A stretch of 32,000 nucleotides of DNA from Candidatus Saccharimonadota bacterium. Its GTDB lineage: Bacteria > Patescibacteriota > Gracilibacteria > BD1-5 > UBA6164. The position numbers were made by a program, and so were the translations under genes. The notes beneath the pieces are model-generated. The model was not told where the DNA came from, made no database searches, and saw only the letters and a list, made by a program, of their open reading frames with translations. The stretch lies in contig CP042461.1 of NCBI GenBank assembly GCA_004563595.2, positions 1,260,001 through 1,292,000 on the forward strand. Reading direction: 5' to 3'. Positions 1 to 32,000 of this stretch are shown here, piece after piece; the first letter of the stretch is position 1, and each line of letters opens with the position of its first letter.

Positions 1-563
1 TCATGAATTATATCTCATCAATTTAATACAAAAAATTTAAGTCCATATATATTTTCGTTAAATTCATCCATACTCACTACTTCTGTTGTCTGATTTTGAA
101 TAGATATTTGTTTTATCAAAAGTCATCCACCAACTACATCTGTTGAATATTTTTCACTAATCATTAATTGTTTTCAATCTTCAATGCATCTAAAAATTTC
201 CGCTAATAATTGTTTTATTCTTCTCGTCACAATATTTGATGCTCTTAAAAAATCTCATCAATTGTTACTGTCATTTATTATTAAATTAATTAAATTATTT
301 ATTGCGGCTATCCCCCCCTCATAACCATCATGACTTGATATTTCATTCATTATTGCTGGAACTTGATTACGGTAAAACTTCGAGTTTTTTAGATGTGGTA
401 AAATATCGTTTCATAATACCTCTTTATTTCTTACTACAAGATTAATAGTAGTAGATAACTTATCAATGACAGCATTCACGTGAGAATGAACAAAACCTAG
501 TCCATCTGAGATATCTTGACTTTTAAGTGATTCAATAGTTAACTCATTCATCTTAATATGCAT
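1..563 (-). CDS. hypothetical protein, partial (C-terminus beyond window start)
   Basis: A hand scan finds no in-frame TAA/TAG from 563 down to position 1 when TGA=Gly. The N-terminus is MHIKMNELTIESLKSQDISDGLGFVHSH, with an alternative ATG at 551. Several TGA codons are in frame. No family recognised. Confidence 0.5.
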
Positions 564-780
564 AATAATGAAATATTAGATAAGTGATTCTAATGTAATT
601 CTGTTAATAATCAACCTTTGAATATACCATAACTGGTGACTAACGATAGTTACCATCATATTTTACCTATTTTAAAGCAATAAATGTGGTATATAATTAA
701 AGACTGGTAATTATCTTTGACTATAATCCATTTTTGTTTACTATATATTTAATATCAAAAAGAAAGTTTTTGGTGTTGAA

Positions 781-827
781 TTAAGTCCATTTATTTCACA
801 AAAGGAGGATGAAGTAAATGGACTTAA
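781..827. other. perfect 13-bp stem-loop whose 21-nt loop carries AAAGGAGGATG
   Basis: ttaagtccattta (781-793) is the exact reverse complement of taaatggacttaa (815-827). It lies in the 347-bp gap between two minus-strand genes. Confidence 0.6.
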
Positions 828-840
828 CCAATAAAGGAGC

Positions 841-897
841 AAAAAGACAGTTGTACTTACCCTGAAGGAGGAACAGGGTAGATACAACTGTCTTTTT
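841..897. terminator. intrinsic terminator-like hairpin downstream of prfA (bidirectional shape)
   Basis: The outer stem is gacagttgta (846-855) / tacaactgtc (883-892), the inner stem is ccctg/caggg, and the loop is aaggaggaa. An A-run precedes it and a T-run follows it. It lies 19 nt past the prfA stop on the minus strand. Confidence 0.65.
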
Positions 898-910
898 CGT
901 TCTTATTTTT

Positions 911-1990
911 TTATACTTGACCTTTTCATGCAGATTCAAGCTTCGCTTGTTGATCAGCTACTGCACAAGCATCAATGATCGGAGCGAGTTTTCATAACAT
1001 TATATGAGGTATTCATGAGAAATTTTGTCAGATCCTATGATCTGTAACCCTATCTTGAGGGAAATTATAAGTTCTGATTTTTTCTGACCTATCTCATGAT
1101 CATACTTGAGACTGTCTTGCTTCTCAGAGTTCTTTTGCTCTTTGCTCTTCGGCTAAAGTGTATAATTTTGACCTCATAATAGCAAAAGCTTTATCTCTAT
1201 TTTTATGCTGACTTCTCCCATCTGAACATAAAACGATAATTCCAGTAGGAAGATGCTTTAAATGGACTGCAGAATCTGCCTTGTTTGCATGTTGTCATCC
1301 AGGACCTCATGATCTCGTAAACTTCATTTCAATTTCATCCATATTCAAAACTACATCAAGCTCATCTACTTCTGGCATAATTGCAACTGTAATTGCTGAA
1401 GTATGGACTCTTCATTTATTTTCTGTTTCTGGAATTCTTTGAACTCTATGTACCCCTGATTCATATTTAAACCTTGAATATGCTCATTCTCATTTAATTT
1501 CAAATACCATTTCTTTTACCCCTCACGCTTCACTGATATTTTGCTCAACTATTTCAATTTTATATCCTTCTCCTTCAGCAAAAATAATATATGCCCTCGA
1601 TAATTCTCATGCGAATAGTGCTGCTTCATCTCACCCTGTACCAGCCCTGAGCTCAACCATAATATTTTTTTCATCGTTTGGGTCTTTTGGTAACAATTCT
1701 AGCTTTAAACGCTCTTCCATTTCAGGGATTTGATCTTCAATTTCTTTGATTTCTTCTTTTAACATATCTTTCATTTCAGTATCTTTTTCAGAACTGAGCA
1801 TTTCTTTATTCTCTATTAATGATTCATTAGCATTTTTATATTCTTTATATAAATTTACAGCTCATTCAATTGCTTTTTTTCTTGTAGCAACCTCTCTTAT
1901 TTTTTTTTGATCTTTAAAAATATTAGGATCTCCTAATTTATTCTCCAACTCTTTATATTCAGCTACCAAATTATCTAAATTGAATTTCAT
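911..1990 (-). CDS. prfA: peptide chain release factor 1
   Basis: Full hand translation gives 359 aa: [25 protein letters not shown]...RAGTGGDEAALFAGEL...[19 protein letters not shown]...RSGGPGGQHANK...[20 protein letters not shown]. It has an RF1-type P-x-T tripeptide and a GGQ motif. About 17 in-frame TGA sit at Gly positions. The stop is TAA at 911-913. Confidence 0.95.
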
Positions 1991-2053
1991 TTACTTTTAT
2001 TATCTACTAAATTTTGTGTGATTGTAGTGAAAAAATGAAAAAATGCAAGAAAC

Positions 2054-2083
2054 AAAAAAGAAGACAAAGGGTCTTCTTTTTTT
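2054..2083 (-). terminator. intrinsic terminator of obg
   Basis: aagaagac (2058-2065) pairs with gtcttctt (2071-2078), flanked by A- and T-runs. It lies directly after the code-25 stop of obg at 2086. Confidence 0.6.
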
Positions 2084-2085
2084 CA

Positions 2086-3444
2086 TTATATTTTATATTT
2101 CAACCTATCTAAAGGTATTTCTTTTCAAGCAATTACTATTTTCGGTTTTATCTCTTTTTCTTCTGAACCCTCAAAGAAGAAACTATTATCAAGGTCTTCT
2201 TTTTCAAGTTTTTGTGCAAGTTGTTGTTCTAAATCTTTCATCACCATCAATTTTTCTAAGACATCATAGACTCTCATAACGGCTTCACCATTTGTGAAAT
2301 CTGACATTCTTACAATTTGTTCTAATCTCTCACCTTTTGCTTCAAAAACTAAATCTCCTAAATATCTAAGAGTTACTTTTTTAGGGTCAGTAGTATTTTT
2401 TAAATTATATATTTTTAATTCATCATCTTCATTTTCTCATAATTGTTCAATTATTTTTTCTCTTGAATATGAATCAATAAGAAAGTCGACAAGGTCATCT
2501 ATTCATTCTCCTGTAGCTGCTGAGATAACAAATACTTCTTTGTTATGTTTTTTCTTAAATTCCGAAACGATATAGTCTTTCATTTCATCATCTAACAAGT
2601 CAGCTTTTGAGAATACAACAATTTCTTCTTTTTTTGCTAAGTCTTCAGAAAAATATTCAAGCTCCTTTCTGATATCTTCATAATCAGAGAAAACTTTATC
2701 CATTCTATACATATCAAGAAGATGAAGGAGTACTCCAGTTCTTTCAATATGTTTCAAAAATTCTATTCACAGTCCTTTTCATTGACTCGCTCATGGAATA
2801 AGCCCTGGAACATCTTCAAGTACCAATGATTTTCATTTATGATCTAGTACTCATAAATTTGGAGTCAAAGTGGTAAATGGGTAGTCTCCGATTTTTGGTT
2901 TTACATTTGTAATATTTCAAATGAGAGTTGATTTTCATGCTGATGGTACTCCTATAATTCAAATATCTGCTACTAATTTCAATTCTAATAGAAGATCCTT
3001 TTCTTCTGATATATCTCAGATTTCTGCAAATGCGGGAGCTTGTCTTGTAGAAGAACAGAAGTGGGCATTCCCAAAACCACCTTTTCATCATTTCGCGATG
3101 AGTAATCTGGTGTTATTTTCATCTAAGTCAGCTAGAATTTCTTCCGTATTTGCATCTCTCACAATAGTTCAAACAGGAATCTTTAGAATAAGGTCTTCTC
3201 CATTTGCCCCATGACATAACTGAGTTCAACCTCACTCACCTTTCTCAGCTTGTAAAACTTTTTTATGTCTATATTCTGAAAGAGTATTAAGATTATTATC
3301 AGTTTGTAATATTATATTTCCTCCATGTCCAGCATCTCCACCCCGGGGACCTCATTTTGGTATATATTTTTCTCTTCTCCAACTAACAAGACCATCTCAT
3401 CATTTTCAGGCAATAACTTTTATTTTTACTTCATCTATAAACAC
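2086..3444 (-). CDS. obg: GTPase Obg/CgtA
   Basis: GTG start. The N-terminus is (M)[42 protein letters not shown]. The G domain reads GIIGVPSAGKSTLI...DVPGLIPGASQGKGLG...FSKADL, and the Gly in SAGKS is TGA at 2935-2937. The standard-code stop TGA at 2125-2127 is read through to TAA at 2086-2088, which abuts the terminator. Confidence 0.92.
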
Positions 3445-3558
3445 TCGTATTTTAATTATGAATTACACATTGATTTTATTATATTTCTTTTCTTCATGAA
3501 ATCAAAAAATAACCCTATTTTTGCCCGAAGGCTGGGTTATTCATCTTTGTTTATTATT

Positions 3559-3633
3559 TGGTGTCAATGGGTGGATTTGAACCACCGACCGCAGGGATAT
3601 GAATCCTGTGCTCTACCCCTGAGCTACACTGAC
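3559..3633 (-). tRNA. tRNA with CAU anticodon (elongator Met or lysidine-type Ile2; not an initiator)
   Basis: 75 nt: GTCAGTGTAGCTCAGGGGTAGAGCACAGGATTCATATCCCTGCGGTCGGTGGTTCAAATCCACCCATTGACACCA. It folds as a cloverleaf with a paired G1:C72, a T-arm GGTGGTTCAAATCCACC and an encoded CCA. The anticodon loop is TTCATAT, with an A31/C39 mismatch closing the stem. Confidence 0.85.
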
Positions 3634-3654
3634 AAATTTTTTAATTGCCTAGGA

Positions 3655-3682
3655 TTTATATTTGTAATTGATAAAAAGTCAA
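3655..3682 (-). promoter_or_regulatory. putative sigma70-type promoter for the tRNA(CAU) gene
   Basis: On the minus strand, TTGACT (3682-3677) is followed by a 16-nt spacer and TATAAA (3660-3655). This lies about 20 nt upstream of the tRNA 5' end. Confidence 0.4.
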
Positions 3683-3700
3683 ATTTTTCGGTAGTTTTTT

Positions 3701-3728
3701 TTGACTTTCATATATATATATATACAAT
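3701..3728 (+). promoter_or_regulatory. putative sigma70-type promoter for the rpsF-ssb-rpsR operon
   Basis: TTGACT (3701-3706) is followed by a 16-nt spacer containing a (TA)n run and then TACAAT (3723-3728). Its -35 box is the inverted partner of the tRNA promoter -35 box. Confidence 0.4.
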
Positions 3729-3809
3729 GCTGTCGCTTTTTTAAAAAGCAATTTTAAATTTATATCCTTCCAGTTTATAATAAATTGGATAATAACCCAT
3801 AGGAATAAC

Positions 3810-4097
3810 ATGGCAAACTATGAATTAATGCTCATTACAAACCCTAACATCACTGATGAAGAAAGGAATGAATGTATTTGAGAGCTCAAAGAACTTTTCG
3901 AAAAAAACTCTGTTAAAATCGAAAATGAAGATATTTGGGGAGATAAAAAATTAGCATACAAAATTAATAAATGTGAAAGAGGTTTCTACCATCTTTATGA
4001 CTTAGACTTTGATGGAAAGCTTATTAAGGTTTTATCAAAAAGTATAAACCTTAATGCAAATATCTGGAGATATATGTTTGTTAAAAAAGAAGCATAA
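3810..4097 (+). CDS. rpsF: 30S ribosomal protein S6
   Basis: 95 aa: MANYELMLITNPNITDEERNECIGELKELFEKNSVKIENEDIWGDKKLAYKINKCERGFYHLYDLDFDGKLIKVLSKSINLNANIWRYMFVKKEA. One TGA is in frame. It sits in the conserved rpsF-ssb-rpsR order. Confidence 0.9.
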
Positions 4098-4146
4098 TAC
4101 TTCCTTTTCAAAAATATAATCATTATTTATTAATCGCCCAGACGAC

Positions 4147-4539
4147 ATGAGAACTGTAAACAAAGTAACTCTTATTTGAAATGTTACAAGAGATCCCGTG
4201 GTAAAGACTACTGAAGCATGAAAAAAAATAGCAATGTTTACTATTGCTACAAATAGATACTTCAAAAGTGGTGATTGAGAAAGTAAGTCTGAATCTGAAT
4301 TTCATAACTGTGTTGCATGGGGAAACCTTGCAGATAGAATTGAAAGCTTCTTAGTAAAATGAAAATTAATATATATAGAAGGAAGATTAAAAACAAGAGT
4401 TATAGAAAAAGAAGATGAAACAAGAATATATAAAACTGAAGTTGTTGCTTCAGACCTCATTTTCCTCAATAAAAGATCTGACTTTAATGAAACTGAAACA
4501 GTTTCTGAAACAACGGATCATGATGAAGATAAATTTTAA
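4147..4539 (+). CDS. ssb: single-stranded DNA-binding protein
   Basis: 130 aa: MRTVNKVTLIGNVTRDPVVKTTEAGKKIAMFTIATNRYF...FHNCVAWGNLADRIESFLVKGKLIYIEGRLKTRV...ETTDHDEDKF. It has an OB-fold signature and an acidic tail ending in F. Four in-frame TGA. Confidence 0.9.
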
Positions 4540-4562
4540 TTTATTTATAATTAACAATAATT

Positions 4563-4781
4563 ATGACAAAAACAACATGTCCTTTAGACGGACAAGATAT
4601 CGACTACAAAAATATTGAACTTTTAAAAAAATACATTACTAAATTTGGGAAAATTACTCCTAGATACTACTCAGGAGTATGCCTAAAGAATCAAAAAAAA
4701 TTAGCAAATGCTATCAAAAAAGCTAGAATTATGGCTTTAATTCCATTTGTTAAAAAGTTTGATCCAAATTTTGAAGGGTAA
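4563..4781 (+). CDS. rpsR: 30S ribosomal protein S18
   Basis: This is the track ORF, 72 aa: ...IDYKNIELLKKYITKFGKITPRYYSGVCLKNQKKLANAIKKARIMALIPF. TAA stop, no TGA. Confidence 0.92.
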   Translation: MTKTTCPLDGQDIDYKNIELLKKYITKFGKITPRYYSGVCLKNQKKLANAIKKARIMALIPFVKKFDPNFEG

Positions 4782-4794
4782 TTCCTTTTAAAAG

Positions 4795-4830
4795 AAAAAA
4801 GCCTTTCCATTCAGGAAAGGCTTTTTTCTT
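4795..4830 (+). terminator. intrinsic terminator of the rpsF operon
   Basis: aaagcctttcc (4798-4808) pairs with ggaaaggcttt (4814-4824), followed by a T-run. Confidence 0.75.
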
Positions 4831-4893
4831 TACTTTTTTCATTTTATTCATATAATCGCGCGTGATTTATTAATTATTTAACTAAAATAAAAT

Positions 4894-6696
4894 ATGTCAT
4901 TTAGAAATATTGCCATTATTGCCCATGTTGATCATGGGAAAACTACATTAGTAGATGAACTTTTAAAAGCTGATGATAACTTTGATACTAGAATTGGTAT
5001 TGAAGAAAGAGCTATGGATAGCAACGCTCAAGAACAAGAAAGAGGGATTACTATTTACTCGAAAAATACCGGTATTAATTATAAAGGAAATAAAATCAAT
5101 ATTGTTGATACTCCAGGGCATGCTGATTTTGGTTCTGAAGTAGAAAGAGTACTCAGAACTGTTGATTCAGTTTGTTTAGTAGTAGATGCATATGAAGGTC
5201 CTATGCCTCAAACAAAATTTGTACTTAAGAAATCACTCGAACTTGGTTTACATCCAATTATCCTTATTAATAAAATGGATAAACCTTCTGCAAGAGCTGA
5301 ATGGGTAGTTGATCAATTATTTGATTTATTTGTACAACTTGGGGCTACTGATGAGCAATTAGAGCATCTAAATGAACCTGTATACGCTATTGCAAGAGAT
5401 GGTCTTGCTTGGACAGATGAAAAACCAGAACAAAAAGATATTACTCCTCTTCTTGATTATATCATGGAAAAGGTTCCTACAAAAGCAAATGATGCTTCTG
5501 CTCCTTTAAAAATGCAAATTGCAAACCTTGGATATGATAACTTCTTAGGAAGACTTGGTATTGGTAGAGTCTATGATGGTACTGTTAAAGTTGGTCAAGA
5601 AGTGATTATTACTGCAAATGATGGAACTCAAAGAAAAGGAAAAATTTCTGATATTCTTACAAATGAGGGTTTAGAAAAAATAAAAGCTACTGAAGCAGTT
5701 GCTGGTGATATTATTACTATTGCTGGTATCCCTGATATATTTGTAGGTGAAACTGTTGCTGCTAATGAAGAAATTGCTGCTATGCCACCTATTACTATAG
5801 ATGAACCTACTCTAAAAATGGAATTCTTAGTAAATAACTCTCCATTTGCTGGAAGAGAAGGTAAATTTGTAACTTCAAGACAAATCAGAGATAGATTAGA
5901 AAAAGAAATGGAAACAAACGTAGGGTTAAAAGTTGATTTCAATGCTGGTGATAACTATGAAGTTGCAGGAAGATGAGAACTTCATTTATCAGTACTTATT
6001 GAAACTATGAGAAGAGAAGGTTTTGAATTACAAGTTGGTGCTCCAGTTGTAATTATGCATGAACAAGATGGTGTTAAAATGGAACCTATAGAAAATGTAA
6101 ACATATCAGTTCCTGCTGGAATTGAAGGTACTGTTATTGCAGAACTTGGAAAAAGAAAAGGACTTATGTCTAACATGGTTGAGTCAAATGGTATTGTAAA
6201 CTTAGAATTCTCAGTTCCAACAAGGGGTTTACTTGGTTTCAAATCATTATTTACAACAATGACAAAAGGTGAAGGTCTCCTTTCAAGTTCATTTGATGCA
6301 TTTGAAAAATATAAAGGTGCTATTGAAAAAAGAGCTGTTGGTTCTATGATCTCTATGGAAAATGGGAAAACTATGGCTTACTCTCTCTTTAAATTACAAG
6401 ATAGAGGTACTATATTTGTTCAACCAGCTACTGAGATATATGAAGGTATGATTCTTGGTGAATCTAATAAAGATCAAGATTTAACAGTAAATGCGACAAA
6501 AAATAAAAAGCTTACAAATGTAAGAGCATCTGGTACAGATGAAGCATTAAAACTTACTCCACCAAAACTTATGTCTTTGGAAGAAGCTATTGATTACATC
6601 TCTGCAGATGAATACGTAGAAATCACTCCAGAAACAATTAGATTAAGAAAAAAATTCTTAAAAGAGGGTGAAAGAAAAAGAGGAAAAAGTGATTAG
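4894..6696 (+). CDS. typA: translational GTPase TypA/BipA
   Basis: Track ORFs 4894..5976 and 6007..6696 are one 600-aa frame joined by a single TGA (5974-5976). That TGA falls on the conserved Gly of [21 protein letters not shown]. The N-terminus is [21 protein letters not shown]. Confidence 0.95.
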
Positions 6697-6710
6697 TAAG
6701 TATATGAAAC

Positions 6711-6747
6711 AAAAAAAGAGAGATTCTGATTGAATCTCTCTTTTTTG
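6711..6747 (+). terminator. intrinsic terminator of typA
   Basis: aagagagattc pairs with gaatctctctt (about 6716-6742), followed by a T-run. Confidence 0.7.
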
Positions 6748-6836
6748 TTGTGGATAGTTTTATGCCTTCATATAAGACCTCACCCTTGAATTCCCTCTCC
6801 TTAAGAGGAGAAGGAGGAGCAAAAGTTTCATAATTT

Positions 6837-9365
<2,529 letters not shown>

Positions 9366-9492
9366 TTATCGCATTCAGTAAAATAAATTATTGATGAAAT
9401 TATACGATTAAAAAGAGATTTTTCTAGTTTTTGTTTGTAAAAAAACAAAGAAGTTTTATAATCATTTTATATTTAGATTATAAAACTTCTGT

Positions 9493-9711
9493 ATGTTAAA
9501 TAAAATTCTAGTATTTTGAGGAATAGCTCTCATTGCAATACTTGTGGTAGAAAATATGGTAACTAACAGTCCTGCATATCTTTTTATATCAGCTTGATCA
9601 AAATGATGGCTCTTATCGTTTGTGTCTGCTATGATTGGTATGTGAATATGATATGGTCTTTCATGAATGTTTAAAAAAAGTAGTATGGATGATGATAACT
9701 TAGATTTCTAA
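9493..9711 (+). CDS. small two-TM glycine-zipper membrane protein (ORF visible only under code 25)
   Basis: 72 aa: MLNKILVFGGIALIAILVVENMVTNSPAYLFISAGSKGWLLSFVSAMIGMGIGYGLSGMFKKSSMDDDNLDF. Six Gly are TGA. It ends in TAA followed by the terminator at 9716-9748. No homology claimed. Confidence 0.45.
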
Positions 9712-9715
9712 ACAA

Positions 9716-9748
9716 TAAAAAAAGAATATTGAAAAATATTCTTTTTTT
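9716..9748. terminator. bidirectional intrinsic terminator
   Basis: aagaatatt (9722-9730), loop gaaa, aatattctt (9735-9743), with an A-run on one side and a T-run on the other. It lies between the convergent small ORF and the pilin gene. Confidence 0.7.
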
Positions 9749-9761
9749 ATTGTAATGATTA

Positions 9762-10124
9762 TTATGCCCCAACAAGGAGACCAAGAACCCATGTAACAAT
9801 AGAACCTGCGATAAAGATTACTACTAATCAAATAGCCGCTTGAGTAATAATTGTTCTTCATGTTTTTACTTTTTCTTCATCTCAACCAGCAGTTAAGATA
9901 TTGAAACCTCCCCAAAGGAGATATACAACTGCAAGAATAGCAAGAAAAGCCATAGCGTTTGCAATAATATTTTGTATTGTTACATCTGCTCCTTGACCAG
10001 TATCTCCTATCTTTTGATCTACTTTTCCTAAACCAAAATCTGGTGCTGCATTTACAGAATTTAATGCTAATAACCCTGCACCAGCTGAAGCATAAAATGT
10101 GTTTTTTACTATATTTTTCATCAT
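9762..10124 (-). CDS. VirB2/TrbC-like T4SS pilin family protein (single module)
   Basis: 120 aa. The signal peptide is MMKNIVKNTFYASAGAGLLALNSVNAAPD. The hairpin module is AFLAILAVVYLLWGGFNILTAGGDEEKVKTGRTIITQAAIGLVVIFIAGSIV (TM, G-DEEK-basic turn, TM). The track ORF stops at TGA 9882, but reading continues to TAA at 9762-9764. Confidence 0.7.
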
Positions 10125-10260
10125 GTATAATTTATTAATAAAATATAATACAAATATATTATACGATACTTTATTATCAAACGCAAATTTTCATAACTAA
10201 AATATTGCAAATTGCAAAAAACTCGGTACATTTTATGTAAAATAATGATAATAAATATAT

Positions 10261-10812
10261 ATGGAGAGAAAACAACTTATTCAAAAACTAAGAATCTACT
10301 GAAAAGAAAATGATGTCCCAAATATCACAGATGTAAATGCTCATTTTTTAAGAGACCTGATCAAAATTAAACGAGTACAGAATATGCTTGAGATATGAAC
10401 AGCAAATGGTTTTTCAGGTATTCAATTTGGGATCGAGCTTGAAAAAATAAACTGAAAACTCACTTCTGTTGATTTTTCAGAAAAATCATATCTACAAGCA
10501 GTTGAAAATATAAAAGAAGCTGCTCTCGATAATATTATTTCTCTTATTTGGTGAAATGCATTAGATGAGATTCCAAAACTGACTGAAACTTACGATTTTG
10601 TATTTATAGACTGAATGAAAAGAAGGTCTGTTGATTTCCTCAGCCTTGTCTGGGATAAGGTGGAGGTATGATGAATCATAGTTATTGATGACGTTATTAA
10701 GTTCAAAGAAAAAATGGTGTGACTCTGGGAATATTTAGAAAAAAATAATATAGAATTTAATGTAATTCCTATTGATATAGATGATGGGGTTATGATGATA
10801 GTGAAGGGGTAA
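10261..10812 (+). CDS. class I SAM-dependent O-methyltransferase (family 3, YrrM/TrmR-like)
   Basis: 183 aa: ...MLEIGTANGFSGIQFG...YDFVFIDGMKRRSVDFL...GGIIVIDDVIKF. The Gly of the SAM motif EIGT is TGA at 10396-10398. Confidence 0.8.
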
Positions 10813-10916
10813 ACTTTTAAAATCCCTCCCCCTTCGGGTACTTGGTATGCCCCAACGAAGTGAGGGTACCCTTTGAAAAAGGGAGAAATACAAGTGTATC
10901 AATTAAATAAAATAAT

Positions 10917-12422
10917 ATGAAATTCATAATAAAGCCATTTTCAGAAATAATGATTAAATCAAAGCCTGTGAGGAAAAGATTATTACAGACTTTGCAATAT
11001 AACTTAAATTTAAGAGTCAAAGCTCTTAATAGTAACTTAAAGGTGAGTATATTTTACGATAAGTTAGAATTAAACATCAAAGATCCAGATTGAGAAACAG
11101 AATTTGATTTGGTTGCAATAAAAAAAGCTTTATCAAGAACTCCTTGAATTGAGAGTTTTCTTGAAGTTGAAAGTCATGAGATATGTGATTTTGATGCTAT
11201 ATTAGAAAAAGCTGCAGAAGTATATTTAAATCAAATAAAAGATAAAAGTTTTGTAGTAAGGGTAAAAAGAAGTGGAAAACATGATTTTACATCCGTTGAG
11301 TTAGAAAGATATGTATGAGCATGACTCCTCAAAAAACTTGATACATTATGAATTCATGGAAAAGTAGATGTAAAGACTCCAGAAATAAAAGTAGCCATTG
11401 AGGTAAAAGATGAAAATCTCTATATAGTTAAAAATACTGGATATTGAATGGGATGATACCCCACTGGAGCACAAGATAAAATTATTAGCTTAATTTCTGG
11501 ATGATTTGACTCTGGAGTTTCAACGTACTCTATGATGAAAAGAGGTTGTAAGGTAGATTTTCTATTCTTCAACCTGTGAGGTTCTGCTCATGAACTCTGA
11601 GTAAAACAAGTTGCTTACTTTCTTAATAATCAATTTTCTGTTTGATACAGTGCCAATATCATCACTGTCCCGTTTGAAAAGCTTGTCCGTGAGTTAGTTA
11701 CTAATATTCATCATAAATACAGAGCTATTATTCTTAAAAGATGTATGCTTAAAATTGCAGATCAAATCTCTCAAGAACAAGATTATTACGCTATAGTTAA
11801 AGGAGATAGTTTAGGTCAAGTTTCAAGTCAAACCCTTAAAAATATGTTTGTTATAGACAAAGCATCTGATACTCTCGTACTGAGACCTCTCATAGCATTT
11901 AACAAACAAGAAATTGTAAATATTACTAAACAGATCGGGACCTATGATTTCGCATGTAATATGCCGGAATATTGTGGGGTTATTTCAGACAAACCTTCTA
12001 CTGGTGCTAAATTGGAAGATGTACTGAAAGAAGAAAAAAATCTTGACCTCAGTATATTAGAAGAGGCTTTTATAAATAAAAAAGTAGCAAAGGTTACTGA
12101 TGTTATTAATCAAATCCAGACAGGGAATAATGATATAGAATACTCTAACTTTGCTCTTGAAAATGATGTTGTTATAGATGTCAGGGATCCTGAAAATATC
12201 AAGAAAAAACCTCTTGTAATCGAATGAAAAGAAAATTTAGAGATACCTTTTTATGATATCAATAATGTATTTAAAGATCTCGATCAAAGTAAAACTTATC
12301 TCCTATATTGTGATAAGTGAGTCATGTCAAAATTACATTGATTATATCTGAAAGAAAAATGATTTGGGAATGTAAAAGTTTTTAAAGTTCTTGAAAAAGA
12401 TAAGACTTGTGGAACTTTATAA
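10917..12422 (+). CDS. thiI: tRNA 4-thiouridine(8) synthase ThiI with C-terminal rhodanese domain
   Basis: 501 aa: MKFIIKPFSEIMIKSKPVRKRL.... The PP-loop is ISLISGGFDSGVS, whose second Gly is TGA at 11502-11504. It also has ...AIVKGDSLGQVSSQTL and a C-terminal rhodanese-like YCDKGVMS. Confidence 0.9.
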
Positions 12423-12424
12423 AC

Positions 12425-12459
12425 AAAAAAAGAAAGAGACTTTGTCTCTTTCTTTTTTT
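12425..12459. terminator. bidirectional intrinsic terminator
   Basis: agaaagagac (12431-12440) pairs with gtctctttct (12444-12453), flanked by A- and T-runs. It lies between convergent thiI and the repeat-protein gene. Confidence 0.75.
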
Positions 12460-12462
12460 GTT

Positions 12463-14442
12463 TTAAGCTATGTCCTTTTTTACTCATTCTATTCACTGAT
12501 TTATTGATGCAATAAGCTCTGTTCCTTTTCCACTTACAGGTAATGACTGTACTAATTCACCTGAACTATTAAAAACTCATGCTTTTATTTCTCCTAAACG
12601 TTTATTTCTAGATCAGAATTTACTAAACAGACTTGTTTTTGTTTCTTCTCTATACATTATTACAGCATAGTCTCCTCCTTTGTTAGGGATGATACCTACT
12701 TGTTTTTTGTTTGAAGTTCCATTTTCTAAACTTGCAACTGCTACTTCTAGTACTTGAGTATTGTACCCTTGTTCAATATTATTTCTTTGTTCGTTTATAT
12801 ATGCAATTGCTTGTTCTTCTGATTCTATAACAGTATCTCCCATACCAATGGGAGAGTCAGAAATTCAGTCTGTCCATGTTGTATCATATGTAATAGCCAT
12901 TGATTCATCATCAAGTTCTAATGTAATAGTTTCTCAATTTACTCATATAAATGTTGTTAAATCTTTATCAGTAAAGGTTTTAACAAGAAATTCCTTTGTT
13001 GTTTTATACGCTTCAGCAGTTGTTTCAACCACATTATCATATACTTCTCCAGAAGCCTTCGTAAAATCATCAAATGCTTCTCAGGATGCATCAACAATAT
13101 TATCAAAAGTTGATGGTTCTTCAGCTGAACTATCATCAGCTATGAGAATGTCCATATCTATATTATTCATTGCTGCTTCAAATGCGTCCATTTCAGCAAT
13201 TGTTGACTTTCATGCTTTATTAATATCGCTTTCGAACTGAGTAGAAAGGTCCGCATATACCTCTTGATTCTTTATGTATTTCACTCATAAACCTTTTACT
13301 TGCCCCAGTCTCATTTGCTCCTTATCCTTCACTTCTGAATTAAAAGTTTCCATTGCAATTTTTGCTGTACTAACTTCTATTAAACTTGCCTTTCATACTC
13401 CAAGTAAAGGCTTCATTGTTGCTTCTAAATTAGCTTTTGATTCTATCGTTCAATAAAGAACATCTACATTTTTCATATTATTTCTATACTCTTTATTCAT
13501 AGAAATTACAGTTTGAAACCTATCAGCTTCTTGCTCCGCTTGAGATTTTTGCTCTGCTAATACTCTTGCATGTTCAGCTTCCGCTTGAGATTTTTGTTCT
13601 GCCAATACTCTTGCCTGTTCAGCTTCCGCTTGAGATTTTTGTTCTGCCAATACTCTTACCTGTTCAGCTGCTGCTTGGGATTTTTGCTCTGCTAATACTC
13701 TTACCTGTTCAGCTGCTGCTTGGGATTTTTGCTCTGCTAATACCCTTGCTTGCTCTGCTTCTCCTGTTTGTCTAACTTGATTTAATTTTGCTAAATTTTC
13801 TTCATCACCTTCAGCTTCTGATCTAACTTTTGTAAAATCAACTTTATTATTATTAGATAAATTATCATCAAATGATGTATAAAACTCTGATATATTTGTA
13901 TCTTGATTAAATTTTCAATCTGTCATACTGATATATCAATGTTCATCAGTGTTATCAGTTATATCTTTCATATAAGATTCTTTTCTATAAACCAGAATTT
14001 TATTTGATCAACTATTATGAACTAGAGAAAAAACTTTATTCTTATCGTCTTTTACTGTTGAAGCAATACTATTATAGTCGGGTAAATTTATACCAGCTGA
14101 CGCACTTAAAAGGTTTTTAATAGCATTAAATGTATCTTCTGAGTCTACTGTATATCAGTTTTCTAACATTGCTAACATTGATTCTTTTAAGCTTTCTTTT
14201 GTATCAGTATATATTCTCTCTTTATCTTCATTAAGCCTTTGAGATAACTCGTCAATATCTTCCTTATCTTTCCCATCAATTTTATTATCTGCTGAAATAT
14301 CAGCTAACAATTCACTCACTGACTTTTCTTCGGAAGCTTTTTGTTCAGTTTTTTCTTGAGTCTCTCCAGATAATCATTCAGGTGTACCAAGTAAACTCCC
14401 CCTTACAGTCATCATAAATAAATTCTTGTAGAAATGGAACAT
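12463..14442 (-). CDS. hypothetical acidic protein with a central coiled-coil-like tandem repeat
   Basis: One open frame of about 650-659 aa under code 25, with candidate starts at 14442 or at ATG ATG 14415. It contains five copies of RVLAEQKSQA(A/E)AE(Q/H)(V/A). The flanking regions are rich in D/E/N/S/T. The stop is TAA at 12463-12465. No family recognised. Confidence 0.7.
13538..13762 (-). repeat. 5 x 45-bp in-frame tandem repeat inside the CDS
   Basis: The units are 13538-13582, 13583-13627, 13628-13672, 13673-13717 and 13718-13762. They are near-identical and occur in two subtypes (..cagcttcc.. and ..cagctgct..). The last unit is degenerate. Confidence 0.9.
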
Positions 14443-14494
14443 AAGATAATAATTATATAACTAAAATTTGTTTTTATTTTTTTGAACTAGTTAT

Positions 14495-14524
14495 ATTCTA
14501 TCATATACAGAAAAAAGATGTCAA
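14495..14524 (-). promoter_or_regulatory. putative promoter of the repeat-protein gene
   Basis: On the minus strand, TTGACA (14524-14519) is followed by an 18-nt spacer and TAGAAT (14500-14495) preceded by TGa (extended -10). Confidence 0.45.
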
Positions 14525-14574
14525 AAATTATATCTTGACACCTTTGCTATATAATGCATTTCAAGAAATAAAAA

Positions 14575-14596
14575 ACAAGATAACTCATTATCTTGT
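14575..14596 (-). terminator. intrinsic terminator of smpB
   Basis: acaagataa, loop ctca, ttatcttgt. It lies immediately after the smpB stop, with a T-run on the minus strand. Confidence 0.65.
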
Positions 14597-14598
14597 TT

Positions 14599-15060
14599 TT
14601 AAATAAATTTCTTCAGTGCCATTTTTGCCTCTTTATCCATTGACCTTTCCTTGAGAACCTGCTTCTTTTGATGAGCCTTTCTCCCTTTTGCCAATCAAAC
14701 TCTTAACTTAATCAAACTTCACTTAAAATACAGTTCTAATGGAATCACAGAGTATCATGCCTCTTTGATTTTAGATCATATATATGTAATAGTCTTCCTA
14801 TGTAAGAATATTTTTCTTGGAGCCTCGACTTCTATCGTTTCTCTATTTGAAAGTGCTTTCCATGGAGTAATATGCATTCATTTTACATATAATTCCCCAC
14901 TCATAAGTGAAACATATGCTCACTTCAAGTTTACATGCTTCGCTCTTACACTCTTTGTTTCATATCACTTTAACTCAATTCATGCCTCCCATGAATCAAG
15001 TATTTCATAATCAAAATATGCTTTTTTATTCTTTGTTATTAATGCATCATGTTTTTTCAT
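14599..15060 (-). CDS. smpB: SsrA-binding protein SmpB
   Basis: 153 aa: MKKHDALITKNKKAYFDYEILDSWEAGIELKGYETKSVRAKHVNLKGAYVSL...GMHITPW...RKIFLHRKTI...GYSVIPLELYFKGSLIKLRVGLAKGRKAHQKK. All in-frame TGA fall at typical Gly positions. Confidence 0.92.
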
Positions 15061-15084
15061 ATTCTCTTCATTATTTTTATCTGT

Positions 15085-16254
15085 TTAATTTCCTTCAAAT
15101 AAGTTTGATTGATCTTCTATAATATAATTTTTATCTTTTCCTTTATAATACCAGTCCCATTTCATGTAATCTTCTATATCATATTTACCAGCTCTGGCTA
15201 TATTATACGGATTTTTATGTATCGCAAAATGTAAATGATAATCAGCGTAATTTTTTTCAGGAACTCAAGAAACTCATACAGTTCAAACTGGTTCTCACTT
15301 CTTTACTAAAACTCCCTCCTCTATTCCTGTAAAAATATTACTTAAATGACTATAAAATATGACATCTCATCTCGTTGTTTTTAACCATACTTGATTTCAT
15401 CTTAATAGGTCTAAGTTTCTTAATTTTTCTTCTTTTGTAAGGGTTTCTGATTTTTTGATTTTTTGTAAATCCGAATAATCGAAATTTGAAACTACTCTCA
15501 TAACAATTGCATCATCTATCGCAACCACCTTTTCTCAAAAGGTATCTCATACATCCCAACCATGATGAACCCCATCTGTATAATCGCTTCTATATGACCT
15601 TAAAGCATTCGGTATTTTATTAGCATTTGTTGAAATTTTTTCTCATACTATTGGAACAATATACTTTTCCGTTCTTTTTTCTACTATATTATTTACAACA
15701 CTATAAGTATATATTAACTCTTTTAATGTTCTTTTCTTTTTCAGAAACGAGTAATGACTGATTCATAGGTCCTTTGAATAAGTCTTATATTGAGAAAATA
15801 TATTTATTTTGTTTTTCAATATAGAATGAAATGCTTGTAATTTTTCATCATTGAGGTCAAGTAATTTCTGATAAATACTTAATTCTGAATGTATATTTAA
15901 CGATGTCATAAATATAATTTCATTTTCTTCATCTCTAAATGAAATTTTATTATCTCTACAAGTATTATCCAGATACTGTAATTCAAATAAATAAAGATCG
16001 TCTTTCTTTTGAATAAATTTTGAAAAAATATTACATCTTGAGGTAATTTTCTTATTTTCTAAACTTTTTCCAGACTTAAAAATAAGTTTCGTTTTATATA
16101 AATTTCATGAATCAAGATAAATATTATTTGATGATTTAAAAGAAAGAGTAATTCATTTAAAAGCATACACACCAGAAAACACAAGTGAATAACCAAATAA
16201 TACACTAAATAATAATACTGATATCAAAGAAATAATTATTGGTTTTTTATTCAT
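15085..16254 (-). CDS. M23 family (LytM-type) metallopeptidase with N-terminal membrane anchor
   Basis: 389 aa. The N-terminal TM segment is MNKKPIIISLISVLLFSVLFGYSLVF. The catalytic motifs are DGVHHGWDV (HxxxD) and YHLHFAIH (HxH). Confidence 0.85.
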
Positions 16255-16324
16255 TCTTCATATTCTTAAGTAAAAATTGCACTTAATATAGCCAAAAATC
16301 TTATTTTTTCAAGTTTTTATTAAA

Positions 16325-16350
16325 AAAGCCCCTTGTTAACAAGGGGCTTT
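16325..16350 (-). terminator. intrinsic terminator (perfect palindrome)
   Basis: aaagccccttgt / acaaggggcttt, with a T-run on the minus strand (16321-16326). It lies downstream of the small ORF ending at 16369. Confidence 0.7.
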
Positions 16351-16368
16351 TAGATGCGAAAACAACTA

Positions 16369-16566
16369 CTATTCACTAATTGTACTTTCAAGTAATCAGT
16401 TAGAGTTAACAGAAACATTAATATTCTCTTCCATACGTTCAACATCATTTGGGCTCAGCATTCTCATAGCAACAGCTTCATCTAATGACATACCTATATT
16501 ATTTACTAAATCAATCAATTACGATTTAGACTTAGCCTGTAATAGGATAGATTGTATATTTAACAT
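16369..16566 (-). pseudogene. small ORF interrupted by an in-frame TAA (pseudogene, or a 15-aa leader peptide plus a 40-aa ORF)
   Basis: A strong RBS AAGGAG (16581-16576) lies 9 nt before ATG 16566. The first ORF reads MLNIQSILLQAKSKS and ends at TAA (16521-16519). The same frame then continues LIDLVNNIGMSLDEAVAMRMLSPNDVERMEENINVSVNSNGLLESTISE to TAG (16371-16369). The unit has its own terminator. Confidence 0.3.
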
Positions 16567-16799
16567 CTGACTCTTCTCCTTTTTTCGTTTTATTAAAGTC
16601 TTGGAATACTACCAGTGGTAACTGAGTAGCGAAACATGAATTCCACATTTAGTGATGTGTAAAATAGGCATATATTCTCTGATATAAAGAATAAAAACGT
16701 ATTTCAATCCAAGAATTTAGCTTACAATCCATGTGGCTTATAAACTGCGATAATTTATATCTTTTTTTTTATATAAGTCAAACTTTAAAAGTAGGTAAT

Positions 16800-19700
16800 T
16801 TATTTCCACTTCTTGTTCATCCACTCCTCTAGTCAGCCAATATCCTCCACTGAAATTTTCGTGGAGATTTCTTGTCATTTCAGGTTTATAAATACCTTGA
16901 TATCTCAGCTATGTTGAGTAAGTAAGAACTCTTTCAGCTCATGTAAATCTTGTTTCATAGCTGAATGAGGTATATCAACAACAAATTTATGAAGAACTTC
17001 TGGATCAAGAGCAACGAGTTGTAATTCTTTTGCTTGTTTTCCAATATTTATTTTTTCTTCTAGATTTTCATCAAACTTTTCCCCTCCTGACTCAGACTCA
17101 TTACTCTCTGAATTCTCTAAATCTGCTGTATCATTTAGATGTTTATGTAAAAATCTTTTTCAAGTATTAAAGAGTCAAAGATCAGTTGCTTGCTCTCTTA
17201 TCATTGCTATGCTGGCAAATTTCATATCACGTGTTCTAATACTTTTTCTTCCGTATTCAAAATTTACATCTAATGTTCCATTTACTATGATCACTTTATC
17301 TTCTTCCACTTTTTCTTTATATTTATCTAAGTCTCTTGGGAATAAAACTACTTCAAAATCATAATCAAATCATTCACATTTTAAAAACATCATTGTTTTT
17401 CAAGTCTTTGTGATAATTTTTCTAATATCAATAATCACTCCAACAGCTTGTACTACTTCCTCTTTTTCATCTTTTTTATCTTTTTTCTTTTGTTCTGCAT
17501 CTTTTCATTCGTTTTCTCTATCATAGATTTCTTGTAATTCTTGCATACTCATTTTTAACTTCTTTGTATTCGAGCTTCTTCTATTACAATATCTGCTCAA
17601 TCCATCAAGAGGGTGACCAGAAACATAAATTCATATTACTTCTTTTTCTCATCTTAATTTTTCTTCAAATGTGAATGGTTCACCTTCAATAAGCTCAAGA
17701 ATATCTTCAAATTCATCTGAATTATCAAATAAACCTATCTGACTGGTCTGTTTCTTTTTTTCATCTTTTCTACAAAACCTGATAATATCCAAAATACTAT
17801 CAAACATTTGTCTTCTTTCTCATAGGTCATCCATAGCTCAAGCAAGTATAAGGGCTTCGAGAGATTTTTTATTAATCACTTCATTTCAACAAAATTCAAT
17901 AAAATCTTCCAGTGAGTTAAATTTTCCACCAGCTTCTTTTCTAGCTTCAATAATCCTGTCGATTGGTCCCTCTCAAATTCATTTGATAGCTTTCAGTCAA
18001 AATCTTATATTATCATCATCAATATAAGTAAAATGTTTCAACGATTCTTGTACACTTGGTGGAAGAACACTAATTCACTTTGATTCACTCTCTGCAACTT
18101 CTAATACAATCCTTTCCATGTTTTCTTCATCTGAAATCATCACAGATGTAAGAAACTCTGTTGGATAATATGCTTTTAAATATGCTGTCTGGTATGCAAT
18201 AAAAGCATAACAAGCGGCATGAGACTTATTAAATGAATAGTTAGCTGCAGGCTGTATCATCTCTTCATATATATATCTACTTACTTCAGGCTTATATTGT
18301 TTATATGATTCAGATTTGATAATAAACTCCTTTTTTAAAGCTTCAATAACTTCAATTTTTTTCTTTCATATTCACCTTCTCAGTAGATCTGCTTCTCATA
18401 GAGAAAAACCTGCCATATATTGAACGATAAACATAAGTTGTTCCTGATATACTGCAATTCCATATGATACATCTAATATCTGTTTCAGATCTTCATTTAG
18501 TTTCATTTTTTGCTCTTCTATTTCTTCATCACTATACTTCTTCTTTAAAATCTCTACCAAATCATCTGTCATATATTTGATATCCTCTCTTCAAAATTTC
18601 CTATCAATATAGGTAGGAATATAAGCCAATGGTCCTGGTCTATAAAGAGACACCATCGCAATAATATCATCAAATGTATTTGGTTGTAGGTCTTTCAAAT
18701 ACTTTCTCATCCCATCAGATTCAAATTGAAATACTCATGTTGTATCTCATTCTGCAAATATTTCAAATGATTTTTGGTCAGCAGTATCTATTTGTAATAT
18801 ATCAAAATCATCTCATTTACTATTTTTAATAATTTTTTGAGCTCTTTTTATAATAGTCAGATTCCTAAGTCATAAAAAATCCATCTTAAGAAGACCAAGA
18901 TCCTCAAGAGGGTTCGCACTATATTGAGTTATGATACTCTCTGAATCCTTTGGAGGGTGTTGCAGCGCTGTAAAATTTGTCATTGGCTGTGGTGCAATAA
19001 TTACGGCACAAGCATGAACTCACAACTGCCTTACATTTCACTCAATTTTAAGTGCATTGTCTATGATTTCTTTATATTTTTCATTGGTATCATATGCTTC
19101 AAAAAACTCTGGAGAATCCTGAAGAGCTCCTTGTAGTTTTGTTCCTGGTTTCTCAGGAATGAGTTTTACAAGAGCATTCATCTCTGCAAAAGGAATTCCA
19201 TATACCCTTCATACATCTTTCACGGCAGCTCTTGCTGCAAAAGTACCAAAGGTACATATTTGTGCTACTCTATCTGCACCATATTTATTTCTACAATATT
19301 CTACGACTCTATCTCTTTCATTATCGGCAAAATCTGTATCGATATCAGGCATAGAGATTCTGGCTGGATTCAAAAATCTTTCAAATAGAAGATCATATTT
19401 CATAGGATCTATATCTGTGATTCATGACAAAAATGCCATAAGCGAACCAGCAGCTGATCATCTTCATGGTCATACTGGAATATCGTTATCACGTGCCCAA
19501 TTAATATAATCAGCCACAATCAAAAAGTAAGCATCAAATCACATTTCATGAATTACTACAAGTTCATACTCAAGCCTTTCTATGAAATCCTGTTGCTCTT
19601 GTGATAATTTTGATAGGAGTTCTTTCTTTTCATCAGTGTAATAGATAAGAGAGAGTTCTTTCAATTCTTCTGGTGAAGTTTCTGTCAGTTCTTTATCAAG

Positions 19701-20741
19701 AGAGGGTTTATCAAGTTTTTTAATAAATTCATAAATTGTCTGGTCATCAAGTCAGTAATCAAACCTCCAATTCAGTCATTTAAAAGAAAGATATCTTAAA
19801 TACCACTCCGAACTATCAAGTTTTTTTAGGACCGGTCCGGTGTTTTTCTTTTTTGACTCTATAACTGACTCATACCTTTCATTATCTTTTTCAGGAAGTT
19901 CAAAGGTTGGAATAAGCACTCCTCAAGTTTCTATTTCGATAGAAACCATATCTGCAATCTTTTGTGTATTACTCAATGCTTCAGGAAGAAAGCCAAATAG
20001 TATTTGCATATTTTCTTCATCTAGAAGAGAATAATTTCCATTCATCAGAGTTGTCCTATCTGGATTTTCTATTTCATGTCCTGTTCAAAGAGCCTGTATA
20101 ACATCTTGGGTTCTTGAGTCTTCTGGATCTACATAAAAACAGTTATTTGTAGCTACCACTGGAATTTGATGATTTTTATTGAGTTCTATTAAGGTATCTG
20201 TTACCAGTTTTTGTTTCGGTATATCATCATGATATATAAGCTCAAGATAATAGTTTTCTTTTCAAAAAACTGACGTATATTCAGCTATTCTTTGTAAGAT
20301 AGCCTCTTCTGATTTTCATGATAAGATATAATAGGGGATTTCTCCATTAATTGGTCATGAAAGACACACTACATTGTCTACATTTCCACGGAGATCATCA
20401 AAAGTTACTTTTGAAATCCCTCATCAGTTTTCTAAACTTGCTTTTGATGTAAGTGCTATAATGTTTTTATATCCATCAAGATTTTTTGCAAGAAGAACAA
20501 GTTTATGATTGAGCGTGCTATCAAGAGAAGATTCTACATATATTTCTGTTCATAAGATAGGGGTAATTCATGCTTTTACACACTCTGTATACAACTCATG
20601 ACAACCATGTATATTTGAAGTATCTGTCAAAGCAATGGCTGACATTCCAAACTCCTTTGCTTTTTTTACATAGTCCTTTGGCTTTGGAAGTCACTCTAAT
20701 ATTGAATAATGAGAATGGTTATGTAAGTGGACAAATGACAT
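16800..20741 (-). CDS. dnaE: DNA polymerase III subunit alpha
   Basis: 1313 codons. A codon-by-codon scan of the whole frame found no TAA/TAG and about 45 in-frame TGA. The N-terminal PHP domain is [43 protein letters not shown]. The track fragments [31 protein letters not shown] and [30 protein letters not shown] belong to it. Confidence 0.95.
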
Positions 20742-20873
20742 CTTTTAGAGGAGAATTTAAGCAGTAAATTTATAAATATTATTGTATGAATTTTTTCTAT
20801 AAATTCTAGTTTTTTGCATTTAAAAAAATATTGTGATAAGATAAAAAGGAATTTATAAATAAATTGAGAATAT

Positions 20874-21407
20874 ATGACTGTTGAACAAGCTAATAATACA
20901 GAGATAATTGATAATGAGCAAGCTAAAATTATTGAAGCTCTTGATAAAAAAGAAGAGCTTGTTGCTCTTTGAATACTAACGGGTATTGATAATCAAATTC
21001 CAGATTATGACATTGACCTCAGTATAGATAGAACCAACAATACATATAGATTTATTGTTGATAACAAATTAGCTCTTAACATAGAGCTTAATTTAAACCA
21101 AATACCTGAAATGTGAAAATTTTTAGTTGAAATATTTAATAAAATTGATAGTGCTGAACTTGAGTACGATATATTTTTTCCGAATGATTATGTTGATATA
21201 CAAATTGATTGAGATACTATGTTCTGAAAATTATGATTTGATAAGACGGTATTATCTACAGAAACAATGTGAGAGTTATTTTGAAAAGAAAATACTCCAA
21301 ATGATAAAGTAAGAGAAGTCTTTAAATTTATTAGCACTATTAGAAATAAGCCAGGTGGGTATAAATATGCTATTAATAACGAAACTGTGACTACAGAGAT
21401 AAATTAA
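20874..21407 (+). CDS. hypothetical protein
   Basis: 177 aa under code 25: MTVEQANNTEIIDNEQAKIIEALDKKEELVALGILTG...RNKPGGYKYAINNETVTTEIN. Eight in-frame TGA. No family recognised. Confidence 0.6.
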
Positions 21408-21486
21408 TTTTTATATACTTTTGACTTTTTTCTATATATAAATATAAAAAAGAGTAGAAACAAAAACAAACAAGTAGGAAAATAAA

Positions 21487-21927
21487 ATGAAAAGTAGTAG
21501 ACTTATTTTTCTTCTTATCAGTCTAATAATAACAAGTTGTGCTATTCTGACAACTGATGAGAAAAAATACTCTATACAGTATGAATGTGGGGAAGATAAA
21601 AAATTTACAAATTATTTTCAATCTGTTCCTTCAGAAATACTAAAACAACGATCCATGGTTGAATCAGCAAAATTGCATAAGTTCGAACATCAAACATGTA
21701 ATCAGATAGCATCGTCGTTATGACAATCGTCTCTCTGTAACATAAATAAAAACCGTAGTAAATTTACTACGGTTTTTTGAAATCCTATTTTTCTTCTCAA
21801 CTCTTCTCACTCTTCATCACTGGAAACAAGACAACATCTCTCAAATTTTCTTGTTCTGTCAATAATGATACTATTCTATCTATTCACATTCCCCAACCTG
21901 ATTGACATGGCATACCATATTCCATAG
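21487..21927 (+). CDS. putative lipoprotein; 3' end ambiguous
   Basis: It has a lipoprotein-type signal, MKSSRLIFLLISLIITSC. The 78-aa body has no TGA and ends at TGA 21721-21723. Under code 25 the frame runs through the terminator hairpin, and antisense into lysS, to TAG at 21925-21927. Confidence 0.5.
21748..21778. terminator. bidirectional intrinsic terminator
   Basis: ccgtagtaaa (21753-21762) pairs with tttactacgg (21763-21772), flanked by A- and T-runs. It lies 7 nt beyond the lysS stop. Confidence 0.8.
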
Positions 21928-23368
21928 CAAGTACAAAGTCTTCATCTCACGCTGTTGCTTCTTCGTCTCACATTGCAATTGCTCATGACTGTTCATCAAA
22001 TTTTTCTTGTTGTACTTTTGGGTCTACAAGTTCTGAATAAGCCTTTAGAACTTCCCATCCATTAAGTAATAGTTGGAATTGTTCTACTATATTTTCATTT
22101 TCATCACTTGCTCTTGCAAGAGGTTGCATTGTCTTTGGATAGTTATAGACAAATGCTGGTCATATAATAGAAGGTCTGAGTACCTTTTTATATAAATAAT
22201 CAATCATTGTTGCTGTTGCTTGTTTATCAATTCATTCCCAAGCATATCCTGCAGCTTTTATATCTGCTCTTAATTTTTCATCATCACCTGATTCATACTT
22301 ATCTATATCTATCCCTGATTTTTCTTTTACTCAAGCTATATAATCAACTTTTTCCCACGGAGTAGTGAAATCTACGGTTTGTACTTCTCCATCTTTATCT
22401 TTGATTTTTATTTCTCTATCAAGATTCATTTCATCAAATATAAAATCAAACATATCTTCTGTAAATTTCATATTATCATTGAAATTCCAATATGCAGCAT
22501 AATGCTCTACAGCAGTGAATTCTTGCATATGAGAAGGATCAGATCATTCATTCCTGAAATTTTTCCCTATTTCAAATACTCTTTCAAATCTTCCAACAGT
22601 TGCTTTCTTTAATGCTGTTTCTGGAGCAATTCTTAAGAAAAAATCTTCATCAAAATCATTATGATGAGTCACAAATGGTAGTGCTGCTGCTCAAGATGCT
22701 GAACTTCCTAAAACAGGAGTTTCAATTTCCATGAAATCATTTTTCCAATAAAATTCTCTTATTTTTTTAAGAAAATCACTTCTGAATTTAAATCTATCAA
22801 AAGATTCTTCATTCATAATAAGATCTAAGTATCTTTGCCTATAAATAGTTTCTCTATCTTGAATCCCATGAAATTTTTCAGGCAGAGGTCTTACTGCTTT
22901 TGAAAGAATTTGAAACTCATTTACAAAAAGAGTTAATTCTCCATGTTTTGTAAGAAATAAATCTCATGTGAGACCTATATAATCTCAAACCTGACAAAAT
23001 TTTTCAGCTATCTTAAACGCTGTTTTTTCTTCTCATGCAATCTCTATTTTTTCAACTCACTCTCTCCCTGTATTAAAAATAACCTTACCTCTCATAAAAG
23101 ATATTTGAATATCTCCTGTATGATCTCTAATTTTTCCGAATACCAGCTTTCCCATTCCTCTACTTGAAATAATTCTCCCTGCAGTTTTAAACTCTCAAAT
23201 TGATCAGTTCTCCATTAAGTCAGCAACATCTTTTATCTTTGCTTCACCTTTTCTAATATCTGAGATATCTTGTTTCCCATGAAAACTATTTGCATAACAA
23301 ATCACTCATGCATTTTTTAAGTTTTGTATCTTCTCTTGTCTATCTCTTGCTTCTTTTGAATAATCCAC
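21785..23368 (-). CDS. lysS: lysine--tRNA ligase (class II)
   Basis: 527 aa with a GTG start: (M)[28 protein letters not shown]...[44 protein letters not shown]...[26 protein letters not shown]...[23 protein letters not shown] stop at 21785-21787. Confidence 0.93.
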
Positions 23369-23544
23369 TCTATTTGTGTTAAAATTTTAAAATTATAGCT
23401 TTAAACTACCTATTTTTTCTAAAAATTCAAGATAAATATGAATTTTATTTACCTATCTATAAAAAGTAGATTGTGTCAACTTCTTTATTTGTTTCAGATC
23501 TATTTTTATGATAAAATTAAAGAGATTACATTTAATGTATACAA

Positions 23545-26352
23545 ATGAAAAAACTACTATTTATAATACTCTGATTCTTTATCTCAACTCAAAGCGCCTT
23601 TTGAGCTTTATACCCAGTTGATAAAAAACTGAATGCTGCAACAAAAAAACCTACTCCACAAACGGAAGAGTCTTTTTTTAGTTGAAGTATTGAAATGATG
23701 CAAAATATTTTGTATTATGCAATATTATGAGTATTACTAGTCATCTGACTTATACTCACTATCAAATTTATCCGTTTTTTATTTGAGATATATTATGCAA
23801 AAAATCTAAGGTATCTCAAAGTAACTCTCCCCAGAGCAGATTCTAAGCTTGATAAAGAAAAAGAAACAAAAAAAGATTTCAAAGAAAAAATTGGAATGAT
23901 GAGTATGTTTTATAAAGCAATACATAAGCTCAGTGAAGCCTGATTACGTGATACATTTTTAAACTTCCTTTTTAGACATTCAAAAATTAGTTTAGAACTT
24001 GTGTATAAAGATGGTGAAGTAACTTTTTATATTGTGACGTATAAAAATTACGTAAATCTTGTTACTCAACATTTAACATCAGTATATACAGATGCTGAGG
24101 TTCTTGTTGTTGACCCAAAAGATGATTATATCAAAATAAAACCAAAAGGATATTCTATGAGAGCAGCCTCTCTTTGAAAAGAACATGATGATGTGTATCC
24201 TATCAAAACATATAAATACTTAGAAGATGATCCTATAAACAATTTCACAAATGTATTTGGAGGCTTAAAAAAAGAAGATAAAGCTGTATTTCAACTCGTT
24301 ATTAAACCAGATTTTAAATGGAATAAAAAAGCATTAAATGCTTCAAGGCTGGTAGCAAAAGGACAGTATGGGAAAAAAAGAAAAAACCCACTGAGTTTTC
24401 TTGGATTTTTATACAACCCAATTATTGCAGTAATTCAATGACCAGATAGTATGATAGCTGGAGGTAATAATGCTCCTGGAGCGAGTGAAGGAGATGCATA
24501 TAAAATATTTAATCAAGCTGAAACAGAAGCCCAAAAAATCATGTGAGAAGCTGCTGCTCAGCCTGCTTTTAAAAGCTCAATTAGAGTGTTAGTAAGTAGT
24601 AAAGATCATAGAAGTTCTGAAAATGGGGTTCATGCTATTGTTGCTGCTGCATCAATTTTTACTGATGAGTATAACAACTCTCTTGATAATCCTCAAGTAA
24701 TGGAAGATGCTTTTCCATTTATATTTACTCCAATGAGATACTTTGGTTTTAAATTTAAACTCGTTGGTTTTTTTCAAAATGTATCGTATTTTTCTGCTGA
24801 TGAAATATCAACTCTCTATCACCTCCCAGATATAACCTATAATAGATCTCCAATTATTAATTGGTTGGAATATAAAAAACTCCCTACTCCTCATAATTTA
24901 AAAACCCCTCAAGAACCCACTATGCTCCAAGAAAAGGTAAAAGTAGGAGAAAAGGATGGGAAAGCAATTTATGAAACCAAAGATGTCCACAGACACCTTT
25001 GAGGATTCCCTGTCTATAAAGACTGAGTTGTACTTGGGTGGAATGAATATAGAAACAAGAAAACTCCTATATATTTCAATAGAAAAGATAGATGAAGACA
25101 TCATTATATCATCTGAAAATCATGAGGATGAAAGTCAGTTTTTATTGGATACCTTGCAAGACAAGATCTCCGGAATGGAGATGGTATCTGTGTGGTAGAT
25201 CCACATGGGGATTTAGTTGAAGATGTCCTTGCATTTACACCAAAAGAAAGAGCAAAAGATGTAATAGTCTTTGATCCAGCTGATACTGAAAGACCAATGG
25301 GACTCAATATGTTAGAAGTTATTAGTAAAGATCCTGAAATCAGAAAAAGAGAAATGGATAGAGCTGCTATGGACGCTACTGAAATATTTATCAAAATCTT
25401 TGGGGATGAAATCTTTGGTCCAAGAATCCAGCATTACTTCCGTAATGGGTGTCTCACTCTGATGGAAGATGAAGAAGATGGTGGAACTATCATAGATGTA
25501 CCGAGGCTTTTTGTAGATGAGGCATTTATGAAATATAAGACTTCAAAAATAAAAAATCCCGTAGTAAAATCATTCTGGGAGCATGAATATGCAAATACAG
25601 GAGATAGGGAAAAACAAGAAATGATACCGTATTTTTCTTCTAAATTCTGACCATTTATTACTAATACAACGATAAGAAATATTATCGGACAGCCAAAATC
25701 TGCTTTTAACATTAGAGAGATTATGGATAACAGAAAGGTTCTTCTTGTAAATCTATCAAAAGGGAAAATCTGATCTCTCAATGCACAATTACTGGGGCTC
25801 ATATTTGTATCCAAAATAAATATGGCTGCTATGTCGAGAGCTGATATGCCTGAGGAGGAAAGGAAAGATTTTTATATGTATGTTGATGAGTTTCAAAATT
25901 TTGCTACAGAAACCTTTTGAGAAATTCTATCAGAAGCCAGAAAATATCACCTCGCACTTATAATGGCTCACCAATTTATTGCACAAATATGATGAAATGG
26001 TTCTCCAAAATGAGATAAACCGAGTATCAAAGATGCGGTATTTGGGAATGCTGGTACTATTATGAGTTTCAAGGTTTGAGCCGATGATGCTGAGTATATG
26101 GAAAAAGAATATGCTCCTCTGCTCTCTCAACAAGATATTATCTGAATTGCGAACTTTACAGCATATTGTAAACTTAATATTGATAACGCAACAACCAGAC
26201 CATTTGATTTAAAAACAATATGGGATAATACCTATAAGAATAGAAAAATTGCTGAAATAATTAAAGAATATTCGAGAAAAAAATATTGAAGAAAGAAAAA
26301 GTATGTAGATATGGAAATCGAAGCAAGATTATGAATTATGCCTGATGAATAA
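23545..26352 (+). CDS. type IV secretion coupling protein-like ATPase (VirD4/TraG/TraD family)
   Basis: 935 aa in a single frame joining track ORFs 24193, 24586 and 25192. It has two N-terminal hydrophobic segments. The Walker A motif is HHYIIGKSGGGKS (25108-25137), with three Gly encoded by TGA. It also has VVDPHGDL, a Walker B-like FYMYVDEFQNF, LIMAHQ, and GNAGTIMSF as in TraG-D C-terminal regions. Confidence 0.8.
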
Positions 26353-26385
26353 AACATCAAACTTTTAAAAACTTAATATATTTTC

Positions 26386-27354
26386 ATGAAAGTATTAATA
26401 AAAATTGTATTACTTGTTATGATAGCCTTGAATGCCCTCATTCTTACTAATACGTTTGCAGCTGTTGATGATAATTTAAATACAGGGAATCAGCAACCAA
26501 CAAATACTATTATAAATACTCATTTAGAAAAGGTAAAAGGAGCTGATAGTTCTATTTGAGTATGAGCGATAGGGTGAGAAAAATGAATTTACAACTCCAT
26601 GATTAGGATTGCAAGGGATCTCAAAAATGTCTTTTTCTTTATTGCCTGACTCTATCTTGTTTTTCTTGTATTAAGGCTCCTATTTGCTGAAAATACAGAA
26701 GAAGAAGCGGGGAATTTCAAGAAATGAATTATCTGGACCAGTCTCTGACTTGTTATTATGCAGCTCTCCTACTCTGTTATAAAAGTTCTCTTTGATAAAG
26801 ATATTTCAGAGCGACTTGCTGTCGACTTCATAGATGCAATAATTAATCCTCTTATTCAGCTTGTAGAAACATGAGCAAGTTTTATGTTTATCTGAATTGC
26901 AATATATTCATTTTATGCAATTGTCACAGCAAATGGAGATGAAGAAAAAATAAAAACTTGAAAGATGTCAGTTTTGTATGGAATTATCTGATTTATTATT
27001 ATTAAATTCTCTACAACCATAGTTGATTCTGTATATTGAAAAATCAACTGTCCTACTGTAAGTATAAAGAGTATTTTTGATACTTCTCTATGAAATAAAT
27101 GTATAGAGAAAACAAATCTGAGCTGATTGACAGGTATCATTGTAGATATAATAAACTGGATGAATTCTCTTGTATGAATTGCAGTAATAATAATGATAAT
27201 ATATGCTTGAGTTCAAGTACTATTCTCTGCAGGAGATGAAGAAAAACTAAAAAATGCTAAAAGATCAATATTCTATATTGCTCTATGATTATTCATACTT
27301 GTAATGAATTATATGATTTTAACATTCTTTATTATACCAAATAGCACTATTTAA
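26386..27354 (+). CDS. secreted/membrane protein made of three pilin-like TM-hairpin modules
   Basis: 322 aa. The signal peptide is MKVLIKIVLLVMIALNALILTNTFAA. The modules are ...LRLLFAENTEEEAGNFKKGIIWTSLGLVIM, ...FYAIVTANGDEEKIKTGKMSVLYGIIGFIII and ...IYAGVQVLFSAGDEEKLKNAKRSIFYIALGLFILV. Confidence 0.65.
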
Positions 27355-27369
27355 CAATAAATAATAGAC

Positions 27370-28284
27370 ATGAAAACTTTTATAAAAATTCTCCTCACAT
27401 GAACTCTCTTCTTTTGAGCGTTTGGTCTGTTATGAGATACTTATGCAGCAATAAGTGGTTTTGAAGATAGCGCCTGAGCCATAAAGGCTGTGTCTATCAA
27501 TCCACCTGAATGATGATCTACTGTGGAAACAATAGAAAAATTATGATTGAGCATACTTACTACTACTAAAGTAATATTAGCATGAGTTATCGTTATTTTT
27601 ATGGTATATATAGGAGTACAGATGATTCTCTCTCTTTGAACTGATGAAGAAGAGTTGAGTAAATCAAAACGACAAATCATGTATAGTACTATTTGACTGA
27701 TTTTTATCAATATTCCTGGGACACTTTATAATGCAATAAATAATGATACAGCAAGTACTATATGATGAAGGGTATGAGTGAGTTCATTTATAAAAAAACC
27801 TTGAAATAGTGATTCAAATGTTTTCATTGATATATTTGATTTTTGAAATACTATCAATGGTGATATTATTTGATTTTTAGAAGTCTTTATCTCAGCTGCA
27901 GCAATATGAATGATATTATATGCTGGAGTCAAGATGCTCCTCTCATGAGGAAAAGATGAGCAAATTACAGAAGCAAAAAGTAAAATTGTTTGGTCTCTTG
28001 TCTCACTTGTTTTCGTTTGATTTATAGAAAGCTGGAAAACATTTGCGTTTAGTTGAAATATTGATGATGGGATCGATATATTTGAGACAGCTTCTAATCT
28101 TGCACTTTTTATTGCAGGACCAGTTGCCCTCTTCTTCTTAACTCTTGCTTGATATTACTATATAACTTCAAACTGAGATGAAGAAAGAGTAAAAAAAGCA
28201 AAAAATATTGTTATAAATACACTGATTGCAACGGTTATAATCCTTGCAAGTTATACCTTCTTACTCGATTTATCTAATTTATAA
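27370..28284 (+). CDS. secreted/membrane protein made of three pilin-like TM-hairpin modules
   Basis: 304 aa. The signal peptide is MKTFIKILLTGTLFFGAFGLLGDTYA. The modules are ...VYIGVQMILSLGTDEEELSKSKRQIMYSTIGLIFI, ...LYAGVKMLLSGGKDEQITEAKSKIVWSLVSLVFVG and ...AGYYYITSNGDEERVKKAKNIVINTLIATVIIL. Confidence 0.65.
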
Positions 28285-28302
28285 AATTCTTTAAAAAAAA
28301 TT

Positions 28303-28719
28303 ATGAAAAAAATATTTATACAAATACTTTTGATTCTCTCAATGTTTTCTTTTTGAGTATTATCTAGTTATGCAGAAGAATGAATTCAAGTAACGGTCAC
28401 TGAAAGAATTCCTGGAGCGGGATGTGATAAATGAACAACTGATGATAATTGAAACATTTTATATAAATGTACTGTAAAACCATGATTCTGATCTGTTGTA
28501 GAAATGATGTGAAATATGATTAAATATTTTACATTCATAGCTGGGCTTGCTGGTGTCTTATTCATTGTAATAAATGGTATCATGTATTCTATGGGTGGGG
28601 CAGATCCAAGTATGAAAGATGAAGCAAAGAAAAGAATTACTGGGACATTGGTATGACTCGTTGTTCTCTTTATGAGTTGAGTGATATTAAATATCATTGC
28701 TCCTTGGATCTATAAATAA
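28303..28719 (+). CDS. VirB2/TrbC-like T4SS pilin family protein (single module)
   Basis: 138 aa. The signal peptide is MKKIFIQILLILSMFSFGVLSSYA, followed by a Cys pair (PGAGC...YKC). The module is IKYFTFIAGLAGVLFIVINGIMYSMGGADPSMKDEAKKRITGTLVGLVVLFMSGVILNIIAPW. Confidence 0.75.
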
Positions 28720-28721
28720 AA

Positions 28722-28762
28722 AAATACTCTTACTATAATATATAGTAAGAGTATTTTTTTTT
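28722..28762 (+). terminator. intrinsic terminator of the pilin operon
   Basis: A 16-bp perfect stem, aaatactcttactata (28722-28737) / tatagtaagagtattt (28741-28756), followed by a T-run. Confidence 0.8.
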
Positions 28763-28772
28763 AATTGTTTTT

Positions 28773-28847
28773 TGGTTGCGGGGATTGGAATTGAACCAAT
28801 GGTCTTCGGGTTATGAGCCCGACGAGATACCACTTCTCCACCCCGCG
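28773..28847 (-). tRNA. initiator tRNA-fMet (CAU)
   Basis: CGCGGGGTGGAGAAGTGGTATCTCGTCGGGCTCATAACCCGAAGACCATTGGTTCAATTCCAATCCCCGCAACCA. It has the C1/A72 mismatch and three G:C pairs (GGG/CCC) closing the anticodon loop CTCATAA. It is near-identical in its key elements to the E. coli initiator. Confidence 0.92.
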
Positions 28848-28868
28848 GTATAAAAAATTACATTAAAA

Positions 28869-28943
28869 TGGTACGGCCACGGAGAATCGAACTCCGGTTG
28901 CCTGGATGAAAACCAGGTGTCCTAACCCCTAGACGATGGCCGC
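28869..28943 (-). tRNA. tRNA-Glu (UUC)
   Basis: GCGGCCATCGTCTAGGGGTTAGGACACCTGGTTTTCATCCAGGCAACCGGAGTTCGATTCTCCGTGGCCGTACCA. The anticodon stem is CCTGG/CCAGG and the loop is TTTTCAT, which places TTC at positions 34-36. It has a Glu-type D-arm and an encoded CCA. Confidence 0.88.
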
Positions 28944-28976
28944 ATAAAACTTAACGCTTGGATAGTATATACATAT

Positions 28977-29010
28977 AAAAAAATAGTCAAATTTTTTTGA
29001 CTATTTTTTT
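28977..29010 (-). terminator. hairpin, likely terminator of the cyclase gene; it overlaps a TTGACT box upstream of tRNA-Glu
   Basis: aaatagtcaaa (28981-28991) pairs with tttgactattt (28996-29006), flanked by A- and T-runs. Confidence 0.45.
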
Positions 29011-29105
29011 ATATTTTAAAAGCGAGAAAAAGATACCTCTTTCTTGAATATTCTCTCCATAACAGGAGAAAAGAGCTAGATTTTTAATGAATAATTTATT
29101 TCCGT

Positions 29106-31214
29106 TTATTTCTCACTCATAACCCAAATTCCATCCCAATTTTCTTCAGGAGAAACTTTCATGTAAGTTTCACATCTATTTTTATAAGTAATACTTGGCT
29201 TATCTCAAAGCTTTTCACACTTTTCAAAGAAAGAAAGAGCTTGTTTAAAGTCTTTCTTTAAATACAATGTAATTCACTTGGTATATTCTTTAATGACTGT
29301 CTTTTTTTCATCTGAAAGTTTTTCTTTTTCTGACAGAAGTTCATATATTACTACCGGTTTATTTTTTCATTTAACCTTTATTTTATCAAGATATCTAAAA
29401 TAAAAGTTATCTTTATTCTCTAGAAATACAGCTTCACTGACACAAATATAAGTTCCATAATACTTATTTACCCCTTCCAAACGAGAAGCTAGGTTTACAC
29501 TATCTCAAAGTGCGGTAAACTCCATTTTTCTTCCTATTGCTCAGATATTTCAAATAATTGCTTCTCAACTATGAATTCAAATCCTTGCTTTGATTTCAGA
29601 AAAACCTTCTTTATTCCATTTTTTATTTAATTTTCATAATAACTCTTGTTGTAGTAATGCTGACTTACATGCATTATACGAATCCTGTGGTCATGCATCT
29701 CAAAATGCACCCCAAAGTGCCATAATTGCATCTCCCTCATATTTATTTACAAATCATTTTTCATCTAATATCACATTCGACATTCCTCATAAATACTCCC
29801 TGAGAAAAGCTACCAGTTTTTCTGCTGTAAATTTTTCTGATATACTTGTAAATCATTCTATATCTGAGAAAAATATTGCTATACATTTCTTTTCTCCATT
29901 TAAGTTGATCTTTCAAGCTCATGAAAGTATTTCAGATGCAATATCAGTGGAAACATATTCTCATAAAGCTTTATTTAGCTTCATCTTATGTTTGTTTTCA
30001 ATAAGGTATTTTGCTATATTTGAAAATATCAGAGAAAATATAAGGGAAAATATAAGCTCTATTGGAAAGTTAATAATTAAATTTGTAGTATGAATGACAA
30101 TAAAAGGAAATATTATTATAAAAAGAGAAAAAACTGCAATATTACTCAAAATAAGTATATATCATGAGCGACTTAAATTAAAATATACTGAAACAATAAT
30201 AAGTAAAAATATCAAAACCCATTCTAGTTTTGTATCAAAATATCTTAAATAATTTTTATTCAATATGGTATTAATCATATTCACATGAGTATAAACTCAA
30301 TAATCAATACCATTAGGAGTGTAAAATACATCTTTTATTCAAGTAGCTGTTGCTCAAATCAAAATAATTTTATCTTTAAAATCAATATGGTTTTTAAGTT
30401 CTTCAAATTTTTTTGAGTCATATACATCTATAAATGACACTGTTTTTTTCTCTTTTTGAAAATCAGAATATTTTATATAATTTATAAGGATTTCCTTTTC
30501 TCAACTTCTTGCAAGTGGTATCTTTTTATTAGGTATGAGGTGATAAAAATTATCATCAACAAATGACTCTTTTGTAATAAAGTCTCTTTTATAAAATAAT
30601 GAATAATATGTTTTTAATACTGCGAGACTAAAGTGGTCAAAATATTCTCATTTTTTTGTTTTGGTAAAAGGTGTAATTCAGTATACCACATGATTTACAT
30701 CATCAATATCGGGACTATAGTAACCCGTCGCTTTAATAACATCCGAAAAAATAGATTTTTGAAAGATTCAGTTTTTCGAAAAATATGATCATATCAATAT
30801 ATTTCATGCCTGTTGTATAGATGCTCTAAACGCGGTATCTGATTCCTTTTTAAGAGACTCTTCTGCAAAAATAATATCAAACGCTATCAGAGTAGCTCAC
30901 GCATCATTTAAATGCTCTATAACAGGAATATAGGCCTTTCTATCAAAAGGGAACCTTCAAAGCTTTATATTACTATTATTTCCTTGTTCTAATGTCTTAT
31001 CATCAATCTCGACTATTAAAATATTATCGTTTATTTTTGATTGTTTGGCTTTATTTTTGATTGTATAATATGTATTTTGAATTTTTTTATCTAAAATATA
31101 AAATACTCAGGTTGAGCTCAAGATCACAACAAGTATCAGTATTATCAAGGATAATCATACTGATAAGATATTTTTTCATTCTAATGAAAAAATGTTTTTT
31201 ATATTAAAATGCAT
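29106..31214 (-). CDS. CHASE2 sensor domain-containing class III adenylate/guanylate cyclase
   Basis: 702 aa under code 25: MHFNIKNIFSLEGKNILSVGLSLIILILVVIL.... It has a periplasmic CHASE2-like region (ILIVEIDDKTLEQ...GRFPFDRKAYIPVIEHLNDAGATLIAFDIIF) and three TM segments. The cyclase core is IAIFFSDIEGFTSISE...YEGDAIMALWGA...IGIHSGEAIIGNIGA...FTALGDSVNLASRLEG. TAA stop at 29106-29108. Confidence 0.85.
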
Positions 31215-31224
31215 TAAAACAAAA

Positions 31225-32000
31225 TTATTTATTAATCAAAGAGTCCAACACTCAGTGTATTACCTTATCCGTATTATTTTTAATAGAATTATATCTACTC
31301 TTAATATCATCAACTGATATATTTTTAAATTTTGTAAGATCGACGCTTTGCCCAAATATATTTTTTAGACTCTCCAGGTTATTTAGCATAATTTGTTTCA
31401 GATCATCTGGAAGAATGTTAAAGTCAAAATAATCAGAAAATTTAATATCTAATTCCTTTAATATGTCGCTATGATTTTTCAAAATAGGAAGTATAGAATC
31501 TAGGTGATTAAAGTTTTTAGATTGAATAGTTTCCTTAAAGTCAAACATAATACTTTGAATGAGTACTTTTTTATTATCGTTTGATGCTGTAGCAAGTAAT
31601 ACTTCTTTTAATTTAATCTTATTGAGAAATAACATTCAATCATCTGAAGATTTTATAAAATTAATTTTTTGGTATTCAATAAGAAGTTTGTTATAGAGTT
31701 CTTGTTTTTCACTCTCTGACATTGTTCATATCAATTTTTCTAAATCTTCAGATTGTATAACTTCATCAAATTTCTTTAATATAATATTCTCTTTAAATTT
31801 CTCTAAAGCTTCTTGTTTTAATATCTCTAGGTACTCGGTATCATATTTATCATTTAAAGCTTCCCAAGCTTGATTTTTTATATCTCTAATAAACTTTTCA
31901 AGTTGTATAAAAGAAAATGTTTTTAATGAAAAAGGGTCTCTTTCTCAAATAATAAAAGACTTGTCATTTGTTGTAAGTGTAACTTCATGGTCTAAAACAT
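31225..32000 (-). CDS. hypothetical protein, partial (N-terminus beyond window end)
   Basis: The frame is open from 32000 to TAA at 31225-31227 when TGA=Gly. It extends track ORF 31252..31635 in both directions. The sequence is K/E/L/I-rich and probably helical (...EKFIRDIKNQAWEALNDKYDTEYLEILKQEALEKF...). No family recognised. Confidence 0.55.

Follow-up and report, generated by a model that had tools for sequence, protein, structure and literature searches.

Genes and features of the window

The window, meaning the whole 32-kb stretch of DNA that was analysed, has a low GC content of 30% and carries the genes, tRNAs and terminator-like hairpins listed here, where TGA counts refer to in-frame codons and tRNAs were called by ARAGORN.

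911 to 1990, minus strand: prfA (release factor 1), 359 aa; 16 TGA, stop TAA; Pfam PCRF 3-194/194 and RF-1 2-116/116
2082 to 2054, minus strand: terminator-like hairpin after obg, 3 nt past the TAA stop, with a 12-pair stem and then a T run
2086 to 3462, minus strand: obg GTPase; 21 TGA, stop TAA at 2086-2088; Pfam GTP1_OBG 1-155/155
3559 to 3633: tRNA-Met
3810 to 4097, plus strand: rpsF (ribosomal protein S6); Pfam Ribosomal_S6 1-90/90
4147 to 4539, plus strand: ssb (single-strand DNA-binding protein); Pfam SSB 1-103/104
4894 to 6696, plus strand: bipA/typA translational GTPase, 600 aa; 1 TGA among 50 Gly codons, stop TAG
6712 to 6746: terminator-like hairpin, bipA/leuS
6837 to 9365, minus strand: leuS (leucyl-tRNA synthetase), 842 aa; 23 TGA and 20 TGG
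10261 to 10812, plus strand: O-methyltransferase; 8 TGA; Pfam Methyltransf_3
10917 to 12422, plus strand: thiI (THUMP, PP-loop and rhodanese); 15 TGA; Pfam ThiI 1-197/197
14545 to 14514, minus strand: terminator-like hairpin, smpB
14599 to 15060, minus strand: smpB; TGA in 8 of 10 Gly codons; Pfam SmpB 1-142/143
16800 to 20744, minus strand: dnaE (DNA polymerase III alpha), 1313 codons; 45 TGA
21777 to 21748, minus strand: terminator-like hairpin after the TAG stop of lysS
21785 to 23386, minus strand: lysS (class II lysyl-tRNA synthetase); 17 TGA, stop TAG; Pfam tRNA-synt_2 2-307/308
23545 to 26352, plus strand: type IV coupling-protein-like (T4CP) ATPase; 25 TGA; Pfam T4SS-DNA_transf
28718 to 28760, plus strand: terminator-like hairpin, third pilin gene
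28773 to 28943, minus strand: tRNA-Met(CAU) and tRNA-Glu(UUC)
29106 to 31214, minus strand: CHASE2-adenylate/guanylate cyclase; 33 TGA, 73% of its Gly codons

The prfA product has the GGQ motif and a PET (PxT-type) recognition tripeptide, and its best PDB matches score 323 bits to RF1 and 197 bits to RF2. An earlier note, made from the sequence alone, had described stops lying directly in front of terminators, as with obg at 2086, and we indeed found the hairpins close behind TAA and TAG stops. Hairpins overall numbered 17 and 9, where shuffled sequence led us to expect 5.0 and 4.4.

The earlier note had also proposed that TGA occupies invariant glycines of unrelated motifs. All seven sites that it cited are TGA codons in frame, at the following positions (the residue encoded by TGA is bracketed):

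1295-1297: RF1 GG[G]Q
2935-2937: Obg G1 motif SA[G]KS
5974-5976: BipA GR[G]ELH
9207-9209: LeuRS HVGHPE[G]
10396-10398: methyltransferase LEI[G]T
11502-11504: ThiI SG[G]FDS
25114-25131: T4CP Walker A, TGA AAA TCA TGA GGA TGA = G K S G G G, with three TGA

Open reading frames and stop codons

With standard-code stops, 36.9% of the window lies in non-overlapping ORFs, of mean length 102 aa; with TGA read as sense the coverage rises to 86.8% and the mean to 387 aa, with a maximum of 1314. No such gain in length was seen in the controls in which TAG (mean 99 aa, coverage 47%) or TAA (mean 119 aa, coverage 72%) was freed instead. The comparison singles out TGA, and the view of the earlier note that reading TGA as glycine fuses shredded ORFs is borne out, including for dnaE, which is a single frame without TAA or TAG from its ATG. 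Essentially no gene of the window lacks an in-frame TGA. The codon makes up about 3.4% of all codons, and glycine is written as UGA more often than in any other way, in about half of all cases. The genes themselves stop at TAA (19) or TAG (2).

A standard-code reading would take these TGA codons as true stops and explain them by pseudogene-rich decay, sequencing or assembly errors, selenocysteine sites or programmed read-through. Superficially, the 39 short ORFs into which table 11 breaks the window do resemble pseudogenisation. However, over 26.8 kb of coding sequence, frame 0 of the 20 complete genes holds 303 TGA and neither TAA nor TAG, and frames 1 and 2 of the same genes hold 648 TAA and 381 TAG; decay or random error cannot yield such a pattern, and these frame-specific stop statistics refute the standard-code reading. 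Moreover, translation through the TGA codons gives proteins that fit Pfam profiles over their full length, the TGA codons fall on invariant Gly and not on Cys or selenocysteine positions, their frequency is far too high for selenocysteine, and the same TGA positions are conserved in DnaE across more than 100 related genomes. We consider this explanation practically excluded, and the least probable of those weighed here.

Amino acid encoded by TGA

The second rival is table 4, in which UGA is tryptophan read by tRNA-Trp(UCA), as in Mycoplasma, Spiroplasma and several insect endosymbionts. In its favour, GC is 30%, TGA is clearly a sense codon, RF1 is the only release factor seen, and a large public protein collection itself writes W at TGA. 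We compared LeuRS with 141 standard-code representatives, from a library searched with a relative (P0126) as query. The TGA columns hold 58.6% Gly, with Trp in only 4 of 2482 aligned residues, whereas the TGG columns hold 80.9% Trp. About 40% of the residues in the TGA columns are not Gly, these columns being variable, and GGN codons behave similarly: the window's own GGN columns in LeuRS are 71.8% Gly and 28% non-Gly. At codons 303, 307, 334 and 539, all TGA, Gly is invariant or near-invariant (139-141 of 141). When all codons of LeuRS and BipA were tabulated, TGA was the sole well-sampled codon that departed from the standard code, with a Gly fraction of 0.61 compared with 0.64 for GGA, and at the position of the only TGA of bipA, all 34 BipA proteins from standard-code Bacilli have Gly.

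Solved structures gave the same picture. In five alignments to RF1 and Obg structures, TGA stands opposite Gly at 66 of 89 positions and opposite Trp at none; for RF1 the Gly count is 10 of 16 in T. thermophilus and likewise in S. mutans, and for Obg it is 15-16 of 19 in each of three proteins. The earlier note had named TGA falling mainly on Trp columns as one outcome that would speak against it, and neither LeuRS nor the structures gave that outcome. Every Pfam domain examined (14 of 14) scores higher with Gly than with Trp at TGA, with a summed difference of about 264 bits over 13 of them: GTP1_OBG 199.5 vs 154.2 bits, Methyltransf_3 66.2 vs 44.1, SmpB 151.6 vs 130.2, T4SS-DNA_transf 51.2 vs 39.4, CHASE2 143.6 vs 114.3 and Guanylate_cyc 84 vs 49.4. 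The Peptidase_M23 domain is detected with Gly only.

The top matches in the public collection are uninformative about the amino acid at TGA because the collection's own predictions in the source cluster, of which P0001, P0123 and P0124 were read through at residue level, carry W there; in P0001, each of the 45 TGA positions of DnaE is W. These matches were used solely to follow the interchange of W and G in 119 Gracilibacteria DnaE proteins, in which TGA is translated as W, so that W in a TGA column denotes TGA. The window's TGA columns hold 59% W and 29% G in these relatives, its GGN columns 38% W and 34% G, and its TGG columns 92% W and 0% G. Within the clade, TGA and GGN replace each other freely, and TGG takes no part in this exchange. 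Tryptophan at TGA is thus refuted by the column statistics, and we regard table 4 as extremely improbable. Published proteomics of another BD1-5 bacterium found 97 peptides specific to UGA as Gly and 3 specific to Trp (PMC4032931). The proteomics also gave rare non-Gly readings of UGA (PMC4032931), so that its decoding may not be strictly single-meaning.

tRNA(UCA), release factors and proposed mechanism

ARAGORN found no tRNA(UCA) in the 32-kb window, where the only tRNAs are two tRNA-Met and one tRNA-Glu. Two related Gracilibacteria loci (L029 and L030) do carry a tRNA(UCA), 13-14 nt upstream of a tRNA-Gly(GCC). It is 79 nt long including the encoded CCA and forms an ordinary cloverleaf, with G1:C72, C2:G71, G3:C70 and U73, in place of the G73 of tRNA-Trp that table 4 would lead one to expect. 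It matches the Rfam tRNA family at 45 bits, with no tRNA-Sec among the matches listed, and it satisfies the glycine-acceptor rule of Codetta's authors (PMC8629427). A metagenome scan for the Gly-like tRNA(UCA) pattern gave 8 matches, none from sample 3300030037; ARAGORN found tRNA arrays, possibly phage-like, around three of them and little or nothing around the rest.

Since the window has no tRNA-Gly(UCA), the tRNA part of the mechanism that we propose is drawn from related genomes and the literature. RF1, encoded in the window, reads UAA and UAG; UGA would be decoded by a dedicated tRNA-Gly(UCA) with the glycine identity set; and RF2, the factor that terminates at UGA, would have been lost, as related genomes and the literature suggest. 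AT mutation pressure may then favour TGA, the most AT-rich Gly codon.

Uneven use of TGA between genes

Four genes, namely bipA, rpsF, ssb and one for a pilin, strongly avoid TGA. Of the Gly codons, TGA makes up 2% in bipA and 52% in the other genes (binomial p = 8e-15). Across relatives, the TGA share is 10% for rpsF (19 relatives), 19% for ssb, 10% for bipA and 20% for the pilin gene, compared with 45-66% in obg, prfA, dnaE, lysS and the cyclase.

Horizontal transfer was considered as the origin of the TGA-poor bipA and rejected: its GC is ordinary, its identity is 81-89% to Gracilibacteria orthologues vs about 53% to Bacilli, the depletion is common to many relatives, and other codon families are also displaced toward major codons.

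Another explanation is that UGA is mainly Gly but is decoded at a cost, either more slowly or with occasional Trp misreading by a near-cognate tRNA-Trp(CCA), which would make it a disfavoured and not fully equivalent codon. The low TGA share of the four genes, the general shift of bipA toward T-ending and major codons and the rare non-Gly peptides at UGA all point this way. On the other hand, rpsF, ssb and bipA adjoin in the window, so a regional effect is conceivable; it is itself opposed by L029 and L030, where bipA is TGA-poor as well and the neighbouring genes differ. In some relatives (L020-L022, L040) bipA is not depleted. We rate costly decoding as an even chance; it refines the table 25 reading and does not replace it.

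We tentatively suggest, at slightly less than even odds, that in this lineage UGA and GGN are not neutral synonyms, UGA being purged from genes whose expression is presumably high (bipA, rpsF, ssb and the pilin gene) and rising to 50-80% of Gly codons elsewhere under AT mutation pressure. If so, decoding by tRNA-Gly(UCA) would be slower or less accurate, and TGA content might tune the translation of single genes.

Source genome and annotation

JGI contig Ga0239576_1000025 corresponds to positions 6800-30741 of the window, with 23,942 of 23,942 bases identical. The DnaE of the window has the same sequence as QFR39714.1, a protein of Candidatus Gracilibacteria bacterium 28_42_T64 with G at all 45 TGA positions. 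Most of the closest BipA loci (81-89% identity) bear Gracilibacteria titles, the others being Peribacteria, Patescibacteria or unclassified bacterial MAGs. The closed genome of 28_42_T64 has already been published with genes called under code 25; prfA was present and prfB was not detected, as in every other BD1-5 genome according to that paper, whose supplements are without a tRNA list (PMC6851277).

We conclude, with a probability of roughly 0.97, that the 32 kb of the window come from the chromosome of Candidatus Gracilibacteria bacterium 28_42_T64, or from an identical population genome, and that this organism uses table 25, with UGA as an ordinary Gly codon and only UAA and UAG as stops. 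This agrees with the central proposal of the earlier note, that TGA is glycine throughout the window, which standard-code homologues, solved structures, Pfam scores and the interchange of TGA with GGN all support. That UGA is Gly was already known, being textbook knowledge for the lineage and documented for exactly the 28_42_T64 genome; the code, the lineage and the specific genome have all been published before, and nothing here is new on the genetic code itself.

For annotation, the consequence is that table 11 pipelines shatter these genes, in keeping with the warning of the earlier note that a standard-code annotation of the contig would be wrong, and that table 4 pipelines turn about 3.4% of residues into Trp, catalytic glycines (GGQ, P-loops and the PP-loop) among them. 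The large public protein collection contains errors of the latter type: there, the DnaE of 28_42_T64 carries 45 Trp in place of Gly.

Comparison with known systems

The table 4 systems of Mycoplasmatales/Entomoplasmatales and insect endosymbionts resemble the present one in that the UGA stop has been reassigned in AT-rich reduced genomes and RF2 lost, but there UGA is Trp via tRNA-Trp(UCA) or wobble, and here it occupies Gly columns, with TGA and TGG strictly separate. Selenocysteine recoding (SelA/SelB/SelC plus SECIS) likewise has UGA read by a tRNA with the anticodon UCA, and because of that anticodon ARAGORN labels the tRNA of the relatives 'tRNA-SeC'. Such recoding is rare, site-specific and SECIS-dependent, and its tRNA is about 90-95 nt long with a long variable arm. 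Here, in contrast, UGA is a frequent codon, and the relatives' shorter tRNA is of ordinary form with Gly identity elements.

Reassignment of CGA/CGG to Trp has been reported in Absconditabacteria and some Gracilibacteria from a Codetta screen (PMC8629427). The lineage is the same and CGN codons are near extinct in the window (17 listed in the gene set, among them 2 CGG and 3 CGA), none of these CGG and CGA codons lying on an informative conserved column. From table 25, the Candidate Division SR1/Gracilibacteria code (GTDB class JAEDAM01), we found no difference, the dedicated tRNA-Gly(UCA) being seen in related genomes and not in the window, and the likeness extends to UGA as Gly, UAA and UAG as stops, RF1, low GC, the lineage and indeed the very genome already described (PMC6851277).

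Reading frames and stop codons

The window has a GC content of 30%, and under the standard code it holds 39 non-overlapping ORFs (>=60 aa) with a mean length of 102 aa, covering 36.9% of its length. When TGA was read as sense we obtained 24 ORFs with a mean of 387 aa (longest 1314) and a coverage of 86.8%, and no comparable gain in length followed when TAG (mean ORF 99 aa, coverage 47%) or TAA (119 aa, 72%) was freed instead. The coding frame of the 20 complete genes contains 303 TGA and neither an internal TAA nor an internal TAG, versus 648 TAA and 381 TAG in the other two frames of the same genes. Gene stops are TAA or TAG only (19 TAA and 2 TAG in a wider set of 22 ORFs). Moreover, terminator-like hairpins, which are 2-3 times commoner in the window than in shuffled sequence, lie 3' of the TAA/TAG stops of obg, smpB, lysS, bipA/leuS and the third pilin gene.

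An earlier note had proposed that TGA encodes glycine throughout the window, that this reading fuses shredded ORFs and turns dnaE into one 1313-codon frame with about 45 TGA, and that the resulting stops fall in front of terminators. Our results confirmed this observation in full: the dnaE frame runs to 1313 codons and holds 45 TGA, and the seven TGA codons cited as motif glycines are all in frame (7/7), with positions and motifs as described.

Amino acid at TGA

The note's claim that TGA falls on conserved Gly was borne out by homologues outside the clade. LeuRS was aligned with 141 representatives, whose standard-code origin was judged from their own W and G content; its 23 TGA columns held 58.6% Gly, with Asn second at 8.6% and Trp in only 4 of 2482 residues, and at codons 303, 307, 334 and 539 (all TGA) Gly was present in 139-141 of the 141. 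In the same alignment, Gly made up 71.8% at the window's GGN codons, and Trp 80.9% at its 20 TGG codons. The sole TGA of bipA matched Gly in 34/34 aligned Bacilli genes. In an all-codon table from LeuRS and BipA, TGA was the only well-sampled codon off the standard code, scoring G at 0.61, near GGA (0.64).

Five alignments to solved structures, of RF1 (T. thermophilus, S. mutans) and Obg (E. coli, B. subtilis, T. thermophilus), placed Gly opposite TGA in 66 of 89 positions and Trp in none. With Gly at TGA, Pfam domains matched end to end (PCRF 3-194/194, GTP1_OBG 1-155/155, ThiI 1-197/197, SmpB 1-142/143); with Trp the score fell in 14/14 domains, about 264 bits were lost over 13 of them, and the Peptidase_M23 match disappeared entirely. 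These four annotation-independent lines (homologues, all-codon table, structures, Pfam) agree on TGA = Gly.

Exchange within the clade and mistranslated public proteins

We compared DnaE with 119 proteins of relatives in a public collection whose predictions for this clade render TGA as W; this was seen directly in P0001, P0123 and P0124 (all in the source cluster), and the W/G pattern of the whole set is consistent with it. Window-TGA columns held 59% W and 29% G, window-GGN columns 38% W and 34% G, and window-TGG columns 92% W and 0% G, a pattern indicating that TGA and GGN swap freely as synonyms while TGG stays outside the exchange. This exchange is a fifth line of evidence on the amino acid at TGA, drawn from the clade itself.

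Three other explanations were considered. Table 4 (UGA = Trp) was excluded by the column statistics, structures, Pfam scores and clade exchange; selenocysteine recoding of UGA by the homologue, structure, Pfam and clade tests; and pseudogenes or sequencing errors by the frame-specific stop counts and the homologue and Pfam tests.

For the source organism and its near relatives (P0001, P0123, P0124), the collection's predictions follow table 4, with TGA as Trp. The window's DnaE is identical to NCBI QFR39714.1 (Candidatus Gracilibacteria bacterium 28_42_T64), which has Gly at 45/45 TGA, so the collection's version carries 45 wrong residues, Trp for Gly; the practical value of the analysis is this warning of mistranslation. 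In addition, the 493-kb contig Ga0239576_1000025 (JGI metagenome 3300030037) agrees with the window from 6800 to 30741 at 23,942/23,942 bases.

Termination and tRNA

The RF1 encoded in the window carries GGQ and the tripeptide PET, which is of the PxT type; its best PDB matches score 323 bits for RF1 vs 197 bits for RF2. No tRNA(UCA) was found in the 32-kb window. Among bipA-flanking loci of GTDB genomes, a tRNA with anticodon UCA was present in two Gracilibacteria (L029, L030), 13-14 nt upstream of a tRNA-Gly(GCC):

L029 7644-7812, tRNA(UCA) and tRNA-Gly(GCC)
L030 2385-2554, tRNA(UCA) and tRNA-Gly(GCC)

With its encoded CCA, the tRNA(UCA) is 79 nt long. Its D-loop is enlarged, and it bears the Gly identity elements G1:C72, C2:G71, G3:C70 and U73, in line with the Codetta authors' rule for glycine acceptors (PMC8629427). 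Both loci have the same tRNA(UCA) sequence (100% identity), although several positions differ between the neighbouring tRNA-Gly(GCC) genes. The general tRNA model of Rfam gave 45 bits, and tRNA-Sec was absent among the matches listed; ARAGORN mislabels the gene as tRNA-SeC. We presume that UGA would be decoded by a dedicated tRNA-Gly(UCA) like that of these relatives, and that RF2 has probably been lost, as the published genome paper implies (PMC6851277).

Three metagenome contigs from a pattern scan for Gly-like tRNA(UCA), L083 (BNJT01000814.1), L084 (BNJU01004903.1) and L085 (BNJU01005134.1), carry dense, possibly phage-like tRNA arrays, several of whose tRNAs have odd anticodon loops; a tRNA with anticodon UCA lies inside the array of L084 (1638-1712).

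Uneven use of TGA

TGA-poor genes in the window:

4894-6696, bipA
3810-4097, rpsF
4147-4539, ssb
9762-10124 (-), a fourth, small pilin gene, 13 kb from a type IV secretion-like cluster

In bipA, TGA makes up 1 of 50 Gly codons vs 52% in the other window genes (binomial p = 8e-15); its Gly-family codon use differs from theirs (chi-square p = 1.4e-17), and its other codon families also lean towards major codons and those ending in T. Relatives repeat the pattern: their TGA share (TGA among TGA plus GGN) was 10% in both rpsF and bipA, 19% in ssb and 20% in a pilin gene, vs 45-66% in prfA, obg, dnaE, lysS, smpB and the cyclase; over window and relatives, housekeeping genes presumed less expressed have 45-80%. 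A few relatives (L020-L022, L040) have a bipA without TGA depletion. In 28 loci (within L001-L045) from relatives in which TGA is a sense codon, bipA-flanking genes have a lower TGA share the higher the GC content (Spearman rho = -0.84, p = 3e-8), which fits an AT mutation pressure that would move Gly codons from GGN to TGA. Further, the codon counts suggest that translational selection may remove TGA from presumed highly expressed genes and that UGA may serve as a Gly codon with lower efficiency or accuracy; no published report of TGA avoidance in such genes was found in the literature searched.

Other features of the window

23545-28719 (+), type IV secretion-like cluster
first gene of the cluster, coupling-protein-like ATPase of 935 aa (T4SS-DNA_transf, DUF87)
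downstream of the ATPase, three membrane proteins that contain the T4SS_pilin domain, in three copies in two of them
12463-14415 (-), ORF for a 650-aa protein without a Pfam match
13535-13761, five tandem 45-bp repeats (91% matches) inside that ORF, encoding AEQ(A/V)RVLAEQKSQA(A/E)
29106-31259 (-), CHASE2-adenylate/guanylate cyclase, TGA-sense ORF
31225-31998 (-), ORF upstream of the cyclase, without a Pfam match and very low in Gly (1.9%), its end overlapped by the cyclase ORF by ~35 nt

AGA is the dominant arginine codon, and CGN codons are near extinction (17 in the gene-set listing, of which 2 are CGG and 3 CGA). Reassignment of CGG to Trp has been reported for some Gracilibacteria (PMC8629427); the CGG of obg lies on a variable column, where solved Obg proteins have D or A.

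Comparison with known codes

The closed 1.34-Mb genome of 28_42_T64 was published by Sieber et al. (mBio 2019, PMC6851277), who called genes under code 25, found prfA and detected prfB neither there nor in any other BD1-5 genome. Proteomics of another BD1-5 bacterium gave 97 Gly-specific vs 3 Trp-specific peptides at UGA (PMC4032931), and UGA = Gly is listed among known codes for Gracilibacteria and Absconditabacteria (PMC8629427, PMC3812714, PMC13092985). The finding that TGA is Gly is correct and already known: the window's lineage is the one for which table 25 was defined, and its genome is already so annotated.

What the first reader, a model, noticed from the sequence alone, without database searches (positions are those of the whole stretch)
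23545..28719. Minimal T4SS-like operon: VirD4-like coupling ATPase followed only by pilin-module proteins
Four co-directional, tightly spaced genes (gaps of 33, 15 and 18 nt) end at a strong terminator. The first is a 935-aa two-TM P-loop ATPase with TraG/TraD-like motifs. The other three are signal-peptide proteins whose only recognisable content is VirB2/TrbC-type TM-hairpin modules. No VirB4, VirB6, VirB8-10, relaxase or lytic transglycosylase is visible in this 32-kb window. A coupling-protein-like ATPase wired directly to seven pilin modules is not a canonical T4SS layout. In an episymbiotic CPR lineage it could be a surface filament or DNA/protein uptake device.
Basis: partly seen in the sequence, partly recalled or inferred. 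Interest (0 to 1): 0.8.

Follow-up and report, generated by a model that had tools for sequence, protein, structure and literature searches.

The report
Coupling ATPase plus fused-pilin operon
A tiny symbiotic bacterium (Gracilibacteria, which reads TGA as glycine) keeps a secretion-motor ATPase in one operon with three proteins built from seven pilin-like units; this is most likely an unusually arranged piece of the known but functionally unexplained type IV secretion system of these bacteria, not a stand-alone new machine.

Summary
With TGA read as Gly (code 25), four co-directional genes lie at 23545-28719, with gaps of 33, 15 and 18 nt and a -20.9 kcal/mol terminator. Gene 1 is a VirD4/TrwB-type coupling ATPase (T4CP). 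Genes 2-4 are signal-peptide proteins with 3+3+1 PF18895 "T4SS_pilin" hairpin modules. The cassette is conserved in about 24 independent Gracilibacteria loci with different flanking genes. Of 13 testable loci selected through the pilin, 12 have the T4CP directly upstream.

The "minimal T4SS" reading is only partly supported. Chromosomal, relaxase-less T4SSs with VirB2-like pilin arrays and a T4CP far from virB4 are already published for Patescibacteria. In the sister Gracilibacteria lineage the apparently orthologous T4CP sits in a T4CP-SpoIIE-VirB4 operon, so the genes here are most likely one part of a dispersed T4SS. I could not test whether VirB4 is elsewhere in this genome.

New elements:
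- The T4CP-pilin operon itself, found only in code-25 lineages.
- Tandem-fused triple pilins, all unannotated in public records.
- The T4CP's 420-aa DUF8128 domain, whose predicted fold matches only the VirB4 N-terminal domain.

Verdict: new variant of a known kind, of moderate interest.

The parts
23369..23544 (+). 176-nt AT-rich intergenic region between the divergent lysS gene (minus strand) and the ATPase gene; presumed promoter region
   Evidence: Sequence read. Sigma-70-like hexamers are present at 23356-23385, but the promoter scan is not enriched over shuffles (36 found against 32.5 expected). This is inference only.
23545..26352 (+). 935-aa membrane-anchored VirD4/TrwB-type coupling ATPase (T4CP) of the DUF8128 + T4SS-DNA_transf architecture; 25 in-frame TGA (Gly) codons
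   Evidence: ORF under code 25. PF02534 at 1.2e-13, above the gathering score. Homologues carry precomputed PF26449 (DUF8128) + PF02534. The family profile hits TrwB (1e-7) and DotL (4e-5) in the PDB and nothing else.
23545..23799 (+). N-terminal membrane anchor (aa 1-85): two hydrophobic helices, 4-23 and 51-84
   Evidence: Hydropathy scan. The AF2 model shows helices 2-31 and 44-85.
23800..25059 (+). DUF8128 domain (aa 86-505), with a predicted VirB4-N-terminal-domain-like fold
   Evidence: AF2 of this domain alone: pLDDT 75, pTM 0.73. In the Foldseek PDB search the top 14 hits are all TrwK/VirB4 entries (E 3.8e-5 to 1.2e-2) and all later hits are unrelated with E > 0.05. There is no sequence-profile similarity to Gracilibacteria VirB4.
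25060..26349 (+). P-loop ATPase domain (aa 506-935) with a helical insertion at about 597-714; Walker A at nt 25114-25137, Walker B at nt 25879-25902
   Evidence: Motif positions. The Pfam match covers aa 507-855. Foldseek matches TrwB at TM 0.60-0.65 over about 427 columns, and also Cag-beta and HerA.
26386..27354 (+). 322-aa secreted/membrane protein: signal peptide plus three tandem VirB2-like TM-hairpin modules (nt 26587-26805, 26833-27039, 27118-27339), with a conserved Cys pair in the linker between modules 2 and 3
   Evidence: PF18895 at 8.5e-18 with 3 stretches. Module alignment. Orthologue alignment. Coordinates.
27370..28284 (+). 304-aa secreted/membrane protein: signal peptide plus three tandem VirB2-like modules (nt 27532-27744, 27841-28044, 28072-28269)
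   Evidence: PF18895 at 5.3e-23 with 3 stretches. NCBIfam NF045849 (Mbov_0395 pilin-like conjugal transfer protein) scores 50.3 bits against a cut-off of 40. The 337 homologues are all named 'hypothetical protein'.
28303..28719 (+). 138-aa single-module pilin: signal peptide, Cys-containing extracellular head, one hairpin (nt 28486-28710)
   Evidence: PF18895 at 3.3e-9, above the cut-off; TrbC/VirB2 PF04956 at 4.2e-4, below its cut-off. Orthologue alignment.
28718..28760 (.). Intrinsic terminator ending the operon: 20-bp perfect stem, 3-nt loop, A-run upstream and T9 downstream, so it could act in both directions; it faces the convergent tRNA-Met and tRNA-Glu genes
   Evidence: Scan. dG -20.9 kcal/mol. 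tRNAs at 28773-28847(-) and 28869-28943(-).
9762..10124 (-). Unlinked 120-aa single-module pilin of the same family, 13.4 kb upstream
   Evidence: PF18895 at 5.8e-9, above the cut-off. It aligns with the cassette modules and has a GGDEEKVKTGR loop.

Best explanation
The four genes are one transcription unit. It encodes two parts of the Patescibacteria-type chromosomal type IV secretion system of a code-25 Gracilibacterium: the coupling-type ATPase and the pilin set. The rest of the machine, VirB4 above all, is most likely encoded elsewhere in the genome.

Shown: the gene structures, the family memberships, the operon architecture and its conservation.

Inferred mechanism:
1. The three pilin proteins are exported by Sec and their signal peptides are removed.
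2. Each module inserts as a helical hairpin, with both ends outside and the short GDEEKxKxxK loop in the cytoplasm. This is the topology of VirB2/TraA pilins.
3. The modules are extracted from the membrane and polymerised into a surface filament or conduit. In the two triple proteins, three protomers are delivered as one pre-linked unit.
4. The ATPase is a membrane-anchored hexameric motor. It docks on the VirB4-containing platform, possibly through its VirB4-NTD-like DUF8128 domain.
5. The motor feeds or pulls a macromolecular substrate (protein, DNA or another host-derived polymer) through the conduit at the contact with the host cell.

The direction of transport and the substrate are unknown.
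For: Operon and gene calls. T4CP identity. Pilin identity and topology.

Conservation. The cassette follows the T4CP in L001-L005 and L022, where the flanking genes differ: lysS/mutL, tgt-rhodanese/mutL, dnaE/CHASE2 cyclase. In a sample selected through the pilin, 12 of 13 testable loci have the T4CP directly upstream. A distant code-25 lineage (L047, T4CP about 40% identical) has a triple pilin directly upstream of its T4CP, which is a second, independent arrangement.

Link to VirB4. In the sister clade the gene order is T4CP-SpoIIE-VirB4 with gaps of 12-24 nt, in L006, L007, L009, L084, L086, L087 and L106. The two T4CP clades are sisters. Their divergence (66%) matches that of TypA between the same genomes (67.5%), against 79% and 85% within the pilin-linked clade. 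This argues for orthologues rather than old paralogues.

Chromosomal and vertical. The flanks are housekeeping genes and no relaxase or integrase appears in any locus.

Literature. VirB4 is present in 2,417 of 3,035 Patescibacteria genomes, the T4CP is rarely near virB4, and the parts are dispersed in Gracilibacteria (PMC12102498). The pilin array and T4SS are essential in S. epibionticum (PMC10633639; PMC12857230).
Against: VirB4 was not seen within 10 kb of the cassette in any of about 24 loci. I could not search the rest of this genome, so VirB4's presence there is inferred, not shown.

Orthology of the pilin-linked and VirB4-linked T4CPs rests on a divergence calibration and a tree, not on complete genomes. 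Some code-25 and code-11 loci do carry two T4CP paralogues (L024, L049, L064, L065).

In classical systems the T4CP is dispensable for pilus production, so an operon link between T4CP and pilins is not predicted by the canonical model.

In S. epibionticum the T4CP homologue was reported as non-essential while the other T4SS genes are essential (PMC12102498). That leaves room for a separate role.

No structure prediction of the pilins was run here. Their VirB2-like fold rests on Pfam/NCBIfam profile matches and topology. By sequence they match no solved pilin, and the TrbC/VirB2 Pfam hit is below its cut-off.
Confidence: 0.62

Rival explanations
1. Stand-alone minimal machine. The DUF8128-T4CP combines a VirB4-like N-domain with a VirD4-like motor. 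It alone extracts and polymerises the fused pilins and moves substrate, independently of VirB4. The result would be a two-component ATPase-plus-pilin filament or uptake device.
For: The four-gene unit is tightly conserved and no other T4SS gene lies within 10 kb in about 24 loci. The N-domain fold matches only the VirB4 N-terminal domain, and whole-protein Foldseek top hits are VirB4. VirB4 is the ATPase classically tied to pilin extraction (my own knowledge of the field). The S. epibionticum T4CP is dispensable although the T4SS is essential, which hints at a separable function. VirB6 is undetectable in Gracilibacteria.
Against: The sister-clade orthologue is operonic with a bona fide VirB4. 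VirB4 is near-universal in Patescibacteria. The same DUF8128-T4CP occurs throughout Patescibacteria with no pilin next to it: 70 code-11 loci. One cassette (L092) has no T4CP upstream. TM-scores for the VirB4-NTD match are modest (0.33-0.39), and profile-profile comparison finds no sequence similarity.
Confidence: 0.15
2. The multi-hairpin proteins are not pilus subunits. They are polytopic membrane components: a translocon or platform that replaces the undetectable VirB6/VirB3 of Gracilibacteria. They would form the membrane channel on which the T4CP sits, and only the single-module proteins, if any, would build a filament.
For: After signal-peptide removal, two of the three proteins have six TM helices, like VirB6-type polytopic proteins. 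VirB6 homologues are reported absent in Gracilibacteria (PMC12102498). Fused triple pilins are not known in any characterised pilus. T4CPs classically dock on membrane channel components rather than on pilins (my own knowledge).
Against: Every module individually matches the pilin profile PF18895 above threshold, and all seven are mutually homologous (hhalign probability up to 98%). There is no match to VirB6/TrbL or PrgI/VirB3 profiles. The extracellular linkers with conserved Cys pairs would be compatible with neighbouring protomers on a filament surface, but that is inference.
Confidence: 0.12
3. Remnant of a conjugative element (ICE or plasmid) integrated in the chromosome, with the T4CP and pilins left over from a DNA-transfer apparatus.
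For: T4CP and VirB2-like pilins are hallmark conjugation genes. Pilin 2 passes the NCBIfam cut-off for a Mycoplasma ICE pilin-like family (NF045849). The Patescibacterial VirB4 clade nests within the monoderm conjugation class MPF-FATA.
Against: No relaxase, integrase, repeats or composition shift: GC is 0.28-0.35 across the window, like the flanks. The flanks are housekeeping genes. The cassette is inherited vertically, since the T4CP tree and identities track TypA. It is conserved in hundreds of related genomes: 462 T4CP and 337 pilin-2 homologue clusters.
Confidence: 0.03

Closest known systems
Patescibacteria-type T4SS (Southlakia epibionticum ML1 cluster SEML1_0006-0019, Wang et al. 2023; survey by Quinonero-Coronel et al. 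2025)
   Same: Chromosomal, no relaxase, monoderm-type system with VirB2-like (PF18895/PF04956) pilins in multi-copy sets. The T4CP homologue is usually encoded away from virB4. The function is unknown, and the system is essential in the one species tested.
   Different: Here the T4CP is operonic with the pilins, whereas the Se cluster lacks a recognisable coupling protein. The pilin copies are fused into two triple-module polypeptides plus one single, rather than lying in an array of separate genes. No VirB4, VirB3, VirB6 or hydrolase lies nearby. The organism is a code-25 Gracilibacterium, a class in which the published survey found the parts dispersed and VirB6 undetectable.
TrwB / VirD4 / TraG-TraD coupling proteins of conjugative plasmids (PF02534; PDB 1E9R, 1GKI)
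   Same: N-terminal two-helix membrane anchor, a P-loop NBD with Walker A and B motifs, a helical insertion, a Pfam match above threshold, and a TM-score of about 0.6 to TrwB over about 427 residues.
   Different: A 420-aa DUF8128 domain is inserted between the anchor and the NBD. There is no relaxase or other known substrate partner. Scores against all curated T4CP equivalogs are far below their cut-offs (for example 37 bits against 250).
TrwK / VirB4 of plasmid R388 (PDB 7O42, 7O43, 8RTD)
   Same: Overall two-domain layout of an N-terminal domain plus a C-terminal RecA-like ATPase. The isolated DUF8128 model retrieves only VirB4 structures.
   Different: VirB4 sequence profiles do not match. 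The C-domain is VirD4-like by sequence. This protein has its own TM anchor, whereas VirB4 relies on VirB3. A separate, genuine VirB4 exists in related Gracilibacteria.
Mycoplasma ICE 'Mbov_0395 family pilin-like conjugal transfer protein' (NCBIfam NF045849)
   Same: The hairpin module is homologous. Pilin 2 scores 50.3 bits against a cut-off of 40, and the other modules score 25-36 bits.
   Different: Those proteins are about 80-aa, single-module and encoded on mobile ICEs. Here the modules are chromosomal, multi-copy and fused.
VirB2 paralogue arrays of Bartonella and Anaplasma T4SSs
   Same: Several divergent VirB2-type pilins are encoded side by side in a host-associated bacterium.
   Different: Those are separate genes inside complete diderm VirB/D4 loci and are thought to serve antigenic or host-range variation. 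Here the modules are fused, and each position is conserved across species (41-57% identity), which argues for fixed structural roles rather than variation.
Archaeal Ced/Ted DNA-import systems (VirB4-like ATPase plus VirB2-like pilins)
   Same: A small gene set that pairs a T4SS-family ATPase with VirB2-like pilins and is used for import rather than conjugation. This makes it a functional precedent for the uptake idea.
   Different: There is no sequence membership: NCBIfam CedD scores 20.4 bits against a cut-off of 600, over the Walker A region only. The Ced ATPase is VirB4/HerA-like, not VirD4-like.

Membership tests
T4CP (VirD4/TraG/TrwB, Pfam PF02534) | Profile match above the curated threshold over the nucleotide-binding domain | tested here: met
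   PF02534 at 51.2 bits against a cut-off of 20.1, covering aa 507-855. The family profile hits only TrwB (1e-7) and DotL (4e-5) among PDB sequences.
T4CP (VirD4/TraG/TrwB, Pfam PF02534) | N-terminal transmembrane anchor with a cytoplasmic ATPase domain | tested here: met
   Hydrophobic helices at 4-23 and 51-84. AF2 helices at 2-31 and 44-85.
T4CP (VirD4/TraG/TrwB, Pfam PF02534) | TrwB-like fold including an all-alpha insertion in the NBD | tested here: met
   Foldseek against TrwB: E about 1e-11, target TM-score 0.60-0.65 over about 427 of 426-437 residues. The model has a helical block at 597-714 between NBD strands. This rests on a predicted model of a 93%-identical proxy.
T4CP (VirD4/TraG/TrwB, Pfam PF02534) | Membership of a characterised subfamily (NCBIfam TraD, TraG-Ti, CD1115 and similar) | tested here: not met
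   The best hit is NF045973 at 37 bits against a cut-off of 250. All hits are short Walker A region matches.
T4CP (VirD4/TraG/TrwB, Pfam PF02534) | Genomic partnership with a relaxase or another known substrate-processing protein | tested here: not met
   No relaxase-like gene was found in the window or in the 10-kb flanks of related loci, judged from the Pfam lists. A dedicated relaxase profile scan was not run.
VirB4 (PF03135 / PF12846 / PF19044; TIGR00929) | VirB4 sequence profiles match the ATPase | tested here: not met
   There is only TIGR00929 at 18.6 bits against a cut-off of 643, and no Pfam VirB4 family. A genuine Gracilibacteria VirB4 scores PF19044 at 3.5e-25.
VirB4 (PF03135 / PF12846 / PF19044; TIGR00929) | VirB4-type N-terminal domain | tested here: inconclusive
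   By structure, the isolated DUF8128 model hits only VirB4 entries (E 3.8e-5, probability 1.0, TM 0.33-0.39). By sequence profile there is no similarity (hhalign probability 0.2%).
PF18895 T4SS_pilin (VirB2-like pilins of monoderms/CPR) | Profile match above the curated threshold | tested here: met
   64.6, 81.3 and 37.1 bits against a cut-off of 26.6, with 3, 3 and 1 stretches.
PF18895 T4SS_pilin (VirB2-like pilins of monoderms/CPR) | Signal peptide followed by a two-helix hairpin with a short charged loop | tested here: met
   The likely cleavage sites read TFAA/V, TYAA/I and SYAE/E. The loops follow the GDEEKxKxxK pattern.
PF18895 T4SS_pilin (VirB2-like pilins of monoderms/CPR) | Small single-hairpin protein (about 100-140 aa) | tested here: not met
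   Two of the three proteins are 322 and 304 aa with three hairpins each. This is conserved in all orthologues.
TrbC/VirB2 (PF04956) and solved conjugative pilins | Sequence match to the classical VirB2/TrbC family or to a solved pilin | tested here: not met
   PF04956 at 20.9 and 17.4 bits, below the cut-off of 27.9, though aligned over the same hairpin. There is no PDB sequence hit (best E 0.09, to PsbZ).
TrbC/VirB2 (PF04956) and solved conjugative pilins | Polymerises into an extracellular pilus | not testable with these tools
   This needs microscopy or biochemistry.
Complete T4SS (defined by VirB4) | VirB4 encoded in the same locus | tested here: not met
   No VirB4 was found in the 32-kb window or within 10 kb of the cassette in about 24 loci, using my own VirB4 HMM.
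Complete T4SS (defined by VirB4) | VirB4 encoded elsewhere in the same genome | not testable with these tools
Indirect evidence: VirB4 is abundant in Gracilibacteria (7,971 hits) and adjacent to the T4CP in the sister clade.
Patescibacteria-type T4SS (PMC12102498, PMC10633639) | Chromosomal, relaxase-less, with VirB2-like pilins in multiple copies and the T4CP away from virB4 | tested here: met
   compared.
Archaeal Ced DNA-import system | CedB/CedD-type ATPase profile match | tested here: not met
   NF053655 CedD at 20.4 bits against a cut-off of 600.

The most novel reading that the evidence does not exclude
The DUF8128-T4CP is a VirB4/VirD4 hybrid motor that works without VirB4. Its VirB4-like N-domain would pull concatenated, pre-linked triple pilins out of the membrane and assemble them into a filament. 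Its VirD4-like ring would move host-derived DNA or protein through that filament. This would be a two-component, T4SS-derived uptake or attachment organelle specific to code-25 Gracilibacteria.
Probability: 0.12. Interest if true: 0.85.

Novelty: new variant of a known kind. Interest (0 to 1): 0.5.

Why it matters
The T4SS of Patescibacteria is essential in the one species where it has been tested. It is unique among monoderm systems in carrying pilins, and its function is unknown. Protein export, DNA uptake and nutrient uptake have all been suggested. Whether the widespread T4CP homologue belongs to that machine is an open point, because it is encoded far from virB4 and is dispensable in S. 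epibionticum.

Gene-neighbourhood evidence from Gracilibacteria bears on this directly. The same T4CP is operonic with the pilins in one lineage and with VirB4 in its sister lineage. That ties all three together and argues that the T4CP is a working part of the system.

Two structural oddities give concrete, testable handles on how a monoderm could build and use a VirB2-type filament:
- Pilin modules fused three to a polypeptide, with each position conserved across species.
- A VirB4-N-domain-like fold (DUF8128) inside a coupling protein that occurs across the whole phylum.

If the stand-alone reading were true, this would be the smallest known T4SS-derived machine.

Tried and rejected
1. Table-11 ORF calling fails on this window. 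All proteins had to be translated under code 25 in my own scripts. Tools that accept only 'window' proteins rejected those translations, so the 93%-identical database homologue P0001, translated with TGA=Trp, was used as a proxy for structure prediction.

2. Finding VirB4 in the window's own lineage did not succeed.
   - The VirB4 search returned only sister-lineage proteins of 74% identity or more.
   - No contig length is shared between the VirB4 and T4CP hit lists.
   - Clustering the 120 VirB4 hits and looking up an outlier again gave the T4CP-SpoIIE-VirB4 context.
   - The pilin-profile searches did not land on any contig known to carry VirB4.
   - The paper's supplementary tables are truncated before the relevant genomes.

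3. Sequence homology between DUF8128 and the VirB4 N-domain was not detected by hhalign. The VirB4 profile had low diversity (Neff 1.8), so this negative is weak.

4. Pilin modules against PDB sequences gave nothing meaningful.

5. T4CP-pilin linkage outside code-25 lineages was not found in 70 loci. My HMM's possible insensitivity was checked by running the small multi-TM neighbours through Pfam; they were MscL, GtrA, RDD, DUF1622 and similar.

6. A simple whole-gene duplication as the origin of the two triple pilins is rejected. Module-to-module scores show no positional one-to-one pairing.

7. FtsK/HerA classification is rejected. DUF87/HerA hits cover only the Walker A region, and HerA ranks below TrwB in the fold search.

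8. A mobile-element origin is rejected (see the rival explanations).

9. The promoter scan was not informative, because it was not enriched over shuffles.

Full report
**Observation**

The tools' table-11 ORF list shows only fragments in 23.5-28.7 kb. Treating TGA as a sense codon raises the window's ORFs of at least 100 aa from 13 (2,080 aa) to 45 (12,750 aa). It also restores full-length RF1, Obg, SSB, TypA, LeuRS, ThiI, SmpB, DnaE and LysRS.

TGA means Gly. Of the 25 in-frame TGA codons in the ATPase gene, eight fall on conserved columns where 26-35 of 35 distant homologues have Gly. These include all three Walker A glycines. Public databases translated these genes with TGA=Trp, so listed identities are underestimates.

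The operon ends in a perfect 20-bp hairpin followed by T9 (dG -20.9 kcal/mol) that faces two convergent tRNA genes.

The window is 100% identical over 14.6 kb to JGI metagenome 3300030037, contig Ga0239576_1000025 (493 kb).

**The ATPase**

It is 935 aa long, with two N-terminal hydrophobic helices, Walker A at 524-531 and Walker B at 779-786.

- It passes the Pfam threshold for PF02534 (VirD4/TraG), with weaker DUF87 and TrwB_AAD_bind hits.
- It is far below every curated NCBIfam T4CP or VirB4 equivalog.
- A profile of 40 family members hits only TrwB and DotL among all PDB sequences.
- An AF2 model of the 93%-identical proxy P0001 is confident (pLDDT 83.8, pTM 0.75). Its C-terminal half superposes on TrwB at a TM-score of 0.60-0.65, ahead of Cag-beta and HerA.

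The protein is therefore a coupling-protein-type ATPase, not FtsK or HerA.

Between the anchor and the ATPase lies a 420-aa region that databases label PF26449/DUF8128. No searchable paper mentions it. Modelled on its own (pLDDT 75, pTM 0.73), it retrieves only TrwK/VirB4 structures from the PDB. The top 14 hits run from E 3.8e-5 to 1.2e-2, and everything after them is unrelated. The query has no P-loop domain, and other RecA-type ATPases are not hit. The match must therefore be to the VirB4 N-terminal domain. TM-scores are modest (0.33-0.39), and profile-profile comparison with Gracilibacteria VirB4 finds nothing. I rate this as a likely but unproven fold relationship.

The DUF8128 + T4CP architecture is phylum-wide. 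There are 16,285 clusters at 50% identity with E below 1e-3. Loci were recovered from Peribacteria, Uhr-, Magasanik-, Woese-, Berkel-, Falkow- and Staskawiczbacteria and others.

**The pilins**

The three downstream proteins each start with a signal peptide. They contain 3, 3 and 1 copies of a roughly 70-aa module made of TM helix, GDEEKxKxxK loop and TM helix.

- All three pass the Pfam threshold for PF18895 T4SS_pilin.
- Pilin 2 also passes the NCBIfam cut-off for the Mycoplasma ICE 'Mbov_0395 pilin-like conjugal transfer protein' family.
- Classical TrbC/VirB2 (PF04956) matches the same hairpin but below threshold.
- No solved pilin is detectable by sequence.
- The modules are mutually homologous (hhalign probability up to 98%) without one-to-one positional pairing between the two triple proteins, so the fusions are old.
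- Orthologues from seven species align end to end at 41-57% identity. Hairpins, loops and Cys pairs in the extracytoplasmic linkers are conserved, which indicates fixed structural roles.
- All 337 detected homologues of pilin 2 are about 300 aa and named 'hypothetical protein' (one is mis-named NADH dehydrogenase subunit 6), so these fused pilins are unannotated in public records.

Two further single-module pilins lie nearby, at 9762-10124(-) and just beyond the right edge of the window.

**Conservation of the operon**

Every close relative fetched through the T4CP has the same 3+3+1 cassette directly downstream, although the flanking genes differ. One basal member (L008) has a glycosyltransferase there instead.

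In an independent set fetched through pilin 2, 12 of 13 loci with readable upstream sequence have the T4CP directly upstream. One (L092) does not.

A distant code-25 lineage (L047) places a triple pilin directly upstream of its T4CP.

In 70 standard-code Patescibacteria loci the T4CP has no pilin neighbour. I checked that this was not an artefact of my HMM.

**Link to VirB4**

Three relatives fetched through the T4CP (L006, L007, L009) have a different downstream pair: a SpoIIE-type phosphatase and a 640-680-aa protein that is a clear VirB4 (PF19044 3.5e-25, AAA_10 1.2e-10, 'VVDEAW' Walker B). That VirB4 has thousands of Gracilibacteria homologues.

All four further contexts I looked up, including a 1.1-Mb contig, show ComM(-)/T4CP/SpoIIE/VirB4 with gaps of 12-24 nt.

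In a T4CP tree the pilin-linked and VirB4-linked proteins are sister clades. Identity is 72-90% within each clade and 62-69% between them.

Calibration with TypA, which is present in the window, in L003 and in L087, gives these values:

| Comparison | TypA identity | T4CP identity |
|---|---|---|
| Within the pilin-linked clade | 85% | 79% |
| Between the two clades | 67.5% | 66% |

This is what orthologues would show. The simplest reading is one T4CP gene that sits with the pilins in one lineage and with VirB4 in the other. That links all three functionally. It is not proven, because no complete genome could be inspected and tandem T4CP paralogues exist in some other lineages.

**What is already known**

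- Wang et al. 2023 found an essential T4SS cluster in S. epibionticum. It has essential predicted pilins but no recognisable coupling protein or relaxase.
- Quinonero-Coronel et al. 2025 surveyed 3,035 genomes. VirB4 is present in 2,417. There are 5,713 T4CP homologues, of which only 148 are near virB4. VirB2-like arrays of 2-11 genes occur in 383 assemblies, and relaxases are almost absent. In Gracilibacteria TrsD and VirB3 are unlinked from virB4 and VirB6 is undetectable. The authors left open that the T4CP may have been exapted.
- Reviews call the function 'completely unknown' and mention effector delivery or nucleotide uptake.

I did not find three things described: the T4CP-pilin operon, pilin modules fused within one polypeptide, and any account of DUF8128. 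My own scan agrees with the published rarity of T4CP-virB4 linkage (3 of 83 loci).

**Mechanism**

I commit to the dispersed-T4SS explanation at a confidence of about 0.6.

1. The pilins are Sec-exported and inserted as hairpins with the charged loop inside. This is the VirB2/TraA topology.
2. They are polymerised into a surface filament or conduit, with the triple proteins entering as pre-linked protomers.
3. The T4CP hexamer docks on the VirB4 platform, perhaps through its VirB4-like N-domain.
4. The T4CP drives a macromolecule through the conduit at the contact with the host.

Gene structure, family membership, operon structure and conservation are shown. Topology follows from hydropathy and charge. 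Polymerisation, docking, substrate and direction of transport are inferred.

The rivals are a VirB4-independent two-component machine (0.15), polytopic channel or platform proteins replacing VirB6 (0.12), and a mobile-element remnant (0.03).

**Limits**

- VirB4 in this genome was not tested.
- The pilins were not modelled in 3-D.
- The AF2 models used a proxy carrying Trp at Gly positions.
- Gene calls in the fetched loci come from a simple longest-ORF method.

Noticed in passing
window 1-32000 (all genes): The genome uses TGA as a Gly codon (code 25). Housekeeping genes contain 1-45 in-frame TGAs. Public protein databases hold these genes translated with TGA=Trp (for example P0001 and P0410), so Trp replaces conserved Gly residues, including those of the Walker A motif, and identities are underestimated by 3-7%.
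   Followed up: yes
window 9762-10124 (-); L107 15610-16044 (-), about 1 kb beyond the right edge of the window: Two more single-module PF18895-type pilin genes lie outside the cassette. This gives nine pilin modules within about 24 kb. The one beyond the window has an acidic C-terminal tail and lies next to KH-domain, S16 and L28 genes. An orthologue occupies the same position in L003, L097 and L098.
   Followed up: partly
L006, L007, L009, L084, L086, L087, L106 (for example L084 5765-11926): In a sister Gracilibacteria lineage there is a conserved operon T4CP(DUF8128) - membrane-bound SpoIIE/PP2C phosphatase - VirB4, downstream of a divergent ComM/Mg-chelatase-like gene. A phosphatase wedged between the two T4SS ATPases suggests that the machine is regulated by phosphorylation.
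   Followed up: partly
window 23800-25059 (aa 86-505 of the ATPase): DUF8128, a phylum-wide uncharacterised domain, has a predicted fold that matches only the VirB4 N-terminal domain. This would make the Patescibacterial 'T4CP' a VirB4/VirD4 mosaic. No searchable paper mentions the domain.
   Followed up: partly
window 12463-14442 (-), repeat at 13535-13761: A 659-aa protein with no Pfam match carries five tandem 15-aa (45-nt) repeats of the form AEQ(A/V)RVLAEQKSQA(A/E), at 91% identity at the DNA level. It may be a coiled-coil surface or structural protein.
   Followed up: no
window 27370-28284; NCBIfam NF045849: Pilin 2 passes the curated cut-off of a Mycoplasma ICE 'pilin-like conjugal transfer protein' family. 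VirB2-like pilins are therefore not wholly absent from monoderm (MPF-FATA, Tenericutes) conjugation systems. This bears on the published question of where Patescibacteria acquired their pilins.
   Followed up: no
L022 15140-16301 (-): In one relative the 3+3+1 cassette is followed immediately by three further single-module pilin genes on the opposite strand, so pilin copy number varies between species.
   Followed up: no
L024 17-1501 and 9662-12790; L049, L064, L065, L081: Several Patescibacteria loci carry two DUF8128-type T4CP paralogues in tandem or within a few kb. This is consistent with the published average of about two T4CP homologues per genome.
   Followed up: no
window 21487-21927 (+): A 146-aa ORF under code 25 (78 aa to the first TGA) has a lipoprotein-like signal sequence (LIITSC). 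It overlaps the 3' end of lysS (21785-23368, minus strand) by 143 nt. It is also called as a gene in the JGI record, and its true end is unclear.
   Followed up: no
window 29106-31214 (-): A CHASE2-sensor adenylate/guanylate cyclase (702 aa) converges on the operon. It holds the same position in L003 but not in L001 or L002, where mutL is there, so it is probably not functionally linked.
   Followed up: partly
window 15085-16254 (-): A secreted M23 peptidase lies 7 kb upstream, next to smpB. M23 domains occur in some Patescibacterial VirB1-like hydrolases according to the literature, but nothing here ties this gene to the cassette.
   Followed up: no

What the first reader, a model, noticed from the sequence alone, without database searches (positions are those of the whole stretch)
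26386..28284. Concatenated 'polypilin' genes: two paralogous proteins, each with three pilin hairpin modules
Each of the two proteins (322 and 304 aa) repeats the same architecture three times. The unit is a hydrophobic helix, then small residues plus an acidic turn (A/S/T-x-G-D/T-E-E), then a K-x-x-x-K/R segment, then a second hydrophobic helix. This is the same module found once in the single-domain pilins at 28303-28719 and 9762-10124. Known VirB2/TrbC pilins are single-module proteins, sometimes cyclised. Covalent tandem fusions could be pre-assembled protomer trimers, a processed polyprotein, or a distinct membrane component derived from pilin duplication.
Basis: inference. Interest (0 to 1): 0.7.

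Follow-up and report, generated by a model that had tools for sequence, protein, structure and literature searches.

The report
Three-in-one conjugative-type pilin proteins
Two neighbouring genes of a Gracilibacterium each encode three copies of a conjugative-pilin-like membrane hairpin joined in one protein, and this undescribed concatenated design also occurs, with 2 to 17 copies, in other ultra-small bacteria and in archaea.

Summary
Under the standard code the two genes break into fragments.

- **The proteins:** A (26386-27354, 322 aa) and B (27370-28284, 304 aa) each carry a signal peptide and three stretches matching Pfam PF18895 (T4SS_pilin), at E = 8.5e-18 and 5.3e-23.
- **Cross-validation:** A module HMM built only from A-family sequences finds all three B modules. 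The reverse HMM finds A2 and A3 clearly, and A1 only weakly.
- **Paralogy:** A and B align collinearly over their full lengths (hhalign E = 4e-22), so the triplication is older than the A/B duplication.
- **Conserved cassette:** Nineteen of 20 related Gracilibacteria loci keep the A (3 modules) then B (3 modules) order. The VirD4/TrwB-like ATPase precedes them and the one-module protein C follows wherever the contig reaches.
- **Wider occurrence:** A module profile searched against 1.84 billion protein representatives finds proteins with 2-17 modules. They occur in Peregrinibacteria, Andersenbacteria and an archaeal contig, and several were confirmed as uninterrupted standard-code ORFs.
- **Literature:** The papers I could search describe arrays of separate pilin genes, not intragenic concatenation.
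- **No match:** Nothing links A or B to VirB6/TrbL or to a transporter family.

Function is inferred. Most likely A and B are uncleaved pseudo-trimeric subunits of a T4SS-derived envelope structure. A VirB6-like pore role and polyprotein processing remain open.

The parts
23545..26352 (+). First gene of the cassette: a 935-aa VirD4/TrwB-like coupling-protein-type ATPase. It has an N-terminal signal/TM region and about 500 aa ahead of the P-loop domain (the orthologue in L001 is annotated DUF8128).
   Evidence: Pfam T4SS-DNA_transf E = 1.2e-13 (51.2 bits, cut-off 20.1), plus DUF87 and TrwB_AAD_bind. Best solved relative is TrwB, E = 8.5e-5. 73-84% identical in the related loci that hold it full-length. 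DUF8128 is listed for orthologues in L001 and L027.
26386..27354 (+). Protein A: 322 aa, three pilin modules (code 25; 17 UGA = Gly codons).
   Evidence: Three PF18895 stretches, E = 8.5e-18. Identical to A9Q91_05915 'hypothetical protein' of Ca. Gracilibacteria bacterium 28_42_T64. The AF2 model gives helices 63-100, 105-135, 142-181, 186-217, 245-279 and 285-316.
26386..26460 (+). Predicted Sec signal peptide of A (aa 1-25, ending T-F-A).
   Evidence: Hydrophobic segment with KD 2.5-2.7 and a helix at 2-19 in the AF2 model. The cleavage site is inferred from the (-3,-1) rule.
26587..26805 (+). Module A1 (aa 68-140), turn AENTEEE..FKKG.
   Evidence: Module HMM i-E = 2.7e-19. Within-family identity 0.51.
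26824..27045 (+). Module A2 (aa 147-220), turn ANGDEEKIKTGK.
   Evidence: Module HMM i-E = 4.5e-19. The B-only HMM gives 2.6e-5.
27049..27102 (+). A2-A3 linker segment bounded by the conserved cysteine pair C222 and C239.
   Evidence: Both Cys are at least 90% conserved among 51 A-family members. This fits an extracytoplasmic disulfide (inference).
27130..27351 (+). Module A3 (aa 249-322), turn SAGDEEKLKNAKR.
   Evidence: Module HMM i-E = 5.6e-22. The B-only HMM gives 6.3e-11. AF2 of this module alone: pLDDT 88, two helices at 2-31 and 37-68.
27370..28284 (+). Protein B: 304 aa, three pilin modules (22 UGA = Gly codons). It is a paralogue of A.
   Evidence: Three PF18895 stretches, E = 5.3e-23. 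NCBIfam NF045849 pilin-like conjugal transfer protein, 50.3 bits against a cut-off of 40. Collinear with A by hhalign, E = 4.2e-22.
27370..27447 (+). Predicted Sec signal peptide of B (aa 1-26, ending T-Y-A).
   Evidence: Hydrophobic N-terminus. The T-Y-A column obeys the (-3,-1) rule in 71% of the family.
27532..27747 (+). Module B1 (aa 55-126), turn SLGTDEEELSKSKR.
   Evidence: Module HMM i-E = 5.6e-21. The A-only HMM gives 2.1e-7.
27841..28056 (+). Module B2 (aa 158-229), turn SGGKDEQITEAKSK.
   Evidence: Module HMM i-E = 5e-19. The A-only HMM gives 1.3e-8.
28063..28281 (+). Module B3 (aa 232-304), turn SNGDEERVKKAKN. It is the most conserved module.
   Evidence: Module HMM i-E = 2.9e-13. 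The A-only HMM gives 1.2e-5. Within-family identity 0.77.
28303..28719 (+). Protein C: 138 aa, a single-module pilin and the last gene of the cassette.
   Evidence: PF18895 E = 3.3e-9. TrbC PF04956 E = 4.2e-4, below its cut-off. BLAST finds a homologue directly downstream of B in 20 of 22 fetched Gracilibacteria loci.
28718..28760 (+). Terminator-like hairpin (20-bp stem followed by a T-run) directly after C.
   Evidence: The sequence is shown. Gene gaps inside the cassette are 33, 15 and 18 nt.
9762..10124 (-). Protein D: 120 aa, a stand-alone single-module pilin with turn AGGDEEKVKTGR.
   Evidence: PF18895 E = 5.8e-9. Module HMM i-E = 8.8e-10.

Best explanation
A and B are covalently concatenated VirB2-like (Pfam T4SS_pilin) modules, each forming a pseudo-trimer.

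Shown:
- Each protein has a signal peptide followed by three two-helix hairpins built around a G-D-E-E...K..K turn.
- The modules are homologous to one another and to the one-module proteins C and D.
- A and B are old paralogues, co-transcribed with a VirD4/TrwB-like ATPase and with C. The cassette is conserved across Gracilibacteria.

Inferred:
- After Sec export and signal-peptide cleavage, each hairpin inserts with both ends outside the cell. This puts the acidic/basic turns on the cytoplasmic side and the linkers outside, which is the membrane topology of a VirB2 pilin and is what allows hairpins to be strung together.
- The proteins act uncleaved. Together with C they supply seven distinct hairpins in a fixed 3:3:1 ratio to a chromosomal, non-conjugative, T4SS-derived envelope structure: a short lipid-associated pilus, stalk or conduit.
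- That structure is served by the adjacent ATPase and plausibly supports the host-dependent lifestyle.
For: - Code 25 and intact ORFs.
- Three PF18895 stretches per protein. Cross-family HMM validation. Mutual module similarity and collinear A/B alignment.
- Six helices forming three hairpins in the AF2 model of A, and a confident hairpin for a single module (pLDDT 88).
- Signal peptides and hydrophobic helices. A conserved Cys pair in an even-numbered (predicted outside) linker.
- Tight gene spacing and a terminator after C.
- A (x3) then B (x3) in the same order in 19 of 20 related species-level genome loci, and in L001 and L002, with no split or extra-fused variants. The ATPase is present in every locus whose contig reaches it. 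A BLAST C homologue lies downstream of B in 20 of the 22 fetched Gracilibacteria loci.
- Modules are more conserved than linkers (0.51-0.77 against 0.28-0.38), and each position keeps its own identity: 104-135 bits to its own type against 17-48 for foreign modules.
- The ATPase is coupling-protein-like, and a protein with the same domain was detected in Gracilibacteria metaproteomes.
- Multi-module proteins elsewhere lie inside pilin gene arrays and next to PKD-repeat surface proteins, PG-binding and DPBB genes and a DUF8128 ATPase.
- VirB2-like pilin arrays are essential in the Saccharibacterium S. epibionticum (PMC10633639; PMC12857230).
Against: - No direct evidence of any filament, or that A and B stay uncleaved.
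- No VirB4, VirB6, VirB3 or VirB8 homologue in the 32-kb window.
- The Pfam TrbC/VirB2 model itself scores below its cut-off.
- Fold and sequence searches against solved pilins were uninformative.
- The packing of the three hairpins is not confidently predicted (pTM 0.44).
- The second helices of B1 and B2 are only weakly hydrophobic (KD 1.08 and 1.38).
- C is not more variable than A or B, so nothing marks C as 'the' exposed major pilin.
Confidence: 0.5

Rival explanations
1. A and B are static polytopic membrane components. They would form a six-helix platform or pore that replaces the VirB6-type translocon, built by triplicating a pilin hairpin, with C and/or D as the actual polymerising pilin.
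For: - VirB6 homologues are reported as absent in Gracilibacteria (PMC12102498).
- Beltran et al. report that the N-terminus of VirB6-like CedA is homologous to the CedA1 pilin, and that VirB2 and VirB6 are weakly similar (PMC9905601). A pilin-to-pore transition therefore has a precedent.
- Each module position is individually conserved and the 3+3 number is fixed in every complete related locus. That pattern is typical of a fixed structural core rather than a variable surface polymer.
- A and B lie directly after the ATPase.
Against: - No detectable similarity to TrbL/VirB6 in Pfam at E up to 1, and none to any solved VirB6/TrwI chain.
- AF2 does not predict a confident compact bundle (pTM 0.44).
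- In other lineages multi-module proteins have variable numbers (2-17) of near-identical modules inside pilin arrays. That looks like subunit multiplication, not a fixed pore.
Confidence: 0.25
2. A and B are polyproteins. Signal peptidase I or a dedicated protease would cut the extracytoplasmic linkers and release three different single-module pilins per protein in equal amounts.
For: - The second helix of each hairpin runs from inside to outside and is followed by an external linker. This is the geometry of an internal signal-peptidase substrate (inference).
- Linkers are the least conserved parts (0.28-0.38 identity).
- Some linker columns carry small residues at -3/-1 in 69-88% of family members.
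Against: - The (-3,-1) test is not discriminating. The true N-terminal sites score only 0.50-0.71, and the best linker columns include the conserved Cys and Gly.
- The window's own A1-A2 linker reads I-S-E, with Glu at the -1 position of the best-scoring column.
- The A2-A3 linker holds a conserved Cys pair and B's linkers hold conserved motifs (INIPG, W-K..AF.G), so they are structured elements rather than spacers.
- No gene fission is seen in any complete related locus.
Confidence: 0.12
3. The 'modules' are only compositionally similar transmembrane helices of an unrelated polytopic transporter, or the long ORFs are an artefact of choosing the wrong genetic code.
For: - Hydrophobic helices inflate alignment scores.
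- Table 11 shows only short ORFs here.
- Weak sub-threshold Pfam hits to MatE and Cyt_bd_oxida_II.
Against: - The shared signature is the polar G-D-E-E..K..K turn, not the hydrophobic helices.
- Cross-family HMMs give i-E down to 1e-8 and 6e-11 at Z = 1e6.
- Code 25 is shown independently by the Walker A motif and by the ORF statistics.
- Full-length orthologues exist in hundreds of clusters.
- Multi-module relatives in standard-code organisms translate without any recoding.
Confidence: 0.02

Closest known systems
Patescibacterial VirB2-like pilin arrays (Pfam PF18895 T4SS_pilin), e.g. the essential six-gene array in the T4SS locus of Southlakia epibionticum ML1 and the 441 arrays of 2-11 genes reported by Quinonero-Coronel et al. 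2025
   Same: Same Pfam family. Both have a signal peptide plus a two-helix hairpin, several divergent paralogues side by side, a chromosomal location and no relaxase nearby.
   Different: Here the paralogous modules are joined inside one polypeptide (3 + 3), whereas the papers describe only separate genes. The cassette follows a VirD4-like ATPase rather than virB4. The module number and order are fixed across the class.
Conjugative pilins VirB2 / TrbC / TraA (Pfam PF04956; F, T and pED208 pili)
   Same: Leader peptide, two hydrophobic helices joined by a short charged loop, and a predicted topology with both ends outside. There are weak TrbC hits (C E = 4.2e-4, A E = 5e-3), and the archaeal 17-module relative hits TrbC and T4SS_pilin together.
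   Different: The known proteins are single-module, and some are cyclised or acetylated (established knowledge). A and B fall below the TrbC gathering score. No similarity to solved pilins was detectable by sequence or by Foldseek. Pilus formation is unproven.
VirB6 / TrbL / CedA / TedA polytopic T4SS membrane components
   Same: Polytopic membrane proteins with at least five or six helices, encoded beside T4SS ATPases. The literature proposes that VirB6-type proteins and pilins share ancestry (PMC9905601).
   Different: No sequence or fold match. A and B are regular triplications of a complete pilin module. VirB6 is not known to be built that way.
Mycoplasma ICE Mbov_0395-family pilin-like conjugal transfer protein (NCBIfam NF045849)
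   Same: B exceeds the family cut-off (50.3 against 40 bits), and each module aligns to nearly the whole 80-position model. It is a pilin-like hairpin in a wall-less or monoderm lineage.
   Different: That family has 80 positions and a single module. B's score is the sum over three modules. A (35.7 bits) and C (25.1 bits) are below the cut-off.

Membership tests
Pfam PF18895 T4SS_pilin (VirB2-like pilins of Patescibacteria) | Whole-protein score above the Pfam gathering cut-off (26.6 bits) | tested here: met
   A 64.6 bits, B 81.3, C 37.1, D 36.3. A and B match in three separate stretches each.
Pfam PF18895 T4SS_pilin (VirB2-like pilins of Patescibacteria) | Signal peptide followed by a two-helix hydrophobic hairpin with a short charged turn | tested here: met
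   Hydropathy, AF2 helices and the turn motif in all eight modules.
VirB2 / TrbC conjugative pilin (Pfam PF04956) | Score above the TrbC gathering cut-off (27.9 bits) | tested here: not met
   A 17.4 bits, C 20.9, D 11.1, and B not listed. The proteins are therefore filed as VirB2-like, not as TrbC family members.
VirB2 / TrbC conjugative pilin (Pfam PF04956) | Small single-module protein | tested here: not met
   A and B carry three modules each. C and D are single-module.
VirB2 / TrbC conjugative pilin (Pfam PF04956) | Fold similarity to solved conjugative pilins | tested here: inconclusive
   The single-module model is a confident hairpin (pLDDT 88), but Foldseek gives only generic helical hairpins (best E = 3.6). 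The module profile has no PDB sequence match.
VirB2 / TrbC conjugative pilin (Pfam PF04956) | Encoded with a VirB4-containing T4SS gene set | tested here: not met
   Within the 32-kb window only a VirD4/TrwB-like ATPase is present. The rest of the genome could not be searched.
VirB2 / TrbC conjugative pilin (Pfam PF04956) | Polymerises with phospholipid into an extracellular pilus | not testable with these tools
   Needs microscopy or biochemistry.
VirB6 / TrbL polytopic T4SS component | Match to the TrbL/VirB6 profile or to a solved VirB6/TrwI chain | tested here: not met
   No TrbL hit at E up to 1. The A-family profile against PDB sequences gives nothing relevant. Foldseek's best E is 0.44, to ABC transporters.
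VirB6 / TrbL polytopic T4SS component | Five or more transmembrane helices, encoded beside a T4SS ATPase | tested here: met
   Six helices after the signal peptide, with A starting 33 nt after the ATPase gene.
NCBIfam NF045849 Mbov_0395 pilin-like conjugal transfer protein | Score above the curated cut-off (40 bits) | tested here: inconclusive
   B 50.3 bits (summed over three stretches), A 35.7, C 25.1.
VirD4-type coupling protein (the neighbouring ATPase) | T4SS-DNA_transf / TrwB P-loop domain with N-terminal membrane anchor | tested here: met
   PF02534 51.2 bits against a cut-off of 20.1, and TrwB_AAD_bind 24.7 against 20.5. TrwB in the PDB matches at E = 8.5e-5. Curated NCBIfam equivalogs are all far below their cut-offs, so it is a divergent relative.
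Processed polyprotein | Conserved protease or signal-peptidase sites between modules | tested here: inconclusive
   The (-3,-1) rule scan does not separate linkers from the positive control.

The most novel reading that the evidence does not exclude
Concatenated pilins may be a living intermediate between VirB2-type hairpin pilins and polytopic VirB6-type pores. On this reading, in Gracilibacteria, where no VirB6 is detectable, the fixed A3-B3 pair (12 helices) is the membrane conduit of a minimal translocon driven by a coupling-protein-like ATPase, and that translocon is part of the core machinery of the host-dependent lifestyle. The same principle of stringing pilin hairpins into one chain has been used independently in other Patescibacteria and in archaea, with up to 17 modules.
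Probability: 0.15. Interest if true: 0.85.

Novelty: new variant of a known kind. Interest (0 to 1): 0.6.

Why it matters
- **An open question in the field:** Whether the essential T4SS-like machines of Patescibacteria build a pilus, and what their many VirB2-like paralogues do, is stated as open in recent reviews (PMC12857230).
- **A constraint on models:** Covalently linked pilin hairpins are fixed at 3+3 and conserved across a whole class. This implies neighbouring hairpins of defined identity and order, so the assembly is heteromeric and not a homopolymer of one pilin.
- **Experimental handles:** Linker-spanning peptides, defined stoichiometry and single-chain constructs for structure determination all become available.
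- **Evolution:** The proteins bear on the proposed link between VirB2 pilins and VirB6 pores.
- **Annotation:** These genes are fragmented under table 11, mistranslated (Gly to Trp) under table 4, and labelled 'hypothetical'. Gene-count surveys of 'pilin arrays' therefore undercount modules.

Tried and rejected
1. Table-11 ORF calling shows only fragments. It was replaced by code 25.
2. The exact look-up of A's encoding contig found nothing on record.
I rebuilt it from returned homologues.
4. Foldseek of the full A model against the PDB gave a best E of 0.44, to ABC transporters, which is not meaningful.
5. The module profile and the A-family profile against PDB sequences found no pilin and no VirB6.
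6. Foldseek of a single confident module returned only generic hairpins.
7. PHROGs gave no hits.
8. I expected C to be more variable than A and B if it were the exposed major pilin. It is not: all three are about 35-61% identical to the window's proteins.
9. Rosetta-stone idea: the 7-module Peregrinibacteria protein might be an A+B+C fusion. This was rejected, because its modules are generic (17-38 bits, against 104-135 for true orthologous modules).
10. The signal-peptidase (-3,-1) scan of the linkers did not discriminate.
11. Promoter-like matches are no more frequent than in shuffled sequence (36 against 32.9 +/- 5.4).
12. The Gracilibacteria metaproteome paper gives no information specific to PF18895 proteins.
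Full report
**1. Genetic code and gene models**

Under the bacterial code the region looks non-coding. The ORF starting at 26386 stops after 57 aa, and the direct translation is full of stops. All 39 internal stops in 26386-28284 are TGA, and the only other stops are three TAA. Reading TGA as sense raises the number of ORFs of at least 100 aa in the window from 13 to 45.

The recoded amino acid is glycine. The Walker A box of the upstream ATPase reads g-K-S-g-G-g-K-S, with UGA at the invariant glycines. The UGA columns of A and B are Gly in 63% and 44% of orthologues, against a 7% background.

This is code 25. The exact database match names the source as Candidatus Gracilibacteria bacterium 28_42_T64, locus tag A9Q91_05915, 'hypothetical protein'. 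Many database relatives are code-4 mistranslations. P0121 is protein B with all 22 UGA codons read as Trp. I filtered such entries out of the alignments.

**2. The observation**

- A = 26386-27354 (322 aa)
- B = 27370-28284 (304 aa)
- C = 28303-28719 (138 aa)
- D = 9762-10124 (120 aa, on the minus strand)

Pfam PF18895 (T4SS_pilin) matches A and B in three stretches each (E = 8.5e-18 and 5.3e-23). It matches C and D once each. The eight modules align in register around the turn motif. The only invariant column among 41 modules from both families is the lysine after the turn.

The repeats are not a hydrophobicity artefact:
- An HMM trained only on A-family modules finds all three B modules (i-E 2e-7, 1e-8 and 1e-5 at Z = 1e6) and D (1e-10).
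- An HMM trained only on B-family modules finds A3 (6e-11) and A2 (2.6e-5), but A1 only weakly (0.25).
- All 15 module-module profile comparisons align, with P from 1e-3 to 3e-14.
- At the DNA level only the turn motif is still recognisable (64-76% identity), so the duplications are old.

**3. Anatomy**

Both proteins start with a hydrophobic signal-like segment ending in T-F-A (A) or T-Y-A (B).

AlphaFold2 on a 51-sequence alignment gives six long helices in A: 63-100, 105-135, 142-181, 186-217, 245-279 and 285-316. These form three hairpins, with helix pLDDT of 70-86. The mutual arrangement is uncertain (pTM 0.44). A single module modelled alone is a confident two-helix hairpin (pLDDT 88).

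Given a cleaved signal peptide, each hairpin should have both ends outside the cell and its charged turn inside. The linkers would then be extracytoplasmic. This is inferred. It fits a Cys pair (C222/C239) in the A2-A3 linker that is at least 90% conserved.

This topology is what makes head-to-tail concatenation of pilin hairpins possible.

**4. Evolution and conservation**

A and B align collinearly over their full lengths (hhalign E = 4.2e-22). A three-module ancestor therefore duplicated. Both families are large: 213 and 334 clusters at E up to 1e-3, and nearly all of the 120 best hits listed for each have lengths close to the query's.

Twenty species-representative genome loci were found, all from Gracilibacteria, 'Peribacteria' or Patescibacteria MAGs:
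- Nineteen carry A (x3) followed by B (x3) in the same order. The ATPase is upstream wherever the contig extends that far.
- A BLAST homologue of C lies directly downstream of B in 20 of the 22 fetched Gracilibacteria loci (these 20 plus L001 and L002). The module HMM itself recognises C in 13 of the 20 species loci.
- L021 is a divergent cassette holding one three-module gene and a 37%-identical ATPase.
- L022 is cut off by the contig end inside A.
- No locus shows a split or a further fused gene.

Identity to the window's proteins:

| Protein | Identity |
|---|---|
| ATPase | 73-84% |
| A | 40-51% |
| B | 41-54% |
| C | 35-61% |

Modules are more conserved than linkers (0.51-0.77 against 0.28-0.38), and the third module is the most conserved in both families. 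Each module position keeps its own identity: 104-135 bits to its own type, against 17-48 bits for modules of proteins from other lineages.

**5. Genomic context**

The four genes are separated by 33, 15 and 18 nt. They are followed by a 20-bp-stem terminator-like hairpin at 28718-28760.

The first gene encodes a 935-aa ATPase. Its P-loop domain matches T4SS-DNA_transf (51.2 bits), TrwB_AAD_bind and DUF87. Its only solved relative is the coupling protein TrwB (E = 8.5e-5). Orthologues carry DUF8128 in the N-terminal half.

No VirB4, VirB6, VirB3, VirB8 or relaxase is present in the window. The flanks are housekeeping genes: LysRS, DnaE, LeuRS, tRNAs and a CHASE2 cyclase.

A Gracilibacteria protein with the same T4SS-DNA_transf domain appears in a groundwater metaproteome table. 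That is weak support for expression of this ATPase class.

**6. The architecture is general**

I searched a 72-position module profile against 1.84 billion representatives. It finds 44,986 proteins at E up to 1e-3. The 150 best are all multi-module. Most have 3 modules, but others have 4, 5, 6, 7, 8 (P0241), 10 (P0302), 11 (P0266) and 17 (P0378, 1775 aa).

These are not read-through artefacts. The 6-, 7-, 8- and 17-module genes translate exactly under the standard code. P0241 recurs on three contigs, with the two places shown coming from separate JGI and ENA samples.

Where they occur:
- Candidatus Andersenbacteria and Candidatus Peregrinibacteria.
- An archaeal contig, next to ribosomal protein L39e and a Cas4/Csa1-type gene. 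There the protein hits both TrbC and T4SS_pilin.

Their surroundings:
- In Patescibacteria they sit inside arrays with one- and two-module pilin genes.
- Twice they lie next to PKD-repeat proteins, including a pilin-PKD fusion.
- In Peregrinibacteria the gene is about 3.7 kb from a DUF8128 coupling-protein-like ATPase, with PG-binding and DPBB genes in between.

**7. Comparison with what is known**

The literature I could search describes VirB2-like pilins in Patescibacteria as a notable exception among monoderm T4SSs. It reports arrays of 2-11 separate pilin genes and their essentiality in S. epibionticum (PMC12102498; PMC12857230; PMC10633639). None of these mentions several pilin modules within one polypeptide.

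PMC12102498 also reports that VirB6 homologues are absent in Gracilibacteria, and that VirD4-like genes are abundant but usually far from virB4. PMC9905601 reports homology between the N-terminus of VirB6-like CedA and the CedA1 pilin.

A and B pass the PF18895 threshold but not the TrbC (PF04956) threshold. They show no similarity to TrbL/VirB6 or to any solved structure. I therefore file them as multi-module members of the PF18895 VirB2-like family. They are not TrbC family members or VirB6.

**8. Mechanism**

Shown: concatenated, homologous hairpin modules, a conserved operon with a coupling-protein-like ATPase, and class-wide fixation of the 3+3 module pattern in A and B.

Inferred: Sec export, a topology with both hairpin ends outside, and action as uncleaved pseudo-trimers. 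Together with C these would supply seven distinct hairpins in fixed proportion to a T4SS-derived envelope structure.

Estimated probabilities:
- About 0.5 for that reading.
- About 0.25 for a static VirB6-like pore or platform.
- About 0.12 for a processed polyprotein.
- The remainder for artefact or for other, unlisted explanations.

The computational tests I could devise did not separate these readings. They were the variability of C against A and B, a Rosetta-stone fusion, signal-peptidase motifs and fold searches.

**9. Verdict**

The gene family is known and named in Pfam. The concatenated architecture, its fixation in Gracilibacteria and its spread to other Patescibacteria and archaea appear undescribed.

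This is a new variant of a known kind. It is of moderate to high interest to T4SS and CPR biologists.

Noticed in passing
whole window; e.g. 25070-25093 (Walker A of the ATPase): The window uses genetic code 25 (UGA = Gly). Table-11 tools fragment nearly every gene. No tRNA with a UCA anticodon lies in the window: only tRNA-Met x2 and tRNA-Glu were found.
   Followed up: yes
database entries P0121 and many others: Many public protein records for these families are code-4 mistranslations, with Trp at every UGA. P0121 is protein B with 22 G-to-W changes. This lowers apparent identity and pollutes alignments and profiles.
   Followed up: yes
L002 (GCA_023898505.1, labelled Candidatus Peribacteria), 1-20843: The called genes are fragmented (LysRS in two pieces, the ATPase in six). 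Under code 25 they become one 963-aa ATPase plus the A, B and C genes. This 1.36-Mb genome seems to have been annotated with the wrong genetic code.
   Followed up: partly
window 23545-26352 (+): The coupling-protein-like ATPase is 73-84% identical across species-level Gracilibacteria genomes, far above its operon partners at about 35-61%. It has about 500 aa ahead of the P-loop domain (DUF8128 in orthologues). Its role without a nearby VirB4 or relaxase is unexplained.
   Followed up: partly
L026 8001-13328 (GCA_975902405.1): A 1775-aa protein has 17 pilin-like stretches and hits both TrbC and T4SS_pilin. Each linker carries cysteines. It sits on an archaeal contig next to ribosomal protein L39e and a Cas4/Csa1-type gene, with no ATPase within 8 kb.
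   Followed up: partly
L024 8001-14557, L025 230-6786, L027 8001-12347: Multi-module pilin genes (8 and 7 modules) are followed by PKD-repeat proteins of 718 and 803 aa. In L024 and L025 there is also a 383-aa pilin-PKD fusion, which suggests an adhesin anchored by a pilin module.
   Followed up: no
window 12463-14442 (-), repeat at 13535-13761: A 659-aa acidic protein with no Pfam match contains five copies of a 45-nt (15-aa) tandem repeat, AEQxRVLAEQKSQAx, at 91% DNA identity.
   Followed up: no
window 9762-10124 (-): The single-module pilin D stands alone between LeuRS and an O-methyltransferase gene, about 13 kb from the cassette. It matches the generic module profile far better than C does (i-E 8.8e-10 against 0.044).
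   Followed up: partly
L021 5809-9255 (Ca. Gracilibacteria bacterium HHAS10): A divergent version of the cassette has a single three-module gene (33% identical to A) followed, not preceded, by an 809-aa ATPase that is only 37% identical. It may be a second, paralogous system or a deep-branching form.
   Followed up: no
window 29106-31214 (-): A 702-aa CHASE2-sensor adenylate/guanylate cyclase lies convergent to the cassette, beyond two tRNA genes.
   Followed up: no
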